This document shows positions 1 to 64,000 of a stretch of 64,000 nt of DNA, in pieces. The notes beneath the pieces were generated by a model. The model saw nothing but the letters and a program-made list of their open reading frames with translations. It was not told the DNA's origin and made no database searches. A program made the position numbers and the translations under genes. Positions within the stretch are counted from its first letter, which is position 1. Each line of letters opens with the position of its first letter. Location of the stretch: the IMG/VR virus record IMGVR_UViG_3300021057_000274, positions 186,001 to 250,000 of that record. One strand, given 5' to 3'.

Positions 1-769
1 TAGTGCGTGGATGATCGTCATGAAACTTCTCTGGAAGGGGATTCAGCTCGATTTGCCCCTTGAGAATGTACTGAGCGAACAACTCATAGATAAACTCAAA
101 GTAAGTCACGAGGTTTTTCTTCCTCGCAGAGCGCATCGTCCCGAGATGATGCGCCAGGTGCTTGATGAGAGCGTTCATCGCGTCCTCCCAGACATGGTAA
201 TTGTTTAAGTGACTAGGATGGCCCGGATCTGCTTCCTCAACGTCATATCCAGTCTTGATGATTTCTAATAAGGACTTTTCTAATCTCGTGATGAAGCCTG
301 TGAGTGGACTGTGGCTCTTTGGCCCTCCAGTTAGAGCATGGGCAAACCGGTGAGCTAGCATCCAGGGTGTCAGGCTAACCAGCTTTTCGTCAGACAGATT
401 GTTCGTGATGATGACAGAGATGTTGCTCGAGTTGCTAGTTTTGCTCGCCCACTCAGCCGCGTTCTTTCCTAAATGCTCCTTGATCCATGACACTGGCTTG
501 CTTCCTACCTGAACGGGAGCAGATTCAATTCCATAATACATGATGGTACCCTTAGACGGTTTGCTACCGTCCGCTTTCCTTGAATCCGGGTCCCAAAAGT
601 AAAAATTGACGTCTACGGGTACCTTCTTAAAGAATTCACGATACTTTTCTTGATGTTCAGAGCTAGGAATTCTCTTAGAATCAGAGCTAGCGTAACCCTT
701 TCCTGAAAACCCATCAGCGACCTTAAGATCTGCGATGGGCGCTTCGACGAGAAGGTCCGTGAGTTTCAT
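1..769 (-). CDS. Hypothetical phage protein, runs off the left edge; MKLTDLLVEA N-terminus; zincin-like HRxxH motif
   Basis: Not in the ORF track. Hand translation from ATG at 769 (TGATG overlap with the upstream stop) stays open to position 1 and contains LTPWMLAHRFAHAL and GTMRSARKKNLVTYFEFIYELFAQY. Confidence 0.8.
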   Translation of the reverse strand, partial: MKLTDLLVEAPIADLKVADGFSGKGYASSDSKRIPSSEHQEKYREFFKKVPVDVNFYFWDPDSRKADGSKPSKGTIMYYGIESAPVQVGSKPVSWIKEHLGKNAAEWASKTSNSSNISVIITNNLSDEKLVSLTPWMLAHRFAHALTGGPKSHSPLTGFITRLEKSLLEIIKTGYDVEEADPGHPSHLNNYHVWEDAMNALIKHLAHHLGTMRSARKKNLVTYFEFIYELFAQYILKGQIELNPLPEKFHDDHPRT

Positions 770-2193
770 CAGCTCGGGATCGTGATCTGGAGGTTCTTCG
801 TCACGTTGAACTCGTGATAATTGAGCTTCGCTACGGCGATGATCGCGTGATCGTTGGGTGACGAAAAGACCTCCAAGCCGAGCACCGTAACGCGAGGATC
901 TCGATCAAAGACTTGCTGCAGGTCTTCTCGAATCACTGCTAGAGTCTGAGCGTCGATCGGCTCAAACATGCTGCTTGGAATTCGTGTGCCGAAGCTGTCA
1001 ACCATGCGAAGCCTCTCACCGCGCATCGTGAGGATCTCGTTGAGCAGATCCTCCTCGACGCACTTGACGTTGTAGATCTCGAAGGTACCTCCCTGCTCCT
1101 CGTAGTTGCGAGTTGTATGGCCCTTGTAGAACTTCGTGAAGGTACCGATGTTTCGAGGTGCCGGAAGGACGGGCTGATTGATGACGGCCACGAGAGGATC
1201 CGTGGTCGTCCCGATCGGAGCAAATTGAGGAGTAGCTCCACCGCGAATGATCGAGCCGATGATGATTGGGGTGCATGCGACCGTGCCGCTTGAGGCCGCG
1301 AGAGCGTTCGAGACGCCGAGCACGCTCGAGGGATTCTCGACGAGCGAGAAGCCAGCCGTCGTCGCCGTCGCGGTGAGCTGACCGTTGACGATCGCCATGC
1401 TTGTGATCGTCGCTGGAGCACCCATGCGAGCGATCGCTTCGGCGACGCCAGCAGCTGAAACGGTGACCTCGGCGAGCGCGTTCGACGAGCTAGCGACCGT
1501 CGCCGCCGCTGAGGCAGCAGCTATGGCTCCAGCGAGAGCGGTCGACGTTGCGCCAGCGGAGGTAGCAGCTATGGCTCCAGCGAGAGCGGTCGACGTTGCG
1601 CCAGCGGTCGCCGTCGCGGTCATTCCTGCCAAGCCAGTTACGGATGCGACGGCGGTCGAGCTGCCTGTGAGGTGAGCCGTCGCGTTGAGAACACCGTTAA
1701 CTGAGGCGGCACCTGTAGACGTCGCCGTCGCGGCCATGAGAGCGTTGACTTGCGCTTGTCCGGCGGCGGTCGCTTGCGCTCCAGAGAGCGACCCGGCGGT
1801 CGCAACTCCTGCGGCGGTGAACGTGGATCCTGCTAGAGCGCTGACGGTCGCAGAGGCCGAGGTAGAGGCCGTCATTCCTGCGAGAGCCGACGCGACAGCA
1901 GATCCCGCGGCGAGGAACGTAGCGCCAGCTAGCGCTGAGGTTGTAGCTACACCGTTGCCGTTCGTGAGGAGAGCCCCAGCGAGGGCTTGGACGATCGCTG
2001 ACCCGGTAGAGATCGAGAGAGATCCGGCGAGAGCCGCGGCTGTCGCGACCGCGGTGATCGTGCCGGTAGATCTAAACTCGGAAGCACCTACCGCTGAAAC
2101 GGCCGCGAGGCCGTTAGAGGTACCGACGCTGTCTAGGGAAGCTGTCGCGACGCCGTACGGTACGGCACCGTACGGAATGCCGGTGTAGGCCAT
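769..2193 (-). CDS. Ala/Thr/Gly-rich protein fused to a C-terminal gp25-like (baseplate wedge/sheath initiator) domain
   Basis: C-terminal ~125 aa has the gp25-family pattern (EDLLNEILTMRGERLRMVDSFGTRIP..FEP..DPRV); ~320-aa low-complexity N-terminus; late promoter upstream. Confidence 0.75.
   Translation of the reverse strand: MAYTGIPYGAVPYGVATASLDSVGTSNGLAAVSAVGASEFRSTGTITAVATAAALAGSLSISTGSAIVQALAGALLTNGNGVATTSALAGATFLAAGSAVASALAGMTASTSASATVSALAGSTFTAAGVATAGSLSGAQATAAGQAQVNALMAATATSTGAASVNGVLNATAHLTGSSTAVASVTGLAGMTATATAGATSTALAGAIAATSAGATSTALAGAIAAASAAATVASSSNALAEVTVSAAGVAEAIARMGAPATITSMAIVNGQLTATATTAGFSLVENPSSVLGVSNALAASSGTVACTPIIIGSIIRGGATPQFAPIGTTTDPLVAVINQPVLPAPRNIGTFTKFYKGHTTRNYEEQGGTFEIYNVKCVEEDLLNEILTMRGERLRMVDSFGTRIPSSMFEPIDAQTLAVIREDLQQVFDRDPRVTVLGLEVFSSPNDHAIIAVAKLNYHEFNVTKNLQITIPS
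1511..1607. repeat. 48-bp in-frame tandem duplication (16-aa unit AGATSTALAGAIAA..)
   Basis: gcagctatggctccagcgagagcggtcgacgttgcgccagcgg occurs twice with period 48. Confidence 0.9.
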
Positions 2194-2230
2194 CTATGCT
2201 CTCCCTGAGGGAGCCTCCAGTGCAAAGATG

Positions 2231-2236
2231 TATTTA
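2231..2236 (-). promoter_or_regulatory. T4-like late promoter (TAAATA)
   Basis: cATAAATA on the minus strand, intergenic, upstream of the gp25 fusion; the same motif recurs before most structural genes. Confidence 0.7.
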
Positions 2237-2270
2237 TGACCTAGGGCTTACTAGACGGGCCCTTCTTTTC

Positions 2271-2624
2271 TTACAAGGTTTGCACGTAGTCCTGGAGAAC
2301 CGTGAGAACCTCGGCCTCGACGCCGGCGAAGTAGTTGTTTAGAGTCGCGATCTCGAGCTTGTAATCTAGGTCCTTCTTCTGGATCTCCTCAGGATTCCAG
2401 TAGAAGAGCCGATCTGGATCGATCAGCTGCCCCTCAGCGTTGAACGCTGACGCGGGCGGCGCGCCGTTGACTTGATAGAGCTTTCCGTCATGCACGTAGA
2501 GGACGTAAGAGTACCTCTGATCTGGCTTGTGGCACGCCACGACGACGTCGCCCTCTAGGGGAGCTCCCAAAAAGGCCTCTAGATCAGCTCTAGAGGACCA
2601 TGCACCAAAGTATGAGTCCATCAC
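2271..2624 (-). CDS. Hypothetical protein
   Basis: 117-aa ORF coupled to the methyltransferase gene by an overlapping stop/start; normal composition. Confidence 0.7.
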   Translation of the reverse strand: MMDSYFGAWSSRADLEAFLGAPLEGDVVVACHKPDQRYSYVLYVHDGKLYQVNGAPPASAFNAEGQLIDPDRLFYWNPEEIQKKDLDYKLEIATLNNYFAGVEAEVLTVLQDYVQTL

Positions 2625-3253
2625 TTCTCCTTAAAGTTTTCGCTCATCCAGTCAGAGCCTCGTCCTGGCTTATGAACCTTGACGAAGACCTGGATCTCCT
2701 CGCTGATGTTGTTCAGCGTGTTGAGCTTCATGATGAGCTCTTGCTGTCCTAACATTCCCTGCTTCACCTGCTCTAGCCAGTGCGGCATGATCAACGGCTC
2801 AACTCCGTCTTGAGGGACCTCGAGATCAATCCCATGGATGAGACCCAACGGTGTCGTCGGTAGCCCACGATCGTGGTCCGAGATGTTTTGCCTCTGGTCG
2901 AAGAGCGTGAACGTGCGATGGGTCAGCAGCCTCTTGTGCGTCGGGTCCGAGACCGCGTTGTCGCAGTTCCAGTGAGGAAGCATGATCACCCACTCGGCGC
3001 CAGGAGCGCTGGCGCGGTACATCTCCTTGATGACCTCGATGAAGTGATTCGACGAGTCACCTAGATGCTCGAGGATGTGGAACGCTCGGATCTTCCTGAA
3101 GCGACTCGTCTCCCACGGCCACGGCGTCTTCTCGAGATCGACGACCTCGTCAGGCCTGAATCGCGGCTCGATGTCGACGTTCAAGTAACCTGGCTGCTTG
3201 TTGAAGCCACAGCCGAGGTTGAGCTTGTCGTAAGCTTCTACCTCCCTGATCAC
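2621..3253 (-). CDS. Class I SAM-dependent methyltransferase (Methyltransf_11-like)
   Basis: KLNLGCG motif I, LNVDI, VVDLE..PWPW, HILEHL, DPTHKR. Confidence 0.85.
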   Translation of the reverse strand: MIREVEAYDKLNLGCGFNKQPGYLNVDIEPRFRPDEVVDLEKTPWPWETSRFRKIRAFHILEHLGDSSNHFIEVIKEMYRASAPGAEWVIMLPHWNCDNAVSDPTHKRLLTHRTFTLFDQRQNISDHDRGLPTTPLGLIHGIDLEVPQDGVEPLIMPHWLEQVKQGMLGQQELIMKLNTLNNISEEIQVFVKVHKPGRGSDWMSENFKEK

Positions 3254-5178
3254 GTCATCGTGCTCCAGAAGATCTGTCGGCTGTACTGGTCGGTCAAGTC
3301 AAGGCCGATCACCGCGACGGTGTTGATCTCGGCCTTCCGGATCGCGGGTTGATAGTCATGCTCCTCAAGGCCGATGAAGCTTCCGATGCGGTTAAGCTGC
3401 GTCTTCGGCGTGCCGCAGAGCTTCTGGTAATCGACGAAGAGCATGTTTGGCTTAAAGCCCTGAATCGTCGCGTCGAGGAGCATCGCGTGAGCTGCTCCCA
3501 TGCGCCCCTCCGGCTTCGCGTAGTGGTAGCATCGAGCGGCGATGCTGCCTCCTTCTCCGACCGCTCGGTCAGCTTCCTGGATCTTGAACGGATTGTCTCT
3601 GCGCTCGAGCTCTAGAGCCGAGAGAATCTCGGCCGGGTTGCGCACGGGGCAGATCACCTTGAAGTCATCTCCGAGCACTCGCTTGAGGACGTGGAGCTTC
3701 GACAGCCATCCCACGCTCTTCGTGACCACGACCGGGTGGTCAAAGCCGACGTAGTAGCTGTCGAGCAAGCCACGCAGAACCGACGCGCGTTGCTCGTAGC
3801 TCATCCTGACCTCAGATTCGGGCATGCCGTAGAGGAGGCTCGTGAAGAGCTGCTCGAGGCAAGAGAGGTCGTCGATGAGAACGTCTGGATGATCCATCAA
3901 TCCACGCATGATCAGGTTGGCGCCGCTCTTGGGGAGACCCGCGACGAAGACAAATTTTCGGCTTGGCTTCTTCGAGTTGCTCCTGTAGTCATCCCTCTCG
4001 AGATCGTTTTGCATCGTCAAGGCTCCGTCATTTGATTGCAAGGGCACGGCCGCCATCCGACCGCGCTCAGGCCTAACCTCTGCGGGGGCTTGGATGAAGG
4101 CGCCGTAGTGCCGCTCCTCCGCGTTATAGTCCACGTGCGTGCCTGCTAGCTGATATTTGGCTATCAGCTCGTCGTGAAGCTGGTTGAAGGTGTCCCCCCA
4201 CCTAGCGAACTCTTGTTGCCTGAAGACGCGCGCCGTCTTGTACCAGGGACTAGTCTGGCTTCCGTACGCCCAAGTGTGGTAGGGCAAGATCGGAACGATC
4301 ACCCACGTCTCCTTGCCCAGAGACGCTGAGACGTGCGCGATGCTCGTGCACGAGGTGATCACGAGGTCGAGGTTCATGATCGCCGCGGCGGTGTCCTCCC
4401 AGCTTAGCATGAGGTGCTGGAGATCGTTGATTCCCTCGGGGAGCTCACGCAGGTCATTGTCACGCTGCAAGCTGTAGACCTGAAGCTCAGGGTAGTTGAC
4501 GAGGTCGATCAGCGGCTCAGCGGGGAACTTTCGAAACTGCTGGTGCTCAAACTTTGGGTTGCCACTCCATCGGATGCCGACCTTGATCTTGTCTGAGGTG
4601 ATGAGGCTCTTCCAGATCTCCATCGACTCTGGCTTCGCGGTGAGGAAGGGCTCGTTCGGAAGGTTCTCGAAGGTGTGTCCGCAGACCCAACATGCTGAGA
4701 ACCCGGGCAGCCAAAAGTCATGCCTCGTCTCGCCTGTCTCCTCATGGCTGATCAGCTCGTCGATGAACGGAACTCGCTTGAGCAAACAATGGATCGACGG
4801 ATCTGCTGCGACGATCACCGTCGCGCCCATCTTCTTCAGCGACTCGGCGAAGCGCACCTGGATGATCTCGTCGCCGATCCCGCCCTCCAGGTTGAGAAGG
4901 ATGCGTTTTCCCTCGATCGGTTGAGACGGATGCCAGATCGACTTGGTCGTTCTGATCATCCCAGAACCGTAGACGTTGACGAATCGCCCTGATTCTAGAG
5001 CTTGAAAGCCCTCTTGAAAGCGTCCCTGGTTGAGGAGGAACCAACCGCGGTTAAAGGTGTGACGTACGTGGGTCGGGTCACTCTGGTCGAGCATGCGCTC
5101 GAGCTCTTCCGAGATCTCCCAAGCCTTGTCAAACTCACCGCGGATCATCAGGTTTAGCTGTTGATCTATCGGATGCAT
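3250..5178 (-). CDS. TPR + GT-B glycosyltransferase (GT9-like) + C-terminal sulfotransferase-fold fusion
   Basis: TPR-like FNRGWFLLNQGRFQEGF; EGGIGDEIIQVRF; WEDTAAAIMNLDLVITSCTSIAHVSASLG; then FVAGLPKSG (PAPS-loop-like) and CPVRNPAEILSA. Confidence 0.85.
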   Translation of the reverse strand: MHPIDQQLNLMIRGEFDKAWEISEELERMLDQSDPTHVRHTFNRGWFLLNQGRFQEGFQALESGRFVNVYGSGMIRTTKSIWHPSQPIEGKRILLNLEGGIGDEIIQVRFAESLKKMGATVIVAADPSIHCLLKRVPFIDELISHEETGETRHDFWLPGFSACWVCGHTFENLPNEPFLTAKPESMEIWKSLITSDKIKVGIRWSGNPKFEHQQFRKFPAEPLIDLVNYPELQVYSLQRDNDLRELPEGINDLQHLMLSWEDTAAAIMNLDLVITSCTSIAHVSASLGKETWVIVPILPYHTWAYGSQTSPWYKTARVFRQQEFARWGDTFNQLHDELIAKYQLAGTHVDYNAEERHYGAFIQAPAEVRPERGRMAAVPLQSNDGALTMQNDLERDDYRSNSKKPSRKFVFVAGLPKSGANLIMRGLMDHPDVLIDDLSCLEQLFTSLLYGMPESEVRMSYEQRASVLRGLLDSYYVGFDHPVVVTKSVGWLSKLHVLKRVLGDDFKVICPVRNPAEILSALELERRDNPFKIQEADRAVGEGGSIAARCYHYAKPEGRMGAAHAMLLDATIQGFKPNMLFVDYQKLCGTPKTQLNRIGSFIGLEEHDYQPAIRKAEINTVAVIGLDLTDQYSRQIFWSTMT

Positions 5179-5184
5179 CTTGAG

Positions 5185-5213
5185 ACTATAACCTCACGGA
5201 GCTATCAGGTAAA
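5185..5213 (-). promoter_or_regulatory. Sigma70-like promoter TTTACC-17-TATAGT, leaderless, driving the glycosyltransferase operon
   Basis: The -10 hexamer ends 6 nt before the ATG at 5178; 17-nt spacer counted. Confidence 0.6.
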
Positions 5214-8200
5214 TTTTAGCGGAAGATACGGTGGCCTAAACGAGGTAGAGTGGTAACGCGCTGCTCCCTTCGTGACGCGCACGCCGGCGAACGCGCCGTT
5301 GTGATGCGCGGAGGTGCCGTTGGCGGAGCCGCCGATGGTAAACACGGGGGTACTTGCGATGTTAGAAGTGTCGATTCCTTGGCCTCGTAGAACTCCGTCG
5401 ATCCAAACGCGTACTAGCCCGAGGTGACGTTGACATACGATGTGATACCACTTGTTAAGTGTCGGAGTGAAATCGTTGAAGATGATGACGCTGTTCGTTT
5501 GGTGCCAGAGGATCCAACCACCCGCTGGATCGTATCTCGTGAAGGCCCACCCGTTATTTGCGTTCCAATTATAGTTGCAAGCGCCGAAGATGTGCACGTC
5601 AGCGGTGGACGAGTAAGAGGCCCAGGACACGAAAGCTTCTGCCGTGTAAGAGCCGGTGCCGAAGTCAAAGTCCGCCGAGGTAGAAGCGACCTCTAAGCGA
5701 CTTGTCCCGTTTAGAACTACGCTCCTCGCCGCCCCCTCCGGCGGGCTAGCGTCGGACCACACGACGGTTCCAGTCGTCGACAGAGCGCGCGCGTGCCTCG
5801 ACTGGTCGATGAACGTTGATCCGGTGCCGTTCTCGTTCGCCATGATCAAGACGGTGCTGTCATATTGCGGGTCGAGCACAAAGGACTCACCTGGAATTCC
5901 AGTGATGCCGTATCCCGACAAGACCGTGCCGCCGATCTTCCCAAACTTGACGGTCGTGATCGCGGTCGGCGTTGATCTGGTCGTGACAGACCCGTCTCCC
6001 AATTGCCCCGACGAGTTGGACCCCCAACCGAAGAGCGCTCCGTCGGCTCTCAGCGCGTGAGTCCAGTTCACTCCGGTCACGACGTCAACGAACTTCATGT
6101 TCTCGAGGCCGAGCGGCTGGACAGGGATGGGGTTGAACGACAGCGAGGATCCGTTACCGATCTGCGCGCTAGCGTTGTCACCCCACGCGAAGAGCTTTCC
6201 GTCTGAGCGCTTCGCGTACGTCGTCGAGTGGAGAGTCGCGATCGCGACCCAAGATGAAGTTCCGATCTGGATCGGTGATGAGCGATTGGTGAGGGTAGCG
6301 TCGCCTAGTTGATACAGAGAGTTCAATCCCCAGGCGAAGAGCGCTCCGTCAGAGCGGATCGCTACCGTATGTGACGTCGCGGCCGAAACTGCTGTCCACG
6401 ACGATGAACCGATCAACACCGGAGAGGAGCGCGAGGTCGTTGACCCGTCACCGAGCTGCCCGGATCCGTTAACCCCCCACGCGAAGAGAGCGCCGTCGAT
6501 GCGAATCGCCATGGAGGTGGTTGAGCCAGCACATACAGCCGTCCACGACGAAGTACCGATCTGGATCGGAGACGACTTAGGAGTGGTAGTGTTGTCACCG
6601 AGCTGCCCGCTTCCGTTACCGCCCCACGTGAAGAGCGCGCCGTCAGAGCGGATCGCTAGAACGTGCGACGTGCCGCCGCTGACGGCGGTCCACGACGAGG
6701 TGCCGACCTGCACAGGAGACGAGAAAGATGTAGTGCTTCCAAGGCCCAACCGTCCATCGTTTCCGATTCCCCACGAGAATAATCCGCCATCGGTGCGGAT
6801 CGCGTACGACGAGCCGCCGAAGCCAGACTCACCACCGTTTGAGATCGCGGTCCACGACGACGCACCGATCTGTACGGGAGAGGATCTAGCTCCAAGAGTT
6901 CCCTGGCCAAGTTGCCCCCAAGTGTCGATCCCCCACGCGAAGAGCAGACCGTCGTCGCGGATCGCTGTCATGTGATCATATCCAGCCGCGATCGCGATCC
7001 AAGAGCGCTCATCTAGCTTCGTTGGGAAGACGTACGATAAGCCGACCGTGGCACCCACAGACTTGTGGTCGCCGATGTGTCCAGAGGTGTTGTACCCCCA
7101 GAGGAAGAGCTTTCTGTCACCGCGAATCGCGGCGGCGTGGCTGATCGATTTCGTAGCGGATGGGAGGGCGTGCCAGCTCTCCGTACCAACCTGGATCGGT
7201 GAGCTAACGCGATGTGTCAAGACGCCGAGCTGGAAGCTCGCGTTACTCCCCCACACGAAGAGTGCGCCGTCAGAGCGGACCGCGGCGGTGTGGGAGCCGG
7301 TCGAGACCGCTGCCCAAGAGTTAACTCCCACTTGCACTGGGGATGACTCGTGTGAGTACTCGCTTGACTTACCGAGCTGCCCGAAGGAGTTGTCACCCCA
7401 AGTGAAGAGCGCGCCGTCAGAGCGGATCGCCGCCATGTTAGAGGCGTAGCTCCCAGAGATCATGACCCAGCTGCTCTTCGTCACTGGATCCCCGCTCGGC
7501 ACCAGGACCGGGGAAGACATGGTTGCGCTAGAGAGGGTGCCGAGCATGCCGCTAAGGTCGACGCCCCACGTGAAGAGCGCGCCGTCAGAGCGAATCGCTG
7601 ACGGCGTCGAGGTAGACGAACCAGTACCGATGAACGTCCAAGAGCTTGTGCCGATCTGCACCGGTGATGACTTGATAAAGCCAGTGATGGTAGCACCATG
7701 CCCCAGCTGTCCGTTTTGTCCGTCGCCCCAGGTAAAGACCGCTCCGTCGGTGCGAATCGCGAGAGAGGTGTGCTTAGCAGCTCCGACCATCGTCCAACTT
7801 GAGGTACCGATCTGCACCGGCGATGACTTAGTTACGGTAGATAGGTCACCGAGTTGCCCGGTGCCGTTGTAACCCCACGCGAAGAGAGCCCCGTCGGAGC
7901 GGATCGCGAGAGAGTGGTCGCTCCCCCCAGCGATCGCCGTCCAGGATGACGATCCGATAGGCACCGGTGAGGAGCGGTTCGTCGTCGACCCGTCACCTAA
8001 TTGTCCAGTTAAGTTGAGTCCCCACGTGAAGAGCGCGCCGTCAGAGCGGATCGCGATCGTGTGAGAACCTCCGCCAGAGATCGCTGTCCACGACGACGAA
8101 CCGATCTGTACCGGTGACGAGGTGTTGCTAGGAGACTCGTTTCCAAGTTGTCCCGCGTTATTCAACCCCCACGCGAAGAGCGCTCCGTCGGTTCGAATCG

Positions 8201-11200
8201 CGAGAGAGTGAGTACCCCCAGCAGAAACCGCGGTCCAGCTTGAAGATCCCAGTTGAATCGGAGAGTTGATGTTTCCTGCCGAACCGTTCCCGATCTGGCC
8301 GTTCGACCCAGCTCCCCATGCAAAGAGGCCGCCATCGGTGCGGAGAGCGATCGCGTGGTTGGCGCCCTTCGAAACGGCCGTCCAAGAGCTAGATCCGCCG
8401 ATTAACACCGGAGACGACTTAGCGACCGAGGTGCCGTCACCCAGCTGGTTGATCGAGTTATTGCCCCAACCCCAGAGTGACCCGTCGCTCTTGATTCCTG
8501 TGGATGAATCCGCTCCAGTTGAGACCTTTGACCAGCTTCTAAATTGTCCGAGAACCGTTGGGAATGACTTGTTCACGCGGATCCACTGTCCGTGCACGCC
8601 CTGAGTGCTGTTACCCCAGGTCATGAGAGCACCGTCGCTCCTGATCGCGCCGATGACCCGATCTCCCGCGGACACCGCGACGAAGCTCGAGGGGGTACGC
8701 TGGTGATTGTTGCCGAGCTGCCCCTTGCCCTCCGCCCCCATCGCGAAGAGACGTCCGTCGGTGCGGATCATGTAGCGAACTGACTGGTTCGTGTCGGCGT
8801 CAAGGTTGCTAGATCCGACCGCCGTCCAGCTAGATGACCCGATCTGTGTCGGGACGCTGTAGTTGACTCCAGAGCTGTCGATGTTTTCGACGGTGGAGTT
8901 GAAACCCCAAGCGAACAGCGCCCCATCGGCTCTCCGCGCGATCGTACCCGGAGCGTACGTCGCGACCGCTGTCCAAGAGTGAGAGCCGCTCACTAGCACC
9001 GGGGACGAGACAGCGGCGTTTGAGTTATTGCCGAGCTGGCCGTTAGTTCCAAACCCCCACGCGAACATCGCGCCGTCCGTGCGGATCGCGTGACCGTGGT
9101 CACCTGAGGTCGCCACGGCGGTCCAGCTTGAGGTTCCACCGATGAGGACCGGCGAGGACCTCGACGTGCTGCTGCTGTCTCCGAGCTGGCTGGAAAAGTT
9201 TGAGCCCCAGCCGTAGAGAGCGCCGTCTGAGCGGATCGCGTACGTCATTCCCTGGTTCGAGATCGTTGACGCTGCGACCGCGGTCCATGATGACGTGCCC
9301 ACCTGGGTCAAGAGCTTAGAATAGATGTTCGGAAAGTCAGAGAGACCTAGAGATGAGGGGCCGCCTCCCCACACGAAGATCGCGCCGTCGGTGCGGATCG
9401 CGGCCGTAGAGATGTCGAGCGCGGCGACGGCTGTCCAGGAGGAGGAGCCGATCTGCACGGGTGACGACTTGCTCACCGTCGTGCCGTCACCGAGGCGGCC
9501 GGTAGACCCGACGCCCCACGTGAAGAGCGCCCCGTCGGATCGGAGCGCGGCGGTGTGAAAGTTTCCGGTCGTGACGGCCGTCCAGCTCGAGGTGCCGATG
9601 CTCACGGGGCTCTGTTGAGTGACGATCGTGCCGTCACCTAGCTGACCGCTTCCGTTGTTCCCCCACGCGAAGAGCCGTCCGTCTGAGCGGATGCCCATCG
9701 CGTGCGACGGACCAGCCGCGAGAGCCGTCCACGACGAGGTGCCGACTTGCATCGGTGATAAAACGGTGCCAGGAGTGCCAGCTCCGAGCTGTCCTGAGTC
9801 GTTTGATCCCCAGCCGAAGAGAGCTCCCCCGAACCGGATTCCGTGACCCGTGGTGTATCCGATGCCGAGCGCCGTCCACGACGACGAGCCGATCTGCACG
9901 GGGGAAGACTTGTTAACTTGGGTGCCGTCGCCGAGCTGTCCGACTGAGTTATTCCCCCAGCCGAACAACGCTCCGTCGGAGCGAATTCCGATCGCGAACG
10001 GTGTAGAGGCGTGGAGACAGGTTGTTCTGATCGCGGTCCACGACGACGAGCCGATCGATACTGGCGAGGACCGGTTCGTCGTCGTACCGTCACCGACGGC
10101 GCCGCTTCCGTTGTAACCCCAGCAAAAGAGGGCGCCGTCGGTACGGATCGCGCCGACGGTGCCCATGTTGCCGCCGAAGCCAGAAGAGACAAATGTCCAA
10201 GACGACGTACCGACTTGAACTGGTGATGACCTCGCCCCGTTGGAGTCACCTAACTCCCCGCCGTCACCTGTCCCCCAGGTGAAGAGCCCGCCGTCTGTTC
10301 GGATCGCGAGAGTGTAGTATCCTCCGCACGCGACCATCGTCCACGAGGAGGTGCCGATCTGTACTGGCGAGAGCACGTTTCCAGAAGACGATCCGTTCCC
10401 CAAGCGACCTCGGTTAGCTGTCCCCCAAGTAAAGAGCGCTCCGTCGGAGCGGATCGCGGCGCTGTGAGCGTCACCGTTTGCGGTGTTTCCTCCGCCAGAG
10501 ATCGCCGTCCACGAGGAGGTGCCGATCTGGACGGGTGATGACCTGTTGGTTTGTGAACCGTCGCCAAGCTGTCCAGTGCTGTTCCACCCCCACGTGAAGA
10601 GGGCACCGTCGGAGCGAATCGCGACCATGTGCGAGCTACCTGCAGAGACCGCCGTCCACGATGACGTGCCGATCTGCACGGGTGACTGCTTGAAAGCGCT
10701 CGTCCCGTCACCTAACTGACCAACGTCATTGGTACCCCAGGTGAAGAGCGCGCCGTCAGACCTGATCGCACAGGTAAAGTTTCGTCCGCCGGCGATCGCC
10801 GTCCAGCTGCTTGCACCTACAGCGAGAGGCGACGTATGATAATTCGCGTTACCGATCTGCCCAAAGTCGTTATTTCCCCAACCGTAGAGGGCGCCGTCCG
10901 AGCGAATCGCGAGCGAGAACGAGGTGCCAGCTCTGACCGCGGTCCACGAGGAGACGCCGATCTGTACGGGGGAAGACTTGTTAACTTGCGTGCCGTCGCC
11001 GAGCTGACCGACGTTGTTCATTCCCCACGTGAAGAGCTTGCCGTCATTGCGGATCGCGAGGGTGTGGGCTAGTCCGAGTGAAACCGCGGTCCAGCTCGTG
11101 TCCCAACCTACCAGGGTTGGGGATGATTGATTCGTCGTCGCGTTGATTCCCAGCTGACCGTTTGCGTTGGCGCCCCACACGAAGAGCTTTCCGTTGGAGA

Positions 11201-14200
11201 TCGCGGCCAGGTGGGACCCTCGCCCTTGAGTGACCGCCGTCCATGACGAGGTACCGAGCTGGTGCGGCATGAATATCTCGTTAGACGTGCCGTCACCTAG
11301 CTCGCCGATGGATGAGGTCCCCCACGTGAAGAGCTTTCCGTCTGAGCGGATCGCTGATCTTGTCGTAGCACCTCCGCCGAGCGCGGTCCACGAGGAAGAT
11401 CCCACCTGCATCGGCGACGAGATTCCAGCCGTGGGGTGATAGTTTAACCCGAGCTCGCCGATCGAGTCAACTCCCCAGGTAAAGAGCTTTCCGTCTGAGC
11501 GGATCGCGACGCCGTGGCTCGCCCCCGCCGCGACCGCTGTCCATGAGGAAGAGCTGATCAAGACAGGAGATGAGTAGTTTAGACCTCCTGACGTGGTGTG
11601 CTGTAGCGTCACCGGGATCCCGAGCTGTCCCACCGTGTTGTTGCCCCAGCCGAAGAGCTTGCCGTCGAAACGAATCCCGATCGTCGAGCTGAGCCCGTGC
11701 GCGATCGCGACCCATGACTCGTTGCCAATCTGTGTCGGCGCCGACTCGCGCTTCAGAGAGTTGTTGCCGAGCTGACCCGCGCCGCCGTCACCCCACATGA
11801 AGAGCTTGTCGTCGCCGCTGATCGCCGAGAAGTGCGACATTCCGCCGACTCCCAGCTTCTTGAAGCTGAGATCAGACGCCACCTGGGTCGGTGAGGCCTT
11901 GACCTGAGAGAACGACATGTTGATGAAGCCCCAGGTGAAGAGCTTCTTGTCCGAGCGAATACCTGCCCCCTCGGTCAACCCAGCGGAGATCTCACGCCAC
12001 GTCAAGGTGGGTACTAGCACTGGAGACGACCTGGAGCTTGGAGCTCGACCGTCACCGATCGAGCCAGCCAGATTGGATCCCCAATTGAAGAGCCTGCCGT
12101 TCAGGTCGAGGCCTGACGAGTTGTCAGAGCTCGCGTGGCCGATCACGGACCAGCGCGAGAGGCCGACCTGGACGGGGCTTGAGTAACTAACGATGTCATC
12201 AAGACCAAGGCGTCCGCTCGCGCCGTTGCCCCACGCGAAGAGCAGACCGTCGCTCCTGATCGCCTTCGTCTGCGCGTTCCCTCTCGAGATCGCCGTCCAC
12301 GACGACGTGCCGACCTGTACCGGGGAGGAGCGGCTCGTCGTCGTTCCGTCACCGAGCTGGCCCAAGGAGTTGAGCCCCCAGGTAAAGAGGGCTCCGTCCT
12401 CTCTCAGGGCGCCGCTGTAGGAAGCTCCGCCCGCGACGGCGATCCATGAGGAGGTACCGACTTGCACGGGGCTAGAGCGGTTCGCCCCAGCGTCACCGAG
12501 CTGCCCAGACGAGTTCGATCCCCAGGTAAAGAGACCGCCGTCTGACCGAATTCCCAAGACGTGGTTGTTACCGCCGTCAACCACGATCCAAGAGGAGGTG
12601 CCGACCTGAACGGGTGACGAGCGCTCACCGGTCGTACCGTCGCCGAACTGTCCGTTGGCTCCGTCGCCCCAGCTGAAGAGCCCACCGTCCGCGCGAATCG
12701 CGACGGAGTAGTTAGCTCCGCACCCAGCGGTGATCGCGACCCAAGATGAGGTGCCGATCTGTACGGGTGAGGAGCTGTTTGAGATCGAGCTATTTCCTAG
12801 CTCGCCAGACGCGCCGCGCCCCCACGCGAAGAGCCTACCGTCGGAGCGAATCGCGAGCACGTGCTGTGACGCTGAGATCGCTGACCAGGTAGAAGTGCCG
12901 ATCTGCACGGGAGATGAGCGGTCGATCGTCGTGCCATCTCCGACCGCCCCGTTTGCGTTGTGGCCCCAGCCGAAGAGAGATCCGTCGGAACGGATCGCGA
13001 CGGTGAAGCTGTGACCTGACGCGACCTGGCTCCAACTCTTATAGCCGATCTGGACCGGCGACGAAGCTAACGAGGTCGCGATGCCGAACAAGTTGAAGGC
13101 GGATCCGTCTGACGCTGACCCCCACATGTACAGCTTGCCGTCCTTGATACCGCCAGTTGACTGATTTCCTGAGCTGACGGTCGCCCAAGACGAGAGTCCG
13201 ATCTGGATCGGTGATGATCGCGAGCTGATCTCACCGTCACCCAACCGGCCGTTCGTGTTGATCCCCCACGCGAAGAGCTTGCCGTCGACGTCGATCGCGT
13301 GCGAGGTGAGGGATCCAGCGTGAACCACCGCCCATGAGCTAGCTCCGATCGAGACTGGAGATGACCGAGCGGTGGTAGAGTCGTCACCGAGCTGCCCGCT
13401 TCCATTATTGCCCCACGCGAAGAGCTTGCCGTCGAGGCGAATCGCGAGGGTGTGATCGTCGGTTCCAGCGCTGACCCCGACCCAGCTAGAGGTGCCGATC
13501 TGTACCGGGGAAGACAGGTCAGGAGCAGCGGTACCGTTACCCAAGCGTCCGTTAGCTGCTGCACCCCAGGTAAACAGTCCGCCGTCAGAACGAATCGCGA
13601 CGCCGTGAGATCCAGCCAACGAGATCGCGGTCCACGACGACGTGCCGATCTGTACTGGCGATGATCGATTGGTGACGGATCCGTCACCAAGCTTTCCTGC
13701 GGTGTTCTCGCCCCAAGTAAAGAGGGAGCCGTCGGAGCGGATCGCGGCAGTCTGAAAGTTTCTAGCTGCGATCGCGATCCAGCTCGAAGTTCCGACCTGC
13801 GTTGGGCTAGAGATCGAGGTGGTGTTGCCAAGGCCGAGTTGCCCCTCGGTCCCTCGCCCCCACACGAAGAGAGCGCCGTCCTTTCGCAGAGCGGCCGAGT
13901 GCAAGCCACCGCAGGCGATCGCGGTCCAGCTTGACGCGCCGATCTGGAGGGGGCTCGAGAGCGACGCGGTGTCGTTGGAGCCCAAGCGCCCTTGCCCGCC
14001 GTTGCCCCACGCGAAGAGTCCCCCGTCGGAGCGCAGAGCGAGGGTGTGCGCCGAACCGAACGCTAGCGCGACCCAGCTTAGAGGATCATGTTGGCCGATC
14101 TGAACGGGTGACGAGCGATCATTGAGCAGGCCGTCACCGAGCTGCCCTGAGGAATTTCCTCCCCAAGCGTACAGGGATCCCTCTGAGTCGATGACGACCG

Positions 14201-14222
14201 CATAGCTGCCGACCGAGCTCAC
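5205..14222 (-). CDS. Giant RCC1/BLIP-II repeat protein (~50+ repeats) with C-terminal LamG/ConA-like domain; putative fibre/adhesin
   Basis: Repeated ~50-aa unit AIRSDGALFxWGxNxxGQLGDGxxxxxSSPVQIGTSSWTAVxxG; C-terminal DFDFGTGSYTAEAF..WYHIVCQR..VWIDG..GVRVTKGAARY. Confidence 0.9.
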   Translation of the reverse strand: MSSVGSYAVVIDSEGSLYAWGGNSSGQLGDGLLNDRSSPVQIGQHDPLSWVALAFGSAHTLALRSDGGLFAWGNGGQGRLGSNDTASLSSPLQIGASSWTAIACGGLHSAALRKDGALFVWGRGTEGQLGLGNTTSISSPTQVGTSSWIAIAARNFQTAAIRSDGSLFTWGENTAGKLGDGSVTNRSSPVQIGTSSWTAISLAGSHGVAIRSDGGLFTWGAAANGRLGNGTAAPDLSSPVQIGTSSWVGVSAGTDDHTLAIRLDGKLFAWGNNGSGQLGDDSTTARSSPVSIGASSWAVVHAGSLTSHAIDVDGKLFAWGINTNGRLGDGEISSRSSPIQIGLSSWATVSSGNQSTGGIKDGKLYMWGSASDGSAFNLFGIATSLASSPVQIGYKSWSQVASGHSFTVAIRSDGSLFGWGHNANGAVGDGTTIDRSSPVQIGTSTWSAISASQHVLAIRSDGRLFAWGRGASGELGNSSISNSSSPVQIGTSSWVAITAGCGANYSVAIRADGGLFSWGDGANGQFGDGTTGERSSPVQVGTSSWIVVDGGNNHVLGIRSDGGLFTWGSNSSGQLGDAGANRSSPVQVGTSSWIAVAGGASYSGALREDGALFTWGLNSLGQLGDGTTTSRSSPVQVGTSSWTAISRGNAQTKAIRSDGLLFAWGNGASGRLGLDDIVSYSSPVQVGLSRWSVIGHASSDNSSGLDLNGRLFNWGSNLAGSIGDGRAPSSRSSPVLVPTLTWREISAGLTEGAGIRSDKKLFTWGFINMSFSQVKASPTQVASDLSFKKLGVGGMSHFSAISGDDKLFMWGDGGAGQLGNNSLKRESAPTQIGNESWVAIAHGLSSTIGIRFDGKLFGWGNNTVGQLGIPVTLQHTTSGGLNYSSPVLISSSSWTAVAAGASHGVAIRSDGKLFTWGVDSIGELGLNYHPTAGISSPMQVGSSSWTALGGGATTRSAIRSDGKLFTWGTSSIGELGDGTSNEIFMPHQLGTSSWTAVTQGRGSHLAAISNGKLFVWGANANGQLGINATTNQSSPTLVGWDTSWTAVSLGLAHTLAIRNDGKLFTWGMNNVGQLGDGTQVNKSSPVQIGVSSWTAVRAGTSFSLAIRSDGALYGWGNNDFGQIGNANYHTSPLAVGASSWTAIAGGRNFTCAIRSDGALFTWGTNDVGQLGDGTSAFKQSPVQIGTSSWTAVSAGSSHMVAIRSDGALFTWGWNSTGQLGDGSQTNRSSPVQIGTSSWTAISGGGNTANGDAHSAAIRSDGALFTWGTANRGRLGNGSSSGNVLSPVQIGTSSWTMVACGGYYTLAIRTDGGLFTWGTGDGGELGDSNGARSSPVQVGTSSWTFVSSGFGGNMGTVGAIRTDGALFCWGYNGSGAVGDGTTTNRSSPVSIGSSSWTAIRTTCLHASTPFAIGIRSDGALFGWGNNSVGQLGDGTQVNKSSPVQIGSSSWTALGIGYTTGHGIRFGGALFGWGSNDSGQLGAGTPGTVLSPMQVGTSSWTALAAGPSHAMGIRSDGRLFAWGNNGSGQLGDGTIVTQQSPVSIGTSSWTAVTTGNFHTAALRSDGALFTWGVGSTGRLGDGTTVSKSSPVQIGSSSWTAVAALDISTAAIRTDGAIFVWGGGPSSLGLSDFPNIYSKLLTQVGTSSWTAVAASTISNQGMTYAIRSDGALYGWGSNFSSQLGDSSSTSRSSPVLIGGTSSWTAVATSGDHGHAIRTDGAMFAWGFGTNGQLGNNSNAAVSSPVLVSGSHSWTAVATYAPGTIARRADGALFAWGFNSTVENIDSSGVNYSVPTQIGSSSWTAVGSSNLDADTNQSVRYMIRTDGRLFAMGAEGKGQLGNNHQRTPSSFVAVSAGDRVIGAIRSDGALMTWGNSTQGVHGQWIRVNKSFPTVLGQFRSWSKVSTGADSSTGIKSDGSLWGWGNNSINQLGDGTSVAKSSPVLIGGSSSWTAVSKGANHAIALRTDGGLFAWGAGSNGQIGNGSAGNINSPIQLGSSSWTAVSAGGTHSLAIRTDGALFAWGLNNAGQLGNESPSNTSSPVQIGSSSWTAISGGGSHTIAIRSDGALFTWGLNLTGQLGDGSTTNRSSPVPIGSSSWTAIAGGSDHSLAIRSDGALFAWGYNGTGQLGDLSTVTKSSPVQIGTSSWTMVGAAKHTSLAIRTDGAVFTWGDGQNGQLGHGATITGFIKSSPVQIGTSSWTFIGTGSSTSTPSAIRSDGALFTWGVDLSGMLGTLSSATMSSPVLVPSGDPVTKSSWVMISGSYASNMAAIRSDGALFTWGDNSFGQLGKSSEYSHESSPVQVGVNSWAAVSTGSHTAAVRSDGALFVWGSNASFQLGVLTHRVSSPIQVGTESWHALPSATKSISHAAAIRGDRKLFLWGYNTSGHIGDHKSVGATVGLSYVFPTKLDERSWIAIAAGYDHMTAIRDDGLLFAWGIDTWGQLGQGTLGARSSPVQIGASSWTAISNGGESGFGGSSYAIRTDGGLFSWGIGNDGRLGLGSTTSFSSPVQVGTSSWTAVSGGTSHVLAIRSDGALFTWGGNGSGQLGDNTTTPKSSPIQIGTSSWTAVCAGSTTSMAIRIDGALFAWGVNGSGQLGDGSTTSRSSPVLIGSSSWTAVSAATSHTVAIRSDGALFAWGLNSLYQLGDATLTNRSSPIQIGTSSWVAIATLHSTTYAKRSDGKLFAWGDNASAQIGNGSSLSFNPIPVQPLGLENMKFVDVVTGVNWTHALRADGALFGWGSNSSGQLGDGSVTTRSTPTAITTVKFGKIGGTVLSGYGITGIPGESFVLDPQYDSTVLIMANENGTGSTFIDQSRHARALSTTGTVVWSDASPPEGAARSVVLNGTSRLEVASTSADFDFGTGSYTAEAFVSWASYSSTADVHIFGACNYNWNANNGWAFTRYDPAGGWILWHQTNSVIIFNDFTPTLNKWYHIVCQRHLGLVRVWIDGVLRGQGIDTSNIASTPVFTIGGSANGTSAHHNGAFAGVRVTKGAARYHSTSFRPPYLPLKFT

Positions 14223-16843
14223 TTACTCCACCGTTTCAGATACTTGAGGGCTCTGTCTAACACCGCGGCCGTGAGATCCGTAAACGACCATCCGCTGTTG
14301 TTGCCACCGTTGACCGAGTGCGCTCCTGCGTACCAGGTCCCAGGTTGCACCGTCGACCTGCTGATCGACAGCCAATCGGTCACTACTCTCCCAACCGTCC
14401 TCTTGACGAGAGTGTGACTTGCCGCGGTGAGACTTCCGATAGTTACCAACTTTCCTGGCTCGCCCCTTACGTTCCAAGTATTTACCGTTGTGGTAGAACC
14501 GGCAGTGAAGCGGAGAGTCTGCGGGGGAGTTGTAACGGAGATCGAGTCAAACGTGTTATTTCCGACGAAATCAAGTCCGCTGTTGGGCGTGTCGCAAGAA
14601 AAAGCTATGGCTGGCCAAGTCTTGCCTCCACCCCTAAACTGTCGCGGGTTCGTCGTGTTTCCGGCGACCTCTAGAGTCCAAGAGTGAGGCTTGACCGTCA
14701 AGTTCGTCGCCGTGTCAAAGTCGAGAACGTTCTCGGCGTCCGTTGACATGGTCGTGAGCTTTCCGCCAGACGCCGATGACCTTATCTCTCGTAAGTTCGC
14801 GTTGTTCGACAAAAACTTTCCGACCGTGAGCTTCTTTCCGTTCAAGTCAACGATTCCTTGAGTGAGCGTAAACGCCCACAGGTCAGGGCTCATCGTGATG
14901 TTGTCTCCGAGCGTCAACGTGCTTCCCGACGAGTTATACGTGATGGGTCGCCTGAAGGCTACTCCATTAGAGGTGATCGTGCTAGACGGTCCAGCGAACC
15001 CAACAGCCGTAGAATCTGACGTGACGGTCATGGTCGGTGAGAGAGTCAAGTTACCGATGATGGTCAGCGCGAACGTGGGGACGCCCATCGTCCCTGAGAA
15101 ACCAGTAAAGTTGAGGTTGCTGCAATTGCCCACTTGCGGGATTACCGTGTCTGATCCTGCGGTAACGTTCATGAAGAGGTTCGCGTGACCCCCGCCGTGG
15201 ATCGTCCGAGTACCAGTAGACCCGCTGTAGGTGAAGTTGACATTGACGACGTCGTTTGCGGTGACCGGGCTGTTAGCGTTGAAGACGTTGGTATTGTTGC
15301 CAGTGATGTTGATCTGCCCGCCAGCCGCGGTGACCGAATGTCCAAATGACCCGTTGCTGTACCAACCAGTGATCGTCAGCGTCTTTCCGTTGAGGTCGAG
15401 AGTGCCGCTCGTGACCGTGGTCGAGAGGTTAATGTTCCCGGTGAGCGTCGCGTTATCGCTCAACTTCAACGTCGTTCCCATCGTGAACTGCCAGTTGGCT
15501 GGCCAAGTTTTACCCGCGGAGGTGATGTTCTGGGTCGTCCGCCCCTGAAAGAGAACGTCGGTGCCAGTAAGCGAAGCGTTAGAGTCAAGCGTGACGTCGC
15601 CGAGGAAGACTGGCTGCTGGCTAAAGTTAAGCGTAAATGTCTGGTCGGTGCCAGAACAGAGAAGATTGCCGATCCCGACGTTTGAGATGTTGATCGTGAC
15701 CGTTTGCCCGTTCGCTGAGAAGCTGCTCGCGTCAAAGACAACCGTGTCTTGAGGCAGCGGAAAGTTGTTCGCGTCGGTCGCTCCGTTGCTAGATGTCGCC
15801 CAACGGTTCGACGCGTTCCAGTTTCCGGTTCCACCCACCCAAAACTTGTCAACTCCCGTAGTGAAGGTGATCCCCGAGTTTCCCTTGAGATCACCGACCC
15901 GCGTACCTGACCAGGTCGCCGCCCCAGCTCCAGTGACGTCTCGGAAATCAACGTCGGTCAGCGACACCGCTGCGGCGGTAAGCGTTCGAGCGGTGCCGAT
16001 CGTGTTGGAGCGCACGAGCCACCTCTCGGTCGCGGCGAAGGGCTGCGGAAACGACAATGTACCGTTGATCGTTTGATTTGCCTCAAGCGAGAGCTCAGCG
16101 CCCCACACTCCGACCCGCTCAAAGGTGAGGTTGTTGAACGTGTTTGTCCCGCTGATCGACCTAACGTTGGGGGTAGCCGTGTTCGTGAAGCTCACGTTGT
16201 GAAAGGTGCGTCCGTTGCCGCGAAAGAGAGCCGACGATGATGACATGTTGATCGTCGATGTTCCGGCGTTTAGAGTGGGAGCTGATCCGTTGGTGAAGTC
16301 GAGGTTGCTCGTAACCGTGACCGTGGACGCCCCTAACGTCAACGTGCCAGATCCCCCGGAGTTGTTGAGGGTAGCTACGGTGAGCGTTTGTCCGTTGGTG
16401 TCAAAGGTGCCAGTTCCGATCGTCAGGGCAGCTCCGATCACTCCTGCGTCTTGCATGGTCCACGTCCCAGCACCTAGCGTAGTGACTGTACCGGCGATCG
16501 TTTTGCCGTTGAAGGTGATCGTGTGGGATCCTGTTCCTCTGAGAGCTTTAGTCGCGCTGTGAGTGAATGTCATCCCGGATCCGAGCGTCAGGTTTCCGTA
16601 GATGTCAACGCCGTCAGAGCCTTGGAACGTTCCCGTGAAACCCGTGAAATTGAGGTTAGCGCAAGTGAGCGGTCCGTTTTCGGTGCCCACGGTGACCGAG
16701 CCGCTGTTTCCGTCAAAGAACACGTTGTCGGTCGAGGTGGGTCTTGAGGCCCCACCGGTGCCGCCGGTGGAGGTCGCCCACAGCGACCCGTCAGAGGTGC
16801 CGCTCCAGTTAGCTGATCCGCCTACCCAGTATCTGTCGGCCAT
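14219..16843 (-). CDS. Beta-helical Thr/Gly/Asn-rich fibre/adhesin-like protein
   Basis: Two copies of (R/K)(Y/F)WVGGxxNW..WATS..P..DxVxFD; autotransporter-passenger-like beta-strand repeats. Confidence 0.75.
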   Translation of the reverse strand: MADRYWVGGSANWSGTSDGSLWATSTGGTGGASRPTSTDNVFFDGNSGSVTVGTENGPLTCANLNFTGFTGTFQGSDGVDIYGNLTLGSGMTFTHSATKALRGTGSHTITFNGKTIAGTVTTLGAGTWTMQDAGVIGAALTIGTGTFDTNGQTLTVATLNNSGGSGTLTLGASTVTVTSNLDFTNGSAPTLNAGTSTINMSSSSALFRGNGRTFHNVSFTNTATPNVRSISGTNTFNNLTFERVGVWGAELSLEANQTINGTLSFPQPFAATERWLVRSNTIGTARTLTAAAVSLTDVDFRDVTGAGAATWSGTRVGDLKGNSGITFTTGVDKFWVGGTGNWNASNRWATSSNGATDANNFPLPQDTVVFDASSFSANGQTVTINISNVGIGNLLCSGTDQTFTLNFSQQPVFLGDVTLDSNASLTGTDVLFQGRTTQNITSAGKTWPANWQFTMGTTLKLSDNATLTGNINLSTTVTSGTLDLNGKTLTITGWYSNGSFGHSVTAAGGQINITGNNTNVFNANSPVTANDVVNVNFTYSGSTGTRTIHGGGHANLFMNVTAGSDTVIPQVGNCSNLNFTGFSGTMGVPTFALTIIGNLTLSPTMTVTSDSTAVGFAGPSSTITSNGVAFRRPITYNSSGSTLTLGDNITMSPDLWAFTLTQGIVDLNGKKLTVGKFLSNNANLREIRSSASGGKLTTMSTDAENVLDFDTATNLTVKPHSWTLEVAGNTTNPRQFRGGGKTWPAIAFSCDTPNSGLDFVGNNTFDSISVTTPPQTLRFTAGSTTTVNTWNVRGEPGKLVTIGSLTAASHTLVKRTVGRVVTDWLSISRSTVQPGTWYAGAHSVNGGNNSGWSFTDLTAAVLDRALKYLKRWSK

Positions 16844-16844
16844 C

Positions 16845-19769
16845 TTATCCGACTCTCCGGACGATCTTCGCTAGGTTGGGATCATAGCCGGTACCCATCA
16901 GCCCTGACGTGTCCGAGCCAAACGCGAAGAGCTTCCCCTGAGAGTCGATCGACATGTTGATCGCGGAGCCGTAAGCCGTTTTCGCCCAGTCGGTCTTCGC
17001 GCCGATCTGAACTGGTGACGACTTGGAGGAGAGAGATCCGTCCCCGAGGGCGCCTTGGGATGCGCTGCCCCACGTAAAGAGCGCGCCGTCGGTGCGGATC
17101 GCTGCAACTCCGCTGATGTGGGCGCTCACCGCGGTCCATGACGAGGATCCCACCTGGATCGGTTCGCTCCAAAAGGTTGAGTGATTCACTCCGAGCTGTC
17201 CGCTTCCGTTACCGCCCCATGTGAAGAGCGCACCGTCGGAGCGAATCGCCGCGACGATGCTTGAGCTAACTCCCACAGATGTCCAGCTAGAGGTACCTAC
17301 CTGCACCGGCGACCGCGGACCCGTTGACGTGAAGTTGCCGTACTTTGACCCCGAGAGAGAGTTGTTGTTGTCGCCCCAGATGAAGAGCTTCCCCGACCTG
17401 ATCGCTAGGCTAGTTGACCTCGCTCCACAGATCGCTGTCCAGTCGGTCGCTGCGCTGATCGCGATCGGGCTGTTGACGTTGTTGGTGTTGCCGTCTCCCA
17501 CCTGTCCCATTCCCCCTTGCCCCCACCCGAAGAGCACGCCGTCATAACGGATTCCTAGAGCGTGGTTCGTCCCGGGGCCAACCGTTCTCCACCCGAGGGT
17601 GCCGACCTGAGTCGGCGAGCTCCTGGTAGAGGTGTCCCCCACCCCGAGCTCTCCGCTCGTGTTCATCCCCCAACCAAAGAGATTGTTTGACACGACGAAC
17701 GCGGTAGCTGACGGAGTGAAGTTCGCGGTGTAGAGCGCCCTCTTGACGATCCGCACCTCATCGATGTAGCCGTTGATCGTATACCCTGACGCCTCATCTA
17801 ACCCACCGATCTTGAAGGGCTTCGACGAGTTATTGATCGTGTCGTTGATAGTTCCAGTAGTGCCTAGCTGGGTGCCGTCGACGAAGAGATAGAGGTTAGA
17901 TCCTGAGCGGCACACCGCGACGTGATACCAAGTGTCGGTTGACCAGGTGAAATCGCGCGCGTATACGTTGACGTTAGTTCCATCCGTTGACCACAGAAAC
18001 GCGAGACCGTTTCCTGTGGTGTCTGCCTCGTTGAGAAATTGGAAGTTCCAAGCTCGGTTAAGTCCGCTCACGCTCCCTAGCTGGTCGACGATCAACGCGT
18101 TCTTTCCAGGTGCTCCGATGTGCCTCACCCACGCTTCGACCGTGAAGTCACCGCTGCCCAGGGAAAAGTCAGGGTGATCTGGCGTCGAGAAGTAGCTCGA
18201 GCTCCCGTTGAACTTCGCGGACGTCTCGCCGAATTTTGCGTGTTCGGTCGAGATCGTCGCGCTGCTCCCAGCGGTGAAGACCTTTCCCTTGATCGAGTCA
18301 ATCGAGTTGGTGGATCCTCCGGCTTCATCGAAGTGCATGAGGAGAACCTCGGCGTTATCTCTGATCGCGTAGAACGAGCTTCCTCCTGGAGAGCTTCCGA
18401 CGAACGACCACGAGCTCGTTCCGATCTGCACCGGGCTAGATCGAGATGCTCCAGCGTCGCCGAGAGCTCCGTTGGTGCTAGATCCCCACGTAAAGAGCGC
18501 ACCGTCGGAGCGAATCGCCGCAGAGTTTAAGTCGCCGCACGCTACCGCAATCCACGAGGAAGTTCCGATCTGAACGGGTGACGACCTGGAGGTGGTGGTG
18601 CCGTCCCCGAGACGGCCGACTCCTGCTCCGTTTTGCCCCCACGCAAACAATCCCCCGTCAGAGCGGATCGCTAACGTGTGATTTGTTCCTGTCGAGATCG
18701 CGGTCCAGCTAGAGGTGCCAACCTGCACCGGAGAAGATCGTGGGGTAGTGTTTCCGTTCCCCAGCTCGCCGTTAGAGTTTCCGCCCCACGTGAAGAGTCC
18801 GCCGTCTTGCCTGATCGCGACGCAATATGAGGAGCCGTTGGCTACCGCCGTCCATGACGAGGACCCGATCTGGATCGGGCTGAAAGCGTCTAGGATCGCG
18901 GAGTTTCCGATCTGCCCGCTAGTTCCGAGTCCCCACGCGAAGAGGGCACCGTCGGAGCGAATCGCCACGATCGTTGAGCCTCCGTGGACCGCTGTCCACG
19001 ACGACGCTCCGAGCTGCGGGCCGGGCCTCCTTCTCAAGTGAATTTCAGCGGGAACAACGTAGCCTGGAACGTCTGATCCCCAGATGAAGAAGCCTCCGTC
19101 CGACCGGATCGCCCCCATGCAAGAGGACTCAAATGAAGATGAGACCGCGGTCCAGGATGACGTTCCGACCTGAACCGGAGATGACCTCGCGGTGTTATCG
19201 TTCAGCCCGAGAATGTCACCTGACCCCCACGTAAAGAGACCGCCGTCCGAGCGGATCGCCGCGGTGGCTGAGGGCCCGCACACGACCGCCGTCCACGACG
19301 ACGTGCCGATCTGGACGGGTGATGACCTGTTGGTTTGTGAGCCGTCCCCTAGCTGTCCGAGGCCGTTCGCTCCCCACGCGAAGAGGGCGCCGTCGGAGCG
19401 AATCGCCGCGGTGTGAGCCCCACCCACGGAGACCGCCGTCCACGACGAAGATCCCACCTGAGTCGGGAGATAGACCTGAGCGACCATGCCCAGCGGAGAG
19501 ATCTGTGACAGGTAACCAAGTTGGCCAGAGGTGTTGAACCCCCACGTGAAGAGAGCGCCGTCGGAGCGGATCGCGGCATGATGGCCGCCGATCGACGAGG
19601 GCGCCACGCTCAACCACTGGGTGCCAGGCATGAGCTCGAAGGGCTCCTTGCGGGCCGTGGAGGAGGCGCCGTCTGGCAAGAACCCCGCGTTGTTGTTCAG
19701 TCCGCCCCACGCGTAGAGCTGTCCGGCATCCTTGCCGGTAGATGCCGGGGGATTGTTGAAGATCGGCAT
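16845..19769 (-). CDS. RCC1-repeat protein with an internal LamG domain (974 aa)
   Basis: Start revised to ATG at 19769 (TAATG overlap with upstream stop). Same RCC1 consensus; LamG LLMHFDE..DFTVEAWV..WYHVAVCR..GYIDEVRI. Confidence 0.85.
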   Translation of the reverse strand: MPIFNNPPASTGKDAGQLYAWGGLNNNAGFLPDGASSTARKEPFELMPGTQWLSVAPSSIGGHHAAIRSDGALFTWGFNTSGQLGYLSQISPLGMVAQVYLPTQVGSSSWTAVSVGGAHTAAIRSDGALFAWGANGLGQLGDGSQTNRSSPVQIGTSSWTAVVCGPSATAAIRSDGGLFTWGSGDILGLNDNTARSSPVQVGTSSWTAVSSSFESSCMGAIRSDGGFFIWGSDVPGYVVPAEIHLRRRPGPQLGASSWTAVHGGSTIVAIRSDGALFAWGLGTSGQIGNSAILDAFSPIQIGSSSWTAVANGSSYCVAIRQDGGLFTWGGNSNGELGNGNTTPRSSPVQVGTSSWTAISTGTNHTLAIRSDGGLFAWGQNGAGVGRLGDGTTTSRSSPVQIGTSSWIAVACGDLNSAAIRSDGALFTWGSSTNGALGDAGASRSSPVQIGTSSWSFVGSSPGGSSFYAIRDNAEVLLMHFDEAGGSTNSIDSIKGKVFTAGSSATISTEHAKFGETSAKFNGSSSYFSTPDHPDFSLGSGDFTVEAWVRHIGAPGKNALIVDQLGSVSGLNRAWNFQFLNEADTTGNGLAFLWSTDGTNVNVYARDFTWSTDTWYHVAVCRSGSNLYLFVDGTQLGTTGTINDTINNSSKPFKIGGLDEASGYTINGYIDEVRIVKRALYTANFTPSATAFVVSNNLFGWGMNTSGELGVGDTSTRSSPTQVGTLGWRTVGPGTNHALGIRYDGVLFGWGQGGMGQVGDGNTNNVNSPIAISAATDWTAICGARSTSLAIRSGKLFIWGDNNNSLSGSKYGNFTSTGPRSPVQVGTSSWTSVGVSSSIVAAIRSDGALFTWGGNGSGQLGVNHSTFWSEPIQVGSSSWTAVSAHISGVAAIRTDGALFTWGSASQGALGDGSLSSKSSPVQIGAKTDWAKTAYGSAINMSIDSQGKLFAFGSDTSGLMGTGYDPNLAKIVRRVG

Positions 19770-20404
19770 TAGTAGTTCTGGCCGACGATCGAGCCCATCC
19801 AGATCGCTCCGCCGTCTAGAGTTTGGAAGCAGTACTGATCGATCTTCCCGTTCGTCGAGGTCGGGGTGGGAGCGACTCCGCCGGCCCAACGCACCGACGC
19901 CGGCCAGGTCCACGCTTGCTGAGTGCCGTTGCCGACGAGAAAGAGCACGACGGTCAAGATTTCGTTGGCGATGTTCGGCACGTTCGTGAACGACAGAGTC
20001 GTCACCGAGCCGGTGTTTGAAACGTAGAAAACGTAGCCGTTCGCGAGGTTGAGAGTGAGCGTGCCGCCGGAGATCGTCGGTGAGCTGTAGATGTAGTTAT
20101 TTTCTCGCGCCGAGACGTCGGTGACGAAGATGTCCTTCGTGCCCGCGGTGAAGTTGACCGCCGCCCCCGCGTTCGAGCTGGCGATGATGACGGTGCGAGC
20201 GAGGTTGTTACCCGCCGTCCAGGTGCCGATCCCCGTCTCCCACTCGCCAGTGGTGCCGTTAACCGCGAAGTAGGGGACGGTGTCGTTGTTGGCCACGATC
20301 GCTGAGTAAGCGCGATAGCCCGTCTTGGCTCCCGCGAGAGCGAAGGTGCCGGTACCTGTGGTGGTGCTAGTTTCCCAAACGCGATCGCCAGTCTTGCGTG
20401 CCAT
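19769..20404 (-). CDS. Tail-fibre anchor/adaptor protein
   Basis: N-terminal DRVWETSTTTGTGTFALAGA and C-terminal WPASVRWAGGVAPT..D..F.T.DGG..W.G, both common in phage fibre proteins; late promoter upstream. Confidence 0.7.
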   Translation of the reverse strand: MARKTGDRVWETSTTTGTGTFALAGAKTGYRAYSAIVANNDTVPYFAVNGTTGEWETGIGTWTAGNNLARTVIIASSNAGAAVNFTAGTKDIFVTDVSARENNYIYSSPTISGGTLTLNLANGYVFYVSNTGSVTTLSFTNVPNIANEILTVVLFLVGNGTQQAWTWPASVRWAGGVAPTPTSTNGKIDQYCFQTLDGGAIWMGSIVGQNY

Positions 20405-20432
20405 GATCTTCTAACAGTGGAGGGTGATCCAC

Positions 20433-20438
20433 TATTTA
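20433..20438 (-). promoter_or_regulatory. Late promoter (TAAATA)
   Basis: cATAAATAg upstream of the RCC1 fibre operon. Confidence 0.7.
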
Positions 20439-20448
20439 TGATCCAAGC

Positions 20449-21357
20449 TTACCTAACTGGAATCTCGATCTGGAGGTTCTTGGTGACGTTCAGCTCGATG
20501 TAGTTGAGCTTGGCGATCGCGAGGAGCGCGTGACGATCATCGGCGGGAATGACCTGGAGATCGACTAGGGAAACTCGCGGGTCCCGATTGAAGACCTGCT
20601 CGAGGTCGCTGCGGATGACCTGGTGAGTCGTAGGATCTGAGATCTCGAAGGTCGTGATCGGAATCCGGGTACCGAAGCTGTCGACCATGCGAAGACGATC
20701 GCCGCGAGCGGTGAAGATTTCGTTGAGCAGATCCTCCTCGACGCAGTCGATGTTGTAGATCGAAAAGGCCCCGCCGTCCTCGTAGTTGCGGGTGGTGAAG
20801 CCCTTGTAGAACTTCGTGAAGACCGGGGTTGAGCCTGGGAGCTGAACAGGTTGGGCTTGGCTCGCGAGGGGATCTCTCGGCTGAACCAGGTTGAACGGGG
20901 TCAAGATCGGGGTGAAGTCCTCACGACGTCCGACCGCCGCCGCGGTGCCAGCAGCGAGCGCCGCTCCGAGCGACTCGGCGAGCGCGTTCGAGAAGCCAAC
21001 GACGGTGGTGAGGCCGTCACCAGAGAAGTCGACCTCGAGGCCCAGCTGACCGATCGCGCTCATCGCGGCGAGGCCTTGAGACTGACCAGTGAAGCCGGCG
21101 AGCGAGGTCGCCTGCGCGGACGACGTGATCGAGGCTATGGAGCCAGCCTCACCTGCGACCGTTGCGATCGCGACCATGGTCGCGGCAGAGCCAGCGAGAG
21201 CGGTCGCTGACGCGATGACGACTGATTGCGCGATCGCGCCAGAGAGAGCCTGCGAGGTTGATGCGGCTTGCGCCGCCGCAAGCGCGCCTGACAGAGCCTC
21301 CGCCGAGCTAGACGCGGTTACATATCCGGTCGGGTCCCCGGTGAAGAGGAGAAGCAT
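20449..21357 (-). CDS. Second Ala-rich protein fused to a gp25-like domain (paralog of 769..2193)
   Basis: Shares FTKFYKGxTTRNYE, CVEEDLLNEI, LRMVDSFGTRIP, DPRV and NVTKNLQI with 769..2193. Confidence 0.75.
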   Translation of the reverse strand: MLLLFTGDPTGYVTASSSAEALSGALAAAQAASTSQALSGAIAQSVVIASATALAGSAATMVAIATVAGEAGSIASITSSAQATSLAGFTGQSQGLAAMSAIGQLGLEVDFSGDGLTTVVGFSNALAESLGAALAAGTAAAVGRREDFTPILTPFNLVQPRDPLASQAQPVQLPGSTPVFTKFYKGFTTRNYEDGGAFSIYNIDCVEEDLLNEIFTARGDRLRMVDSFGTRIPITTFEISDPTTHQVIRSDLEQVFNRDPRVSLVDLQVIPADDRHALLAIAKLNYIELNVTKNLQIEIPVR

Positions 21358-21366
21358 CTACCTAGC

Positions 21367-23412
21367 TTATCTAAAGATCGGCGTTGACCACATCTCGCCG
21401 TTCGAAGTATACGAGCCGACGTGCAAGATTGGGATTTTAGTTGCCCCGTCAACGAAGTAGCGAATGAAGATCTTGTGCCCGTAGTAGTGAGAGTATACCT
21501 TTGGCAACTTTACGAAACCTTCTACCTGCCTCGTGAGCATGTCAAACCTATTGATCGCCATCTCACCCGTGTTTTCATAACAGATGAAGTACGCGTATCT
21601 TCCGCCGTTCGCCGCTACATCTTGCGTCGCGCTGTTCCCGTAGAGGGTGATCTGGGACGTCGTCCTGGGCATCCACGGAATGTTATCGATCCAAGCTCCG
21701 TTAGTTCCACCTGCTAAGTCAAAGACGTCAATCTGCGGGCCGCCACCCCTGAAGCTATAACAATACGAGTGGCGAACCGCCTTATCGGCGTCTGGAACGA
21801 TCGAGAACGATCCAAAGAAGTTGTGCCCTGAAGTTCTTGCCACCGATCTAGCGGCAAACCTCGTAGAGCTCCAAGTGTCAGCCGCCATCGACCCGATGGC
21901 GTACGCCGCGTAGACGTACGTGGTAGTGGTGTTTGAGTTTCCTTGGTAGATCAGAAAGTTTGGATACTCGATCACGTACTTGGCGGTCGAGGACGGAGTG
22001 ACAGCCCAGGCGGTTTCCATCGTGTAAACTGGAGATGCCCCAGCGGTGTGACTAGCGATGATGCCGCGCTGACCCACGGCGGTTGGAGTAGCCGTGTCCT
22101 CAACGATCCTGATCTGAAAGTTTCGATACTCGTTTCCGAGCACGCTAGCGTCACCGCTAGCAGCTTGACCTGTCAGAGAGCTAGCTCCAGACGCGGTGGC
22201 CGTGAGAGTCCCGAAGAAGCCGTCACTTGGGTTTCGGTTGTGCGGGACATACAGCTCATCCATCATGAACATGACCGGCTCAGATTGCGACGTGTAGTTG
22301 GTCGTTGACATCGTGCTAACGGCGCCGGTAACGATGTCATAGATGCGAAGGTTGCTCGTCGTGTACTGCGAGTAAATCTTGCCGCTCAAGATCTCGTACG
22401 TGTCGCCGCTCGCTGGGGTAAAGGTGAGCGCGGAATCTAGAGTTACGGTGATCGTCCCGCCGACAAAACCTTGATCCATAACCGGATTCGTCGTATAGGT
22501 AGTGGTGACCCTCGCTCTCACGTAGAACGCGCTGACGTTGCTGAGCGTGTTCGCAAACCAATCCGTGGGCATCGTCCATGTAACCTCGCGGCCGTTTGCT
22601 ACCGACGCGGTGAAGCTAGAGGTGGCATCCGAGACGCCAGACAAGGCGGTCCAAGCCGTTCCGTTCCAATACTCCCAAGCTACGACTCCGCCCACGCCAG
22701 CGGTTCCTGACGCGTAGTTGAAGACGAGCTTGCTAAACTTGGTGGGGAATCCAAACGCGGCGTAGTCTCCGACTACCTCTGATCCGGGAAAGAGAGCCCA
22801 ATCAGCGGTGGAAGAGTTGTTAGCCGCAGTGGTGGTGTTGGTAAACGAGCTCGGAGCTACCACTTGCCAAGTTTGGGTAAACTGAGTGTTGCCAGCGCTT
22901 CCCTCGGTGCTCGCGGTGATGATGCGCTCTTCTACCTTACCCGACCCTCCAGCCGAGCTTCCGATGACCCTGATCTTGTATCCACGCCCGTCTCCACGGT
23001 TCGCCAGAGCGTTGGCGCTTAGGATCGGGGGTACCGTCGGTGTAGGGGACCCAATCGGAGTCCACGTGATTCCTGTCGAGAGCACCACCTTGCTTGTCGT
23101 GTTGCCAGTAGTGATAGATCCACGAGGTCCGTGTGAGGGGGCGAAGACCGCCGTGCCGTCTGAGGATGCGCTAAACGACATCGTGGTAGACGACGTAGAT
23201 TGAATTTGGCGCTTCCATCCGTCGTTCTCTGGATTATACGCGTAGATGATCGAGCTTGAGCTCTGCCCGTAGAGATACATCAACGGGTGTTGATCAGCGT
23301 TGTTACGCATGTCATGAACATACCAGATCGCGTTCGTCTCCCAGTCATGGCGCGCTAGCTGCCGCCAGACCGGGATGTCGAGAAGGTTCTTAAATCCTAG
23401 CGTAGTAGCCAT
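21367..23412 (-). CDS. Putative fibre/receptor-binding structural protein (propeller-like with carbohydrate-binding-like insert)
   Basis: Thr/Ser/Gly-rich; two R.II.NT/HT...W..TP...S.Y.I units; insert with WEYWNGTAW..FYVRAR. Confidence 0.6.
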   Translation of the reverse strand: MATTLGFKNLLDIPVWRQLARHDWETNAIWYVHDMRNNADQHPLMYLYGQSSSSIIYAYNPENDGWKRQIQSTSSTTMSFSASSDGTAVFAPSHGPRGSITTGNTTSKVVLSTGITWTPIGSPTPTVPPILSANALANRGDGRGYKIRVIGSSAGGSGKVEERIITASTEGSAGNTQFTQTWQVVAPSSFTNTTTAANNSSTADWALFPGSEVVGDYAAFGFPTKFSKLVFNYASGTAGVGGVVAWEYWNGTAWTALSGVSDATSSFTASVANGREVTWTMPTDWFANTLSNVSAFYVRARVTTTYTTNPVMDQGFVGGTITVTLDSALTFTPASGDTYEILSGKIYSQYTTSNLRIYDIVTGAVSTMSTTNYTSQSEPVMFMMDELYVPHNRNPSDGFFGTLTATASGASSLTGQAASGDASVLGNEYRNFQIRIVEDTATPTAVGQRGIIASHTAGASPVYTMETAWAVTPSSTAKYVIEYPNFLIYQGNSNTTTTYVYAAYAIGSMAADTWSSTRFAARSVARTSGHNFFGSFSIVPDADKAVRHSYCYSFRGGGPQIDVFDLAGGTNGAWIDNIPWMPRTTSQITLYGNSATQDVAANGGRYAYFICYENTGEMAINRFDMLTRQVEGFVKLPKVYSHYYGHKIFIRYFVDGATKIPILHVGSYTSNGEMWSTPIFR

Positions 23413-23768
23413 TAAAAGATCCTAGAGCGCATCAAGGCTCCGAAGGCCGCGTTTCTGATCGGAGGATAGAGCATCGTGTTGGGGTCAGAGGAGGCACCGA
23501 GGTTCGTGACCGTCGAGATCGTTCCGCTGCTGATCGTGGTAGACAATGTCGTCGCGGCTTCTACGTTAACACGCATGCGTGCGTTCTGGTCGACCCACCC
23601 GGGTTTAGCAAGGGCGTAGAAGATCTGACGCAACGAGTGCGCGATGTCAGCCAACGTAAAGCGCTGGCGTTTTACCGTTTGGCCAGACTCGTCAACTCCC
23701 GCCTTCTCGGTATCAATGATCGGGCCAGTACCCTCTGGCCCGATCTGTACTCCCTGATTGACTGGCAT
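23412..23768 (-). CDS. Small fibre-module protein
   Basis: Coupled ORF (TAATG overlaps) in a late operon; Thr-rich central beta segment. Confidence 0.65.
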   Translation of the reverse strand: MPVNQGVQIGPEGTGPIIDTEKAGVDESGQTVKRQRFTLADIAHSLRQIFYALAKPGWVDQNARMRVNVEAATTLSTTISSGTISTVTNLGASSDPNTMLYPPIRNAAFGALMRSRIF

Positions 23769-24010
23769 TAGCTAAGCCCCTCTAACCTATTGATCTCAGT
23801 GATGATCGACGCTTCTAACAGAGAACTGATCGCGTCAGCTTGCTCCGGGAGGAGGCGAAGATCTCTCGCCGATTTCCCGACGGCCAGACCGGTCTCGTCA
23901 CGCAACACGTAGATGACGTGTAGCATCCAGTTGCGAGGACCCTGCTGATTAGCAATGATCGTCTCGACGTTCGCGAGCGTGACGTCAGCGATCTGGACCG
24001 ACTTAGGCAT
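23768..24010 (-). CDS. Hypothetical protein
   Basis: 80-aa ORF downstream of the late promoter at 24038-24043. Confidence 0.6.
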   Translation of the reverse strand: MPKSVQIADVTLANVETIIANQQGPRNWMLHVIYVLRDETGLAVGKSARDLRLLPEQADAISSLLEASIITEINRLEGLS

Positions 24011-24037
24011 CTACTTTTCCGTTAAAGTTCATGCTCG

Positions 24038-24043
24038 TATTTA
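24038..24043 (-). promoter_or_regulatory. Late promoter (TAAATA)
   Basis: cATAAATAc overlapping the endonuclease stop codon. Confidence 0.65.
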
Positions 24044-24751
24044 TGTAGATGTGCTAGAGTCCTGATTTGCCCATCTTCCCCGCCAACCCGACTCACGCTT
24101 CAGCCGAAGAGTCTCCTTGATCCGCGCGATCGTCTCAGGACTCCTGGGTCGACCCGTTAGCTTCTCGATCACGCTCACTCTCTGCTCTTCAGTCCAGGGA
24201 GTGCCCGGTTTGCCCCTCTTCACGAGACCCAGCTTGCGCTTGTGCTCATCGGTGCGCGTGGGCATCTTCTTTCCGAGATGGGACTCTGACATCTTTCGCT
24301 TCGTCTCGTCAGAGTGGAGGGGGCGAGGTTTGCCCTTTTGAGACAAGCTGAGGTTTAGGAGGTGCTCCGCGGTCCGGGGTGGCTTCTTTTGACCGCGGTT
24401 CTTGACGGAGATCTTCTCACCTACGGTCTTCAGCGAGGAGTTAACTCCGTGCCAGTGACCTGTACTAATCTTGAGATTATAGTACCGCTTTCCAATTTCA
24501 ACGTCTTTGATCATACCGAGCCATCTAAATTCTTCCTTTAGAAGCTCAGCTCTATCTTGGATGTTCGAAACGAGAATTCGACGCTTGAAGTCTTGAGGGC
24601 GTCGTTTTCGCGAGATATACATCCACTTAGAGCTACAGACATAGCCATCATTTTGGTCGCCCCAGTGTGACCCGATGTAGTAGCGGTTGTGCTTCTTGTC
24701 ACGCCAGATGTATATGAAACCAGAGGTAGATTGCTTTTTAGAAGTAGAAAT
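24041..24751 (-). CDS. GIY-YIG homing endonuclease (Seg-like) with NUMOD3 repeats; probable ATT start
   Basis: The frame upstream of the track ATG (24622) encodes GFIYIWRDKKHNRYYIGSHWG. There is no ATG/GTG/TTG between that motif and the upstream in-frame TAA; GGAG lies 8 nt before ATT at 24751. HSDETKRKMSESHLGK repeats. Confidence 0.85.
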   Translation of the reverse strand: MSTSKKQSTSGFIYIWRDKKHNRYYIGSHWGDQNDGYVCSSKWMYISRKRRPQDFKRRILVSNIQDRAELLKEEFRWLGMIKDVEIGKRYYNLKISTGHWHGVNSSLKTVGEKISVKNRGQKKPPRTAEHLLNLSLSQKGKPRPLHSDETKRKMSESHLGKKMPTRTDEHKRKLGLVKRGKPGTPWTEEQRVSVIEKLTGRPRSPETIARIKETLRLKRESGWRGRWANQDSSTST

Positions 24752-24779
24752 GAAAATAGCTCCAAGGGTTGCTTAGAGC

Positions 24780-24785
24780 TATTTA
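24780..24785 (-). promoter_or_regulatory. Late promoter (TAAATA)
   Basis: gATAAATAg upstream of the homing endonuclease. Confidence 0.65.
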
Positions 24786-24807
24786 TCAGACGACTAAAAA
24801 GTGTTAC

Positions 24808-25236
24808 TCAGTCTTCCGTGATCGTCGACGACGAGGTCAGGATCGGGGTCACTCCGTTCGCCACCGAGATGTTCGGTGTCACGGTCCCCTTATAGAGCAC
24901 CTTGCCTGCGCCTGAGGACAACGTGCCGACCGCCCAGTGAGTGATCGTCGCGGCGCCGCCCGTGCACTGCGGAAAGTTGATGTTCGCGACAGGGGAGACG
25001 CTGTTCGAGGTTACCACCCATCCGCCCGTGGTGCGTGCGACCGCGACCCGAGCGTACGAGGTGTACGACGTCTCGTTGGTCGTCTGTGAGCCACCCTCAC
25101 CGACATCCGCGGTGTGCAGACTGACGTGGAGGTTGGTGAGCGGCGATGACGCCGCGTTGTCCGCAATGTTCGCGATCGCGGTAGCGTTGAAGATGAGCCT
25201 CAACAGATCGTTTTCGAAGGTATCGCCCTTAGAAAT
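24808..25236 (-). CDS. Small phage tail/fibre-associated structural protein; probable ATT start
   Basis: SKGDTFENDLL..IFN..LHVSLHTAD.GE..NETSYTSYARVAVAR..FPQCTGG..ITH family pattern; GGAGGT 5 nt before ATT at 25236. Confidence 0.75.
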   Translation of the reverse strand: MSKGDTFENDLLRLIFNATAIANIADNAASSPLTNLHVSLHTADVGEGGSQTTNETSYTSYARVAVARTTGGWVVTSNSVSPVANINFPQCTGGAATITHWAVGTLSSGAGKVLYKGTVTPNISVANGVTPILTSSSTITED

Positions 25237-25250
25237 GATACACCTCCACA

Positions 25251-25304
25251 TAAATAATTGATCAAGTTACATTGCTTGATCAACTTGGATTCAACCTCTA
25301 TTTA
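25251..25304. promoter_or_regulatory. Opposed pair of late promoters (+ 25251-25256, - 25299-25304) with a 9-bp inverted repeat between them
   Basis: cataaata...ttgatcaag-N8-cttgatcaa...tatttatg. Confidence 0.6.
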
Positions 25305-26071
25305 TGTCATGTCAATACTTCGGATTTGTTTACCTATGGCGGGACCGAAAGCGTAAACGTTATTACATTGGCTCTCATAGAGGCCGAATCGATGACGGCT
25401 ATATCTCTTCATCGATTTGGATGCGTAGAACTTATCATCGACGTCCAGAAGATTTCAAGCGTCGAATTTTGGTTTATTGCTTTGAAGAGAGCAAGAAAGC
25501 TCTTCATGCTCTAGAACAAGTCTGGCTTGATAAGATCAAGAACGATGAGCTTGGAAAACGCTATTTCAACCTCAAGAAAGCTGCAAGAGGTGGGCAAACT
25601 GACTCTTCAGAAAATATCTCGCGTAAGCAAAAGCTCTCTTGGACTCCAGAAAGAAAAGCCAAGTGGGTCGCTAAGATGGCAGAGTGGCGTGATCGTGACC
25701 CTACCGCTAAGGCAAAGCTCGCGACCATGGTCGGGCGTACCCACTCAATATCAGTGTTAGAAAAGATCGGAGCTGGCAATAAAGGTAAGATCATGTCGAA
25801 CGAAGTGAAGGCCATCATGTCAGAAAAGGCTCAAGCTAGAGCTCACTTAACCGCAGAACGAAATAAACAGCTACATGCTGCTGGCAAGATCGGAATGAGA
25901 GGACGTCAACACTCGGCTGAGACCAAGGCCAAGATGTCTGAAGCAAACCGACTCAGGTGGGCAGCGAAGCGAACTCAAAAAGGCGCCAGGAAGATTAAAC
26001 CGATAACTCTAGACAGCTTGAAAGGCATGATCTCGGCGATCGCCGAAGCTAGAGCTACTGCTCAGCCCTGA
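25304..26071 (+). CDS. GIY-YIG homing endonuclease (Seg-like) with NUMOD3 repeats, antisense to the tail operon
   Basis: GFVYLWRDRKRKRYYIGSH..DGYISSS; HSAETKAKMSEA; lower GC than the flanks. Confidence 0.85.
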   Translation: MSCQYFGFVYLWRDRKRKRYYIGSHRGRIDDGYISSSIWMRRTYHRRPEDFKRRILVYCFEESKKALHALEQVWLDKIKNDELGKRYFNLKKAARGGQTDSSENISRKQKLSWTPERKAKWVAKMAEWRDRDPTAKAKLATMVGRTHSISVLEKIGAGNKGKIMSNEVKAIMSEKAQARAHLTAERNKQLHAAGKIGMRGRQHSAETKAKMSEANRLRWAAKRTQKGARKIKPITLDSLKGMISAIAEARATAQP

Positions 26072-27531
26072 TACTTCGCATTCCGTGGCGGTTGGCAACT
26101 CGCGTCCTCTGAGCGGTCCCAGGACTCGTGCTTCGGCACGACCATCTTCGGCTTGACCTGGTCAGCGCCGATGCCTGCCGCGGCCGTCGCCGCCGTCGCG
26201 CCGCCTGCTCCTCCAGTCGTCTCGATCGGTACGTTGGCCGACGATCCGATCGGCCCAACCTTCAGGCCAGTGCTGCTCAAGCTCGTCGTCATCGAGCCGC
26301 CCGACAAGTTAATCAATCCACCAGAGCCGTCAAGCTTCAGGGTGCCGCCGACCGCCTTGACGTCGACGTCGTTCTTTCCAGAGATCGTGACGCTACGAGC
26401 GTCGGCGCGGATGTCGACCCCGTGCGCCGCGTTGACGTGGATCTGACTGGTGGATGATCCGGCCTCCTCGGCGTGGTCGCGCAAGAGCCCGATCGGCTGG
26501 CCAGAGTGCGGCGGCATCGAGCAGACCTCACGCTCCGGGATCGCGCTGCCGGTCGGCCCGTTCGTCGTCTTCAAGTGGATGTCTCGCGAGGCGGTCACCT
26601 TGATGTTGGCCTGCTCGGAGAGGAGCTGAATTCCTAGCTTCCCCTGGATCTTGATCCCGCGCTGCTCTGACACCAGGTTGATCCGCTTCTTGGCGACCAG
26701 GTTGATGTTCGAGTCCGAGTAGAAGTTGATGTCGTTCTCGCTGTGAACGTTGTACTTTCCAGCCCCGTACTGGTTGACCGTACCGGATCCCTCGTCGAGC
26801 TCGAGGTAGCTTCGGCCGCGAGCCGTCGAGATGTAGATCCGCTCGTTCGTGTCATCGATCAAGATCTGACTGCCCGCGGTCGTCCGGATCCGCACGCGGC
26901 AGCGCTCGTCGATGTCAGACATCATCCAGTAATGGCCACCCGGTGTCTTGAAGACGTACATCTGCGAGTCCGCCTTCTCGGGCTCATGCGGCTTGGGCGC
27001 GTAACCGTTATCGGTCGGCTTGTTCTTGTTCTTGTTCGAGGGGTGCGCGATCGAGCGCTCGTACCCACCGATCGTGCGATAGTTGGGATCCTCGGGGCCG
27101 TGCCCCGCCTCGCGCATGTTCTCAACTGTCGGGAGCTCGTTGAGGGACTTGTAAATCCCAGACTCGTCGATGTCGGTCTTGGTCCCCTCGACCGCTTGTG
27201 GGAGGGTGCGGTTGAGCTCTGGCTGGTAGAGACAACCCATCCAAAAGCGGGTGCTCGGGTCACTCTCGAGCGTGCCGACTAGCACCTGCGCTCCGTTCTT
27301 TGGGATCGCCCAGAAACCGTACGCGGTGATTCCGCTCACCTGGTCGTGCTCACGGCCGACCTTTGGGTCAGCTGTCACCCCGCCGAACGGAGAAACGTAA
27401 CGCGCCCACGGCAGGTCCTCCACCTTGAAGTTATACGTGTCAGACGCTGGGATCCAGACCTGGAGGCGTCCCTCTTGCATGGGGTCTGCGTTGTTCTTGA
27501 CGACGCCGATCGAGAGAGTGAGTCCGCTCAT
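26062..27531 (-). CDS. gp5: Baseplate central spike, gp5/VgrG-like (OB fold + beta-helix; no lysozyme domain seen)
   Basis: GVVKNNADPMQEGRLQVWIP..LPWARYVSP..P.NGAQVLV; KTPGGH..MSD..RIRTTAGSQILIDD. Confidence 0.75.
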   Translation of the reverse strand: MSGLTLSIGVVKNNADPMQEGRLQVWIPASDTYNFKVEDLPWARYVSPFGGVTADPKVGREHDQVSGITAYGFWAIPKNGAQVLVGTLESDPSTRFWMGCLYQPELNRTLPQAVEGTKTDIDESGIYKSLNELPTVENMREAGHGPEDPNYRTIGGYERSIAHPSNKNKNKPTDNGYAPKPHEPEKADSQMYVFKTPGGHYWMMSDIDERCRVRIRTTAGSQILIDDTNERIYISTARGRSYLELDEGSGTVNQYGAGKYNVHSENDINFYSDSNINLVAKKRINLVSEQRGIKIQGKLGIQLLSEQANIKVTASRDIHLKTTNGPTGSAIPEREVCSMPPHSGQPIGLLRDHAEEAGSSTSQIHVNAAHGVDIRADARSVTISGKNDVDVKAVGGTLKLDGSGGLINLSGGSMTTSLSSTGLKVGPIGSSANVPIETTGGAGGATAATAAAGIGADQVKPKMVVPKHESWDRSEDASCQPPRNAKYQG

Positions 27532-29288
27532 GTGTTGAAGACGTGCGTCCCGGTGGCGTACTCGAAGACGTCACCGTCGGGAGTGGTGGTGTTGGTCGAC
27601 GAGATCGCGCCGGGTGACTCAGGCCGAACGACGCCGGTTGACGGCTGCGTGCCTCGGACGTTTGAGAGCAGAAACTTGTCATTTTCTTGCAAGGTCAGCG
27701 TCATCAGCTGCAAGAACTGGCCGCCGCTGAAGATGTTCTCGACGCGGGTCACCAGGTACCAGCCGGTGTAGTAGACAGGCGTCGGCGGCTCATAGCCCCG
27801 ACGAGAGTTGATGTTGACCTTGACGAACATCTGCTCGACGTTGCCAAACCCGCTGGGAGCCTTTCCCGGGTCGATCATCCTCGCGATCGGCGTCGCGCAG
27901 TCGTCGAGAATCTTGTAGTGCCCCCTGATCTTGAACATGAACTGGTTGGTCGTCGCAGACGCGGCAGCCGCGAGAGTGTTCAAGGCTAGACGCGTCGTTC
28001 TCGCCGAGTCGTGCCGCTGGTCGATCATCCCTGAGTTCTCGTAAGCGGTCGAGATCGGGAGGGTGAAGACGTCGCCGCTACCGAGAATCGGCGGGTCGTT
28101 CGGCTGCTGATAGCCTAGCATGCGCGAAACGGTGCGATCAGGGTGGCAGATCTGGTTGCTCCAGTAGAGCTGGTCGCTCGTTTGCACCGTGCTCGAGAAG
28201 TTGATCGACTTGTCCGCGCTGATCTCTGACGAGTTCAGCCACGCGATGAGGCTCGAGAACTTGACGTCAAACTCTAGCACGTCGACGTTCTTCCCCGCGT
28301 CGGAGAAGTAGAAGTCGAAGATGTAGTTCTTGTCGCGGCCGCCCTCGAGGAGCAAGATGTCGTACATCTGCTTGGCCTCTGTGCTGTCGATCATCCAGCG
28401 CGCTCTCACCACCGGGAGCTTCAACCCGATCTGTCTGTCAGCCAAGATCTTAGATCGGTTCTCGGCGATCTGGTCACTGACGGTCTTACTCGACAGCAAG
28501 ATCTTCCAGATCATCTCCATCACGGGCATCTTGCTAGCCTGGAAGGTGATCCAGCTATCTGAGCCGTGAGATCGATCGGTCGTGTTAGCTAGGGTGATCG
28601 CGCCGTCGATCTTAGCGGTGTTCTCGATGACGTATCTCATCCGCTTCCGACGGCCCCCGTTTGCCTCATACTCGATCTCGTAGTTCTCGTTGAGCTTCTC
28701 CTCTAGCTCCTTGAGCGCATCTGACACCGTGGACGCCTTGATCGTGATGTTGTTGTTGACCAGCCCTAGCACGGCGGCTTTGTTCCGCCCGTTACGAGTC
28801 ATCACTGAAGCGATCGACACGAACTTCATCCCGTACTTCCCGCCCTGGTGATTGAAGGAGGCCTCCATGTCGTTGAAGATGATCGGGATCGCGATGGGCT
28901 CAAGCGGTACCGACCCGATCTCGCCCACGAAGAAGATCTTTAAGAGGAAGTGCATCGACGACGTCACGCTGAGCGACAATCCCCTCCACATGAGCGCTTG
29001 AAACTTCTGGGCGAACAACATGCCGCCCGGCTCGAGAACGTCGAAGGTGATCTCGCTGACGACGGCTGCTGACGACGGCTCGTAGGTGAAGCGCACGTTG
29101 TCGATCGACTGGTGAGCGTCGCGTCGAGTGTTGATGAGCAACGTGCCGTTGGGCTTCTCAGGGTCAGTTCTGAGGTTGTGGTCCTTCTCGATCACCGCCT
29201 CGATGTCATGCCAGTCGTGAGCTCCGTGAAGCTCGAAGTGATACGTGTAAGTCTTAAACCGGTCGAGCGGGTTCTGGGGGTTCGCCAT
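27528..29288 (-). CDS. Putative baseplate hub protein (gp27/gp44-like)
   Basis: Position between the gp53-like and gp5-like genes; NPLDRFKTYTYHFEL N-terminus; YTGWYLVTRVENIFSGGQFLQLMTL C-terminus. Confidence 0.6.
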   Translation of the reverse strand: MANPQNPLDRFKTYTYHFELHGAHDWHDIEAVIEKDHNLRTDPEKPNGTLLINTRRDAHQSIDNVRFTYEPSSAAVVSEITFDVLEPGGMLFAQKFQALMWRGLSLSVTSSMHFLLKIFFVGEIGSVPLEPIAIPIIFNDMEASFNHQGGKYGMKFVSIASVMTRNGRNKAAVLGLVNNNITIKASTVSDALKELEEKLNENYEIEYEANGGRRKRMRYVIENTAKIDGAITLANTTDRSHGSDSWITFQASKMPVMEMIWKILLSSKTVSDQIAENRSKILADRQIGLKLPVVRARWMIDSTEAKQMYDILLLEGGRDKNYIFDFYFSDAGKNVDVLEFDVKFSSLIAWLNSSEISADKSINFSSTVQTSDQLYWSNQICHPDRTVSRMLGYQQPNDPPILGSGDVFTLPISTAYENSGMIDQRHDSARTTRLALNTLAAAASATTNQFMFKIRGHYKILDDCATPIARMIDPGKAPSGFGNVEQMFVKVNINSRRGYEPPTPVYYTGWYLVTRVENIFSGGQFLQLMTLTLQENDKFLLSNVRGTQPSTGVVRPESPGAISSTNTTTPDGDVFEYATGTHVFNT

Positions 29289-29644
29289 CAGGCCTCTCGC
29301 TTGCTAGGTGCTCCGCCCGTCGCCTTGCCCAGGAACAGCTCTCGCTGCATGCGGTCCTTCAAGGGGATCAAGAGAACCTTCCCCTCGACGATCTCCTCGA
29401 TCGGATCGATGATCCCGTTGTACTGTGCGATCACCCACCAGAGACCCTCGTCACCGTACCACACGTAACCCAACAGCTGGGGCTTGCCCTCGTACTTCTT
29501 CTCGACGACGTAAACGATGTCCGACGGGTGGCTTGAGATCTTCGCCCTGCTCCACCACTCGAGACCGAACGTCGACATCTCGGTCGTGCCGCCGAGCACG
29601 TACCGACCGTTCTTCAGGTTGTAGGTCGAGTTCTTAACCGACAT
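29288..29644 (-). CDS. gp53: Baseplate wedge gp53-like (LysM-like)
   Basis: YEGKPQLLGYVWYGDEGLWWVIAQYNGIIDPIEEIVEGKVLLIP. Confidence 0.75.
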   Translation of the reverse strand: MSVKNSTYNLKNGRYVLGGTTEMSTFGLEWWSRAKISSHPSDIVYVVEKKYEGKPQLLGYVWYGDEGLWWVIAQYNGIIDPIEEIVEGKVLLIPLKDRMQRELFLGKATGGAPSKREA

Positions 29645-30573
29645 CAGGGCTCAGACGGACCAGGGTTGGGCAGAACGTTTCGTCCGAACGTGTCGGCGGC
29701 GGCGACGGTCGGATTGGCTCCTGTCGTCGTCACCGTGGTGATGCGGTTAGCCAGGTTGGAGGGATTGATGCCGCTGATGAACTCGTTGACGTTGACCGAC
29801 GAGATCTGGCTAGTCAGCTCCTTGACCTGTGGGCTGTTAAAGATGACCGCTGGGTTGTGGATGACATCCAAGATCGGGCCGACGGTCTTGTTCAAGACCT
29901 CCCCGACGCTGGGCAGGCCAAAGGGACGGGAAGCTAAGCCCGGGAACTTCTTCGAGCGCTCACCGTCACCGAAGGAGATATTGTCAGGAACACGGAACTG
30001 CTCTTCACCGCCAAAGTCGGTGATATTCGCCGCATCAAGAAAGAGCTGCTTCATCTTCCACTTTTGCTGCGTCTCGCCGTCGCCAGTGATCTCGTCGGGA
30101 GTGTAGATCTCGATCAGGTCGATCGAGATCAGGCCGATCACTGGCATCGGCTCGGTGTACTCCATGTTGTTCTTGTCGAAGATGTAGTCGGTGTCGTCGG
30201 TGTAGGTCCAGGCGTAGTTCTTGATGACCACCGGCACGTTGTCGACGTTGCTGTGGTTGTATGCCGACAGATAAACGACCGGCGGAGTCGAGCCAGAGTT
30301 ACCGAAGTCGGGAAGGATCCACGACCTGATCAGGTTAAGGTAGCGGAGGTTTTGGACCGCCTCCTCGACGTTGCGAGACACGAACTTGCCCGTGATCGAA
30401 AACTGGCGGCTGCTCGTGTTGCGATAGGCCAGGATGTCGGTCGGGAGGTGGATGATCGGGTAAGGTTCGTAGTGAGCGTTACGCGTCTCCGCCAGCGGCG
30501 AGGACGCCTCGAAGATCACGACGTTCGCGTCGGTTCCAAGAGAATCCTTGATCTGGATCTTAAATTCCTTCAC
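29644..30573 (-). CDS. Putative baseplate tail-tube initiator/cap (gp48/gp54-like)
   Basis: AYRNTSSRQFSITGKF..PPVVYLSAY..NVPVVIKNY tube-like pattern; adjacent to gp53. Confidence 0.55.
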   Translation of the reverse strand: MKEFKIQIKDSLGTDANVVIFEASSPLAETRNAHYEPYPIIHLPTDILAYRNTSSRQFSITGKFVSRNVEEAVQNLRYLNLIRSWILPDFGNSGSTPPVVYLSAYNHSNVDNVPVVIKNYAWTYTDDTDYIFDKNNMEYTEPMPVIGLISIDLIEIYTPDEITGDGETQQKWKMKQLFLDAANITDFGGEEQFRVPDNISFGDGERSKKFPGLASRPFGLPSVGEVLNKTVGPILDVIHNPAVIFNSPQVKELTSQISSVNVNEFISGINPSNLANRITTVTTTGANPTVAAADTFGRNVLPNPGPSEP

Positions 30574-31496
30574 GCGTTAACCTTTTGAGAGTAGGGAGCT
30601 TTGACCGGTCGATTGAAAGCGTCCAACGCGATCGGTAGAATATTTAGCCTCACCACTAGACAATTATTTGTTTGGATTCCAACGGCTTGGTGACCGAACT
30701 TGTCGAAGAGGAGGCCGGTGAAGAGAGCGACGCCTCCAGACGTCTTTCGCTTGATGTTATTCAAGGGAGCTGGGAGATCAACGTCGCGCGTGATGATGTC
30801 CGAGGCGAGATGCGGCGCGCGTGTCGGGTCATTGACGTCGAGACCGTAGAAGTCATAGACCCGAACGCGCGAGTCGGTGGTCGTGCTGGCATCTCCCTCA
30901 TTGACGACGGGCGTCTGGAAGAGGATCTTCGGGTTCTTGAACTTCGAGTCGACGTTGTTGACTAACACCGGCTGCCCGTCGATCCGATAGGCGAGCGCGA
31001 GAGGCTTTCCGGTCGCGTCATACGTCTGGTCAAAGCGAATCTCGAGGGGCAGCCGATCGGCAGGAAGCGTGGTCGGCGGCTCATAGTTGACCCACTCCGT
31101 CTTCGCCGACGAGAGCTGGTTCAACGCGTTCTTCGAGATGTCAAAGAGAGCCCGCGTCGTCGTGTAAGCGTCCGGAGCCGTCGCGGCGAAGATCGCGTTG
31201 AGCTCCGCTAGCGAGAGCAACTTGAACGAGGGAAGCAACCTGAAGACGCGATGGGTCTGGTTGTACGGAGCTCCGCGCCCCTCGTCGAGAAAGATCCCGA
31301 TCGTCACCCACTTGCCACCCATCGTCCAACTCTTCGCGCCGCGCTCTGGCGCCGCCGAGATGACCGCGGTACAGAAGAAGTCATCTCGGTTGTCTGGCTC
31401 GTACCAGTTGAAGTGTGACGGCACGACCAGGTCCTCTCCGTCGATCGAGTAGAGGTCATAGAACGCGTTTGTCGGGTCGTTGAACGGGACGCTCAC
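30570..31496 (-). CDS. Hypothetical (probably virion) protein
   Basis: 308-aa coupled ORF in a late operon. Confidence 0.65.
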   Translation of the reverse strand: MSVPFNDPTNAFYDLYSIDGEDLVVPSHFNWYEPDNRDDFFCTAVISAAPERGAKSWTMGGKWVTIGIFLDEGRGAPYNQTHRVFRLLPSFKLLSLAELNAIFAATAPDAYTTTRALFDISKNALNQLSSAKTEWVNYEPPTTLPADRLPLEIRFDQTYDATGKPLALAYRIDGQPVLVNNVDSKFKNPKILFQTPVVNEGDASTTTDSRVRVYDFYGLDVNDPTRAPHLASDIITRDVDLPAPLNNIKRKTSGGVALFTGLLFDKFGHQAVGIQTNNCLVVRLNILPIALDAFNRPVKAPYSQKVNA

Positions 31497-32269
31497 TCTT
31501 CCTCACCCTTCTTTGACGGCTTCTTCTTGACATCTTGCTCGTCCTCAACCGGCTCCTCGGGCTCATCGGACTCCTCTTCCTTCGGCTCCTCCTTCTTGGG
31601 TTTGGCGACGACCTCCTTGAGCTTCGCCTGGACCATCTCGGCGATGACGTCGTCGTACTCCCCGAAAACCTGCTTGAAGACCTTCTTGAGCTCGGTCTTC
31701 GTCTCCGCTTGCAAGATGCGGTTGCGCACCTCTGTGCCAGACAGTCCGCTCTCACCCATCGGCACGATCGTATAGTAGCCTCCCTCCTTCGCGAGGGAGA
31801 GATCCTCGAGCTTGAAGTCCTTCGGAAGCTTGGAGAAGAAGTCCGACTTCTCGTAGCGCTCGGCGTCCTTTTTGCCGACGGCCGAGAGGTAGACGAGGTC
31901 ATACCCCTTGTATTGCTGGAAGATCTCCTTCGGACTGAAGGCCGGGTTCTTGCACTCGACGACGCGCCGCGGGCGAACGCCGTAGAGGGTGACGATCAGC
32001 TCTTGCTTCTCGATGAAGCTGAACGGCGAGACCTTGCCCTCCTCGGCCTTGAAGTTGGTCTTGTTCGAGGTGGCGATCCACACGTTCTGCTTGCCGAACT
32101 TCCGGCAGAGCCAGCGATAGGCGTGGTAGTGGCCGAGGTGAAAGGGTTGGAAGCGTCCGCCGTAAACGACCACCAGCTTGCGGGTGTTCTTCTCGTCAGC
32201 CTCTGGAATCTCAGGCTCCTCGTCATCGATCGGCTTGGCGGTGATGTCCTTGAGTTCAGTGAGCTTCAT
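31493..32269 (-). CDS. HIGH-superfamily cytidylyltransferase-like protein with acidic tail
   Basis: VVVYGGRFQPFHLGH, PFSFIEK, VGKKDAER, SGTEVRNRI. Confidence 0.8.
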   Translation of the reverse strand: MKLTELKDITAKPIDDEEPEIPEADEKNTRKLVVVYGGRFQPFHLGHYHAYRWLCRKFGKQNVWIATSNKTNFKAEEGKVSPFSFIEKQELIVTLYGVRPRRVVECKNPAFSPKEIFQQYKGYDLVYLSAVGKKDAERYEKSDFFSKLPKDFKLEDLSLAKEGGYYTIVPMGESGLSGTEVRNRILQAETKTELKKVFKQVFGEYDDVIAEMVQAKLKEVVAKPKKEEPKEEESDEPEEPVEDEQDVKKKPSKKGEEE

Positions 32270-32283
32270 TCGTTTCCCGGGGT

Positions 32284-32305
32284 TAAATATGCTTGCTTCT
32301 ATTTA
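32284..32305. promoter_or_regulatory. Opposed late promoters (+ TAAATA 32284-32289; - 32300-32305)
   Basis: ttaaata-tgcttgcttc-tatttac at a divergent gene junction. Confidence 0.55.
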
Positions 32306-32516
32306 CAGGCAAACAAAATGGCCGCCATAGACATATATGAGCCCTGTGAGCACTGCGGGTATGACACCGTGCATCCAGACTCTTGCCCAAACTCAGAGGT
32401 TTCGCTCGCAAAATCGCGTGCTGAATCGCGAAAATGTTCATCTTTCGCGAAGAATGATAGGATCCAATCCTCTTCCACTCTAGAAAGAGGCTTTATAGAA
32501 GGCAGATTCTCACAAA

Positions 32517-33182
32517 ATGGCGAACCATTACCCTCGCGGTAAAAGAGCAAAAAACGACACAAAACCCGAGACGACGGCGAAGTACTACCTCACCAACGCC
32601 AAGCTTCTCCCAGCGGTGATTCGCGCCAAGACGATCGGGAAGATGACCGACGAGCTAGCCGAGATGCTCCTCATGCTGACGCGCAAATACGCGCAGCGCC
32701 CCTGCTTCAACGGTTACACCTACAAGGACGACATGATCTCAGAGGCGATCACGAACCTCTGTCTGAACGCCTTGAAGTTCAACTCTGACAAGTACGACAA
32801 TCCGTTCGCTTACTACACCACCTGCATCAACAGCTCCTTCCTTCAGTTCTTGAACGTAGAGAAGAAGCACCGGCGCATCCGCGACATGCTCCTGATCGAC
32901 GTCGGCGAGAACCCGAGCTTTAACTTCACCGTCGACAGCCACAAGCAAGAGGGCGGAGAGTTCACTGGCGAGCTCCGTGAACTGAAGCAACAGATCGAGG
33001 AGGCGAAGGTTCGGACCGTCGAAGAGGCTGCGCTAGCCGTCAAGATCGCCGAGGAGAAGCGCGTCCAAGCGATCAAGGATCGAGAAGAGGCTCTCAAGAT
33101 GAGCGAGTCAGAAACGGTCCGTGATCTCGAGTACGTTGAGCCGGAGCTGCAAGAAGCCGCGCTTCTTACGTACGACGAATGA
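32517..33182 (+). CDS. gp55: Late transcription sigma factor
   Basis: YYLTNAKLL..FNGYTYKDDMISEA..KFN..K..NPFAYYT..INSSFLQFLNVEKK; directly upstream of gp47/gp46. Confidence 0.9.
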   Translation: MANHYPRGKRAKNDTKPETTAKYYLTNAKLLPAVIRAKTIGKMTDELAEMLLMLTRKYAQRPCFNGYTYKDDMISEAITNLCLNALKFNSDKYDNPFAYYTTCINSSFLQFLNVEKKHRRIRDMLLIDVGENPSFNFTVDSHKQEGGEFTGELRELKQQIEEAKVRTVEEAALAVKIAEEKRVQAIKDREEALKMSESETVRDLEYVEPELQEAALLTYDE

Positions 33183-33222
33183 GAAAATATCCTCCGCCCT
33201 AGGTGGAGGATCTAATATCGGG

Positions 33223-34308
33223 ATGGCAGTAGTCCCGCAGCGCTTCAAGAAGATCGGCATCTTCACCGACATACATTTCGGGCGTCGGTCAAACTCTCGC
33301 GTTCACAATCAAGACTGTCTAGACTTCATCGATTGGTTTTGCGCTCAGCTCGACGACAGCTACTCCCACATCGCATTTCTAGGAGACTGGTTTGAGAGCC
33401 GCTCGGCGATCAACATCGAGACGCTCCACTTCTCCTACCAGGGGCTCCAGAAGCTCAACTCGGTCGGTAAACCTGTCTACTTCTGCGTCGGCAACCATGA
33501 CCTGCATCGCCGAACTACTCGCGAGATCCACTCTGTTCAGATGTTTCAAGAGCTCGACAACTTTCACGTGATCGACAAGCCAGTAGTCGAGGACGGCTTG
33601 CTCTTCTCGCCCTACCTCTTTCCTGAGGAGTACCCGACCATGGTCGAGCACAACAAGCTCTGGGCCTGGCTAGGGCACTTCGAGTTCAAGGGCTTCGTCG
33701 TCACCGGCCAGGGACATGCGCTAGAGCACGGACCCGTCCACACCAACTTTGTCGGGCCGAAGCGCATCTTGACTGGCCACTTTCACAAGCGCCAGAGCCA
33801 GGACAACGTTCACTACGTCGGCAACGCATTTCCGATGGACTTCGGTGACGCGGGTGACTACGAGCGCGGGATGGCGACCTACTACGTCCCTGAGGACAAG
33901 CTTACCTTCACCAACTGGTCGAGTTGTCCCAAATACCTAAAGACGTCGCTGTCCAAGATCATGGGGCAAGACACGATCAAGGCCTTCCTTCCCCGGATGA
34001 AGGTCAAGTGCGTCATCGACGAGGAGCTAGGATACCAGGACGCTCAAGACCTGCGCGTCGCGATGATCGAGCAGTATCACCTACGTGACTTCATCCTCGA
34101 GGAGGATCGAGAGGCGAAGCAAGGGTTGCTAGAGGGTGACAACGCCAAGGTGGTCGACGGGTTGGGTGACTTCGGCAGCATGGATGACCTCGTCATCCAG
34201 CAGCTAGAGATGGCCAAGGATGACAAGAAGGCGAAGATCGACGTGAACCTGTTGATCGAGATCTACAAGAGCGCGGTCGCTGAGGTAGAAGACAAGGAGG
34301 AAGAGTGA
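33223..34308 (+). CDS. gp47: Recombination nuclease, Mre11/SbcD-like
   Basis: FTDIHFG, LGDWF, VGNHD, LGHFE and GHFH metallophosphoesterase motifs; start revised to ATG 33223. Confidence 0.92.
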   Translation: MAVVPQRFKKIGIFTDIHFGRRSNSRVHNQDCLDFIDWFCAQLDDSYSHIAFLGDWFESRSAINIETLHFSYQGLQKLNSVGKPVYFCVGNHDLHRRTTREIHSVQMFQELDNFHVIDKPVVEDGLLFSPYLFPEEYPTMVEHNKLWAWLGHFEFKGFVVTGQGHALEHGPVHTNFVGPKRILTGHFHKRQSQDNVHYVGNAFPMDFGDAGDYERGMATYYVPEDKLTFTNWSSCPKYLKTSLSKIMGQDTIKAFLPRMKVKCVIDEELGYQDAQDLRVAMIEQYHLRDFILEEDREAKQGLLEGDNAKVVDGLGDFGSMDDLVIQQLEMAKDDKKAKIDVNLLIEIYKSAVAEVEDKEEE

Positions 34309-34682
34309 AGCTGTTCGAGCGCAAGGACCACTACGAGGGTCAAGGATTCGCCAAGGCCGTCTTCGGCTTCGGCAAGATGTACCAAATGGCGGAGATCTGG
34401 AAGAACCACCAGCGCGCCGCCGACGAGCCGGAGTGCTGGGCGTTTACCAATGAGTGGCGTGCGAATGGCTGGTACGTGATCATCAACGTGCCTTTTATCT
34501 TCAAGCGACCGTACATCGACCCGAACTCATACTTTGAGAGGGAAGGTCCTTGCCGTCTAGTTTATCTCATCACGCGGCGCACGCCTGTGCAACTCCCGCG
34601 CTTCATCGGCGACGTTCACACGACGAAGATGACTCCGACCACGAGATTCCACAAGGATTGGATGATCGTTGATCAAGGTTAA
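34305..34682 (+). CDS. Hypothetical protein
   Basis: GTGA-coupled ORF with SD. Confidence 0.65.
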   Translation: MKLFERKDHYEGQGFAKAVFGFGKMYQMAEIWKNHQRAADEPECWAFTNEWRANGWYVIINVPFIFKRPYIDPNSYFEREGPCRLVYLITRRTPVQLPRFIGDVHTTKMTPTTRFHKDWMIVDQG

Positions 34683-34923
34683 GGTCACGGTGACAGGTCT
34701 GGGCGGCTGCATCTTCTACGAGGCCGACGTCATTCGGCGGGCCTTCGAGGGGTTAGGCTACGATGTTTCCGTGACGTCAAAGTTTGACTCGCACGACATC
34801 CCTTTCCCCGAGAAGCCAGATGAGTTCTATTCTCGGCGCACCGAGCAACTCCTCGAGCGAGTCAAGGCGGGTGAACATCCCCAGCTTGAGCTCACGATCA
34901 TACATCAACCCTGGGGCGGCTGA
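34669..34923 (+). CDS. Hypothetical protein
   Basis: Overlapping ORF in the operon, ends HQPWGG. Confidence 0.6.
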   Translation: MIKVKVTVTGLGGCIFYEADVIRRAFEGLGYDVSVTSKFDSHDIPFPEKPDEFYSRRTEQLLERVKAGEHPQLELTIIHQPWGG

Positions 34924-35087
34924 TGAGATACGGACTCTGGGAGCTCAGATATCTCTCAAGCAAGGAGGGTCGTCACGGGGAATGGTTCAAGTGGTGGCTT
35001 AAAGATCCTTCTAGAGACGTCTATCGTGACGGCGGAAGCGTCGAGTGGCGCGTCGGGCCGTTCGTGCTCACGAGGTGGATCTCATGA
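34923..35087 (+). CDS. Small Trp-rich hypothetical protein (54 aa; not in track)
   Basis: TGATG-coupled start; its stop overlaps the gp46 ATG (ATGA); MRYGLWELRY...LTRWIS. Confidence 0.55.
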   Translation: MRYGLWELRYLSSKEGRHGEWFKWWLKDPSRDVYRDGGSVEWRVGPFVLTRWIS

Positions 35088-37027
35088 GCGAGATCAATCT
35101 CGACCTTGTCCGCTTCAGAAACTTCATGTCGTTCGGCAACTCGTGGACCGAGGTCAACTTGCGCTCGCGCGGCACGACGTTCATCGTCGGCGAAAATCTT
35201 GACGAGGGCGGCTCCTCTGGCGCAGGCAAGACGACGACGATCAACGCGATCGCCTACGCCCTTTACGATCGGGTGCTCGACAAGCATCTGAACAAGGACC
35301 AGCTGATCAACACCACCAACGCCAAGCAGAACACGCTGATGGAGGTGGAGCTGTACATGCGGCGAGGCGATCAGCGTTACGTCATCAAGCGCTGGCGCGG
35401 CGCGGAGTCGGGTGTCAAGCTTCTCGAAGAGGGACATCCTCTCGACCCCAAGCATGAGCCGGTCATGATCGGCGACGTCGTCTTCAGGGACGTCACCCCG
35501 GCCGCCGTCAATCGCGGAGAGGACAACTTCAACAAGAAGGTGATCGAGCTCTTCGGCTTCTCCTACGAGCTCTTCTCGAGGATCATCCTCTTCGAGGGAA
35601 ATTCGGTACCCTTCCTCAGCCAGACCGCTGGCATCCAGCGCTACATCATCGAGGAGCTGCTCAGGATCCGGATGTTGACCCAGAAGGCCAACTACATCAA
35701 GAAGCAGATCCAGCTGACGGAGAAGGACATCGACGTTCAGAAGATGCTGATCAAGCAGCAAGAGCTCCAGAACGAGAGCCAGCTGAAGCGCATCGCTGAC
35801 GCCGAGGAGCGAGTCAAGCGCTGGGAAAAGGGCCGCGAGGAAGACTTCACGATGATCCAGGCCGAGATCCAGAAGCTGTCCGATGTCGACTTCGAGACCG
35901 AGGAGCAGCTTCACGCTGAGATCCAAGCCCTCCAACAAGAGTTCGACGCCTTCAAACCCAAGTTCGACGCTCTGACGACTCGGCTGGCCGCGAAGCAACG
36001 AGAAGTTTCTCCCGCCCAGGCCGAGCTTAGCATCCTGATCTCGGGCATCGGGAAGAAGCGCAAGGACCACGAGCGTCATCACGCGAACTTCACTCACCTC
36101 CGCGACGCCAAGTGTCCGTTCTGCATGCAGGCGTTTACCGATCCGCACAAGATGCAAACCGAGGGGAACGCTTGGGCCGTCCTGGAGCAGGAGATCAAGC
36201 TCGACGAGCAACTGATCGATCAGCACGAGCGGCGCGTCGCGGAGGACAAGGCTAAGATCGCTGTCGAGATGCGCGAGATCCAGGCCGAGATCCAAGGGTT
36301 GACCGAGGAGCGGATGCAGATCAACGCCGCGATCCAGGAGGTCAAGTCGGCCGTCAAGTACCCGACGCTAACCGCGGCTCTCAAGGCTAAGAACAGCGTC
36401 ACCGCGCTCAACGAGAAGTTCATGAAGCGGGCGCAGGAGACGAATCCTCACCTAGAGACCGTCGCGGCTCTCAAGAGTGAGGGACTAGTAACGATCAACA
36501 GAGATGCCCTCGACCAATTGATCAAGTTTCATGAGCACCAGAAATTTTTGGTCAAGCTGCTGACTGACAAAAACTCCTACATTCGCAAGAACATCATCGC
36601 CAAGACGATCCCCTTCCTCAACAAGCGGATCGGCTTCTACACCGAGAAACTCAATCTGCCGCACATCATCCTCTTCCAGCCCGACATGAGCTGTCACATC
36701 TCACAGTATGGCCGCGAGCTTGGGCATGGAAACTTGTCGAACGGAGAGAAAAAGAGGCTAAATTTAGCGCTCTGCCTCGCGTTCCGTGATACATTGACCT
36801 ATCTTCACTCGAAGGTCAACGTGCTGTTCACCGACGAGGTCGACGGCGGATCGCTGGGTCAGCATGAGGTTGACCTGCTGATCAGCCTGCTCAAGCGAAA
36901 GGCTTGGGATGACGAGATCTCGATCTTCATCATCTCGCACCGTCCAGAGTTCGACGGTCGTTGCGATCGCAACCTGGTCGTCCGCAAGGAGGCTGGCTTC
37001 TCTCAACTCATTCCTCAGCCAGACTGA
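35084..37027 (+). CDS. gp46: Recombination ATPase, Rad50/SbcC-like
   Basis: NFMSFGN, Walker A SGAGKTT, coiled coil with CPFC zinc hook, LSNGEKKR signature, LFTDE Walker B, ISH. Confidence 0.93.
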   Translation: MSEINLDLVRFRNFMSFGNSWTEVNLRSRGTTFIVGENLDEGGSSGAGKTTTINAIAYALYDRVLDKHLNKDQLINTTNAKQNTLMEVELYMRRGDQRYVIKRWRGAESGVKLLEEGHPLDPKHEPVMIGDVVFRDVTPAAVNRGEDNFNKKVIELFGFSYELFSRIILFEGNSVPFLSQTAGIQRYIIEELLRIRMLTQKANYIKKQIQLTEKDIDVQKMLIKQQELQNESQLKRIADAEERVKRWEKGREEDFTMIQAEIQKLSDVDFETEEQLHAEIQALQQEFDAFKPKFDALTTRLAAKQREVSPAQAELSILISGIGKKRKDHERHHANFTHLRDAKCPFCMQAFTDPHKMQTEGNAWAVLEQEIKLDEQLIDQHERRVAEDKAKIAVEMREIQAEIQGLTEERMQINAAIQEVKSAVKYPTLTAALKAKNSVTALNEKFMKRAQETNPHLETVAALKSEGLVTINRDALDQLIKFHEHQKFLVKLLTDKNSYIRKNIIAKTIPFLNKRIGFYTEKLNLPHIILFQPDMSCHISQYGRELGHGNLSNGEKKRLNLALCLAFRDTLTYLHSKVNVLFTDEVDGGSLGQHEVDLLISLLKRKAWDDEISIFIISHRPEFDGRCDRNLVVRKEAGFSQLIPQPD

Positions 37028-37029
37028 CG

Positions 37030-37206
37030 ATGTTTCGCATTTACCGATCTTGCCGCCTCGACGGGACTACCTCTGAGCCGATCTACGCTAGAGACGGGGT
37101 GACGGTGATCGGCTATACCATCCACGAGCAACTCAACCCTCTAGAGACCCGCGAGGATTGGCAACGCTACTGGGACAACTACTTCAAGAAGCCAGAGGAA
37201 AAGTGA
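37030..37206 (+). CDS. Small hypothetical protein
   Basis: ATG 2 nt after the gp46 stop; GTGA-coupled to glutaredoxin. Confidence 0.5.
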   Translation: MFRIYRSCRLDGTTSEPIYARDGVTVIGYTIHEQLNPLETREDWQRYWDNYFKKPEEK

Positions 37207-37439
37207 GAATCGTCATCATCGGAAAGAACGTCGGATGCGCCTGGTGCGAGCGCGCCAAGAAGTTCCTCGACGAGAAGCAGCTCGAGTACACCTACTTCGC
37301 GGTCGAAGATCACCCGGTGATGAGGGATCTTCTCGTCGCGATGGGGATCCGCACCGTGCCAGCGGTCTTCGTCGAGGGGTTGGGCGGCGGCATCTTTCAC
37401 CTCGGCGGCTACAATGAGCTCCAGGAGCACGTGCGGTGA
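37203..37439 (+). CDS. Glutaredoxin (NrdC/NrdH-like)
   Basis: CAWC active site, RTVPAVF, LGGYNEL; GTG start with SD. Confidence 0.88.
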   Translation: MRIVIIGKNVGCAWCERAKKFLDEKQLEYTYFAVEDHPVMRDLLVAMGIRTVPAVFVEGLGGGIFHLGGYNELQEHVR

Positions 37440-37888
37440 CGACTTGGGACGCTCCGTGGGTACAGCCGGGTGAGGCGCCGACGCAGATCGAGGGCAACCT
37501 CTGGATCGGCGCCTTCCCTCAACCGTGGGTGCGCCGCCAGTTTGACTACATCGTGTCGGTCGTCGACGCGAAGTTCTTCCCCGAGAAGCCCGGACAGATT
37601 CACGTCTGCATGCCCTTCGAGGACTCACCTGACGTCAAGCCTGTCTACTTTCACGCGATCGCTGACCTCGCTCACCGCTTCGTTCAGGACAGACCGACGC
37701 TCGTCCACTGTCAGCACGGGTACAACAGGTCAGGGGTGATCGTCGCCCTGACGCTGTTGCGGATGGGTTGGGAGCCCGAGAGGGCGGTCAATCACATCCG
37801 TGAAAAGCGTGGTGCTTCGGCCCTGTCGAACTACCACTTTCGCAACTGGATCTTAAGTAGTGCTCTACGAGCTCTGGCAGACTCCTAA
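37436..37888 (+). CDS. Dual-specificity protein phosphatase
   Basis: LVHCQHGYNRSG (HCx5R), LWIGA, PFED, IREKR. Confidence 0.88.
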   Translation: MTTWDAPWVQPGEAPTQIEGNLWIGAFPQPWVRRQFDYIVSVVDAKFFPEKPGQIHVCMPFEDSPDVKPVYFHAIADLAHRFVQDRPTLVHCQHGYNRSGVIVALTLLRMGWEPERAVNHIREKRGASALSNYHFRNWILSSALRALADS

Positions 37889-38441
37889 AGGTCAACTTCT
37901 CATCCCCACGGACAACGTCTCCTCGATTGAGGCGGAGTCTAAGAAGCTACACACCATCTTCGCGAGAAACATCGCGGAGGCGGAGCATCTTCGCGCCGAG
38001 TACACGCGCAAGATGATCAAGCAGCGAGGCACCACTGACTGCTCCGTCGCGACCGTCGCCATGGCCGCAGACGTGCCCTACGAGACCGTTCTAGAGAAAA
38101 CGCCCGCGGATGTCGTCGAGATCTTGCTCAGCAAGGGTTGCCTCGACAAGCACATGAGCGCGATGCTCAACGCGCTCGGCTACGAGAACTTCGTCGACTA
38201 CGAGAGACGAATCTTCTCGTGCCACTACGCGACGACATCCTTCACGCGAAACATGCTGTGGGGTCGTCGCGCGATCCTTACCGTGATGTCGAAGAACGTG
38301 CGTGACGGACAGCACAACATCTACTGGGACGGTCGGCAGCTCTTTGACCCGTCACCCTTGCAAGTTTACTATTGGCACGAGGTTGAGCCGATCGAGATCA
38401 TCTTCTTTGACGAATCTCGGCTTCGCAATAGAAAAAATTAA
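37860..38441 (+). CDS. Papain-fold C39-like peptidase domain protein
   Basis: IKQRGTTDCSVATVAM (Q..C), H.IYWDG..FDP. Confidence 0.6.
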   Translation: MLYELWQTPKGQLLIPTDNVSSIEAESKKLHTIFARNIAEAEHLRAEYTRKMIKQRGTTDCSVATVAMAADVPYETVLEKTPADVVEILLSKGCLDKHMSAMLNALGYENFVDYERRIFSCHYATTSFTRNMLWGRRAILTVMSKNVRDGQHNIYWDGRQLFDPSPLQVYYWHEVEPIEIIFFDESRLRNRKN

Positions 38442-38456
38442 GGATCTATTTCACTC

Positions 38457-38464
38457 TATAAATA
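38457..38464 (+). promoter_or_regulatory. Late promoter TATAAATA (exact T4 consensus), leaderless
   Basis: 4 nt before the GTG at 38469. Confidence 0.75.
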
Positions 38465-38468
38465 GAGA

Positions 38469-39125
38469 GTGGGTGGAATCTATAAGATATGCAACATCAA
38501 AGACGGCACCGTTTATATCGGTAGCGCGAAGGATTTTGTAGATCGTGAGGGAAGGCATTTCTACAATCTCACGCATAATTGTCATGTCAATCCCCACTTG
38601 CAGAGAGCGTACACTAGAGACGGCCGAGAATCATTCAAATTTTTGATCGTTGAGGTGATCGAGCCTTACGATAAGCTCACTTACTTCGCCAGGGAAAATC
38701 ATTTCATTGAGCTACACAAAACTAATGGTAAAGTTTATAACATAGCAAAAGCTGAGGGCGGGTGGACGCATCATACCTATCTTCGAAAGCGCGAGATAGG
38801 TAAGAAGATAAGCGTAGCTAGGCGAAAAACATTGTGCGCCATGTCAGCCGAAGATCGTAGGAAGAAATACGGGCATAGGCGAGGTACAAAATTAACTGAA
38901 GAAGAGAAGATAAATGTAAGCAAGAAGCTCAAAGGGGTCGTGAGATCTCCAGAAACTCGAGAAAAGATGCGCCTTGCAAAATTGGGTAAACCTTCTAAAT
39001 TGAAGGGAGTCCCCAAGAGTGAAGAGACGAAGCGAAAAATGAGTATAGCCCAGTTGGGCCACCCAGTCTCCGATGAGGCCAAGGCTAAAATGAGAGCCGC
39101 CAAATTACGGCGAAGGACCCTTTAA
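38469..39125 (+). CDS. GIY-YIG homing endonuclease with NUMOD3 repeats
   Basis: GIYKICN..VYIGSA..R..H..H.NPHLQRAY; SPETREKMR and SEETKRKMS; AT-rich relative to the flanks. Confidence 0.9.
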   Translation: MGGIYKICNIKDGTVYIGSAKDFVDREGRHFYNLTHNCHVNPHLQRAYTRDGRESFKFLIVEVIEPYDKLTYFARENHFIELHKTNGKVYNIAKAEGGWTHHTYLRKREIGKKISVARRKTLCAMSAEDRRKKYGHRRGTKLTEEEKINVSKKLKGVVRSPETREKMRLAKLGKPSKLKGVPKSEETKRKMSIAQLGHPVSDEAKAKMRAAKLRRRTL

Positions 39126-39700
39126 TGACAGAGCCGTTATTGCAAGAAGTAAAACCCAAGAAGAAAAAGATTAATTCTCGTAAGAAGGGGAATAATTTCG
39201 AGGGACACATCGGTCACACCCTCGCCGCGGCGCTCCCGCCCCTCCAATTTCGTCGATCCCAGCAGTCAGGCGCCATCCTCGGCGGTGTCAACGCTAAGTT
39301 CTTAGAGAACTTCTCGACAGACGCCAAGGTCCTCTTCGTCGGTGACGTCGTCCCGACCAACGAGGCGGACGTCTTTCGCGACCACGGTTGGAAGTTTCGG
39401 TTCACCCTCGAGTGCAAGTTCTACAAGACACCCGAGAACATCGAGCACCTGATCGAAGCCAAGCGAATTCGCGACTGGTTCTCGAAGGCGGTCACCGACG
39501 CGGGGAAGGTCGGGAAGGAGCCGCTCCTCATCTTCAAGTTCAACCACACGGCTACTTTTTGCGCTGCGCGGTTAGGAACTGCCCCCTCAACGATCAAGAA
39601 CAAGCTTGTTCTGGTCGATGAGAACGCCAAGAACGTGATCGAGGTTTTCCTCTTTGACGAGGTGCTCGCGATCACCGATTGGTGGCGAACCAGTTCGTGA
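39125..39700 (+). CDS. Holliday junction resolvase-like PD-(D/E)xK nuclease
   Basis: NSRKKGNNFE, SGA, GDV, LECK, PLLIFKFN. Confidence 0.75.
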   Translation: MTEPLLQEVKPKKKKINSRKKGNNFEGHIGHTLAAALPPLQFRRSQQSGAILGGVNAKFLENFSTDAKVLFVGDVVPTNEADVFRDHGWKFRFTLECKFYKTPENIEHLIEAKRIRDWFSKAVTDAGKVGKEPLLIFKFNHTATFCAARLGTAPSTIKNKLVLVDENAKNVIEVFLFDEVLAITDWWRTSS

Positions 39701-39712
39701 TACAATAGTCAA

Positions 39713-39874
39713 GTGAGAGATCAAGCTCCCGGCATCTTGTTCGTGATCGGCTTCGGCAACCTATTGCTAGAGCCGATGTACTTCTCTCACCTACAGCAGA
39801 CGCCCGTTTACTACTGGCTTCTCTTCCAAACTCTGATGGTCTTCCTGTGGGCGTATCACGAGAAAGATCGGTAG
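39713..39874 (+). CDS. Small two-hydrophobic-segment membrane protein (53 aa; not in track)
   Basis: GTG 6 nt after TGnTACAAT; MRDQAPGILFVIGFGNLLL..YYWLLFQTLMVFLWAY. Confidence 0.5.
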   Translation: MRDQAPGILFVIGFGNLLLEPMYFSHLQQTPVYYWLLFQTLMVFLWAYHEKDR

Positions 39875-40314
39875 TCGCCCTCTTCGGGACCTACGACAGC
39901 AGCTCGTGGCGTGACCGCTTCATCGCGCGCTACGACGAGCTCGGCATCACGTACTACAATCCGATCGGTGAGAAGAGAGACATCGCCGCCGAGGTGGTTC
40001 AGCTCTCGACGGCGCCGATCGTGCTTCTCCCGATCACGAGTGACTCCACCGGCTTCGAGTCCCTCGTCGAGGTCGGGTTCGCCGCTGGCTCCCTGCACCT
40101 CAACCCGACTCGCACGCTAGTCACCTACATCGCGCCGACGGTCAGCCAATCCGTGAGGCTCAGGGATCTAGAGCTAGCCGACGCTTCGAACCGAGCGCGC
40201 AAGCTCGCGATCGCGCACCTCGCTTACCTGAAGTCACCCCAGATCATCCTGGTCAACGACCTAACCGAGATGCTGATGAAGAGCATCGAGCTGTGCGGAG
40301 TCAAGAACTCATGA
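39847..40314 (+). CDS. Nucleoside 2-deoxyribosyltransferase-like (flavodoxin-fold) protein
   Basis: VALFGT..SSWRD..YYNP..E..SLVEVGF pattern. Confidence 0.6.
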   Translation: MGVSRERSVVALFGTYDSSSWRDRFIARYDELGITYYNPIGEKRDIAAEVVQLSTAPIVLLPITSDSTGFESLVEVGFAAGSLHLNPTRTLVTYIAPTVSQSVRLRDLELADASNRARKLAIAHLAYLKSPQIILVNDLTEMLMKSIELCGVKNS

Positions 40315-40326
40315 CTGGATCTTATC

Positions 40327-40554
40327 ATGGGATGTGAATACTGCAAGGTACCAGACAGATGTGAGGGTTATCATCGAACAGGACGTCCTTGTTCAGCGCC
40401 CATCGACGCCCCCTTGTCAGCCAGAGAGGGACGGAAGTGTAACTGCGGTGGCGACGTCGAGGGTCACTGCATCGATGACGTCTACGATGACTGGCGTTAC
40501 TATTGCGTCACCGGGTGCGGCAAGACCTGGGTCGAGGAGGGCGGCGACGCTTGA
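40327..40554 (+). CDS. Small Cys-rich (zinc-binding) protein
   Basis: CEYC, CNCGG, C..GCGK. Confidence 0.55.
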   Translation: MGCEYCKVPDRCEGYHRTGRPCSAPIDAPLSAREGRKCNCGGDVEGHCIDDVYDDWRYYCVTGCGKTWVEEGGDA

Positions 40555-40610
40555 ATAATTTCTAGCCTCAAGCTTTGATGTTACCTTGTCCTCTTACCCG
40601 AGAGGACATC

Positions 40611-41120
40611 ATGAACCAACAAGTCGCGAAAGCGATCCGCAAGCACCTCCGTCAGATCGAAGCCGACGCCCGCAAGCGCGAGGGCGTCGAGGAACCCAAG
40701 GGACCACGCTCTCTCCGTCGCCGCGGAACCCGAGCCTACTACGAGCTCGAAAAACGTCGCCCCTTCCGCGTCCAGGTCACCGAGACCAAGAACGAGGACG
40801 GTACGGACGGCGAGCCGAAGCTCGAGAAGGTCGACATCGGCGCCGGACAGCTGGTCAACGCTCCGAGCACCACCCGCGGGCGCTACCTCGTGCTCAAGAA
40901 GTCGATCACCCGCACGATCCAGCGCCGCACCCTCGAGAGACACCTCGGCGGCAAGAAGGCCCTCAAGAAGCATGACGACAAGCTCGCGGCCGAAAAGCGC
41001 GAGGACGCGAGGCGGGCCAAGCGTCTCGAGCGCCGCCGCAAGGCCGCTAAGATCGGTTGGGAGGCGTTCAAGGTGCGTGAGGCGAAGCGACGTGAGGCGA
41101 GGGCCGCGGCGGTCGCGTGA
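40611..41120 (+). CDS. Highly basic hypothetical protein
   Basis: ATG 40611 with GAGG SD; Arg/Lys-rich. Confidence 0.7.
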   Translation: MNQQVAKAIRKHLRQIEADARKREGVEEPKGPRSLRRRGTRAYYELEKRRPFRVQVTETKNEDGTDGEPKLEKVDIGAGQLVNAPSTTRGRYLVLKKSITRTIQRRTLERHLGGKKALKKHDDKLAAEKREDARRAKRLERRRKAAKIGWEAFKVREAKRREARAAAVA

Positions 41121-41659
41121 TCGAGATCACCAAGATCATCCCGGGAGAGATGCCAGCGCTCGCTCGTTGGCTCGAGGCGGAGGTCAAGCCTCAGCTGACG
41201 GGAGACGTCAGCAACTACTCCAAGGGGCGTCCGCGCTGCTGGCTGCGGATCGAGCCGGGGCTGATCAGCAAGATCAAGGACCAGCCAGGCGTTCACACAC
41301 CTAACGAATACTGGGAATTTCTCGAGTGGATCACCGGGTGGCGGTTTGACTATTGCCTGGTGACCTACTCGGGCGACGAGACGCCCGTGGGCATCACCCC
41401 TCACCGCGACTCGGGCTTCGCTGACTACGAGGCCTACGGGCTCAACATCACCAGCACCTCCGAGTTTCGCTACTGGAACGCTCGCAACTCCTTCGGGTTC
41501 TCCCACCCGGTGAGAGAGCTGACGGCGTACGACCCGCCGACCCACGTCGTCGAGCAAACTCCGGGGATGGTAACTCGCTTCAATTGCAAGAACATCCACG
41601 CCGCGATACCCCAGCCGAAGCGGTGGGCGATGAACTTCTGGCGGAAGAAGAAAAGGTAG
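41117..41659 (+). CDS. 2OG-Fe(II) oxygenase, AlkB-like
   Basis: CLVTYSG..GITPHRD (HxD), distal H (NIHAA) and R (KRWAMNFW). Confidence 0.7.
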   Translation: MIEITKIIPGEMPALARWLEAEVKPQLTGDVSNYSKGRPRCWLRIEPGLISKIKDQPGVHTPNEYWEFLEWITGWRFDYCLVTYSGDETPVGITPHRDSGFADYEAYGLNITSTSEFRYWNARNSFGFSHPVRELTAYDPPTHVVEQTPGMVTRFNCKNIHAAIPQPKRWAMNFWRKKKR

Positions 41660-42051
41660 TGGCCCGCGGGGTCAAGGCGGGATCCGTTCGGGGTCCCTAT
41701 CGCAAGACGACGCAGAAGATCGAGCGGTTTCGGGTCGAGCTCAATCGGGCGCTGATCCTGGCGATCGACAATGACCGATCTCTGCCCGCGGAGAAGTTTT
41801 ACACCGGTAGAGAGATCCGCCAGCGATTCGGCCTGTCAGCTCTCGTCGAGTTCCGAGAGTGGTTTAGCTCTGAGCAGAGCTTCGACAATGACAGGGCTGA
41901 TCAGATCCTCCAAGCGTTTCGCTCGGGTAAGATCAACCAACGGACCTACACCTCTAGAATCAATCGCTGCTTCAAGTGGCGCTGGCGTCTCAAGCTCGGG
42001 CGAGTGATCGACGCGAGGTCGATCGTCAGGCCGGCGGTGCTCGAGTTTTAA
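41659..42051 (+). CDS. Basic hypothetical protein
   Basis: TAGTG-coupled start at 41659. Confidence 0.55.
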   Translation: MARGVKAGSVRGPYRKTTQKIERFRVELNRALILAIDNDRSLPAEKFYTGREIRQRFGLSALVEFREWFSSEQSFDNDRADQILQAFRSGKINQRTYTSRINRCFKWRWRLKLGRVIDARSIVRPAVLEF

Positions 42052-42142
42052 GTCAGGCTAAACCTGTACTAAATTGTAACATCATATAGTATAGATAGTA
42101 AGAAGAAGCAACTGAGGTGTCAAATTAAATGCACACCTCTAG

Positions 42143-42247
42143 ACGACGGGCGCTAGCCCGTCCGCCGCGCCAGCGGCGAAAGATAGGAAAGTTACCGATT
42201 AGAAGCTGCGCCGGGAGAGACCCGGCGGACGGGCTAGCGCCCGTCGT
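42143..42247. repeat. 25-bp perfect inverted repeats flanking a 55-nt spacer (nested hairpins)
   Basis: acgacgggcgctagcccgtccgccg (42143-42167) is the exact reverse complement of 42223-42247. Confidence 0.95.
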
Positions 42248-42484
42248 TCACACGAAGGGGTGTCCGCCCTTCTTCATCAAGTCTCCCGCTTCCTTCATCC
42301 GCTTGTTCAAGAAGTCGACCGCTCGATCACGCTCAGCTGGAGTGAGCGCCCACACGTCATCCCTCGTCATCGCCCCTCGAAACCAGTAGAGGATCTGGTT
42401 GAGTTGTTCGATGAGAGCTTCATTGTCACGGGTGAACGAGTTGATCACGGTCTGGATCAGCTCTCCGTTGTTGGTACCGATCAC
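42248..42484 (-). CDS. Baseplate hub assembly protein, gp51-like
   Basis: LYWFRGAMTRDDVWALTPAERD..FLNKR; directly follows the gp26-like gene. Confidence 0.6.
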   Translation of the reverse strand: MIGTNNGELIQTVINSFTRDNEALIEQLNQILYWFRGAMTRDDVWALTPAERDRAVDFLNKRMKEAGDLMKKGGHPFV

Positions 42485-43296
42485 CCGGAGAAAAAATTTA
42501 TCGGATTCAAGTCGAGATCATAGTCAAAGATCGCGTTGCAATCTTTACAGGTCAATTTCTGCTTGAAGTCGATCCCCCAGTCAGACGCTTCGTTCGCACG
42601 TTTGACGATCATGTCGATGCTGGTCTTTTGAAGCGCCGCGAGCCACTCGTAGATGAAACCAGACTCGGTCACTCTCTGGCCGTCATCCTCTACCGCTGCG
42701 ATCACCGTTAGCAAGTCATTTAAGACCATCTTCTCTAGCATCTGGCGCGGGACGATCTCTCCGCGCATCTCGATCTTCAGAATGTCCTGTCTAAAATTGA
42801 TCTGAGCGATTGTCTCAGAGAACTTAACAGGACGTAGAGTGACGATCTGGCCGTTCTCGAGCGGACACGTGAAGAGGAGATCACGCTTGTCGAGCAGCTC
42901 AGTTCGCATGTTCGAGATCATCTGTGCGAGGCTGACGTTGTAAGTGTGCTCCTTAGCGTTAGCACAGTTGTGCTTAGCAGCGACGGTCTTCACGTCGCCG
43001 TAGGTAGAGGACATGAGAAAGCAGAAGATCGCGTCGACATCCTTGGAGAGGAGATCGTCTGGCTTGAGGATCTCGGGGATGCACTCTTGGCAAACCTCCT
43101 CTAGAACCTTCGCGCTGATCAACAAGTCGGCTGACTTGAGCTTCATCTCGGCGAGCGCTGACATGGGCTTGACCTGGATCTCACCCTGCTTGGCGCTGGG
43201 AGCTAGCACACCAGGGTCGTAAAAGAGAGCCTTCGACGGAAGCTGGAAGACCTTCCCAGGGAGCTTGACCTTCGCGAGAAGGGGATTGTTTGACAT
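42481..43296 (-). CDS. gp26: Baseplate hub subunit/assembly chaperone, gp26-like
   Basis: LPSKALFY, VKPMSA..E, DVDAIF..STYG, CKDC, NFF C-terminus. Confidence 0.75.
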   Translation of the reverse strand: MSNNPLLAKVKLPGKVFQLPSKALFYDPGVLAPSAKQGEIQVKPMSALAEMKLKSADLLISAKVLEEVCQECIPEILKPDDLLSKDVDAIFCFLMSSTYGDVKTVAAKHNCANAKEHTYNVSLAQMISNMRTELLDKRDLLFTCPLENGQIVTLRPVKFSETIAQINFRQDILKIEMRGEIVPRQMLEKMVLNDLLTVIAAVEDDGQRVTESGFIYEWLAALQKTSIDMIVKRANEASDWGIDFKQKLTCKDCNAIFDYDLDLNPINFFSG

Positions 43297-43315
43297 GCGA
43301 GTTACCTCTGGTATG

Positions 43316-43684
43316 TTATGGCTTCTTATTTATCAAGCCTGGAGTGGGTTTCTGGCGAACATTTTTTACCTCTGGCTTGTTAAACATCCCGGTCTTAGTG
43401 AGCTGCATGTTGCGAAAGGGCGGAGGCACGACCGCCCAGAGCGGGCACTTAGCAACGAGCGACGGGGTGACGATCGGGTCAAGCCCTTGCTCGATCCGCT
43501 GCAGGTTGACCTGGATGAGCCACTTGATGAAGATCTCCTTTAGATTGTGCGGAGTCGTCGGGAGGGCGTTGAGATCAAGAAACAAGCCAGAGGTGTTGAG
43601 GAGAATTCCCTTGAGCTTGGTGTAATGCTCCTCGATCTCCTTGACGTCTACCGACTCGGTCATCTTTTTAAGGAGATCAGGCAT
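43316..43684 (-). CDS. Hypothetical protein
   Basis: Start revised to ATG 43684, just downstream of the minus-strand late promoter. Confidence 0.6.
   Translation of the reverse strand: MPDLLKKMTESVDVKEIEEHYTKLKGILLNTSGLFLDLNALPTTPHNLKEIFIKWLIQVNLQRIEQGLDPIVTPSLVAKCPLWAVVPPPFRNMQLTKTGMFNKPEVKNVRQKPTPGLINKKP
43327..43332 (-). promoter_or_regulatory. Late promoter (TAAATA)
   Basis: gATAAATAa upstream of gp26. Confidence 0.55.
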
Positions 43685-43685
43685 G

Positions 43686-43698
43686 TAAATAGTATTTA
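43686..43698. promoter_or_regulatory. Palindromic bidirectional late promoter TAAATA-G-TATTTA
   Basis: Lies between CAT (43682-43684) and ATG (43698-43700) of divergent genes. Confidence 0.75.
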
Positions 43699-46600
43699 TG
43701 TCCAGAGAAAACACCGCTCAGTCGATCTTAGACCGCAACCGCATGCTTGACTCAGCGGCGAAGGAGATGCGCCACGCGTCCAAGATGTTCACGAAGATCG
43801 GTGAGCATCTCTCTAACGCAAATCTTGATAAGCTAGCTGTCAACGTGAAGGAGCAGCTCAAGCGTCTCGACCTCGTCGACGAGAAGATGCTCAAGGAGAT
43901 CGGCAACTCTGCGAAAGATCTTGCGATTCTCCTCGACAAGCTTGAGGATCAAGCCTCATCGGCAGCTCAGCGCCAGAAGGACATCGCGCATGAGATGGCC
44001 GATCTCTGGAAGAAGTCTAGACAAGGGGCTACCTGGAGGAAAGATCATCCTCTCCAGCAATCCGCCGAAATTCGAGATGAGAAGGCCCGCTACTTGAAGC
44101 TAGGCCGTGAGGCTGAGTTGCTCAAGGCCCACAAGGCGAAGATGGATCAGCTTCGCGAGGAGGTTTTAGCTGGTAAGGAGTTCGGAGGGGTACTGAACAC
44201 GGCTACTAAGGGGCTAAGCGATCTCACTAAGTCAGTCAAGGGCACGATCGTGGCGTTTGCGTCGATTCACATGGCCTTGAATCTCTTGAAGAGAGCCGCG
44301 ACGACGATCTACACTGAACTCACTGATCTGTCTCAGAAGGGCCTGTTAGGAGCTTCTGGCACCTTTCAAAAGCATGGCTTTGGGCTGTCGTTGAGCGCCA
44401 AGGAGCAAGGTCAGATCATCGATCAAAATCGTAACCTGATCTTGATGCTGGGTGGTGGTGTAAACGCGATCGACCTTTTTCTTGATGACATTCGTGACTC
44501 TCGGAAGGAGCTCGAGTTCTTAGGCACTGCGTCGGCCGCGGCGACGGCCAGGTTCTCGAAGCTCACTCAAGAGTTCGGCTTCGAGCGACGCGACGACTCA
44601 CCCCAGGAGACCATCGAGCGCAACAAGAAGATGCGCAAGGGGTTCATGGAACAGTACAAGGTGTTCGCCGGGGCGTTCGGTGACTCAGCTGACCAATTCG
44701 CTACGATGTACGAGACGCTGCTTAACGAGGAGAGCATCCGTACTCGTTTGAATGTTCTTGGGCGAAGAGAGGCAGAGCTCTACACCCAAGAGCTGATGAC
44801 TCGCACGCAAAACTTGCGGATGATGGGCTTATCGAATCAGCAGATCAGCGAGTTCAACAAGAAGCTCAGCGACATGTTCGATCCGAAGAAGAACACCCTC
44901 GTCGAGAGAACGAAGGCTGGCGCGGACATGCTCTCGGTGGTGAACATCATCAGACCGATGCTAGAGCAATTTGGATTGGCCGATCTCGCGCTAGAGCTGG
45001 AAGAAACTCTCCCGGCGCTGAACGAGTACATTCGCACGGCGATGGATCCGGGGGCGACGGAAGAGGACATTCAGAAGCTAGAGGCGACGGACAGAGTGGC
45101 TTACGCTCAAGCTGCGTTCCAAAAGGCCGTCAGCGCGCTTCAACGAGAATCATCTGGCAGGGCAAGAATTCCGATTCAGGGGATCACCCAGAACGGAGCT
45201 AGTCCGCTCTTCTCTCACACGATGGAGCGAGGCCAGGTGCTCAGCACAAAGATAGCTACTGGTGAGTACATCCCAGAAGCCGATCGTGCCAGACGGGCCG
45301 CTGAAGCCAAAGCTCTAGCCGAGGGCAAGAAGCTTCCCGGCAGTGGAACCTTTAAGCTGAGTGACTTCGTACCTCCAGAGTTCAAGCAAGGACTACTCGA
45401 CGCCGGGAAGTCTATTGAAGCGTGGGCAAACACGTGGACGAAGAAGTTCGGTGTAGACTTGACTGGATCGACGGAGACTGTCATCAGCTGGTTTGGTCAG
45501 CTGGGCGATAGCTTGCTAGAGACGATCGGAGTCACTAACGATCTGGGTAAGAACTACGGTGACCTCTCTGACATCGTCGGCAAGGTCAGGTCGATTCTAA
45601 GCGAAAATTGGCTTACCTTATTTGTCGGTGCGGTCGTGGCAGGCACGGCGGCGCTAGGACTGTTTGCCTTCCAAGTAGCTCGTGCAACCGCAGCTCTACA
45701 AAACCTCGGAGGACCGAGCCTTCCCGGAGGAACGCCTAGCGGTGGTACTCCGGACAAGCCGACTGGTAAGGGATCCGGGCATCGGTCCAACCGGCCGGGC
45801 GGGGGAGGTCCTCGAGCACCTGGACGAGTGCCCATGCCGACGGGAGCGGGTGCTGCGAGTGCAGCAGGTGTGGCTGCCCGGGGATTCCTTGGAGTCGCAA
45901 CGGGGCCGGTAGGTTTGGCTCTAACCGCATTGAGTGCAGCCGACGTAGCCACGGGCGGAGCTATCACCGGAGCAGCTGCTACTGGAGTCACTAATGCTAT
46001 GATGTATGGCCGTGATCGAGAGGTCGCTGACATGCTCGCTGGAAAACCCGGACGAGGCGCGGCGCCGCAGTCATTTCAAGCTGCTCCAAACGCTGACGTT
46101 AGCGGATTGCACCCGAGCGTCCAGTCTAGATTTCGAGCGATGGCTGACGAGTACTACCAGATGACTGGCAACCAAATCAAAGTCACCAGCGCGAGGAGAA
46201 CTACCCAACAGCAGATCAAGCTCTACCAGGACTACATCGACGGAAGGAGCAAGCTCCCCGCGGCAAAGCCTGGAACATCCCTCCACGAGCGCGGCTTAGC
46301 GCTCGACATCGACGCGAAGCAAGCGCAAGATCTACATCTATCAGGCTTGCTCCAGAAGCACGGATTTACCTGGCCGATGCCCCAGAGAGATCCGGTTCAC
46401 ATCCAGACGCAGGGCGCCCAAGGCATGGGTGATCCAGTTGAGCAAAACATCGTCGCACCAGATAAAAAGGTGCTCGAGGAGCTGAAGCGCCAGACCTTCA
46501 TCATCGATCGTGACACCTATGGCGCTCGGGCCGTCGAAGAGCTCAAGCGGATCTCGGCGACGATCGTCGACAAGAGCGGAGCTCAAGATTACTTCCTCGA

Positions 46601-47213
46601 GAAGCTCAACAGCACCAGCTTCATTCCGCCTCAGTCGATGAAGCGCCACGGGACGATGCTGAGCGGCGCGTCGCCATCATCAGATCACCACGGCGAGTTC
46701 CCGCCTCAAGTAAAGTCAGACGGCGGCGGCGCTCCGCCCGCGCTGAGCGGCCTCAAGCCCCTCATGGGCACGCTCGAGAAGGTCGGCTCGTCGGACGCGT
46801 TCCGCAACATGATGGGTGGCATCGCCGAGAAGTTCATGCCACACCTCCAAGGCGCGGTTCCTGCCGTCGATGAGTTGAAGGCGAGCGCGTCGCACCTCGC
46901 GAAGCGGTTTACCCCGGTCGACGCCGCGAGCGCGTCCTCCTCACCTCCGCCGTCAACCGCCAACATCGAGAAGGCGCTGCGCAACTTGACATCGGGACGT
47001 GACCCGCTGAAGCTGTCGTTGCCTGACGGCTCTCCCGACGCGGCCGCCTCTAGCTCAGACCCTCACCTAGATGCTGAGAAGGCGAGCCTCCAGGAGCTCC
47101 GCCAGCAGACCAAGCTTCTGTCAGGCGTGATCAATGCGCTGAGCAAGAGCGACACGGCGCCCTCAAGTGACCCGTTCAAGCCCTCGACCATAAAGCTCCT
47201 CGGGGTGGAATAA
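43698..47213 (+). CDS. Tape-measure/baseplate hub (gp29-like) protein with M15 (VanY-like) peptidoglycan peptidase domain
   Basis: Long helical N-terminus, hydrophobic segment, Gly/Pro linker, then VTSARRT..Q..LY..AAKPGTSLHERGLALDI..DPVHIQ. Confidence 0.75.
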   Translation: MSRENTAQSILDRNRMLDSAAKEMRHASKMFTKIGEHLSNANLDKLAVNVKEQLKRLDLVDEKMLKEIGNSAKDLAILLDKLEDQASSAAQRQKDIAHEMADLWKKSRQGATWRKDHPLQQSAEIRDEKARYLKLGREAELLKAHKAKMDQLREEVLAGKEFGGVLNTATKGLSDLTKSVKGTIVAFASIHMALNLLKRAATTIYTELTDLSQKGLLGASGTFQKHGFGLSLSAKEQGQIIDQNRNLILMLGGGVNAIDLFLDDIRDSRKELEFLGTASAAATARFSKLTQEFGFERRDDSPQETIERNKKMRKGFMEQYKVFAGAFGDSADQFATMYETLLNEESIRTRLNVLGRREAELYTQELMTRTQNLRMMGLSNQQISEFNKKLSDMFDPKKNTLVERTKAGADMLSVVNIIRPMLEQFGLADLALELEETLPALNEYIRTAMDPGATEEDIQKLEATDRVAYAQAAFQKAVSALQRESSGRARIPIQGITQNGASPLFSHTMERGQVLSTKIATGEYIPEADRARRAAEAKALAEGKKLPGSGTFKLSDFVPPEFKQGLLDAGKSIEAWANTWTKKFGVDLTGSTETVISWFGQLGDSLLETIGVTNDLGKNYGDLSDIVGKVRSILSENWLTLFVGAVVAGTAALGLFAFQVARATAALQNLGGPSLPGGTPSGGTPDKPTGKGSGHRSNRPGGGGPRAPGRVPMPTGAGAASAAGVAARGFLGVATGPVGLALTALSAADVATGGAITGAAATGVTNAMMYGRDREVADMLAGKPGRGAAPQSFQAAPNADVSGLHPSVQSRFRAMADEYYQMTGNQIKVTSARRTTQQQIKLYQDYIDGRSKLPAAKPGTSLHERGLALDIDAKQAQDLHLSGLLQKHGFTWPMPQRDPVHIQTQGAQGMGDPVEQNIVAPDKKVLEELKRQTFIIDRDTYGARAVEELKRISATIVDKSGAQDYFLEKLNSTSFIPPQSMKRHGTMLSGASPSSDHHGEFPPQVKSDGGGAPPALSGLKPLMGTLEKVGSSDAFRNMMGGIAEKFMPHLQGAVPAVDELKASASHLAKRFTPVDAASASSSPPPSTANIEKALRNLTSGRDPLKLSLPDGSPDAAASSSDPHLDAEKASLQELRQQTKLLSGVINALSKSDTAPSSDPFKPSTIKLLGVE

Positions 47214-47238
47214 CCGTCTCGGGGTGGAATAACCGTCT
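47199..47238. repeat. 19-bp tandem direct repeat spanning the stop codon of the tape-measure gene
   Basis: ctcggggtggaataaccgt x2, plus ct. Confidence 0.9.
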
Positions 47239-47248
47239 GGAGAGGTGA

Positions 47249-47254
47249 TAAATA
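47249..47254 (+). promoter_or_regulatory. Late promoter (TAAATA)
   Basis: gATAAATAc upstream of the portal gene, inside a gaggt/acctc inverted repeat. Confidence 0.7.
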
Positions 47255-47277
47255 CCTCCCTAGACCAGAGGACATAG

Positions 47278-48996
47278 ATGCCAGGCATTTTCACGGACTA
47301 CTGGCGGATCGTAAAACCCGCCCCCGCTAAGACCCAGTACACGGCTTCCAGCCCGGAAGTTGCCAAGCTCTACAGCAACTTCTCGTGGTACACGAAGATC
47401 ATGAAGGGGGCGGCGTCCAGGTTCGCCAAGTACGCCCAGTACAAGAACATGGACAACGACGTGTTCGTCTCCCGGGCGCTTGACACGATCGCCGAGGAGA
47501 TGACGCAGCCGAGCGCCAGAACCAAGCTTCCATTCGAGATCGCCTACCAGAACGAGAGCGACGGGGACGTGCCTGACGCGGTCTCGACTACGATTCGCGC
47601 CGCGCTCCGCCACTGGGTCGACGTCCAGGACTTGAACACTCTCCTCTTTGACATCGCCCGCACGGCGATCAAGTACGGTGATTGCTTCTTCCGGAAGGCC
47701 TCTGACCTAAAGAAGTGGCAGTACGTCGATCCGAACGACGTGATCGGCATCTCGGTCGACAAGGACGGCAAGCCGGAGCACTACCACGTTCGTCACCAGG
47801 ACGTCTCTCGCCCGATGGGCGGCACGACGGTCGGTGAGGTCGCGATCATCCCGGCCGCTGGCATCGTCCACTTCACCCGCGCGAGCTCGATGGACGACAA
47901 CGGGCCGTTCGGCGAATCGGTCCTCCAGCCGTGCGTCCGCGCCTTCCGCCACCTCTCGCTCCTCGAGGACTCGGTCATCATCTACCGCATCGTCCGCGCG
48001 CCTGAGCGCCGTGTTTTCTTCCTCGACGTCGGTCACATGCCGCCGCAGCGGGTCAAGGCCTTCCTCGAGGCGGTCAAGACCGAGATGAAGCAGAAACGCA
48101 TCCCGAACGAGACCGGCGGCACGGACAAGATCGACTCGGTGTTCAACCCGATGTCGATGACCGAAGATTACTTCTTTGCTCAGACGGCCGACGGCCGCGG
48201 CTCAAAGGTCGAGACGCTCTCTGGCGGCGAGAACCTAGGCGAGATCGCTGACCTGAACTACTTCCAGAACAAGTTTCTTCAGGGCCTTAGGATCCCGTCA
48301 AGCTACATGAGGGGCGGCAACGACGGCGGGATCGCGATCGCCGACGGCAAGGTCGGCATCGCCTACATCGAGGAGGTTCGCTTCGCCAATTACGTGGGGC
48401 GGTTGCAGTCGAAGATAAACGATACCTTCGACCAACACTTCAAAGCGTACCTCAAGTCAGCTGGCATCAACATTGATCACCACCTGTTCAAGTTGAGACT
48501 CGTCGATCCGCAGAACTTCTTGAACTACCGAGACGCTGAGGTAGCCGACAAGATGATCTCGAACTACAACGCGATCAAGGACATCAAGGTCCTCTCCGAG
48601 CAGTTCAAGCTCGAGCGCTACCTCAGCCTGACTGAGGACGAGATCCAGGAGAACGAGATTCTGCTCAAGAAGGAGCGCTGCATCCCCGAGGAGGGTCTAG
48701 GTCCGCGCCTGACCGCTCACCGCATGATGTATGACCCGCAGTGGCAAGAGAACCTTCCGGACATCAAGGTCCCGGAGAGCTTTGAGGACCACACCAAGAC
48801 CGAGGAGGGTGGGGGTGGGGAGGAGGGCGAGGAGCTCAACACCGACGAGATGAGCGCTCCTGGTGAGGAGGGCGAAGAGGGGAAGGACGCGCCTGAGGGT
48901 GAGGAGGGTGGCGGTGAGGAAGAGACGGGCGGCGACGAGCCGGCCACAGAGACCGAGGAAGACACCGGTGGCGAGGCTCCCCCTAAGGAGAAGTGA
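47278..48996 (+). CDS. gp20: Portal protein
   Basis: LLEDSVIIYRIVRAPERRVFFLDVGHMPP, SMTEDYFF, GRGSKVETLSGGENLGEIADL, LRIPSSY, EEVRFA. Confidence 0.95.
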   Translation: MPGIFTDYWRIVKPAPAKTQYTASSPEVAKLYSNFSWYTKIMKGAASRFAKYAQYKNMDNDVFVSRALDTIAEEMTQPSARTKLPFEIAYQNESDGDVPDAVSTTIRAALRHWVDVQDLNTLLFDIARTAIKYGDCFFRKASDLKKWQYVDPNDVIGISVDKDGKPEHYHVRHQDVSRPMGGTTVGEVAIIPAAGIVHFTRASSMDDNGPFGESVLQPCVRAFRHLSLLEDSVIIYRIVRAPERRVFFLDVGHMPPQRVKAFLEAVKTEMKQKRIPNETGGTDKIDSVFNPMSMTEDYFFAQTADGRGSKVETLSGGENLGEIADLNYFQNKFLQGLRIPSSYMRGGNDGGIAIADGKVGIAYIEEVRFANYVGRLQSKINDTFDQHFKAYLKSAGINIDHHLFKLRLVDPQNFLNYRDAEVADKMISNYNAIKDIKVLSEQFKLERYLSLTEDEIQENEILLKKERCIPEEGLGPRLTAHRMMYDPQWQENLPDIKVPESFEDHTKTEEGGGGEEGEELNTDEMSAPGEEGEEGKDAPEGEEGGGEEETGGDEPATETEEDTGGEAPPKEK

Positions 48997-49008
48997 TCGC
49001 GACTTTTC

Positions 49009-49212
49009 TCACCGTTTCTTTGGAATCATCGCCATCGCGTCCATCTGCGCTAGCCAGGACTTGACCTCAGGATCGTTGATCAGCTGTTCTAGCGCGAAGC
49101 GATCAAAGACGTGACCGTTGCTGGAGATCAGCTCGTCCGCATGGACGAGAACGCTTCCGAGCTTACACAGTAACGCTGGGCTCGGCTTCAAGGGGTTCGC
49201 GCTCGACGTCAT
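49009..49212 (-). CDS. Small hypothetical protein
   Basis: ATGA-coupled start at 49212; LLCKLGSVLVHADE..DPEVKSWL. Confidence 0.65.
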   Translation of the reverse strand: MTSSANPLKPSPALLCKLGSVLVHADELISSNGHVFDRFALEQLINDPEVKSWLAQMDAMAMIPKKR

Positions 49213-49481
49213 GAGATGCGGGTGAACCAGCGGTAGACTTCCTTCCGCTTCCCGCCGTCGTAGGTGAGGGTGACGGGTACACCGCAAGCCCAACCCAGTA
49301 CCAGAAGGATCAGAATGCCCATGAAGAAGGCGAAGATCCAAGCGAAAAACACGACGCCGACGCAGACTGCGGCGATGATCGCTAGTACGAGGAGCGCGTT
49401 GTAGAAGCCATCGGTGAGCCAATTCCAAAGACGTACCGGCCACCAGACACCGATCACGACACGACGTTCGAAGTGGTTCAC
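49209..49481 (-). CDS. Small membrane protein (2 TM)
   Basis: GGAGG SD, GTG start, long hydrophobic stretch. Confidence 0.7.
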   Translation of the reverse strand: MNHFERRVVIGVWWPVRLWNWLTDGFYNALLVLAIIAAVCVGVVFFAWIFAFFMGILILLVLGWACGVPVTLTYDGGKRKEVYRWFTRIS

Positions 49482-49511
49482 AGAGCGCCTCCACTCAGGT
49501 TGGTATGAGAA

Positions 49512-49540
49512 ATTATATCAAAAAGCGCTCAAAAAGTACA
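49512..49540 (-). promoter_or_regulatory. Sigma70-like promoter TGTACT-17-TATAAT (extended -10)
   Basis: Consensus -10 with TGn; spacer counted. Confidence 0.7.
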
Positions 49541-49544
49541 CCTC

Positions 49545-49579
49545 AGATTCCGGCCTCATGAATCATGAGGCCGGAATCT
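49545..49579. terminator. 16-bp perfect hairpin, probable terminator or processing site after the DUF932-like gene
   Basis: agattccggcctcatg-aat-catgaggccggaatct; no clear U-tract. Confidence 0.55.
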
Positions 49580-49583
49580 TCAC

Positions 49584-50531
49584 TTAGAGCCGCGCGGCGC
49601 AGGCCGTGCAGTGGGGAACGTCGGCCGTCCGAACCACCGCGCCGCCGATCGTCTGAAGCCGGCGCCGCGTGTCGTAGCTGGAGAACTGGTTGGCTGCCCG
49701 GGTAAAGGCATTGGTCACGCCCCACATCGTCTCCATCGGCTCGATCGCGTAGGCCGCCATCACCCGATCGATCTCGTCAGGAGTGAGCCGGTTCTCCCGA
49801 GCGATTCGGCGGATCGCTTGCATCGGGTCGAGCTTCATCTCGGCCGCCGCCTTCATCTTCGGCGCCACGACGTTCTCGAAGATCTTGGTCGCTGTCTCGA
49901 CGCCGCGGAGGATGTTGTCCATCATCTCGGTGTAGAGCTTGGCGTTGACCGCGATCTTGAAGAGGAAGTCCGGGTGGATCATCCCGTTGGTGCAAACGAG
50001 GCGGTAGGACGCCGTCTCGACCTCGGGGTTGATGATCCCGTAGTCCGAGAAGCGAAGGCTCACGCCGGCCTTGACGATGTCATCGACCTTCGGCCGCGTT
50101 TCGATCTTGCCGCTGACGAAGGTGACGTTGAGCTGCTCGACCTTCTCGTTCAGGTCGATCTGGTCGAAGTGGTCGAACTTGTCGAGCACCGTGCTGACGA
50201 GCTTCACCGGGTCGGTGTAGGGGAGGCGCTTGGTGAAGGCACGGAGGGCCTTGGCGTCCTCGGTGAGAAGCACGACGTCCTTGACCTTCGGTGCGAGATG
50301 CTTGACGACCTTCTCGGCGAGGTCTGGATCGGTCTTTCGGAGGAAGGTCGACGGCACCTTCATGTGGTGGCAGAGCTGGTTGAAGATCTGCGGGTCAGCG
50401 ATGGAGAACTCGTCGTTTACCACCATCACCCGGTTTTTGTCGTCGAAGGCCGTTCTGACCTTCTTGACCTCGACCTGCTTGATGCGGTTCTGCCGTTCCT
50501 TCAGGATGTCGAGAACCTCGGTTTTATCCAC
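49584..50531 (-). CDS. DUF932/DUF945-family protein
   Basis: FNQLC..KVP..F, GVSLRFSDYG, YRLVCTNGMI, TMWGVTNAFTRAA; start revised to GTG 50531 (GAGG SD, downstream of promoter). Confidence 0.7.
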   Translation of the reverse strand: MDKTEVLDILKERQNRIKQVEVKKVRTAFDDKNRVMVVNDEFSIADPQIFNQLCHHMKVPSTFLRKTDPDLAEKVVKHLAPKVKDVVLLTEDAKALRAFTKRLPYTDPVKLVSTVLDKFDHFDQIDLNEKVEQLNVTFVSGKIETRPKVDDIVKAGVSLRFSDYGIINPEVETASYRLVCTNGMIHPDFLFKIAVNAKLYTEMMDNILRGVETATKIFENVVAPKMKAAAEMKLDPMQAIRRIARENRLTPDEIDRVMAAYAIEPMETMWGVTNAFTRAANQFSSYDTRRRLQTIGGAVVRTADVPHCTACAARL

Positions 50532-50568
50532 GAACGCCTCTCTTTGAGGATGGTAGAAGGGAAAGTCC

Positions 50569-50596
50569 ATTATAACACCGCGTTTCTGAAAGTAAA
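50569..50596 (-). promoter_or_regulatory. Sigma70-like promoter TTTACT-16-TATAAT (extended -10)
   Basis: Consensus -10 with TGn. Confidence 0.7.
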
Positions 50597-50660
50597 CTGA
50601 GATGAGGATGTGATTTTGTGGCACTCTGGCGGGATCGAGCGGTTTCTAAGACGATCTCTT

Positions 50661-50666
50661 TAAATA
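50661..50666 (+). promoter_or_regulatory. Late promoter (TAAATA)
   Basis: Upstream of the prohead protease gene. Confidence 0.7.
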
Positions 50667-50690
50667 GGTGATCAAGCCTTAGGAGCCGCT

Positions 50691-51314
50691 ATGACCAAAC
50701 TCGCAGTCCTGATCGAAAACCTCTCGCCGACCACGGCGAACCTGATCGTTGAGGAACATGGCCCGACGAAGGCTTCTTACCTCAGCGGCATCTTCATGCA
50801 GTCCGAGATCCAAAACGGCAACGGCCGGATCTACCCTCTCGCCGAGATCAAGTCGGCGATCGAGAACGTCAACAAGAAGATCAAGGAAGGTCACACGATC
50901 TACGGTGAGCTCAACCACCCGGACAATCTCCAGATCGACCTGAACAACGTCTCCCACATCATCACGGAGATGAAGCTGGCGGGCAACGACGCGGTCGGCA
51001 AGGCCAAGATCCTCAACACCCCGAAGGGTCAGATCGTCAAGGCGATCATCGAGGGCGGAGGCAAGCTTGGGGTCTCTTCGCGCGGCTCTGGCAACGTCAT
51101 CGAGGGCAAGGTCAACAGCTTCAACCTGGTGACGGTCGACATCGTCGCTCAGCCGTCGGCTCCTGACGCTTATCCGTCGCACGTGATGGAAGCTCTCCAG
51201 GGCGACAAGAAGGTCATGACTCTGGCTGAACAGGTGTGCCACGACAAGGCCGCCCAGAAGCACTTCATCAAGGCGATCAATGAGTTCTTCGAGTCGCTCA
51301 AGGGAAAGAAGTAG
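50691..51314 (+). CDS. gp21: Prohead core protease
   Basis: GIFMQSE..NGNGRIYP, GELNHP, VSHII, GKAKILNTPKG, LGVSSRGSG, DIVAQPSAPDAYP. Confidence 0.95.
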   Translation: MTKLAVLIENLSPTTANLIVEEHGPTKASYLSGIFMQSEIQNGNGRIYPLAEIKSAIENVNKKIKEGHTIYGELNHPDNLQIDLNNVSHIITEMKLAGNDAVGKAKILNTPKGQIVKAIIEGGGKLGVSSRGSGNVIEGKVNSFNLVTVDIVAQPSAPDAYPSHVMEALQGDKKVMTLAEQVCHDKAAQKHFIKAINEFFESLKGKK

Positions 51315-51317
51315 ACC

Positions 51318-51725
51318 GTGACAACTAAGAAAACGCTTCGTGAGCACCTCAACTTCCTCCGTCGGCATGCAGGTCTCCCGCAAGACTACACCCCAGAAGC
51401 CGTCAAGGACGAGCCGAAGGTAGAAGCTAAGCCCCAGGAGGAGGTTCTCCAGGAGGGCGAGAAGGGCTTGGATGTTCTCATTCAAGATTATCTCGACTTC
51501 AAGAAGATTCATCGCTTCGAGGGGCCGAGCGCGATTCGCAACCTCGAGATTCTCTTCAAAGCTCTCGACGAGAACTACCGTGACACCGACGCTTTCTTGT
51601 CTGACAACCCCGGAGCATGCGAAGCGATCATCGAGTGGCTCGGCACCGTACGCAGCAAGGAGTGGAAGGAGCGCCTCAAGGCGCTAACCCCGCCGCAAAA
51701 GGAAGATGACGATGACGGCAACTAA
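51318..51725 (+). CDS. Hypothetical protein, probable prohead core/internal protein
   Basis: In the head operon; LRE/LQE motifs, LRRHAGL. Confidence 0.65.
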   Translation: MTTKKTLREHLNFLRRHAGLPQDYTPEAVKDEPKVEAKPQEEVLQEGEKGLDVLIQDYLDFKKIHRFEGPSAIRNLEILFKALDENYRDTDAFLSDNPGACEAIIEWLGTVRSKEWKERLKALTPPQKEDDDDGN

Positions 51726-52212
51726 GGTGAGCTTCAAGGATCTTCTCGAGGGAGAGGCCGCGGCGCCGGACGCTGAGATGTGTGAGGACTGTGGCAAGCC
51801 TTCCGCTGATTGCGAGTGCGAGGGTAAGGATTGCTCAGAGTGCGGTGCTAAGGATTGCAAGGATCATCCGAAGAAGAACCATAAGATCAAGAAGGAGACT
51901 CGCGAGTATCTCGAGAAGATGCTCGCAGAGGCTGGCTCGTCGTTCTCCAAGGAAGTTGAGCTTCACTACTCTGGAAAAATGGTAGGTCAGCTTGACGACA
52001 TCATCGTTCTGCAAGGAGCTGGAATCGAAAAGATCGCTAAGCTCCTCGGGCTTGACGACGATTGGAAGCTCAAAGAAGGCAAAGTCTACGCGGCATACGA
52101 TGGCATGCGTTTGACCTTTTTCGCCAACAAGGGTGACTTTCAACCTGAAGAGGAAGACGCTGGTACTGATGGACGCAAGCTTCCGATGGCCAGTCCACGA
52201 GGCAAGCGCTGA
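51706..52212 (+). CDS. Hypothetical Cys-rich protein, probable head/internal protein
   Basis: CEDC..CEC..CSEC; LLE/LAE motifs. Confidence 0.65.
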   Translation: MTMTATKVSFKDLLEGEAAAPDAEMCEDCGKPSADCECEGKDCSECGAKDCKDHPKKNHKIKKETREYLEKMLAEAGSSFSKEVELHYSGKMVGQLDDIIVLQGAGIEKIAKLLGLDDDWKLKEGKVYAAYDGMRLTFFANKGDFQPEEEDAGTDGRKLPMASPRGKR

Positions 52213-52215
52213 GCC

Positions 52216-52869
52216 GTGGAGCTTCTCCTAGAGCTCCTGGCTCTTCGAGAAGCTAAGGGCCTCACCCTCAGTACCGATAATCCTGGCGGCAAGTGGCTCG
52301 AGAAAGAGCAAGAGTACTGCCGTAGCCAGGGAATGAGCAAGGAGTTCGGCTCACCTAATCGGTTTGGACCCGTCACCGCCACCTGGTCACGCCAACCGCT
52401 GATTCTCGTCGATGTTGTCGCCAAGATCAAGGGCTTACGCGCCGAACAGCGTTCCGTTCGTGAGCAATCTCTCAGCTTCCTCTTAAAGCACATGGAGGAG
52501 AACGATCGTCTTCCACCTAGTCTCAACGCCACTGACGCGATGTCTGAGCCAAACCAGCTCCAGTCAAAGAACTACAAGCAATACGCGCCATTCATCACGG
52601 TCTGGTACGACGGGACTCCCTGGATCAGCGAGGGGAATCACCGCATCATGGCTGCCAAGAAGCTAGGTTGGAAGTACATTCCGATCGAGCTTCGATATTT
52701 CACCGGAGGCGAAGAAGCTGACGGTCCTCTATCGCCAGCCAAGGTAAAAGCTATGGATTCTGAGGCGATCGCCGCTGGTTTTAAGCCAGAAAATGAGTTT
52801 CGTGCTCATCCAGAAAGAAGGCGGCTTAGCTCTAGAAAGCTAAGAAAAGTAAGCACTAGAAGCACATAG
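52216..52869 (+). CDS. ParB/sulfiredoxin-like domain protein
   Basis: APFITV..ISEGNHRIMAAKKLGWKYIPI. Confidence 0.7.
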   Translation: MELLLELLALREAKGLTLSTDNPGGKWLEKEQEYCRSQGMSKEFGSPNRFGPVTATWSRQPLILVDVVAKIKGLRAEQRSVREQSLSFLLKHMEENDRLPPSLNATDAMSEPNQLQSKNYKQYAPFITVWYDGTPWISEGNHRIMAAKKLGWKYIPIELRYFTGGEEADGPLSPAKVKAMDSEAIAAGFKPENEFRAHPERRRLSSRKLRKVSTRST

Positions 52870-52934
52870 AAATTAGTTTTAGCAGTTTCCTCCCATAAAG
52901 CGTCGAGATCTTAGCGAGAAAAGGTGCTCGATTC

Positions 52935-52940
52935 TAAATA
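52935..52940 (+). promoter_or_regulatory. Late promoter (TAAATA)
   Basis: Upstream of the scaffold and capsid genes. Confidence 0.7.
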
Positions 52941-52999
52941 CTAGTCATTGATTCTGGTGAGTTGTTTTCACCAGCCACATAACACCGGAGAAGCAAGCG

Positions 53000-53917
53000 A
53001 TGGATGAAATCCTGAAGAAACTGCTTGAATCCGATCTCCTTAGTGAAGAAACTAAGGCTGAGATCAAGGGTCAGTGGGAAGCCGCTACCCAGAAGTATCT
53101 CGCCGAAGAACGCGCTAAGATCGAGGTCGAGGTTCGCTCCACCTTGACGGAAGAGTTCGTCAAGGCACGGGAAGAGCTTGCTGCCAAGGTTGACGTCAAG
53201 ATCGAAGAACAGCTCAAGGCTGAATTCGATGAGCTCAAGGCCGACATCGAGAAGTTTCGTGATCTCGAGGTCGAGTACGCCGAGAAGCTGGTTGACGTCA
53301 AGGAAGAGCTGGCGCAGCAACTCGGTGAGCAACTGAACCAACTGGTCGACAAGCTCGACGCCTTCCTCGAGGTTCGCCTCGATGAAGAGATGGGCGAACT
53401 GAAGGGCGACATTGACGAAGTCAAGAAGCTCGAGTTCGGTCGTCGCATCTTCGAAGCTGTTGAATCCGAGTTCAAGAAGTTCCGCGCGGTCGATCTCAAC
53501 GAGGTCGAGCAGAAGCTGGGCGAGACGCAAGACGCTCTGGCCGACGCGCAGAACAAGATCGCTGCGATGGAGAAGGCACGCCTCTCCGAAGCTCGCAACG
53601 CCAAACTCGAAGAACTTCTGTCACCGCTGAGCGGAACCGCTCGCGAGCAGATGAAGATCATTCTCTCCAACGTCGCCACGGAGAAGCTTGACGAGGCCTT
53701 CAAGTCGTACATCGGTAAGGTCCTCAAGGAATCCGTGGTTGAACCGAAGAAGAATGAAACTCAAGCGGCACCTGCCACCGCGCCTCTGAAGGAAGACAAG
53801 CAGCCTACGGGCAAGCTCGTCACCGGAAACGAGAACGCGGAGCCGGCACCGGTTGAAGACAACAAGACGAACGATCAGCTTGCTCGCATTAAGAAGTTGG
53901 CGGGTCTGTCTCGATAA
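53000..53917 (+). CDS. gp22: Prohead scaffolding protein
   Basis: Acidic coiled coil, LLESDLLSEETK, GRRIFEA; immediately upstream of the capsid gene. Confidence 0.85.
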   Translation: MDEILKKLLESDLLSEETKAEIKGQWEAATQKYLAEERAKIEVEVRSTLTEEFVKAREELAAKVDVKIEEQLKAEFDELKADIEKFRDLEVEYAEKLVDVKEELAQQLGEQLNQLVDKLDAFLEVRLDEEMGELKGDIDEVKKLEFGRRIFEAVESEFKKFRAVDLNEVEQKLGETQDALADAQNKIAAMEKARLSEARNAKLEELLSPLSGTAREQMKIILSNVATEKLDEAFKSYIGKVLKESVVEPKKNETQAAPATAPLKEDKQPTGKLVTGNENAEPAPVEDNKTNDQLARIKKLAGLSR

Positions 53918-53942
53918 CGACACCTTTTACAAGGAGCCTCAC

Positions 53943-55295
53943 ATGAAGGAACTGTTCGAAAACTGGGAAGCGACCAAGAAGACTCTGGTCGAGGGCCTGG
54001 ACGCGCGTCGCGCGGCGATCGTTTCCACGGTGCTGGACAACCAACGCCAATACCTGACGGAAACTGCAGCTGCTGATGCCACTAGCGTTGGAAACATCGC
54101 TAGCTTCCAGAAGATCATGCTCCCGATGATCCGCCGTATCATCCCAGGCACCATCGCGACCGAGCTTGTCGGCGTTCAGCCGATGACTGGTCCGGTTGGC
54201 CTGGTCTTCTCGCTGCGCTTCGTCTTCAAGAACACAGCGACCACGTCGGAAACCCCTGGCGGCGACATCGCTGTCAATGACGAAGTCTTCGGTAACACGT
54301 CGGCAACCCCGCCGTACTCGTCGAAGATGCGTCGGTTCTACTCCGGCGGTATCGATCCGGCTGCCTCTGGCGGTCTCTACGATGCCACCTTCGGAGTGAA
54401 CCAGGGCGGTGCATACACTCCTGGCAGCTCGTTCTCGCTGTCTTCGACGCCTCTGAGCGGCGAAGCCGGTGACACGGTTGACATGGAATCGTTCCCTGGC
54501 CGCAACATGGGTCTGCAGGTTGTTCGCCAGCCGGTGAACGCCAAGACCCGCAGGCTGCAGGCCAAGTGGACCATCGAAGCGATGCAGGACCTCTCGGCCA
54601 TGCACGGGCTAGATCTCGAGTCGGAGATCACCCAGGCGCTGTCGGCTGAGATCGTGCACGAGATCGACAATGAGATCGTGACGGACCTGATCCGCCTCGC
54701 TGGCACCACCGAGACCTTCGACATGTCGGGCACCTTCACGGGCGTTCCGCACTACGTCGGTGATCGTCACGCCGTCCTCGGCGTCCTGATCAACAAGGTC
54801 GCGAACGAGATCGCAGCCAAGACGCGTCGCGGCGCTGGCAACTTCATCGTTGTCTCCCCGCAGATCGTCTCGCTCCTCCAGTCGGCGTCCAAGTCGGTGT
54901 TCGCACCGGCCGTTGCCGGATCCTTCTCGGGTCCGAACAACACCCAGCTGGTCGGCACGCTGAACGGCACCATCAAGGTCTACAGCTTCCTGTTCAACGC
55001 GTCGTTCGCGACCGTTGCGACGGCGACCGCTGTGCCGGGTGGAGCTGGCGCGTCCTCGGAAGTCATCCTCGTCGGCTACAAAGGCGGCGGCGGTGAGACC
55101 GACACGGGCTACTTCTACTGCCCATACATCCCGCTCATGACCACGAACACGGTCACTGACCCGGCGACGTACGGCAGCCAGCTGATGGTGATGACCCGGT
55201 ACGGAAAGGTGACGTTCACCAACTCCGCTACCTCGCTCGCCAACAGCGCGGACTACTACGGCAAGATCATCGTCAACAACATCACCTTCCTCTAA
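53943..55295 (+). CDS. gp23: Major capsid protein
   Basis: PMIRR..ELVGVQPMTGPVGLVFSLR, AKTRRLQAKWTIEAMQDL..HGLD.E.E, TRRGAGNF, FYCPYIPL, MTRYG; AAGGAG SD before ATG 53943. Confidence 0.97.
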   Translation: MKELFENWEATKKTLVEGLDARRAAIVSTVLDNQRQYLTETAAADATSVGNIASFQKIMLPMIRRIIPGTIATELVGVQPMTGPVGLVFSLRFVFKNTATTSETPGGDIAVNDEVFGNTSATPPYSSKMRRFYSGGIDPAASGGLYDATFGVNQGGAYTPGSSFSLSSTPLSGEAGDTVDMESFPGRNMGLQVVRQPVNAKTRRLQAKWTIEAMQDLSAMHGLDLESEITQALSAEIVHEIDNEIVTDLIRLAGTTETFDMSGTFTGVPHYVGDRHAVLGVLINKVANEIAAKTRRGAGNFIVVSPQIVSLLQSASKSVFAPAVAGSFSGPNNTQLVGTLNGTIKVYSFLFNASFATVATATAVPGGAGASSEVILVGYKGGGGETDTGYFYCPYIPLMTTNTVTDPATYGSQLMVMTRYGKVTFTNSATSLANSADYYGKIIVNNITFL

Positions 55296-55827
55296 ACCGG
55301 GAAGGTAGTTGCTGGCACGTAGTAGAAGCATCAGCCAAAGCATCAGAGGAGAGGGTCACTTCGGTGACCCTTTCCTTTTGGTTCAGCTGTTGAGTGAACC
55401 TCTCGAAGGGCGAGAGAACGGATGATCTTAGCTCGGAGATTCCACTTACGCCGCGATTGAAGCCTGCTTTAGGATTCCAATCCGCGCTTAGAATTGTCAA
55501 CTCGCAAATCACGTCTGCGACCGTACGGTAGTGCTCGTTTGCCGCGACTTGATCACCGACTGTTCTGCTACTTTCGCATGATGCTGTTCCGTGCTTCCAA
55601 GCACACTCGAGCACGTAGCCAGTCTTCACCCACTTCGTGGTGATCGTGTAGGACGAGATAACTCTACCAGCTCCGTCAAGAAGCTGCACGGTGTTGCGAA
55701 GGAACCAATCTCGCTCGTGCACAGGTAATTGATGTTGCGAGTAGTTCGAGTGCATCTTGTTCGAGATGCTAGGACCCGTCCAACCGTGCGGCTTCGAAAA
55801 GTAAGTGGTGCCGGTGAAGTCGCTCAT
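55282..55827 (-). CDS. Hypothetical protein
   Basis: ATGA-coupled; the 3' end runs through the gp23 terminator. Confidence 0.55.
   Translation of the reverse strand: MSDFTGTTYFSKPHGWTGPSISNKMHSNYSQHQLPVHERDWFLRNTVQLLDGAGRVISSYTITTKWVKTGYVLECAWKHGTASCESSRTVGDQVAANEHYRTVADVICELTILSADWNPKAGFNRGVSGISELRSSVLSPFERFTQQLNQKERVTEVTLSSDALADASTTCQQLPSRFRGR
55346..55379 (+). terminator. Rho-independent terminator (UUCG loop) after gp23
   Basis: agggtcac-ttcg-gtgaccct followed by ttcctttt. Confidence 0.85.
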
Positions 55828-56087
55828 CGCCCCTGAAGGAATCTGTCTGTCATGTTACCGACCGCGGCCTTGTAGTACTCGAGATACTCACGAGCTTCCT
55901 GCACCGTCATGTCGTGAATCTTCTTGATGATGTCTACGTTGTGAAAGTTGTAGGTCTCGAAGTGTGATCCCTCAGGCAACCCGACGATGTGAATCTCGTA
56001 GGCTGGTCCGCTGGGAGTGCTCGTGTCATACGTTACCACCGCCCACGGTCCGACCTTGTCGTGATAGATGATCGGTGGCTCAGTCAT
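55824..56087 (-). CDS. Hypothetical protein
   Basis: ATGA-coupled ORF. Confidence 0.65.
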   Translation of the reverse strand: MTEPPIIYHDKVGPWAVVTYDTSTPSGPAYEIHIVGLPEGSHFETYNFHNVDIIKKIHDMTVQEAREYLEYYKAAVGNMTDRFLQGR

Positions 56088-56620
56088 GCTCTAGACCAGA
56101 GGTGCACATGAGGAAACTGCGGAACGGTCCCGCGCACTAGCCGCGTGGTGACGTTGAGGGGGCGCTCGAAGAGGATGATCTCGTTTACGTCTAGCTTGAG
56201 GTGCATGACGCATCTCGCGATGAACTTCATCACTGATGAGCGATCAACGAGGGGGCTCGCGCACCAAACTATTCGCTGCTTTGTGTCCGTTGGGAGATCA
56301 TAGGGGTACGCGTTGTCTGCTAGGAGAATCAGACTTCGCTGAAAATAGGCATCTACCTCGGCTGCGAGCTGTTCTTTGGTGAAGGTGTGATAGTAAGCGT
56401 ACATCGTGTCGCTCTTGAGCGGCACGAGCTGAAGATTTTTGATCGACCTGCGACGCGCTAAGAGGTCATCGAAGCTAGGGTAGTTCGGAACGAGAATGGG
56501 CTCAGGGCTCTCGGTCACTAGCTCTCCAGCGACGACCTTGAGAGGCGTCATCAATCGCTTGATCTGGTTGAGCAACCGTGGCTCGGGAACGTGCTCACGC
56601 ACGTCTCTCAGCCGAATCAT
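56084..56620 (-). CDS. DUF3605/HIT-like protein
   Basis: DNAYPYDLP..IVW and terminal TVPQFPHVHLW; start revised to ATG 56620 (GGAG SD, ATGA overlap). Confidence 0.5.
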   Translation of the reverse strand: MIRLRDVREHVPEPRLLNQIKRLMTPLKVVAGELVTESPEPILVPNYPSFDDLLARRRSIKNLQLVPLKSDTMYAYYHTFTKEQLAAEVDAYFQRSLILLADNAYPYDLPTDTKQRIVWCASPLVDRSSVMKFIARCVMHLKLDVNEIILFERPLNVTTRLVRGTVPQFPHVHLWSRA

Positions 56621-56820
56621 CTCCACAGGCCGCTCTCGACCCAGTGCTCTGGACAGAACCACTTCTGGTTCTTTCCGTAAGTTGACGGTTGTGGGCACTT
56701 CGAGCACGGAAACGGCACTGGGACCTCCTTCGGTCCGTCTGGCGTCATGATCGTTGCCCGGTAAGCTTCATTCTTCGGCATCTCCTCGGTCTGGAGAAGG
56801 CCTTCAATGTCAAGATCCAC
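56617..56820 (-). CDS. Small zinc-finger-like protein
   Basis: CSKC..WFCPEH; GTG 56820 lies 5 nt after the -10 element. Confidence 0.55.
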   Translation of the reverse strand: MDLDIEGLLQTEEMPKNEAYRATIMTPDGPKEVPVPFPCSKCPQPSTYGKNQKWFCPEHWVESGLWR

Positions 56821-56825
56821 TAGAG

Positions 56826-56854
56826 ACTTTAACATATTCGTAGCAATGAGTAAA
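56826..56854 (-). promoter_or_regulatory. Sigma70-like promoter TTTACT-17-TAAAGT (extended -10), leaderless
   Basis: Same TTTAC -35 as the promoters at 5213, 50596 and 59710. Confidence 0.55.
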
Positions 56855-56890
56855 CATGAAGCATTCTTGGCTCAAGCGTTGCTCTGGAGA

Positions 56891-56896
56891 TAAATA
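56891..56896 (+). promoter_or_regulatory. Late promoter (TAAATA)
   Basis: gATAAATAc upstream of the sheath gene. Confidence 0.7.
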
Positions 56897-56927
56897 CCTC
56901 CGACATCTTGAATCAGGAGACAATTCG

Positions 56928-58502
56928 ATGCCCACTCTAGTTTCCGCCGGTGTAAGCGTTACGATCGAAGATGAGAGCTTCTACATCCCAGCCTCAGCTT
57001 CGACGGTGCCGCTCTTCATTCTTGCGACTCGTGCTGACAAGTTGCAGCCTGACGGCGTGACCGCGGCAGCTGGAGCGCTCGAGAACAACGTCGTTCGCAC
57101 GATCACCTCGTTGAACCAGTCGGTGACAACGTACGGCGTCCCTCACTTCCGAACCACTGGCAGCGCTCAGCATCACGGCGACGCTCGCAACGAGTACGGC
57201 CTCTTCGCACTGAACCAGTATCTCTCGCTCGGCAACCTGGCTTACACGGTTCGTGCTAACGTTGACCTAGCTGACGCTCCTGTCATCACCTGGTCAGCTT
57301 CGGCTCCAGCAGCTGGCGGCGGCAACGTCGGTAACGGCACGGTCGGTAGCTTGACCGTTGACCAGAACACTGCTGTCGCTGAGACTTGGACCCTGACCGC
57401 TACTAACGCGACGACCTTTACGGTTGACGGTTCGGTATCGGCCCCGGTCCCGAACGCGACCGTCGGCACTCCGTACAGCAACGGCATCGTGTCATTCACG
57501 ATCACGGCAGGCGGCACCGCGTTCCAGGCGGGTGACACGTTCACCTTTACGGTGTCTTCTTCGACCCAGAACAACCCTCTCGGCGCGACCGACGCGCTCC
57601 GTCGCACCACGATCGTCAGCGCTCTCGCGTCGGTGATCAACAGCAACATGGATATTCGCTCTGACCTCTACGAGTACAACATCCTCTGCTGCCCTGGCTA
57701 CCATGAGGTCGTTGATGAGCTCCTCGCGCTGAACGACGCGATCGGCAAGGAAGCTTTCATCGTTGCGGATACGCCGTTCAACAAGACCCCAGAAGAGACC
57801 GCAACCTGGTCCCTGACGGTTGACCGTCGTCGCAGCGAGAACGTTTCCTACTACTACCCGCACTGCCTGGCCTCAAACCTGGACGGTGTGGAGGTCTTCG
57901 GAGCTGCCTCTGGTGTCGCCCTCAAGGCGATCACCTACAGCGACAACGTCTCTGAGGTCTGGATGCCGCCTGCTGGCTTCCGCCGTGGCAACGTGACGGG
58001 CGTGGCGAACATCGGTTACGTCACCGGCACTCTCGGTGCGGCGACTACCTTTGTGGCAGCTCCGCTCAACCAGGGTCAGCGTGACGCGCTCTACGACTTC
58101 AACAAGAACGTCAACCCGATCTCGTTCTTCCCTGGCCGCGGCATCACCGTGTTCGGTCAGAAGACGTCTTACAACGTCGCGTCGGCGCTCGACCGCATCA
58201 ACGTGGTTCGCCTGCTGAACAAGATGAAGCGGGACATCCGCAAGGCGTCTATGTCGTTCTTGTTCGAGCTGAACGACCGGATCACGCGCGAGACGATCAA
58301 GGCGATGATCGACGATTACCTCAGCGACATCCTGCAGCGCCGTGGCTTGTACGATTACGTTGTGCAGTGCGACGAGCAGAACAACACCGCTGTACGTATC
58401 GATCGCAACGAGCTGTGGGTCGACATCGCGGTCAAGCCGGCGAAGGCTGTGGAGTTCATCTACATCCCGATTCGCGTCGTGACCACTGGAGCAGATCTCT
58501 AA
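56928..58502 (+). CDS. gp18: Contractile tail sheath protein
   Basis: LVSAGVSVTIEDES, WMPPAGFRRG, RDALY..VNPI..FPGRG..FGQKT, SALDRINVVRL, VQCDEQNNT..IDRNEL.VDIAVKPAKAVEFIYIP. Confidence 0.95.
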   Translation: MPTLVSAGVSVTIEDESFYIPASASTVPLFILATRADKLQPDGVTAAAGALENNVVRTITSLNQSVTTYGVPHFRTTGSAQHHGDARNEYGLFALNQYLSLGNLAYTVRANVDLADAPVITWSASAPAAGGGNVGNGTVGSLTVDQNTAVAETWTLTATNATTFTVDGSVSAPVPNATVGTPYSNGIVSFTITAGGTAFQAGDTFTFTVSSSTQNNPLGATDALRRTTIVSALASVINSNMDIRSDLYEYNILCCPGYHEVVDELLALNDAIGKEAFIVADTPFNKTPEETATWSLTVDRRRSENVSYYYPHCLASNLDGVEVFGAASGVALKAITYSDNVSEVWMPPAGFRRGNVTGVANIGYVTGTLGAATTFVAAPLNQGQRDALYDFNKNVNPISFFPGRGITVFGQKTSYNVASALDRINVVRLLNKMKRDIRKASMSFLFELNDRITRETIKAMIDDYLSDILQRRGLYDYVVQCDEQNNTAVRIDRNELWVDIAVKPAKAVEFIYIPIRVVTTGADL

Positions 58503-58522
58503 GCTCTCACTTAGAGAAGTAA

Positions 58523-58552
58523 AGAAGCCGCCTTCGGGCGGCTTCTGTCTTT
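58523..58552 (+). terminator. Rho-independent terminator (UUCG loop) after gp18
   Basis: agaagccgcc-ttcg-ggcggcttct-gtcttt. Confidence 0.8.
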
Positions 58553-58559
58553 CTGGAGC

Positions 58560-58565
58560 TAAATA
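58560..58565 (+). promoter_or_regulatory. Late promoter (TAAATA), leaderless
   Basis: 4 nt before ATG 58570. Confidence 0.65.
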
Positions 58566-58569
58566 GAAG

Positions 58570-58878
58570 ATGCGACTTTCTGAGATCATCGCCGCTCGAG
58601 GCGAACCCCGCAAAGCTACGAAATTTCGGCTACAGTCGGCCGTTCCAGGCACGAAAAATTGGGAAGACTTGAGCAAGGAGCCAGTAACTCGTGAGGAGGC
58701 GACCGAGTTTCTAGAGCAAAACCCAGACGAACACTTGATGAAGTATAGGGCGCTCGGCGTCGACACCAATGAGACCCTCTACCGTGCAGATAAGCCCGAC
58801 CTGAAGAGCACGTTAGCACGCCACGCGCCTCCTGAGGTTCACAAGCGTAACGAGGACTTCTTCAAGAAATATCTATGA
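58570..58878 (+). CDS. Hypothetical late protein (MRLSEI N-terminus)
   Basis: ORF directly after a late promoter. Confidence 0.7.
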   Translation: MRLSEIIAARGEPRKATKFRLQSAVPGTKNWEDLSKEPVTREEATEFLEQNPDEHLMKYRALGVDTNETLYRADKPDLKSTLARHAPPEVHKRNEDFFKKYL

Positions 58879-59708
58879 AACTCACCGAGCTCGTCGAGGA
58901 CATCTATCTGTCACCAGACTCGAAGCGAGTCGTGGTGGCGACCTCGAACAGCAAGGTTCAGCGAGCCTCTGGGGATGACTTCATCAGCACCGCCAAGCCG
59001 AAGCTTCCTCACCGCTCATCATCGACCACCCGCACGGGAGGCGTCGTTGTCTACAGCGCTTACCTCTACCACCCGAGCAAGATCGTCACCGAGATTCTCT
59101 CGTCGATCAAGGGTAAGGGGCCGTACGAGGTGATCGACAACTCTGTCAATCACTTTATCGACGAGACAGCAGCTTGGATGGGGCCCATCCTGCAGAGCCG
59201 CATCAACCCGACGCTCGTCGTTTTCCCGCGATCTTCATCCGGGTTGACTAAGCGATTCGCCGCGAGCCTCACCAAGCACTTCAAGAACGCTGAGATGATC
59301 GAGGACGCGTTCGTCAAGAACGTGATCAACATCACCGGTGACGAGCAGAAGGATCGAGCGATGGTCGGGTCACTGATCGACATCGACCATCCAAAGTTCG
59401 AGACGTTGAGCAAGGAGACCGTTGACGAGCTCGAGAAGCGGTTGCTGTCTCTCCTCAAGCGCGAGGGATCTGGAATCGTTCCGATCAAGAAGATCTATAA
59501 GCCGCTCGCGCAGTTCATCAAGGGCTTCATCAAGGCCGAGAACATCAAGGAGAACTTGAAAGGGGCTCGCGTCTTGGTCGTGGATGACATTCAGTCCTCT
59601 GGGACCACGATGCGTGAGATGGTTCAGATCGCTGAGGCCCGCGGCGCAGAAACTATCAACGGAGCGACGATCTTTCGCCAAACTTCGAAGGCATCGGAGA
59701 AAAAGTAG
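58875..59708 (+). CDS. Type I phosphoribosyltransferase-fold protein (MKLTELVE N-terminus)
   Basis: VFPRSSS; RVLVVDDIQSSGTT PRPP-binding motif. Confidence 0.8.
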   Translation: MKLTELVEDIYLSPDSKRVVVATSNSKVQRASGDDFISTAKPKLPHRSSSTTRTGGVVVYSAYLYHPSKIVTEILSSIKGKGPYEVIDNSVNHFIDETAAWMGPILQSRINPTLVVFPRSSSGLTKRFAASLTKHFKNAEMIEDAFVKNVINITGDEQKDRAMVGSLIDIDHPKFETLSKETVDELEKRLLSLLKREGSGIVPIKKIYKPLAQFIKGFIKAENIKENLKGARVLVVDDIQSSGTTMREMVQIAEARGAETINGATIFRQTSKASEKK

Positions 59709-59709
59709 G

Positions 59710-59736
59710 TTTACGGAGTTGTGCTTGTGTTATAAT
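59710..59736 (+). promoter_or_regulatory. Sigma70-like promoter (TTTACG..TGnTATAAT)
   Basis: Consensus extended -10; short (15-nt) spacer. Confidence 0.65.
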
Positions 59737-59764
59737 CGCCTCATAGTGACGACGGAGGCGACCG

Positions 59765-60253
59765 TTGTATATCCCCAAGGAAGAGCACAGCTTCTCTGAC
59801 GAAGAACTTCAACTCGCAGCACAGCGGGTCGCGAACGTTTACTCCAGAGCACTGAACCGCAGATTTCGTTGTCACCTTCCGGTACCGGCGCGTCTCTCAT
59901 TCACCCTTCACCAGGACAAGAAGCATCACAAGTCTGCTGGAGTCGCTTATGGGCAGTCGATGTCGGTCAATCTTAACATGCCGATGCTTCGTGAGTACCC
60001 GCTAGAGATGCTCAACGAGACGATTCCGCATGAGCTCGTCCATCTGGTCGAGACCGAAAAGTTCGGCAACTTGACGCATCGATTGACAGGCTCACACGGT
60101 CCAGAGTTTTGCATGATCATGAGGGTGCTCGGAAAAGAGCCCGAGAGAAAGCATCGAATGGACCCAACGTCAGCGGTCCTTGCGTATCGGGAATACAGGA
60201 AGGTGCAAAAACAGCTCGAAAAGCTGGAGCAAGAAGCAGAGCAGGGTGGGTGA
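59765..60253 (+). CDS. SprT-like zinc metalloprotease
   Basis: SAGVA, ETIPHELVHL (HExxH), HGPEF..IM..LG. Confidence 0.85.
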   Translation: MYIPKEEHSFSDEELQLAAQRVANVYSRALNRRFRCHLPVPARLSFTLHQDKKHHKSAGVAYGQSMSVNLNMPMLREYPLEMLNETIPHELVHLVETEKFGNLTHRLTGSHGPEFCMIMRVLGKEPERKHRMDPTSAVLAYREYRKVQKQLEKLEQEAEQGG

Positions 60254-60620
60254 AGTCTTCGTCATGGTGAACGGCAAGACCGGCGTTCACCGCGGCGCGC
60301 TCTTGGAACAGCTGAAGGTCAGAGAAGTTCATCACTTGCTCTGCGGCCAGCTGATCGGGTGGACTACGGCGAAGGTTCTTCCCACCTTCAACCACTTCAG
60401 CTGGACTTGCTGCATGTGTCGGGAGAGGCTTCGCGACGGTTACGTTAGCTTTTGGCCGATCCCGAAGCACCTGCGAAAGTTCGACAACATCACCGACATG
60501 ATCAACTCTCGAGCAGATCTCGCGCTAGCTGAGATTCATCAGTTGGCTAATCGGGCTAAATTTGAGGTCGACAAGAACTTCTGGACCGAAGCAGAGAGAC
60601 GAGCTAGACGTACGGAGTAA
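60246..60620 (+). CDS. Hypothetical protein
   Basis: ORF in the operon; start uncertain. Confidence 0.55.
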   Translation: MGEVFVMVNGKTGVHRGALLEQLKVREVHHLLCGQLIGWTTAKVLPTFNHFSWTCCMCRERLRDGYVSFWPIPKHLRKFDNITDMINSRADLALAEIHQLANRAKFEVDKNFWTEAERRARRTE

Positions 60621-60672
60621 AGTTTTCTTCCCGAGAAAACTGAGTTACAATTCGGCATCCCTAAGAGGTTAC

Positions 60673-61827
60673 ATGAAGAGACATCTCTCGTTCCCAGACA
60701 TCGGTCAATTTCGCAACGCGGTCAAGAAGGTGCGTGACCGTGCGACGTATCACGCTGTGCCGACCCCCAAGCTCAAGTTCACCGGGACCGTCAAGCTTCA
60801 CGGTACGAACGCGGGAGTCGTGCAGCACGTGAAGAGCGGCGAGTTTTGGGCGCAGTCACGCGAGCACGTGATCACGATCACGCAAGACAACGCTAGCTTC
60901 GCGCGGTTCGTCGAGGACAACAGCACGATCTTTACCGACCTGCTGAACGTTGTCCGTGGCTTTGCTGCCGACATCTACGGAGCAACGAAACTCCATGATG
61001 AGAACGTCTACGTGTGCGTGTACGGCGAGTGGTGCGGCGCTGGGATCATGAAGAACAAGGCTGCGATCTCGCAGGTTAGCCCAAAGATGTTCGTGATCTT
61101 CGGCATCGGAATCTCGAACGTCCTGATTGCCGAGGACGGCAACGACGATCAGGATCGGGTATGGTTTACGCCTGCTCAGATCGCCGCGGTTTATCGCGCG
61201 CTCTTCGGCGCGATGAAGCCAGAGGTGCCGATCTACTCGATCTACAGCTTCCCGACCTGGGAGCTCGAGATCGACTTTGCTCGCCCCGAGGAGTTCCAGA
61301 ACAAGCTGGTGGCTCTGACCGACGAGGTTGAGAGGGAGTGTCCGGTTGCTAAGCACTTCGGCTCGATCGGCATCGGTGAGGGCATCGTCTGGCGCTGCTA
61401 TGACACGTGGCTGATTCCAGGACACCTTTCGCGAGAAGAGGGTGAAGTCAAAACCGTCGGGTTGTACAGCGTCCAAACCTCTGACATCGCGTTCAAGGTT
61501 AAGGGAGAGAAGCACTCCGAGTCCAAGACTAAGAACCTGGCTCCCGTCGACGTCGAAAAGGTCAACTCGATCAGGGGATTGGTAGACAAGGTCGTCACTC
61601 AGAACCGGCTCGAGAGCTCGGTTGAGAAGATGCGCGCTCAGAACATCGAGATCAGCGTCGAGAACACTAGCGTCTTCTTGAAGACGATCGGCAACGACGT
61701 TCTCAAGGAGGAGGGTGACACGATCGACACGAGCGGGTTGAACCGCAAGGACGTCATGCCCGAGGTAAATCGCACGGCGCGTCAGTGGTGGATGAGCTAC
61801 CTCAACGATCTGGCGTTCAAGCAGTGA
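60673..61827 (+). CDS. RNA ligase (Rnl2-like)
   Basis: TVKLHGTN (motif I), QSR, DNASFA, YGEWCG, GEGIVW, FKVKGEKH. Confidence 0.85.
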   Translation: MKRHLSFPDIGQFRNAVKKVRDRATYHAVPTPKLKFTGTVKLHGTNAGVVQHVKSGEFWAQSREHVITITQDNASFARFVEDNSTIFTDLLNVVRGFAADIYGATKLHDENVYVCVYGEWCGAGIMKNKAAISQVSPKMFVIFGIGISNVLIAEDGNDDQDRVWFTPAQIAAVYRALFGAMKPEVPIYSIYSFPTWELEIDFARPEEFQNKLVALTDEVERECPVAKHFGSIGIGEGIVWRCYDTWLIPGHLSREEGEVKTVGLYSVQTSDIAFKVKGEKHSESKTKNLAPVDVEKVNSIRGLVDKVVTQNRLESSVEKMRAQNIEISVENTSVFLKTIGNDVLKEEGDTIDTSGLNRKDVMPEVNRTARQWWMSYLNDLAFKQ

Positions 61828-62312
61828 TCAACATCTGCATCATAGCTGCCGTCGCTCGTAACGGAGTGATCGGGCGCGACGGCAAGCTACCCTGGTCGCT
61901 CCCTGAGGATCTCAAGCGCTTCAAGGAGCTGACGATGGGTTACCCTGTCATCATGGGGCGCTTGACGTGGGAGTCACTCGGAAAGTGGAGGCCGCTCCCC
62001 GGGAGGCAGAACATCGTGGTGACGCGTAACGCGAGCTACGAGGCTCCTGGAGCACAGATCGCTTCATCTCTAGATGAAGCGATCAAGCTCTGTAAGGCCG
62101 TTGAAGCTCCGATCGCTTGGGTGATCGGTGGACAGCAGCTCTTCAAGGAAGCTCTCGACGTCGCGTCACTGATGAAGATCACCGTGATTCACCAAGACTT
62201 TGAGGGTGACGCGTGGTTTCCGGAGTTCAAGCCTTGGATCTGGGAGGAGACGATGCGTGAGTCTTACGGCGGCCCGCTTCAGTTCGACTTCGTGACGTAC
62301 GAGCTGCGTTAG
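61824..62312 (+). CDS. folA: Dihydrofolate reductase
   Basis: IAAVARNGVIG..LPWSLPEDLKRFKELTMG.PVIMGR.TWES..RPLPGR.NIVVTR, VIGG, GDAWFP. Confidence 0.95.
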   Translation: MINICIIAAVARNGVIGRDGKLPWSLPEDLKRFKELTMGYPVIMGRLTWESLGKWRPLPGRQNIVVTRNASYEAPGAQIASSLDEAIKLCKAVEAPIAWVIGGQQLFKEALDVASLMKITVIHQDFEGDAWFPEFKPWIWEETMRESYGGPLQFDFVTYELR

Positions 62313-62635
62313 ATCCCGCGGTCAGCTTCTTTCTTGCAGTGGTCAGGCTCAAGGATCACGTTGAGAATCGAGCAAATCACCTTGCAGAAGAGACAATCGC
62401 TGCGCCCGCACTCCCACGAGATGGTCTTGTTACCGTTCCAACCGAAGAGAGCGGCGCCGGTGCGATCTAGGGTCTTGGCGATGTTGCTCGCGTAGGTGAA
62501 GAGAACATCGGCAGCTGGATTTCCGAGCAAGTAGAGCAACAATCCGAACGCGACGGCTAGCAACGCGATCGGGCCAGAGATCAACGCTAGCACCGAAAAG
62601 ATCAGCATCAACGCGATGACCGTCACGTACTTCAC
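62309..62635 (-). CDS. Small membrane protein
   Basis: N-terminal hydrophobic segments; LDRTGAALF..TIS..C..C..L..DHC. Confidence 0.7.
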   Translation of the reverse strand: MKYVTVIALMLIFSVLALISGPIALLAVAFGLLLYLLGNPAADVLFTYASNIAKTLDRTGAALFGWNGNKTISWECGRSDCLFCKVICSILNVILEPDHCKKEADRGI

Positions 62636-62952
62636 GTGTGCACCGGGCCCTTCATGCAGTGCATGAGCTCATGACCGAGCGTCTCGACGCGACGGTGGTC
62701 ATCGAAGCCCTTCGGCTCGAGGATGTAGATTCGGCAGACGTTTGAGGCTGGAGTTTGGAGCGCGCCGCCCTTGGAGCAACCGCGAAGCCCTTGCGCCTGG
62801 TGGAGAACGTCGGTCGGACAGTGCTTGCGCAGCTCCTCTTCTGTCTTCACCATCGTCGTGATGACGTACATGCCGCCGCTCTCGCCCTGGGGCGGAGCCT
62901 GATCACAGCTCATGAGGAGAGCCAGGGTCGGAAGGAGGAGAAGCTTTCTCAT
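62632..62952 (-). CDS. Putative lipoprotein with HExxH motif
   Basis: MRKLLLLPTLALLMSC lipobox-like signal; TLGHELMHC. Confidence 0.65.
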   Translation of the reverse strand: MRKLLLLPTLALLMSCDQAPPQGESGGMYVITTMVKTEEELRKHCPTDVLHQAQGLRGCSKGGALQTPASNVCRIYILEPKGFDDHRRVETLGHELMHCMKGPVHT

Positions 62953-64000
62953 AGCCAACCGTACGTCTCGTAGTTGCCCTCGATGCGCTCGGGGACGATT
63001 GCTCCGCCCTTCATGGTAAGGTGGACCACGAGAGCGGTCGGCGGAAAATCGGTAGTCATCTTGGCATGGAGAAACTTGCCCTTCTCGCCCCCGGTGAGAC
63101 CCTTCTTCGTAGCTTCGGCCTCATACTCGTCATACTTGAGAGAAGCCTTCTTTCGCAGCTCCTTATAAGCTGCGGAGGCGCGATCGGCGTTGTACTCGAT
63201 CTTCGGCACTTCCCACGTGCGGTCGTTCTTGCCAGCGACCTTCTTCTTGAGCTCGTCGACGAAGATGCGAGCGTTGCCGATGTTGTAGACCATCTCGCCT
63301 AGACGAATCTTGTCGAGATAACCTTCTGACATGATCAGCTTGAGGAGCTCCTCGGGGCTATCCCCGCCAGGAGCCTTCGAGGACTTGAACTTGTCGAGGC
63401 GGGTCTTGATGTCTTGCGAAAGCTTGTCAGACCACGCTCTCTGGAGAGATTCAAAGTCTTGATACTTGCCTCCACCGACGCTGATCCTGTTACCCTTGAG
63501 GTTAGAGGTCTTCTTGTTCGACATGTCGGCGCCCTTGCGCCCCTCAGCGCGCTCGTCACGCTTTTGAGCGCGCTTTTTGTCAGCCATGACCGTCATGGAG
63601 CGAACATCTGCGTTCTCCTTGCGGGCAACCGTCAAGATCGCCTTGAAGAGCTTGCGGATCATCGCGACCGCGGTGATCGAGCTGACACCGTCTAGGAGGC
63701 GCTTCATCGTGAAGCCCTGATCCTCGTAGTCACGTCCGAGCTGGCCCGTGAGCTCACGGTACTCTTCCTCGGTAAAGACTCCCTTACCCTTCTCGCCCTT
63801 CTTGAAGAGCTCCGGCTCGGCGATCAGAGAGTAGACCTCAGCGTCACGTTGCTTACCGAACCCCCTGCGACCCTCCTTGATGACGGCGAGCACCTGGTCC
63901 TTGTTGTACTTGACAACGAGAGCGACCGCGCTCGGATTTTCCGTCAGGTTACGAAGCATCTCGTTAGGGTTGCCCTCAACGTTGATGACGACCTCTGAGT
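62949..64000 (-). CDS. Hypothetical protein (5' end probably outside the window)
   Basis: Open frame of at least 336 aa; Lys-rich. Confidence 0.7.
   Translation of the reverse strand, partial: SEVVINVEGNPNEMLRNLTENPSAVALVVKYNKDQVLAVIKEGRRGFGKQRDAEVYSLIAEPELFKKGEKGKGVFTEEEYRELTGQLGRDYEDQGFTMKRLLDGVSSITAVAMIRKLFKAILTVARKENADVRSMTVMADKKRAQKRDERAEGRKGADMSNKKTSNLKGNRISVGGGKYQDFESLQRAWSDKLSQDIKTRLDKFKSSKAPGGDSPEELLKLIMSEGYLDKIRLGEMVYNIGNARIFVDELKKKVAGKNDRTWEVPKIEYNADRASAAYKELRKKASLKYDEYEAEATKKGLTGGEKGKFLHAKMTTDFPPTALVVHLTMKGGAIVPERIEGNYETYGWL

What the first reader, a model, noticed from the sequence alone, without database searches (positions are those of the whole stretch)
2271..20404. Candidate virion-fibre glycosylation/modification system: Ser/Thr-rich RCC1 giants plus a TPR-glycosyltransferase-sulfotransferase fusion and a methyltransferase
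Seen: a late operon of fibre adaptor, RCC1-LamG (974 aa), beta-helix (874 aa) and RCC1-LamG (3005 aa), followed directly by a three-domain TPR/GT9-like/sulfotransferase-fold protein and a SAM methyltransferase. The repeats carry a nearly invariant Ser/Thr-dense linker (xSSPVQIGTSSWT) dozens of times. The enzymes have their own sigma70-type promoter (5185-5213), so they could accumulate before the late substrate. Established: TPR-fused GT-B enzymes modify proteins (OGT, flagellin glycosyltransferases), and Aah/TibC heptosylate repetitive Ser sites of adjacent beta-helical adhesins. Inference: the phage glycosylates, and possibly sulfates or methylates, its own appendage. The PAPS loop is atypical (GLPKSGAN), so that domain may be non-catalytic.
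Basis: partly seen in the sequence, partly recalled or inferred. Interest (0 to 1): 0.85.

Follow-up and report, generated by a model that had tools for sequence, protein, structure and literature searches.

The report
Phage fibre glycosylation cassette for RCC1 repeats
A soil jumbo phage carries, directly behind its giant RCC1-repeat tail-fibre genes, a sugar-transferase/sulfotransferase fusion and a methyltransferase. This enzyme-plus-RCC1 pairing recurs in phages and in bacteria, so it looks like an undescribed system that decorates each propeller blade with a modified sugar, although no chemistry has been shown.

Summary
The genes are real and largely as described. On the minus strand lie a tail-fibre-like gene, RCC1-LamG-RCC1 (974 aa), a beta-helix-like protein (874 aa), an RCC1 giant with C-terminal LamG (3005 aa), a 642-aa fusion and a 210-aa divergent class I methyltransferase. 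The fusion has a short helical cap, a GT-B domain closest to the flagellin O-glycosyltransferase FlmG and GT9 heptosyltransferases, and a sulfotransferase with intact PAPS motifs.

The proposed co-occurrence test came out strongly positive:
- In 70 of 75 related viral loci an RCC1 gene ends a median 52 bp upstream of the transferase.
- In 39 of 54 cellular loci (Bdellovibrio, CPR, Planctomycetota and others) an RCC1 gene lies within 3 kb, in varied gene and domain orders.
- The blade motif [ST][ST]P-x7-W marks 70-74% of transferase-linked repeats but 2% of RCC1 repeats from transferase-free genomes.
- Related cassettes add ADP-heptose synthesis genes and an APS kinase.

Not supported: the motif is a strand plus turn inside each blade, not a linker. 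The promoter match is at chance level and leaves no leader. The PAPS loop is not degenerate.

Best reading: cytoplasmic O-glycosylation (probably heptosylation) of RCC1 blades, then sulfation and methylation. This is inferred, not demonstrated.

The parts
19769..20404 (-). 211-aa tail-fibre-like or adaptor protein. It is the first gene of the module.
   Evidence: PHROG tail fibre families, best E 2e-14. Homologues precede the RCC1 gene in about 30 related loci. In T4-like relatives the gene in this position carries Pfam Phage_tail_APC, a tail assembly chaperone.
16845..19769 (-). 974-aa RCC1 - LamG - RCC1 fibre protein. LamG lies at about 17733-18209.
   Evidence: Pfam RCC1 E 6e-87 and Laminin_G_3 E 7e-24. 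RCC1 repeats also lie after LamG. The ATG at 19769 overlaps the upstream stop codon.
14219..16843 (-). 874-aa beta-helix-like fibre or spike protein. It is specific to this phage lineage.
   Evidence: No Pfam or PHROG hit. ESM Atlas feature score is 0.97 to viral 'parallel beta-helix' clusters, with TM 0.45-0.54 to Fil_haemagg-type models. No homologue in 159 related loci.
5205..14222 (-). 3005-aa RCC1 giant with about 42-54 blades and a C-terminal LamG at about 5265-5678. It is the proposed main substrate.
   Evidence: Pfam RCC1 with 42 stretches. Own repeat HMM finds 54 domains. LamG E 7e-12. Residues 1160-1530 model as a 7-blade propeller, pTM 0.88. This and the 974-aa protein are the only RCC1 ORFs in the 389-kb genome.
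4981..5178 (-). Helical cap of the enzyme (residues 1-66, four helices, TPR-like).
   Evidence: DSSP of the model. It aligns with the helices that precede the GT domain in FlmG-like TPR-GT proteins. No Pfam TPR hit.
4153..4911 (-). GT-B glycosyltransferase domain (residues 90-342), FlmG-like and GT9-like.
   Evidence: Foldseek: Caulobacter FlbA/FlmG E 5.7e-17; GT9 3tov 1e-7, WaaF 1psw 5e-7, TibC 4rap 1e-5. Invariant residues include G102, D103, R109, E211, H212, S276, C277, T278 and H282.
3253..3960 (-). Sulfotransferase domain (residues 407-642), joined to the GT by a disordered linker at 3976-4104.
   Evidence: Pfam Sulfotransfer_3, 30 bits against a cut-off of 27. Foldseek top hits are tyrosylprotein sulfotransferases and heparan sulfate 3-O-sulfotransferases. 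GLP(K/R)SG and R513 are conserved.
2621..3253 (-). 210-aa divergent class I SAM methyltransferase ('MT210'), overlapping the stop of the fusion gene.
   Evidence: PHROG 6636 methyltransferase E 8e-14. 19 of 22 family members hit Methyltransf_11. LNLGCG, N25, D27, E62, E77 and R80 are conserved. A homologue is present within 10 kb of the transferase in 77 of 80 viral loci.
5185..5213 (-). Promoter-like match. It is probably not a separate promoter.
   Evidence: 9 of 12 matches. 2 sites observed against 1.1 +/- 1.1 expected. The -10 ends 6 nt before the ATG. The intergenic gap is 26 nt. The median RCC1-GT gap in relatives is 52 bp.
2271..2624 (-). It is not part of the conserved cassette.
   Evidence: No homologue in any of 159 related loci. 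Only a weak PHROG hit, E 1.4e-4.

Best explanation
This is a dedicated substrate-plus-enzymes cassette embedded in the baseplate and fibre operon of a 389-kb soil phage.

Proposed mechanism:
- The RCC1-repeat fibre proteins are made in the host cytoplasm together with a co-transcribed enzyme.
- The enzyme's FlmG-like/GT9-like GT-B domain, with a short TPR-like cap, O-glycosylates serine or threonine residues of the blade motif R-S-S-P-V-Q-(I/V)-G-(S/T)3-W. This happens once per blade, so dozens of times per protein.
- The donor is most likely host ADP-heptose.
- The fused PAPS-dependent sulfotransferase and the neighbouring SAM methyltransferase then decorate the sugar.
- The result is fibres coated with sulfated, methylated glycans.

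Shown by the analyses here: domain identities and folds, conserved cofactor motifs, the transferase-RCC1 linkage across phages and bacteria, the motif's specificity, and donor-supply genes in sister cassettes.

Inferred: that RCC1 is the acceptor, which residues are modified, that the sugar is a heptose, and that sulfate and methyl go on the sugar rather than on the protein.
For: 1. Linkage in viruses. More than 527 IMG/VR contigs encode a relative. In 70 of 75 loci with upstream flank, an RCC1 ORF ends within 400 bp upstream on the same strand, with a median gap of 52 bp.
2. Linkage in phage records. Among 50,697 phage records, 5 hold the transferase and 8 hold RCC1. Four hold both, side by side.
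3. Linkage outside phages. For cellular relatives with at least 33% identity, 39 of 54 have RCC1 within 3 kb. This holds despite changed gene order and reversed domain order. The Bdellovibrio bacteriovorus Bd16 chromosome locus is flanked by housekeeping genes. In one CPR genome all four RCC1 genes lie within 8 kb of the fusion gene.
4. Asymmetry expected of an enzyme and its substrate. RCC1 occurs in 36 of 401 CPR genomes, the transferase in 1.
5. Motif specificity. [ST][ST]P-x7-W is found in 70% of 2052 repeats in viral transferase-linked loci and 74% of 605 in cellular transferase-linked loci. It is found in 2% of 89 repeats from transferase-free genomes.
6. Enzymology. The closest characterised fold is the flagellin O-glycosyltransferase FlmG (PMC7591256). 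GT9 enzymes and the protein heptosyltransferase TibC also match. An HldE-like gene (E 1.4e-80) and an ADP-heptose 6-epimerase (E 1.2e-59, 36% identical to E. coli RfaD) sit in 22-24 of 80 sister cassettes. An APS kinase is present in 17 loci, 16 of which hold a sulfotransferase.
7. On a GT-domain tree, the RCC1-linked proteins form a large group (support 95) separate from the RCC1-free TPR-GT clade.
Against: - No chemical evidence of any modification exists.
- The window protein does not reach Pfam Glyco_transf_9.
- In a weak hhalign match, the residue aligned to WaaC Asp261 is an invariant Cys.
- This genome encodes no sugar-nucleotide or PAPS supply genes of its own.
- 15 of 54 cellular loci, two viral loci and CPR genome G002 lack an adjacent RCC1 gene.
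- All viral relatives form one clade, with 3 clusters at 60% identity, so part of the viral synteny is inherited rather than independent.
- The S/T-rich motif could simply be the signature of the RCC1 subfamily that travels with the enzymes. The S-S dipeptide lies at the start of a beta-strand.
Confidence: 0.55

Rival explanations
1. The enzymes remodel a host or cell envelope glycan (LPS core, capsule or exopolysaccharide), for example for superinfection exclusion or release. The RCC1-LamG fibres are lectins that read such glycans, or are simply neighbours in a recombination-prone host-range module.
For: The GT fold resembles LPS heptosyltransferases WaaF and WaaC. JGI names two homologues ADP-heptose:LPS heptosyltransferase. 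LamG domains are carbohydrate-binding folds. Sister cassettes hold further polysaccharide-type enzymes: GT25, FkbM methyltransferase and a WbuC-like cupin.
Against: Linkage is to RCC1 specifically, not to fibres in general. It persists in non-phage chromosomes and next to small pure-propeller RCC1 proteins without LamG. The best characterised structural match is a protein glycosyltransferase. A transferase-specific S/T motif in the blades has no explanation in this model.
Confidence: 0.15
2. The sulfotransferase and/or methyltransferase act directly on the protein (for example tyrosine or serine sulfation, or side-chain methylation) rather than on a sugar added by the GT.
For: The top PDB matches of the sulfotransferase domain are tyrosylprotein sulfotransferases. 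A host-dependent tail protein methylation needed for infectivity is described in the abstract of PMC13445384.
Against: Scores to heparan sulfate 3-O-sulfotransferases are within about one order of magnitude. The repeat consensus has no conserved tyrosine. The sulfotransferase is optional (39 of 80 loci) whereas the GT is constant, and it is fused to the GT in both orders. That fits sequential action on one product.
Confidence: 0.12
3. The GT-like protein is a non-catalytic chaperone or assembly factor for RCC1 propellers.
For: It lies in a structural operon beside a tail assembly chaperone-type gene. An Asp-to-Cys change sits at a GT9 donor-site position.
Against: About 45 invariant residues cluster in GT9-like motifs, including G-D and the xxTSxAH loop. 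The protein co-occurs with sugar-nucleotide and PAPS synthesis genes. Fusions are to enzymes with intact cofactor motifs.
Confidence: 0.08
4. The adjacency is inherited synteny without functional coupling.
For: All viral relatives form one clade, with 3 clusters at 60% identity.
Against: Adjacency survives gene-order changes, strand changes, domain fusion and fission, and transfer across phyla. It is absent from the sister TPR-GT clade (0 of 10). The background frequency of RCC1 is low: 9% of CPR genomes, anywhere in the genome.
Confidence: 0.05

Closest known systems
FlmG (FlbA) of Caulobacter, the TPR-GT-B flagellin O-glycosyltransferase (eLife 2020, PMC7591256)
   Same: It is the best characterised structural match: E 5.7e-17 over residues 3-341, covering the helical cap plus GT-B domain. 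FlmG is a cytoplasmic enzyme that O-glycosylates Ser/Thr of a filament subunit before assembly, and its TPR part binds the substrate.
   Different: FlmG has a TPR domain of about 310 aa, whereas here there are only four helices. FlmG's acceptor is flagellin and its sugar is pseudaminic acid. Here the neighbour is RCC1, and no CMP-sugar synthetase is encoded in this genome. FlmG-like TPR-GT proteins form a separate clade that is not linked to RCC1. That P21296 FlbA is FlmG is inferred from organism, length (596 aa) and the flbA papers cited in PMC7591256.
Bacterial autotransporter heptosyltransferases TibC and Aah with TibA and AIDA-I (Lu et al. 2014, cited in PMC7591256; PDB 4rap)
   Same: A GT9-like GT-B enzyme is encoded next to a highly repetitive beta-rich surface protein, which it heptosylates many times on Ser in the cytoplasm. 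TibC is a Foldseek hit at E 1e-5. Sister cassettes carry ADP-heptose synthesis genes.
   Different: The substrate fold is a beta-propeller, not a beta-helix. Similarity to TibC is weaker than to FlmG or GT9. The iron-finger and dodecamer features were not tested. Extra sulfotransferase and methyltransferase activities are present.
GT9 LPS heptosyltransferases WaaC and WaaF
   Same: GT-B fold (3tov, 1psw; E about 1e-7). A G-D motif lies in the first domain. A xxT-x-x-x-H-x-x-A-A loop in the second domain aligns with WaaC 257-270.
   Different: No Pfam PF01075 hit. The first domain is shorter. Cys replaces the Asp aligned to WaaC D261. The genomic partner is a protein, not LPS genes.
Mycobacteriophage virion glycosylation (Freeman et al. 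2023, Cell Host Microbe; cited in PMC12619734)
   Same: Phage-encoded glycosyltransferases modify the phage's own structural proteins.
   Different: In that system the glycans sit on the C-termini of capsid and tail-tube subunits. Here the proposed target is an internal motif repeated in every blade of fibre propellers, the transferase family is different, and sulfation and methylation modules are added. The same cassette also occurs in cellular genomes.
Sulfotransfer_3 and tyrosylprotein sulfotransferases
   Same: Pfam membership, fold, and the 5'-phosphosulfate and 3'-phosphate binding motifs.
   Different: The domain is fused to a glycosyltransferase. The acceptor is unknown. Thr-Thr after the P-loop glycine is replaced by Ala-Asn in this copy.

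Membership tests
GT9 heptosyltransferases (Pfam PF01075 / COG0859) | Significant match to the family profile | tested here: not met
   No PF01075 hit at E <= 0.01 for the window protein and no NCBIfam hit. Only 15% of its ESM Atlas cluster carry PF01075. Two homologues are named heptosyltransferase by JGI.
GT9 heptosyltransferases (Pfam PF01075 / COG0859) | GT-B two-Rossmann fold superposable on GT9 structures | tested here: met
   Foldseek 3tov E 1.1e-7 and 1psw E 5.1e-7. WaaU, OpsX and WaaF models match.
GT9 heptosyltransferases (Pfam PF01075 / COG0859) | Conserved catalytic and donor-site residues (WaaC Asp13, Asp261 and His266, recalled from memory) | tested here: inconclusive
   G102-D103 is invariant. 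A weak hhalign match (E 0.014) puts Cys277 opposite WaaC D261 and His282 opposite H266.
GT9 heptosyltransferases (Pfam PF01075 / COG0859) | ADP-heptose as donor | not testable with these tools
   Indirect evidence only. HldE-like and ADP-heptose 6-epimerase genes lie in 22-24 of 80 sister cassettes. None is in this genome.
FlmG-type flagellin O-glycosyltransferases | N-terminal TPR domain plus C-terminal GT-B domain | tested here: inconclusive
   The GT-B and the last helices superpose on FlbA/FlmG. Only four helices are present and there is no Pfam TPR hit.
FlmG-type flagellin O-glycosyltransferases | Flagellin as acceptor and a CMP-nonulosonic acid donor pathway | tested here: not met
   No CMP-sugar synthetase in the genome. 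The neighbour is RCC1. The proteins with FlmG-like architecture form a separate, RCC1-free clade.
BAHT (TibC/Aah) protein heptosyltransferases | Encoded beside a repetitive surface protein that is its substrate | tested here: met
   Adjacency to RCC1 is met in 70 of 75 viral and 39 of 54 cellular loci. That RCC1 is the substrate is inferred.
BAHT (TibC/Aah) protein heptosyltransferases | Iron-finger cysteine motif and dodecameric ring | not tested
   The only CxxC (C163, C166) is not conserved in the family consensus. Oligomeric state cannot be tested here.
PAPS-dependent sulfotransferases (Pfam PF13469) | Profile match above the curated cut-off | tested here: met
   30.0 bits against a cut-off of 27, residues 410-607.
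PAPS-dependent sulfotransferases (Pfam PF13469) | 5'-phosphosulfate loop and 3'-phosphate Arg/Ser motif | tested here: met
   G414, L415, P416 and G419 are at least 90% conserved, with K417 at the R/K position. R513, E517 and E523 are at least 90% conserved among 33 homologues.
Class I SAM-dependent methyltransferases (Methyltransf_11) | Profile match and glycine-rich motif I | tested here: met
   The window copy is below threshold. However, 19 of 22 homologues (31-51% identical) hit PF08241, best 9e-8. LNLGCG is invariant. PHROG methyltransferase E 8e-14.
RCC1 repeat beta-propellers | Tandem repeats of about 50 aa matching PF00415 that fold into 7-blade propellers | tested here: met
   42 and 10 Pfam stretches. 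Model with 28 strands, pTM 0.88.

The most novel reading that the evidence does not exclude
A widespread, undescribed protein-glycosylation system in phages, Bdellovibrionota, CPR bacteria, Planctomycetota and others. In it a FlmG/GT9-related transferase heptosylates every blade of RCC1 beta-propellers at a recognisable sequon, S-S-P-V-Q-(I/V)-G-(S/T)3-W. The sugars are then sulfated and methylated. This would give the first sulfated glycoprotein fibres known on a phage and a predictable bacterial O-glycosylation sequon on a propeller fold.
Probability: 0.35. Interest if true: 0.85.

Novelty: new variant of a known kind. Interest (0 to 1): 0.72.

Why it matters
If true, it adds a second, mechanistically different case of phages glycosylating their own virions. 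The target here would be the receptor-binding appendages, with sulfate and methyl decorations that could affect adsorption, protease resistance or recognition by hosts and grazers.

It would give a function to a large family that is mostly unnamed in the source annotations. The GT domain has 17,505 cluster representatives at E <= 1e-30. It would also help explain why bacterial and phage RCC1 proteins of this subtype carry an almost invariant Ser-rich motif.

Cultured carriers exist, namely Synechococcus phages BUCT-ZZ01 and S-SRM01 and Bdellovibrio bacteriovorus Bd16. The claim can therefore be tested directly.

Tried and rejected
- Direct profile searches of the GT part (Pfam, NCBIfam) and PDB sequence searches gave nothing.
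- Megablast of the region against phage records found no match.
- hhalign of the GT family against single WaaC and WaaF sequences was weak (E 0.014 and 0.031). I used it only to locate the shared loop.
- A planned 2x2 co-occurrence table within the CPR phylum could not be built, because only 1 of 401 genomes has the transferase. I used those genomes as a source of transferase-free RCC1 controls instead.
- A literature search for RCC1 plus phage mostly returned Roscoff Culture Collection strain numbers. No paper in the library describes the pairing.
- Sequencing runs were uninformative. One soil metatranscriptome holds a 253-nt contig inside the RCC1 giant, which says nothing about co-transcription.
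- The L004 221-aa Pfam-positive methyltransferase is not the orthologue of the window's 210-aa gene. The unannotated 200-aa neighbour is.
Full report
**Where the window lies.** The window is bases 186001-250000 of a 389,331-bp IMG/VR virus record, estimated 98% complete. It was found in soil metagenomes. All genes in the finding are on the minus strand. Gp25-like baseplate genes flank them on both sides, at 20449-21357 and 769-2193. The module therefore sits inside the baseplate and fibre operon of a jumbo phage.

**The observation: fibre genes.**
- The 211-aa protein (19769-20404) hits tail-fibre PHROGs.
Its architecture is RCC1, LamG, RCC1.
- The 874-aa protein has no profile hit. It resembles viral parallel beta-helix clusters and filamentous-haemagglutinin-type models in the ESM Atlas.
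- The 3005-aa protein has 42 Pfam RCC1 stretches and a C-terminal Laminin_G_3 domain.
- These two RCC1 proteins are the only RCC1 ORFs in the whole genome.

**The observation: the motif.** Exact SSPVQ occurs 21 and 6 times, spaced 49-50 residues apart. That spacing equals the repeat length, so the motif is not a linker. In an AlphaFold model of residues 1160-1530 (pLDDT 87.3, pTM 0.88, 28 strands forming 7 blades), SSPVQIG is a beta-strand. TSS(W) is the four-residue turn to the next strand.

**The enzymes: the 642-aa fusion.** With a 52-sequence alignment the protein models well (pLDDT 87.7). It has four helices at 3-66, a GT-B domain at 90-342, a disordered linker at 359-401 and a sulfotransferase at 407-642.
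- The GT part has no Pfam, NCBIfam or PDB sequence hit.
- By fold it matches GT9 enzymes (3tov, WaaF) and the protein heptosyltransferase TibC.
- Its best match is Caulobacter FlbA (P21296, 596 aa; E 5.7e-17 over residues 3-341). By organism, length and cited literature this is FlmG, the TPR-GT flagellin O-glycosyltransferase.
- AlphaFold DB fold clusters and the ESM Atlas show the same cap-plus-GT unit in many bacterial TPR proteins. They also show it in a mainly viral 344-aa cluster.
- The family has about 45 invariant residues, including G102-D103 and S276-C277-T278...H282. The latter loop aligns weakly with the WaaC donor-site loop, with Cys opposite WaaC Asp261.
- The sulfotransferase domain passes the Pfam cut-off. 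It keeps GLP(K/R)SG, Arg513, Glu517 and Glu523. It is closest to tyrosylprotein and heparan sulfate sulfotransferases. It does not look inactive.

**The enzymes: the 210-aa protein.** It belongs to a family in which 19 of 22 members hit Methyltransf_11, and it keeps the LNLGCG motif. The 117-aa ORF at 2271-2624 is not conserved in any related locus.

**The promoter.** The site at 5213-5185 exists, but such matches occur at the chance rate (2 observed, 1.1 +/- 1.1 expected). Its -10 hexamer ends 6 nt before the ATG, downstream of the only GAGG, and the whole intergenic gap is 26 nt. In relatives the median RCC1-GT gap is 52 bp. Co-transcription with the fibre genes is the simpler reading.

**Co-occurrence in viruses.**
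- Homologues of the GT unit occur alone (about 353 aa) or fused to a sulfotransferase, methyltransferase, TPR or GT25 domain.
- Four long metagenomic phage contigs all show an RCC1 giant followed by the GT. This includes T4-like phages where the cassette lies between a tail assembly chaperone gene and gp13/14/15.
- Among 50,697 phage records, 5 hold the GT and 8 hold RCC1. Four hold both side by side, namely BUCT-ZZ01, S-SRM01 (two records) and AG-345-E08.
- IMG/VR holds more than 527 contigs with a relative. Of the best 80, 75 have upstream flank. In 70 of these an RCC1 ORF ends within 400 bp upstream on the same strand. Two more lie at 542 bp, one is downstream, and two have other large proteins instead.
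- The 210-aa methyltransferase family is present within 10 kb of the GT, usually just downstream, in 77 of 80.

**Co-occurrence in cellular genomes.**
- 79 loci were recovered from Bdellovibrionota, CPR phyla, Planctomycetota, Methylococcaceae and others.
- For GT identity of at least 33%, 39 of 54 loci with enough flank have RCC1 within 3 kb. For identity below 33%, 0 of 10 do.
- Gene order varies (RCC1 then GT, or GT then methyltransferase then RCC1). A reversed sulfotransferase-GT domain order also occurs.
- The Bdellovibrio bacteriovorus Bd16 chromosome locus is flanked by DsbD, a pseudouridine synthase and an EamA transporter, not by phage genes.
- In CPR genome G001 all four RCC1 genes lie within 8 kb of the fusion gene. 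In G002 they are dispersed.
- RCC1 is far commoner than the GT: 36 against 1 of 401 CPR genomes. That fits an optional modifier of a subset of RCC1 proteins.
- On a GT-domain tree the RCC1-linked proteins form one large group (support 95). The RCC1-free TPR-GT proteins with FlmG-like architecture form a separate clade.

**The motif as a candidate sequon.** I aligned repeats to one repeat HMM built from the window.

| Repeat position | GT-linked, viral | GT-linked, cellular | GT-free CPR genomes |
|---|---|---|---|
| 23 | Ser 84% | Ser 79% | Ser/Thr 26% |
| 24 | Ser 84% | Ser 88% | Ser/Thr 45% |
| 33 | Trp 90% | Trp 97% | Trp 28% |

The composite [ST][ST]P-x7-W is present in 70%, 74% and 2% of repeats respectively. 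The 375-aa CPR RCC1 protein next to the fusion carries NRSSPVQVGSLT(T/S)W in all seven blades. Because the HMM came from the window, any alignment bias should favour controls that resemble the motif. This shows that the motif marks the GT-linked RCC1 subfamily. It does not prove that the motif is the acceptor.

**Donor and decorations.** Counts below are for genes within 10 kb of the GT in the 80 viral loci.
- Sulfotransferase in 39 loci.
- APS kinase in 17 loci, 16 of them in loci that hold a sulfotransferase.
- GT25 in 42 loci.
- FkbM-type methyltransferase in 22 loci.
- HldE-like genes in 24 loci and an epimerase in 22.

The HldE-like protein scores E 1.4e-80 to HldE. The epimerase scores E 1.2e-59 to ADP-glyceromanno-heptose 6-epimerase and is 36% identical to E. 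coli RfaD. This points to ADP-heptose as donor and PAPS as sulfate source. The window's own genome lacks such genes and would depend on the host.

**Mechanism.** The best-supported model is cytoplasmic O-glycosylation, probably heptosylation, of each RCC1 blade by the FlmG/GT9-like domain. Sulfation and methylation of the sugar would follow, before fibre assembly. The steps are inferred from linkage, folds and pathway context, and none has been observed. Rival explanations are envelope-glycan remodelling, direct protein sulfation or methylation, a chaperone role, and inherited synteny. They are weighed in the Rival explanations section.

**Comparison and novelty.** The system works like TibC/Aah with their adhesins and like FlmG with flagellin. 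It fails or only partly meets membership tests for GT9, FlmG and BAHT. Phage self-glycosylation is known from mycobacteriophages (Freeman et al. 2023, cited in PMC12619734). That case involves different enzymes, targets and chemistry. No paper in the searchable library describes an RCC1-GT cassette. I rate it a new variant of a known kind, with interest 0.72.

Noticed in passing
window 769-2193 and 20449-21357: Two different proteins with gp25-like baseplate-wedge domains (474 aa and 302 aa) flank the fibre-enzyme module on either side.
   Followed up: no
L010:12567-13361; L013:2219-3019; L006:13404-14237: The APS-kinase-like gene of sister cassettes is a protein of about 265 aa. An N-terminal adenylyl-sulfate kinase P-loop is followed by a nucleotidyltransferase-like region. 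It may be a compact phage PAPS-supply enzyme.
   Followed up: partly
L007:3031-4095; L011:4386-5407: In both CPR genomes TatC and TatA genes lie just upstream of the GT-sulfotransferase fusion. This hints that the RCC1 proteins there might be exported folded.
   Followed up: no
L172, L178 (Planctomycetota); proteins P0121-P0146: The GT domain also occurs in tandem. There are 7-8 hits per locus, and giant proteins of 1,200-3,100 aa carry 3-6 copies. The domain family as a whole has 39,571 representatives at E <= 0.001.
   Followed up: no
window 6324-6576 and 6475-6657: A 253-nt contig identical to part of the RCC1 giant is present in a soil metatranscriptome run. Contigs of the DNA runs break and rejoin inside the repeats, so the exact repeat count of the 3005-aa gene rests on the assembly.
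   Followed up: partly
L004:13138-14397 and 11914-12579: The 365-kb relative carries a second, diverged GT paralogue (419 aa, 29% identical) and an extra Pfam-positive methyltransferase. The orthologue of that methyltransferase in this genome lies 47 kb upstream of the window.
   Followed up: partly
L142, L143, L145, L147, L150, L154, L155, L159, L161, L164: Cellular homologues have the reverse domain order, with the sulfotransferase N-terminal and the GT C-terminal. Most are still next to RCC1.
   Followed up: partly
L066:3-2780; L087:7887-9968: In the two viral loci without RCC1, the GT and the 210-aa methyltransferase family lie in one open reading frame. A different large protein lies upstream (DUF6242 in L066). 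These may be alternative substrates.
   Followed up: partly
G231:C1:126797-135556 (locus L195): One CPR genome has RCC1 repeats inside an open frame of 17,510 aa. Several other CPR genomes have RCC1 frames of 2,000-5,900 aa without the transferase.
   Followed up: no

What the first reader, a model, noticed from the sequence alone, without database searches (positions are those of the whole stretch)
24745..25247. Two adjacent genes appear to initiate at ATT
Seen: the endonuclease's catalytic GFIY..YIG segment lies upstream of its first ATG, with no ATG/GTG/TTG before the upstream in-frame stop. GGAG-N8-ATT (24751) is ideally placed. The neighbouring structural gene has GGAGGT-N5-ATT (25236) followed by SKGDTFEND; an in-frame ATG at 25251 exists but has no SD. 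Both contexts read cATT TCT A. Established: AUU starts are rare and discriminated by IF3 (infC, pcnB). Inference: deliberate translational damping, or a phage/host with relaxed start selection. Standard gene callers would truncate the nuclease.
Basis: partly seen in the sequence, partly recalled or inferred. Interest (0 to 1): 0.6.

Follow-up and report, generated by a model that had tools for sequence, protein, structure and literature searches.

The report
Two phage genes starting at ATT
In a 389-kb soil jumbo phage, a homing-nuclease gene and the neighbouring virion-protein gene both carry ATT exactly where all their relatives carry the start codon, and the phage also encodes its own start-codon proofreading factor (IF3), whose gene starts at ATA, so this is probably weak, factor-sensitive translation rather than an error.

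Summary
On the minus strand, a GIY-YIG/NUMOD3 homing endonuclease (HEG1, 24041-24751) has its catalytic GFIY..YYIG segment upstream of its first ATG, with no ATG, GTG or TTG after the upstream stop. GGAG-N8-ATT is the only plausible start.

The Gp80-like virion gene (24808-25236) has GGAGGT-N5-ATT. That ATT aligns to Met1 (ATG or GTG) in 78 of 85 related loci, and 116 of the 120 nearest proteins are exactly 142 aa, the length the ATT start gives.

Independent assemblies of two DNA runs agree over both ATT codons. An RNA-library contig agrees over the Gp80 one.

New context:
- HEG1's SD and the first base of its ATT sit in a -17 kcal/mol hairpin. The hairpin's 5' arm carries an ATAAATA motif like the T4 late promoter. 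This is the T4 I-TevI/segB/mobE type of control.
- The in-frame ATG at 25251 is the complement of the same motif, which faces the second, divergent nuclease gene.
- The genome encodes IF3, whose gene starts at ATA where its closest relative has ATG.

A genome-wide screen found only these three such starts among about 431 genes, so start selection is not generally relaxed. Whether translation really begins at the ATT codons is inferred, not shown.

The parts
24041..24751 (-). HEG1: free-standing GIY-YIG / NUMOD3 homing endonuclease gene read from ATT (236 aa)
   Evidence: Pfam NUMOD3 4e-8 and PHROG 314 'homing endonuclease' 4.7e-19. The alignment keeps every column that is invariant across six homologues. 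All 119 relatives have a canonical Met 2-21 aa before GF[IV]Y.
24749..24751 (-). ATT, proposed start codon of HEG1
   Evidence: It is the only near-cognate codon at a workable distance (8 nt) from an SD, and there is no ATG, GTG or TTG between the upstream stop and the ATG at 24622. It leaves 10 residues before GFIY, and some relatives have 8-12.
24760..24763 (-). GGAG Shine-Dalgarno of HEG1, inside the 3' arm of the hairpin
24751..24788 (-). Hairpin with 16 pairs (13-bp core at 24784-24754), -17.2 kcal/mol, followed by a T-rich tail. It is terminator-like after the Gp80-like gene and buries the HEG1 SD and the first base of ATT.
   Evidence: Terminator-like hit. Fold: z = -5.4, 0 of 200 shuffles fold as well.
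24780..24786 (-). ATAAATA motif (like the T4 late promoter) in the 5' arm of the HEG1 hairpin
   Evidence: The motif occurs 42 times in the genome against 14.5 expected, is the most frequent of its 21 same-composition permutations, and 23 of 42 copies lie in the 15.6% of the genome that is non-coding, p = 6e-9. Promoter function and the transcription start are inferred.
24808..25236 (-). Gp80-like virion protein gene read from ATT (142 aa)
   Evidence: Pfam PF23140 at 52.5 bits against a cut-off of 27. PHROG 240 'head protein'. 116 of the 120 nearest homologues are exactly 142 aa and 109 begin MSKG.
25234..25236 (-). ATT at the ancestral Met1 position of the Gp80-like gene
   Evidence: It aligns to the annotated ATG in 5 of 5 GenBank phages. 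In 80 IMG/VR loci it aligns to ATG in 69 and GTG in 4, and none has ATT.
25242..25247 (-). GGAGGT Shine-Dalgarno, 5 nt before the ATT
   Evidence: Homologues carry an SD at the same distance from their ATG.
25249..25251 (-). In-frame ATG, the alternative start giving a 147-aa product. It is the complement of the CAT in the plus-strand CATAAATA motif.
   Evidence: There is no SD upstream, it lies 4 nt after a hairpin, and the four extra codons score as non-coding (-1.8).
25256..25285 (.). Palindromic hairpin (11 pairs) between the two divergent genes
25299..25305 (-). ATAAATA motif 63 nt upstream of the Gp80 ATT. Its preceding CAT is the complement of the ATG of HEG2.
25250..25256 (+). ATAAATA motif facing HEG2
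25304..26071 (+). HEG2: second, divergent GIY-YIG/NUMOD3 endonuclease gene, a paralogue of HEG1, with a normal ATG start
   Evidence: (53% identity over residues 10-98).

Best explanation
Both ATT codons are genuine. Each sits at the position that is the start codon in every sampled relative, behind a correctly spaced Shine-Dalgarno sequence. They most likely act as weak AUU initiation codons that are sensitive to IF3.

For the homing endonuclease HEG1, AUU is the only way to make a protein with the catalytic GIY-YIG half. It is one of three damping layers:
1. A terminator-like hairpin follows the upstream gene.
2. The same hairpin buries the SD and the first base of AUU.
3. The start codon itself is poor.

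A late-promoter-like ATAAATA in the 5' arm of the hairpin would produce late transcripts that lack that arm and so expose the site, as in T4 I-TevI, segB and mobE.

For the Gp80-like virion gene, starting at AUU behind GGAGGU gives the family's canonical 142-aa protein. The in-frame AUG 15 nt upstream is best explained as part of the promoter-like motif of the divergent nuclease gene. It may also give a minor or alternative 147-aa form.

The phage carries its own IF3 gene, which starts at AUA, the hallmark of IF3 autoregulation. Output from all three genes would therefore follow IF3 activity in the infected cell.

Shown: the sequence, the homology of the start positions, the hairpin, the motif enrichment, and the IF3 gene. 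Inferred: actual initiation at AUU, promoter function, and the coupling to IF3.
For: - Sequence anatomy.
- Gp80-like gene: the ATT aligns to the annotated Met1 in 5 of 5 GenBank phages and to ATG or GTG in 73 of 80 IMG/VR loci. 116 of the 120 nearest proteins are 142 aa long.
- HEG1: 119 of 119 relatives start 2-21 aa before GF[IV]Y. HEG1 keeps all invariant columns and has no internal stops.
- The letters are identical in two independent DNA assemblies, and in an RNA-library contig over the Gp80 ATT. Another RNA-library contig lies inside HEG1 (24327-24521).
- Hairpin: -17.2 kcal/mol, z = -5.4.
- ATAAATA: 42 copies against 14.5 expected, with 23 of 42 in non-coding DNA, p = 6e-9.
- The T4 precedent for RBS-sequestering hairpins combined with late promoters: PMC2988022.
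- Genome screen: only HEG1 and infC have coding sequence in front of their first canonical start together with an SD followed by ATT, ATA or ATC. The Gp80 ATT is the only other SD+ATT at a gene's start.
- Phage IF3: both Pfam domains are present and it matches E. coli IF3 at 1.7e-51. The first ATG would remove 25 residues. GAGGT-N5-ATA aligns to the ATG of its closest relative.
- AUU-led mRNAs are the ones specifically depressed by excess IF3: PMC5499595.
Against: - There are no ribosome or protein data, so initiation at AUU is inferred.
- Neither ATT is conserved: 0 of 85 Gp80 relatives have it, and no close relative or second strain of this phage exists to test conservation.
- Only about 28% of clear starts in this genome have a GGAG or GAGG SD. 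An SD-less ATG at 25251 is therefore not abnormal, and if the ATAAATA at 25305 is the promoter, that ATG would be in the transcript.
- The GGAG of HEG1 is part of a terminator-like stem and might be there for that reason alone.
- An intact ORF with a dead start codon is also what a freshly inactivated homing endonuclease looks like.
- IF3 genes in other huge phages start with ATG, GTG or TTG, so the ATA may be only a leftover from a bacterial donor.
Confidence: 0.5

Rival explanations
1. Recent start-codon loss without function. HEG1 is a freshly dead homing endonuclease (ATG to ATT), as expected in the decay phase of the homing cycle. The Gp80-like gene lost its ATG too and is rescued by the in-frame ATG at 25251, giving a 147-aa protein.
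For: - ATT is one substitution away from ATG.
- The ATT is unique to this genome among 85 Gp80 loci.
- No relative of HEG1 uses a non-canonical start.
- SD-less ATG starts are the majority in this genome.
- An in-frame canonical codon within the 10 open upstream codons is expected by chance about 40% of the time (my estimate).
Against: - Two identical G-to-T changes in the start codons of adjacent genes, plus ATA in infC, among about 431 genes is unlikely to be independent accident.
- HEG1 shows no other lesion and keeps an elaborate control region.
- A 5-residue N-terminal extension is foreign to the family, where 116 of 120 are exactly 142 aa.
- The four extra codons score as non-coding.
- The ATG is explained by the CATAAATA motif on the other strand.
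Confidence: 0.3
2. By-product of homing. The conserved start region of the Gp80-like gene is, or overlaps, the recognition or cleavage site of one of the two flanking endonucleases. ATT would then be part of the cleavage-resistant allele that travels with the nuclease gene, so expression from AUU or from the upstream AUG is a tolerated cost rather than a design.
For: - Among 80 related loci, none has a GIY-YIG gene within 3 kb of the Gp80-like gene and none has ATT. Only this genome has both.
- The MSKGDTFEND start is extremely conserved, which is the kind of site homing enzymes choose.
- The two initiation regions share SD..TCATTTCTA.
- Resistant alleles next to free-standing endonuclease genes are described for T4 (PMC2988022).
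Against: - No cleavage site is known.
- A single co-occurrence is not a statistic.
- It does not explain the ATT of HEG1 itself or the ATA of infC.
Confidence: 0.12
3. Sequencing or assembly artefact: the true letters are ATG.
For: The genome comes from a metagenome assembly, and the two DNA runs may be the source samples.
Against: Logan's independent assemblies of both DNA runs (depth 17 and 33) and a contig from an RNA library of another study show 0 differences. Two errors that both hit start codons are implausible.
Confidence: 0.02
4. HEG1 is entered from another frame or start. Either ribosomes initiate at the TTG at 24765 and slip back one base on the A-run (CTAAAAAG), or only the internal ATG at 24622 is used and yields a DNA-binding fragment without nuclease activity.
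For: The TTG at 24765 opens a 75-codon frame. A lysine tRNA could re-pair one base back on AAAAA. Internal ATGs exist, and the public gene call uses one.
Against: The TTG has no SD and lies in the hairpin. The A-run is not a canonical slippery heptamer and has no downstream stimulator. An internal start would waste the intact, conserved catalytic half.
Confidence: 0.04

Closest known systems
E. coli infC (and pcnB) AUU start codons; IF3 autoregulation
   Same: A non-canonical AUU- or AUA-type start sits behind a normal SD. Excess IF3 specifically depresses AUU-led mRNA (PMC5499595). The phage's own infC has the same feature.
   Different: Here the AUU codons are in a mobile nuclease gene and a virion protein gene of a phage. 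They are not conserved in relatives, and dependence on IF3 is untested.
Hairpin-controlled homing endonuclease genes of T4-like phages (I-TevI, I-TevII, I-TevIII, segB, Aeh1 mobE)
   Same: The SD lies about 8 nt before the start and is sequestered in a stable hairpin. A late-promoter-like TATAAATA-type motif is placed so that late transcripts would lack the 5' arm. The gene is a free-standing GIY-YIG endonuclease between late genes (PMC2988022).
   Different: The T4 endonuclease genes start with AUG (mobA with GUG). Here the start is AUU, an extra layer of damping. The transcription start is not mapped, and the phage is unrelated to T4 by the proteins I compared.
Streptomyces sigR GTC start repressed by IF3 (PMC5472188)
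   Same: It is a precedent for a gene other than infC whose output is set by IF3 through a non-canonical start codon (abstract seen).
   Different: It is a cellular regulator, a different codon, and experimentally shown.
IF1 and IF3 genes in huge phages (Al-Shayeb et al. 2020, PMC7162821)
   Same: A jumbo phage carries IF3 together with many tRNAs.
   Different: In the passages I searched, that paper did not link phage IF3 to phage genes with non-canonical starts. In the other IF3-bearing viral contigs I looked at, infC starts with ATG, GTG or TTG.

Membership tests
GIY-YIG homing endonuclease with NUMOD3 (Seg-like, free-standing) | N-terminal GIY..YIG motifs with the conserved Arg, Glu and Asn columns | tested here: met
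   GFIY and YYIG are present. All invariant columns of a 6-sequence alignment are kept (G18 F19 Y21 .. Y31 Y32 G34 .. R57 R58 .. E81 .. N99). This holds only if the gene is read from upstream of the first ATG.
GIY-YIG homing endonuclease with NUMOD3 (Seg-like, free-standing) | Curated profile match | tested here: inconclusive
   NUMOD3 scores 33.5 bits against a cut-off of 20.4, and PHROG 314 'homing endonuclease' gives 4.7e-19. Pfam GIY-YIG itself did not report HEG1, and HEG2 scored 17 bits, below the 22.6 cut-off.
GIY-YIG homing endonuclease with NUMOD3 (Seg-like, free-standing) | Site-specific DNA cleavage and homing | not testable with these tools
   Indirect evidence only: patchy presence. 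None of 80 related Gp80 loci has such a gene nearby.
IF3-controlled non-canonical start (infC type) | ATT, ATA or ATC at the position homologous to Met1, behind a correctly spaced SD | tested here: met
   Gp80-like gene. HEG1. Phage infC.
IF3-controlled non-canonical start (infC type) | The unusual codon is conserved among relatives | tested here: not met
   0 of 85 Gp80 relatives and 0 of 119 HEG relatives have it. The closest IF3 relative has ATG. No close strain is available.
IF3-controlled non-canonical start (infC type) | Expression falls when IF3 rises | not testable with these tools
   Needs reporter or toeprint assays.
T4-type hairpin-regulated homing endonuclease gene | RBS sequestered in a stable hairpin | tested here: met
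   -17.2 kcal/mol, z = -5.4. GGAG and the first base of ATT are paired.
T4-type hairpin-regulated homing endonuclease gene | A late promoter placed so that late transcripts lack the 5' arm | tested here: inconclusive
   ATAAATA at 24786-24780 lies in the 5' arm, and the motif is enriched and mostly intergenic genome-wide. The transcription start is not mapped, and I did not look for a late sigma factor.
Gp80 (PF23140) virion protein | Profile match above cut-off and the family's length and N-terminus | tested here: met
   52.5 bits against 27. The ATT start gives 142 aa, as in 116 of the 120 nearest members.
Translation initiation factor IF3 | IF3_N and IF3_C domains, full length | tested here: met
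   100.9 and 110.8 bits. It aligns to E. coli IF3 residues 12-179.

The most novel reading that the evidence does not exclude
The phage runs its own start-codon-stringency circuit. Its IF3 belongs to a derived phage clade with an inter-domain linker 4 residues shorter and Lys at the position of E. coli Arg131. It would autoregulate through its AUA start and set when and how much the AUU-led phage genes (a potentially toxic nuclease and a virion protein) are translated. That would make start-codon fidelity a viral control point.
Probability: 0.15. Interest if true: 0.85.

Novelty: new variant of a known kind. Interest (0 to 1): 0.6.

Why it matters
AUU starts are very rare and, in bacteria, are best understood as the handle by which IF3 controls its own synthesis. 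Here, three genes of one virus have ATT or ATA at the ancestral Met position: the virus's own IF3, a homing nuclease and a structural gene. This offers a concrete, testable case for two questions. One is what phage-encoded initiation factors are for, which has been open since they were reported in huge phages. The other is whether start-codon choice is used by mobile nuclease genes as a further brake.

There is also a practical lesson. The standard calls for all three genes are wrong: the nuclease is cut to 157 aa, IF3 is cut to 142 aa, and the virion protein is extended by 5 aa.

Tried and rejected
- Megablast of the locus against GenBank phages found no match.
- An exact-pattern search for other strains carrying either initiation region found only the source contig in the JGI metagenomes and nothing in IMG/VR.
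- A search for relatives of the phage through the baseplate-hub protein gave at most 23-27% identity over long matches, and no syntenic relative, so the boundaries of the nuclease insertions could not be drawn.
- Frameshift entry from the TTG at 24765 was judged unlikely: no SD, the codon lies inside the hairpin, and there is no canonical slippery site.
- I tried to link a sigma-70-like promoter (TTGATC-18-AATTAT, 8 of 12 matches) to the RNA contig end at 25247, which would exclude the ATG from the mRNA. I dropped this because contig ends carry no information, the match is below the scan's threshold, and the enriched ATAAATA motif sits further upstream.
- No phage initiator tRNA that could read AUU was found. 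The two tRNA(CAT) genes lack initiator features.
- General TAG recoding is not supported: in-frame coding continuity across TAG is no more frequent than across TAA.
- The extended similarity of the two initiation regions and a 16-nt inverted repeat bracketing Gp80 plus HEG1 (I7) are at chance level apart from the SD and the 9-mer.
- A sequence search of solved structures with the Gp80-like protein found nothing useful.
- Other candidate non-canonical starts from the screen (ATC at genome 286497, ATA at 70333, ORF at 352566) are not supported by domain positions.

Full report
**What the window is.** The window is bases 186001-250000 of a 389,331-bp virus record, which IMG/VR labels 'provirus' and CheckV rates 98% complete. 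It comes from a 395,730-bp soil metagenome contig. It is a jumbo phage at 58% G+C with strong third-position G+C in its genes. It carries 48 tRNA genes. I found no close relative in GenBank phages or IMG/VR. The finding lies in a minus-strand structural module that includes a baseplate hub and virion proteins.

**The observation.** Both genes are on the minus strand.

HEG1:
- The frame is open from a TAA stop at 24775-24773.
- It reads ..GAIFISTSKKQSTS-GFIYIWRDKKHNRYYIGSH.. and reaches its first ATG, GTG or TTG only at 24622, well inside the catalytic domain.
- GGAG (24763-24760) lies 8 nt before ATT (24751-24749).

Gp80-like gene:
- GGAGGT (25247-25242) lies 5 nt before ATT (25236-25234), followed by SKGDTFEND.
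- An in-frame ATG lies at 25251.

The shared TCATTTCTA occurs nowhere else in the genome on either strand.

The letters stand. Logan's own assemblies of two soil DNA runs (depth 17 and 33; possibly the source samples) match 23400-26400 without a single difference. Four small contigs from a metatranscriptome of another study are also identical. One covers the Gp80 ATT and SD (25079-25247) and one lies inside HEG1 (24327-24521). An RNA library can contain DNA, so transcription is suggested, not shown.

**Do relatives' Met1 map to the ATT codons? Yes.**

Gp80-like gene (Pfam PF23140):
- Five annotated GenBank phages start their CDS exactly at the codon aligned to the ATT.
- In 80 IMG/VR loci that codon is ATG in 69 and GTG in 4. 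Most have an SD and no upstream in-frame start.
- In the 5.8-billion-protein collection the family has thousands of members. Of the 120 nearest, 116 are exactly 142 aa and 109 begin MSKG.
- The window's own entry is the only one beginning MWRC, at 147 aa.

HEG1:
- All 119 non-self relatives begin with a canonical codon 2-21 residues (mostly 2-8) before GF[IV]Y. Several read like the window's peptide, for example MARKQHTSGFVY...
- The window's own public call is a 157-aa fragment without the catalytic half.
- HEG1 keeps every invariant column and has no internal lesion.

**How unusual this is within the genome.** I called 431 genes with a codon-usage model trained on the genome's long ORFs. Only a few ORFs have coding-like sequence before their first canonical start:
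- HEG1.
- An ORF at genome 68009 (see below).
- An ORF at 99020.

Listing every SD-preceded ATT, ATA, ATC or CTG near gene starts gave only three that sit at or before the first canonical start in a non-coding context. They are the two ATT codons of the finding and an ATA at genome 99023. Start selection is therefore not generally relaxed. The screen misses genes without an SD, and only about 28% of unambiguous starts here have GGAG or GAGG, against a 10% background.

**The third gene is the phage's own IF3.**
- The ORF at genome 99023-99526 carries IF3_N and IF3_C and aligns to E. coli IF3 residues 12-179 at E = 1.7e-51.
- Its first ATG would delete 25 residues of the N-domain. GAGGT-N5-ATA sits just after the upstream stop.
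- Its neighbours are not the bacterial thrS-infC-rpmI-rplT set. They are a Bax1-I protein, NUDIX, a saccharopine-dehydrogenase-like protein, AdoMet decarboxylase and hypothetical proteins.
- Its closest relative (68% identity) lies on a phage-like 148-kb contig beside an anti-Pycsar Apyc1-like protein and a DNA ligase. It starts with ATG exactly where the window has ATA.
- The next hits are Burkholderiales and Betaproteobacteria at about 59% identity.
- The two phage proteins share a linker 4 residues shorter than the four bacterial IF3 sequences aligned. They also share RFKGRE where the bacterial ones have RFRGRE.
- That Arg is E. coli R131 by the numbering of chain 8jsg_A. I recall, from memory only, that an R131 mutant has relaxed start-codon discrimination.
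- Huge phages are known to carry IF3 (PMC7162821). In the other IF3-bearing viral contigs I examined, the gene has a canonical start.
- IF3 discriminates against AUU, and infC's AUU or AUC is the target of its autoregulation. In vitro, excess IF3 depresses AUU-led mRNA far more than AUG, GUG or UUG (PMC5499595).

**Anatomy around the two starts.**

Upstream of HEG1:
- The RNA folds into a hairpin of 16 pairs (24788-24751): -17.2 kcal/mol, z = -5.4, with no shuffle of 200 folding as well.
- It is followed by a T-rich tail, and the terminator scan flags it.
- Its 3' arm contains GGAG, and its last pair is the A of ATT.
- Its 5' arm contains GATAAATA.

The ATAAATA motif:
- It occurs 42 times in the genome against 14.5 expected.
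- It is by far the commonest of its 21 same-composition permutations.
- 23 of the 42 copies lie in the 15.6% of the genome that is non-coding (p = 6e-9).
- Many copies lie 10-120 nt upstream of a same-strand gene.
- It resembles the T4 late promoter TATAAATA (established knowledge).

If transcription starts about 6 nt after the motif, as in T4, late transcripts would begin near 24774 and lack nearly the whole 5' arm, freeing the SD. This is the arrangement described for I-TevI, I-TevII, I-TevIII, segB and mobE (PMC2988022). That review also states that T4's free-standing endonuclease genes start with AUG, except mobA with GUG.

This control region argues that the site is a real translation start, and that AUU is one more brake on a potentially harmful enzyme.

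Upstream of the Gp80-like gene:
- The 68-nt spacer to the divergent HEG2 (25304-26071, plus strand, a paralogue of HEG1) holds a palindromic hairpin (25285-25256).
- It also holds two divergent CATAAATA motifs.
- The CAT of the minus-strand motif is the complement of HEG2's ATG.
- The CAT of the plus-strand motif is the complement of the ATG at 25251.

The upstream in-frame ATG therefore has a reason to exist that has nothing to do with translating Gp80. It lies 4 nt after the hairpin, with the SD downstream of it, and the four codons it would add score as non-coding. None of this excludes its use.

**Link to the nucleases.** In none of the 80 related Gp80 loci is a GIY-YIG gene found within 3 kb, and in none is the start ATT. 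This genome alone has both. The ATT of Gp80 may therefore have arrived with, or been selected because of, the nuclease invasion. One possibility is that it is part of a cleavage-resistant allele of a highly conserved target. I list this as a rival explanation. It cannot be tested here.

**Verdict.**
- That HEG1 is translated from AUU rather than being freshly dead: about 0.55.
- That Gp80 is made at least in part from AUU: about 0.55.
- That the three ATT/ATA starts form a circuit with the phage IF3: about 0.15-0.25.

AUU starts, hairpin-controlled homing endonuclease genes and phage IF3 are each known. Their combination in one phage is new to my searches, so I rate it a new variant of a known kind.

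Noticed in passing
outside the window: genome (G000) 99023-99526, + strand (locus L015:5023-5526): The phage encodes a full-length translation initiation factor IF3 whose gene has no canonical start before the N-domain. GAGGT-N5-ATA aligns to the ATG of its closest (phage) relative. The public gene call is truncated to 142 aa. The protein has a linker 4 residues shorter than the four bacterial IF3 sequences aligned and Lys at the position of E. coli Arg131.
   Followed up: yes
outside the window: genome 123181-123255 (tRNA); genome 67997-68335 (locus L016:4997-5335): One of the 48 phage tRNA genes has the anticodon CTA, an amber suppressor. An ORF with a strong coding score has no canonical start for 62 codons and is preceded in frame by GGAG-N6-ATG AAG TCC TAG. 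This makes it a candidate for read-through of TAG at codon 4. A genome-wide check gave no sign of general TAG recoding.
   Followed up: partly
whole genome; in the window at 24044, 24786, 25305 (- strand) and 25250 (+ strand), among others: ATAAATA, which resembles the T4 late promoter TATAAATA, occurs about three times more often than expected and mostly in intergenic DNA upstream of same-strand genes. It is a probable promoter motif of this otherwise orphan jumbo phage.
   Followed up: partly
window 25249-25306: This is a compact divergent control region. Two CATAAATA motifs on opposite strands each supply, as their complement, an ATG on the other strand: HEG2's start at 25304 and the in-frame ATG at 25251. 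A shared 11-pair palindromic hairpin lies between them.
   Followed up: partly
window 24745-24753 and 25230-25238: The 9-mer TCATTTCTA occurs only at the two ATT sites in 389 kb. In the Gp80 leader it can pair weakly with the SD through G-U pairs (-5 kcal/mol, not better than shuffles). I have no explanation for the identity.
   Followed up: partly
window 5205-14222, - strand: A 3005-aa ORF lies in the structural region. I did not examine it.
   Followed up: no
outside the window: genome 94569-102748 (locus L015): Next to the IF3 gene are genes for a Bax1-I family membrane protein, NUDIX, a saccharopine-dehydrogenase-like protein and S-adenosylmethionine decarboxylase. I read the last two as polyamine-related auxiliary genes.
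   Followed up: no
whole genome: Only about 28% of unambiguous gene starts have a GGAG or GAGG Shine-Dalgarno sequence, against a 10% background. Most translation starts of this phage are therefore SD-independent.
   Followed up: partly

What the first reader, a model, noticed from the sequence alone, without database searches (positions are those of the whole stretch)
43682..43700. 13-bp palindromic bidirectional late promoter serving two leaderless genes
Seen: CAT-G-TAAATA-G-TATTTA-TG. The start codons of two divergent genes are only 13 bp apart. That space is a perfect palindrome of the late-promoter core, with no room for an SD. Established: T4 late promoters consist only of a -10 TATAAATA, with the start site a few nt downstream. 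Inference: both transcripts start at or near their AUG, and the two orientations compete for polymerase.
Basis: partly seen in the sequence, partly recalled or inferred. Interest (0 to 1): 0.6.

Follow-up and report, generated by a model that had tools for sequence, protein, structure and literature searches.

The report
Back-to-back late promoters, probably leaderless genes
Two diverging genes of a giant T4-related soil phage start only 13 bases apart, and the gap is filled by two inverted copies of the phage's late-promoter core, so both messages probably begin at or within 3 bases of their start codons, a layout this phage uses at about two dozen other genes.

Summary
CAT (43682-43684), G, TAAATA (43686-43691), G, TATTTA (43693-43698), TG. 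The start codons are 13 bp apart.

Both genes are real, and relatives support both start codons. TAAATA is the core of this phage's T4-type late promoter:
- A gp55 late-sigma homolog lies in the window.
- The hexamer precedes portal, hub, sheath, protease and wedge genes.
- There is no -35 conservation.

Nine related phages or contigs keep an inverted TAAATA/TATTTA pair at the same junction. The gap between hexamers varies from 1 to 35 bp, or the order is swapped. They are therefore two independent promoters, not an operator. The window holds the most compact version.

T4 geometry puts the box at -13 to -6, so the plus-strand start falls on or 1 nt before the AUG. The minus-strand start falls 0-3 nt before its AUG.

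Genome-wide, 27 of 99 TAAATA sites are followed by ATG at 4-6 nt, against about 1.4 per spacing otherwise. These sites have no Shine-Dalgarno sequence and favour C at -1. They include wedge and endolysin genes. Xanthomonas phage XacN1 shows the same enrichment; T4 does not.

No transcription start data exist, so leaderless initiation and promoter competition remain inferences. I rate this a new variant of a known kind.

The parts
43686..43691 (+). Plus-strand late-promoter core TAAATA (GTAAATAG in context), 6 nt upstream of the ATG of the 1171-aa gene.
   Evidence: It matches the proximal-class consensus: a non-A base before the hexamer, G after it, and N4-6 to the ATG.
43693..43699 (-). Minus-strand late-promoter box ATAAATA. 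It overlaps the AT of the plus gene's ATG and lies 8 nt upstream of the ATG of the 122-aa gene.
   Evidence: ATAAATA is the enriched 7-mer of this genome: 42 copies against at most 15 for same-composition permutations.
43686..43698 (.). The 13-bp palindrome TAAATA-G-TATTTA. This is the DNA that either open complex would have to melt.
   Evidence: That the bubble is shared is an inference from T4 promoter geometry.
43698..47213 (+). Gene for a 1171-aa virion-type protein with a VanY/M15 peptidoglycan peptidase domain (residues 804-882). Probable tail or hub protein carrying a cell-wall hydrolase.
   Evidence: Homologs P0003-P0005. The N-terminus aligns from residue 1 with six relatives. The identical protein is called in public data.
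43316..43684 (-). Gene for a conserved 122-aa protein of unknown function, sitting between the hub gene and the large gene.
   Evidence: 36 cluster-representative homologs. Syntenic copies are 40-45% identical and share the same N-terminus. AlphaFold2 pLDDT is 78.7 with no fold match.
43327..43333 (-). ATAAATA late promoter of the hub gene, 30 nt upstream of its ATG. It lies inside the last codons (Ile118-Asn119-Lys120) of the 122-aa gene.
   Evidence: A box in the same position precedes the hub gene in relatives. I-N-K is invariant in the alignment.
42481..43296 (-). T4 gp26-like baseplate hub gene.
   Evidence: Pfam T4_baseplate and phrog_150.
47248..47254 (+). ATAAATA late promoter of the portal gene, followed by a 23-nt stretch carrying a Shine-Dalgarno sequence. 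This is an example of the leadered class.
   Evidence: The portal gene at 47278-48996 matches Portal_T4.
32517..33182 (+). Homolog of the T4 gp55 late sigma factor, the likely reader of the TAAATA boxes.
   Evidence: T4 gp55 search, E 5.3e-7. phrog_234, E 4.8e-27.
25250..25305 (.). A second bidirectional pair, CATAAATA...TATTTATG, with 42 bp between the hexamers. Each gene's start codon is embedded in the other gene's promoter box, and each box lies 47 nt upstream of its own gene's ATG.
32284..32305 (.). A third bidirectional pair, TAAATA-N10-TATTTA, upstream of the gp55 region.

Best explanation
The 13-bp palindrome is the most compact form of a conserved bidirectional late promoter. It consists of two independent gp55-type -10 boxes with core TAAATA, one on each strand, separated by a single base pair. 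The phage's gp55 homolog, bound to host RNA polymerase core, reads either box. With the plus-strand box (GTAAATA, last A at -6), transcription starts on the A of the AUG at 43698 or one base before it, giving a leaderless mRNA for the 1171-aa peptidoglycan-hydrolase virion protein. With the minus-strand box (ATAAATA), it starts at about 43687/43686, or possibly at the A of the AUG at 43684, giving a message with a 0-3 nt leader for the conserved 122-aa protein. Neither message can carry a Shine-Dalgarno sequence, so translation would have to begin by recognition of a 5'-terminal AUG. Both open complexes must melt the same roughly 13 bp, so only one orientation can be occupied at a time and the two genes share one initiation site. 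Shown: the sequence, the reality of both genes and both start codons, the identity and conservation of the promoter motif, and the genome-wide recurrence of the box-abuts-ATG layout. Inferred: the exact start sites, leaderless translation and mutual exclusion.
For: Both starts are supported by homolog N-termini and by identical public gene calls.

Evidence that TAAATA is the late-promoter core:
- A gp55 homolog lies in the window.
- ATAAATA occurs 42 times against at most 15 for permutations.
- TAAATA-core boxes (ATAAATA at most, TTAAATA at the protease gene) precede portal, hub, sheath, prohead protease, wedge and fibre genes.
- There is no -35 conservation.
- The same ATAAATA box is predicted for the related jumbo phages CBB and GAP32 (PMC5259590).

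Footprint at this junction: L006, L007/L008, L009, L010, L011, L012, RsoM2USA, XacN1 and Xoo-sp13 all keep an inverted pair at the homologous divergent junction. Gaps are 35, 20, 12, 12 and 20 bp, or the order is swapped, while flanking sequence is not conserved.

Geometry: the T4 box spans -13 to -6.

Genome-wide class:
- ATG follows TAAATA at N4/5/6 in 6/16/5 cases, against about 1.4 per other spacing.
- 24 of these open ORFs of at least 40 aa.
- C at -1 occurs in 16/24 against 74/245 other ATG starts, p=5e-4.
- 9 of 10 of these starts equal public gene calls.
- The class includes baseplate wedge, endolysin and transglycosylase genes; a tail-sheath stabiliser gene has the same layout with a GTG start.
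- XacN1 has 20 N4-6 sites against 4-5 controls, and 5 of 6 checked are annotated CDS starts.

There are nine hexamer pairs within 80 bp genome-wide, against about 0.5 expected per orientation.
Against: - There is no direct 5'-end evidence. The only RNA data set holding this DNA has three short contigs, none at the junction.
- The minus-strand spacing is N8, outside the N4-6 mode; only 4 sites genome-wide have N8.
- The plus-strand box has G rather than A before the hexamer.
- In six contigs of related phages these two genes have predicted leaders of about 13-50 nt (hexamer-to-ATG spacing 18-57 nt), so leaderless expression is not ancestral for them.
- A sigma-70-like match at 43290-43317(+) could give a long-leader transcript, although one such match is the number expected by chance.
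- gp33 was not found, and the sliding clamp is only a positional candidate.
- The host is unknown, so its capacity for leaderless translation is unknown.
Confidence: 0.65

Rival explanations
1. Only one box is an active promoter, most likely the full ATAAATA on the minus strand. The large plus-strand gene would then be expressed from a distant upstream promoter, for example the sigma-70-like site at 43290-43317, as a long-leader RNA antisense to the small gene. Translation would start without a Shine-Dalgarno sequence, helped by the AU-rich UAUUU just before the AUG.
For: The plus-strand box is GTAAATA, a weaker match to the leadered consensus. There is a 10-of-12 sigma-70-like match with a TG extension at 43290-43317(+). 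The homing-endonuclease-like gene at 25304 has the same TATTTATG context yet lies 47 nt downstream of its own box with no Shine-Dalgarno sequence.
Against: G or C before the hexamer is the commonest state in the 24 box-abuts-ATG genes (8 G and 8 C of 24), and G after the hexamer occurs in 14 of 24; this site has both. The plus-strand hexamer is conserved at this junction in all relatives. The sigma-70-like hit equals chance expectation, 1 found against 1.2 expected. There is no other plus-strand TAAATA between 38459 and 43686.
Confidence: 0.15
2. TAAATA next to start codons acts at the RNA level rather than as a promoter. It would be an AU-rich, protein-S1-type translation enhancer replacing the Shine-Dalgarno sequence inside longer transcripts. 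The palindrome would then be two such elements back to back.
For: The hexamer occupies the position where a Shine-Dalgarno sequence would sit. In relatives the complement of the opposite promoter (UAUUUA) lies 2-13 nt before the AUG of each gene.
Against: The same hexamer also sits 17-59 nt upstream of genes that carry their own Shine-Dalgarno sequence, which fits a promoter and not a ribosome site. The spacing peak at N5 equals the T4 distance from -6 to +1. The C(-1)/A(+1) preference is a start-site signature. At this site there is no same-strand upstream gene to supply a longer transcript.
Confidence: 0.1
3. The palindrome is an operator for a dimeric DNA-binding regulator, possibly the adjacent 122-aa protein, which would control both genes.
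For: It has perfect dyad symmetry around a central base pair, lies between divergent genes, and sits next to a small gene of unknown function.
Against: The half-site spacing varies across relatives (1, 12, 12, 20, 20 and 35 bp) and the order is inverted in four of them, which is incompatible with a fixed dimer site. The half-site is the genome-wide promoter hexamer. The 122-aa protein has no DNA-binding family or fold match.
Confidence: 0.03
4. It is a chance AT-rich palindrome with no function.
For: It is short, and intergenic DNA tends to be AT-rich.
Against: The expected count is 0.08 in a window of 50-63% GC. The pair is conserved at the junction in nine relatives. Pairs are enriched genome-wide.
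Confidence: 0.02

Closest known systems
Bacteriophage T4 late promoters (gp55/gp33/gp45-dependent TATAAATA boxes), including the divergent pair at the T4 inh|segE junction
   Same: Both are a -10-only box with core TAAATA, have no -35 element, are read by a gp55-family factor, precede virion genes and occur in either orientation (PMC2988020). T4 itself has an inverted pair, TATAAATA-tagata-TATTTATT, between the divergent inh and segE genes, with 6 bp between the hexamers.
   Different: At that T4 junction (the one T4 pair examined), both predicted leaders are about 22 nt and carry Shine-Dalgarno sequences. T4 shows no excess of boxes 3-7 nt before an ATG: 3 against 4 controls, and 12 against 15. 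Here the gap is 1 bp and no leader is possible. The base before the hexamer is free rather than A. gp33 was not detected.
Predicted ATAAATA late promoters of the jumbo myoviruses vB_PcaM_CBB and GAP32
   Same: They belong to the same broad phage group, have the same 7-mer upstream of structural genes, encode a gp55-like factor and have no detectable gp33 or gp45 (PMC5259590).
   Different: They are described only as a motif upstream of structural genes. The library I searched holds no report of boxes abutting start codons, leaderless messages or palindromic pairs. The XacN1 and RsoM2USA genome papers do not mention promoters at all.
Leaderless middle and late mRNAs of Thermus phage phiYS40, and -10 boxes adjacent to ORFs in Deinococcus-Thermus
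   Same: A -10-type element lies a few bp upstream of the ORF, so the transcript begins at the AUG. Much of a large phage's late programme uses it (PMC3594737; PMC12340547).
   Different: Those promoters are read by the host primary sigma in a phylum where leaderless translation is the norm. Here the box is of the T4 gp55 type. The nearest cultured relatives infect Ralstonia and Xanthomonas. Only about 5-7% of genes use the layout, alongside ordinary Shine-Dalgarno-led late genes.
Lambda PRM/PR region (leaderless cI message from a promoter divergent from PR)
   Same: Closely spaced divergent promoters, one of which gives a leaderless mRNA (PMC10491246, listed; the PRM/PR arrangement is from my own knowledge).
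   Different: The lambda promoters are sigma-70 promoters about 80 bp apart and are controlled by operators. Only one message is leaderless. They do not share a -10 region.

Membership tests
T4-type (gp55-dependent) late promoter | A -10-region box TATAAATA (core TAAATA) at about -13 to -6 | tested here: met
   The core TAAATA is present on both strands. The minus strand has 7 of 8 matches to the T4 box (CATAAATA) and the plus strand 6 of 8 (TGTAAATA). The 7-mer ATAAATA is enriched genome-wide.
T4-type (gp55-dependent) late promoter | No conserved -35 element | tested here: met
   Information content is below 0.45 bit at every position from -40 to -1 relative to the hexamer in 24 aligned sites.
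T4-type (gp55-dependent) late promoter | The phage encodes a gp55-family late sigma factor | tested here: met
   Window 32517-33182. T4 gp55 search gives E 5.3e-7 and phrog_234 gives E 4.8e-27.
T4-type (gp55-dependent) late promoter | A co-activator gp33 and a sliding clamp gp45 encoded by the phage | tested here: inconclusive
   Clamp-loader subunits were found (phrog_168 and phrog_225). An adjacent 224-aa ORF is only a positional clamp candidate. phrog_223 found nothing, but its controls were also silent. There is no credible gp33 hit.
T4-type (gp55-dependent) late promoter | Location upstream of late (virion and lysis) genes | tested here: met
   Portal, hub, sheath, prohead protease, wedge, fibre, endolysin and sheath stabiliser genes.
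T4-type (gp55-dependent) late promoter | Transcription starts about 6 nt after the last A of the box, late in infection and dependent on gp55 | not testable with these tools
   Only assembled metatranscriptome contigs were available, and none covers the junction.
Leaderless mRNA | The primary 5' end is at the start codon, or within a few nt of it | not testable with these tools
   This is predicted from geometry only. There are no 5'-end data.
Leaderless mRNA | No Shine-Dalgarno sequence, and an AUG rather than GUG or UUG start | tested here: met
   Both genes start with ATG, and the 13-bp spacer has no purine-rich run.
Leaderless mRNA | A -10 element a fixed few bp upstream of start codons, recurring across the genome | tested here: met
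   27 of 99 hexamers have an ATG at N4-6, against about 1.4 per other spacing. C(-1) is enriched, p=5e-4. The minus-strand gene here has N8, off the mode.
Bidirectional (divergent, overlapping) promoter | Two promoter elements on opposite strands between divergent genes, conserved as a pair | tested here: met
   The pair is conserved in nine relatives. There are nine pairs in this genome, against about 0.5 expected per orientation.
Bidirectional (divergent, overlapping) promoter | Mutual interference between the two promoters | not testable with these tools
   This is inferred from both open complexes needing to melt 43686-43698.

The most novel reading that the evidence does not exclude
A lineage of T4-related jumbo phages, comprising this soil phage and to a lesser degree Xanthomonas phage XacN1, has moved a substantial part of its late programme onto leaderless mRNAs started by gp55-type promoters that abut the AUG. 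That part is about 24-34 genes here and includes wedge, sheath-stabiliser and endolysin genes. The 13-bp palindrome would be the limiting case: a single shared transcription bubble read in either direction, where the direction of each initiation event could be set by which way the activating sliding clamp faces.
Probability: 0.3. Interest if true: 0.7.

Novelty: new variant of a known kind. Interest (0 to 1): 0.5.

Why it matters
T4-type late transcription is a textbook system, but it has been described with leadered, Shine-Dalgarno-dependent messages. If gp55-type promoters in this clade routinely start transcripts on the AUG, late genes of these jumbo phages would depend on leaderless translation in hosts whose nearest known counterparts are proteobacteria. 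That would bear on how such phages bias the ribosome pool late in infection. It also affects gene-start calling in jumbo phage genomes, because a TAAATA 4-6 nt upstream would be a usable start signal. The 13-bp palindrome offers a minimal natural substrate for asking how a -10-only, clamp-activated polymerase chooses direction when two promoters share one bubble. XacN1 is cultured and shows the same layout, so the question can be tested directly.

Tried and rejected
- DNA similarity search of the locus against phage records found no match. A search for the 122-aa protein in phage records also found none.
- The search for related loci with the hub protein in viral contigs found no relative.
- The word-based protein search for the 122-aa protein returned only itself. 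The exhaustive search was needed to find relatives.
- PHROG and Pfam gave nothing for the 122-aa protein. The AlphaFold2 model (pLDDT 78.7) had no significant match in the PDB or BFVD. The best were weak 'DNA end protector' rows at E of about 1, which I did not accept.
- RNA evidence: one soil metatranscriptome holds three short identical contigs at 42045-42248, 44026-44171 and 44506-44671.
- I tested whether the TAA of the hexamer is simply the stop codon of an upstream gene. This is rejected: it ends a frame open for 77 or more codons at only 6 of the roughly 36 proximal sites.
- I tested whether the box-abuts-ATG genes are one paralogous family copied with its promoter. This is rejected: only one paralog pair was found.
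- I tested whether 5' ends of the proximal class are less structured than other gene starts. There was no difference (p=0.97 and 0.48), so this is not informative.
- The gp45 family search was uninformative because its controls were silent. Plain tblastn was too insensitive; it missed even gp55.
- The operator hypothesis is rejected because of variable half-site spacing.
- I found no published transcription analysis for XacN1 or RsoM2USA. The phiYS40 primary paper is not held, so I cite a review instead.
Full report
**The observation.** The window reads ggCATgTAAATAgTATTTATGtcc at 43680-43703.
- CAT at 43682-43684 is the start codon of a minus-strand ORF.
- ATG at 43698-43700 starts a 1171-aa plus-strand ORF.
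- 13 bp separate the two start codons.
- The palindrome TAAATA-G-TATTTA occupies 43686-43698, one base to the right of the spacer, so its last A is the A of the plus-strand ATG.
- The exact 13-mer is unique in the window. Shuffles predict 0.08 matches even with two mismatches allowed.

**The genome.** The window is bases 186001-250000 of a single 389,331-bp contig with 57.8% GC.
- It is held as a virus record that is 98% complete.
- It is present, identical, in two soil metagenome runs that are probably its source.
- It is a T4-related jumbo myovirus. The window holds a gp26-type baseplate hub gene (42481-43296, minus strand) and a gp20-type portal gene (47278-48996).
- Sheath, prohead protease, wedge and fibre genes are also present.
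- The nearest named phages by hub protein are Ralstonia phage RsoM2USA (38% identity), Xanthomonas phages XacN1 and Xoo-sp13, and the 121Q/PBECO4 group.

**Both genes and both start codons are real.**
- The 122-aa minus-strand protein matches no PHROG or Pfam family.
- It has 36 cluster-representative homologs of 67-1741 aa, most of them 94-149 aa, 21 of them at E of 1e-10 or better.
- In metagenomic relatives it sits in the same place, between the hub gene and the large gene. Those copies are 40-45% identical and share the N-terminus. The in-frame GTG at 43714 is therefore not needed.
- The 1171-aa protein has a VanY/M15 peptidase domain at residues 804-882.
- Its relatives are 918-1003 aa, and some carry an SLT domain instead.
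- The N-termini of six relatives align from residue 1.
- Public gene calls use exactly these two starts.

**What the hexamer is.**
- A gp55 late-sigma homolog lies at window 32517-33182.
- ATAAATA occurs 42 times in the genome, against at most 15 for any permutation of the same bases.
- TAAATA occurs 99 times. At least 59 of these sit in a promoter-like position upstream of an ORF.
- With a gap of 17-59 nt to the ATG that holds a Shine-Dalgarno sequence, TAAATA-core boxes (ATAAATA at most, TTAAATA at the protease gene) precede the portal, hub, sheath, prohead protease, wedge and fibre genes.
- Nothing is conserved upstream of the hexamer, so there is no -35 element.
- This is the T4 late-promoter pattern: an 8-bp TATA box about one helical turn upstream of the start site with no -35 element (PMC2988020).
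- The same ATAAATA motif was predicted for structural genes of the jumbo phages CBB and GAP32 (PMC5259590).

**Comparative footprint at this junction.** With the large gene oriented on the plus strand, the spacer between the small gene and the large gene holds an inverted TAAATA/TATTTA pair in every relative I could read.

| Source | Arrangement |
|---|---|
| L006 | 35 bp between hexamers |
| L007/L008 | 20 bp |
| L009 | 12 bp |
| L010 | 12 bp |
| L011 | 20 bp |
| L012 | the two boxes swap order |
| Window | 1 bp |

RsoM2USA, XacN1 and Xoo-sp13 lack the small gene but keep a swapped-order pair between the large gene and the hub gene. The surrounding sequence is not conserved and the spacing is free. 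The two hexamers are therefore independent functional elements, one per direction, and not halves of a fixed-spacing protein site.

In the six metagenomic relatives each box lies 18-57 nt from its ATG. The window therefore holds the extreme compaction of an ancestral, leadered, bidirectional late promoter. One further relative, the contig of P0003, has a 17-bp spacer, but its DNA could not be fetched.

**Geometry.** In T4 the box spans -13 to -6, so the start site is the sixth base after the last A.
- Plus strand: the last A is 43691, so +1 falls on 43697 (T) and the A of the ATG is at +2. With the usual purine preference, the message begins AUG or UAUG.
- Minus strand: the last A of the box is 43693, so +1 falls on 43687. 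Purines lie at 43686 (a 2-nt leader) and at 43684, the A of the ATG, which is preceded by C.

It is exact for the large gene and within 0-3 nt for the small one.

**The site is one instance of a genome-wide layout.** This is the main new result.
- Of the 99 TAAATA sites, ATG follows at spacings of 4, 5 and 6 nt in 6, 16 and 5 cases. The mean for the other spacings from 0 to 40 is about 1.4. Control hexamers show no such peak.
- 24 of these ATGs open ORFs of at least 40 aa. Counting GTG starts and spacings of 7-8 nt gives about 34.
- The base before the ATG is C in 16 of 24, against 74 of 245 other ATG starts (Fisher p=5e-4). This is the pyrimidine(-1)/purine(+1) signature of a start site.
- The base before the hexamer is A in only 4 of 24, against 18 of 35 in the leadered class (p=0.013).
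- The TAA inside the hexamer is rarely an upstream gene's stop codon.
- The genes are not paralogs.
- 9 of 10 of these starts equal independent public gene calls.
- The class includes a 1163-aa baseplate wedge protein, an endolysin, a transglycosylase, and a DnaB-type helicase. A tail-sheath stabiliser gene has the same layout with a GTG start.
- XacN1 has 20 sites at N4-6, against 4 for the reversed-pattern control and 5 at N10-12. Five of six checked sites are annotated CDS starts.
- T4 and Xoo-sp13 show no excess, and RsoM2USA shows at most a weak one.

**Mechanism.** The gp55-type holoenzyme binds either box.
- Both open complexes would melt the same bases, 43686-43698, using opposite template strands. 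Occupancy is therefore mutually exclusive, and each initiation event serves one gene. This is an inference.
- The predicted starts are about 10-14 bp apart and point away from each other, so the two RNAs do not overlap. In relatives with gaps above 12 bp, the 5' ends would overlap as antisense.
- Neither message can hold a Shine-Dalgarno sequence, so translation must use a 5'-terminal or near-terminal AUG. This is also an inference.
- The two sides are not equivalent. The minus-strand box is the full ATAAATA but sits at the off-mode spacing N8. The plus-strand box is GTAAATAG at N6, typical of the proximal class.

**Rival explanations.**
- One-sided promoter plus a distant promoter. A sigma-70-like match lies at 43290-43317(+), but one match is what chance predicts.
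- An RNA-level AU-rich translation enhancer. This is disfavoured by the dual use of the hexamer at long and short distances, by the N5 peak and by the C(-1) bias.
- A dimer operator. This is rejected by the variable spacing, and the 122-aa protein shows no DNA-binding family or fold.
- Chance. This is rejected.

**What is known, and what is new.**
- T4 itself has a close inverted pair at the inh|segE junction, with 6 bp between the hexamers, but with leaders of about 22 nt that carry Shine-Dalgarno sequences. A tight bidirectional late promoter is therefore not new in kind.
- Leaderless late programmes are known for Thermus phage phiYS40 (PMC3594737).
- Boxes of the -10 type abutting ORFs are known in Deinococcus-Thermus (PMC12340547).
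- I found no report of gp55-type promoters that abut start codons. The XacN1 and RsoM2USA genome papers do not discuss promoters.
- I therefore class this as a new variant of a known kind.

**Limits.**
- There are no transcription start data. The RNA run holds three short contigs: two inside the large gene and one near 42.1 kb. That shows at most that the DNA or RNA of this phage is in that library.
- The host is unknown.
- gp33 was not found, and the clamp is only a candidate.
- My genome-wide gene calls are a simple codon-usage caller. The spacing histogram does not depend on them.

Noticed in passing
window 43327-43333 (minus strand): The hub gene's late-promoter box ATAAATA is written in the codons Ile118-Asn119-Lys120 (ATA AAT AAG) at the C-terminus of the 122-aa protein. 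The I-N-K motif is invariant in the three-way alignment, and relatives carry a box in the same place. The conserved protein tail may reflect a promoter constraint, that is, dual coding.
   Followed up: partly
window 25250-25305: A symmetric bidirectional pair, CATAAATA...(42 bp between the hexamers)...TATTTATG. Each gene's start codon is embedded in the other gene's promoter box. The shared region of about 30 nt between the predicted starts holds an inverted repeat (TTGATCAAG / CTTGATCAA). The flanking genes are a head-protein-like gene (24808-25251, minus) and a homing-endonuclease-like gene (25304-26071, plus). Neither has a Shine-Dalgarno sequence. L006 has a similar central hairpin between its two boxes.
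   Followed up: partly
window 32284-32305 and 32517-33182: The gp55 late-sigma homolog lies just downstream of a third inverted pair, TAAATA-N10-TATTTA. The minus-strand box serves a cytidyltransferase-like gene (31493-32269). The plus-strand box is followed after 28 nt by the ATG (32318) of an open frame that precedes the gp55 homolog in a different frame.
   Followed up: partly
whole genome (G000), e.g. 25120(-), 86799(+), 298627(+), 365889(+); window 58570(+): Fourteen genes begin with an MKLSEL-like N-terminus (M-[KL]-[LI]-x-[ED]-[LI]), and 8 of them are box-abuts-ATG genes. They are not detectable paralogs. This may be a constraint on the first codons of leaderless messages.
   Followed up: partly
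whole genome (G000): The base before the hexamer differs between classes. It is A in 18 of 35 leadered sites but in only 4 of 24 ATG-proximal sites (p=0.013). This hints at two promoter sub-classes or strengths.
   Followed up: partly
window 38457-39125: The only perfect T4 consensus TATAAATA in the window lies 4 nt before a GTG that opens a 218-aa ORF. Its N-terminus looks like a GIY-YIG homing endonuclease, judged by eye only and not scanned.
   Followed up: no
L007 8052-10985: In a metagenomic relative the portal gene is 977 aa and carries an intein with an HNH endonuclease (Pfam Intein_splicing and HNH_3 between two Portal_T4 halves).
   Followed up: no
window 43698-47213 compared with L009 and L010: The large protein carries a VanY/M15 peptidase module here, but an SLT lytic transglycosylase module in closer relatives. 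This looks like a swap of the cell-wall hydrolase domain within one structural protein.
   Followed up: no
window 5205-14222 (minus strand); G000 173738-182305 (minus strand): Two giant ORFs of 3005 aa and 2855 aa lie in the structural region. The 2855-aa gene has GTAAATA 8 nt before its ATG, the same off-mode spacing as the 122-aa gene.
   Followed up: no
whole record: The record is labelled 'provirus' (389,331 bp, 98% complete), while the public contig carrying the same proteins is 395,730 bp. The content I examined looks like a lytic T4-type jumbo phage, so the label may result from end trimming.
   Followed up: no
window 43290-43317 (plus strand): There is a sigma-70-like match, TTGACA-16-TATGTT with a TG extension, antisense at the 3' end of the 122-aa gene and overlapping the start of the hub gene, pointing toward the large gene. 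One match is the number expected by chance.
   Followed up: partly
G000 315176-317896 (L014 2677-5397): Clamp-loader genes (gp44-like and gp62-like) are followed by a 224-aa ORF (phrog_11058, unknown function, no Pfam match). This ORF is a positional candidate for the sliding clamp that T4-type late transcription needs.
   Followed up: partly
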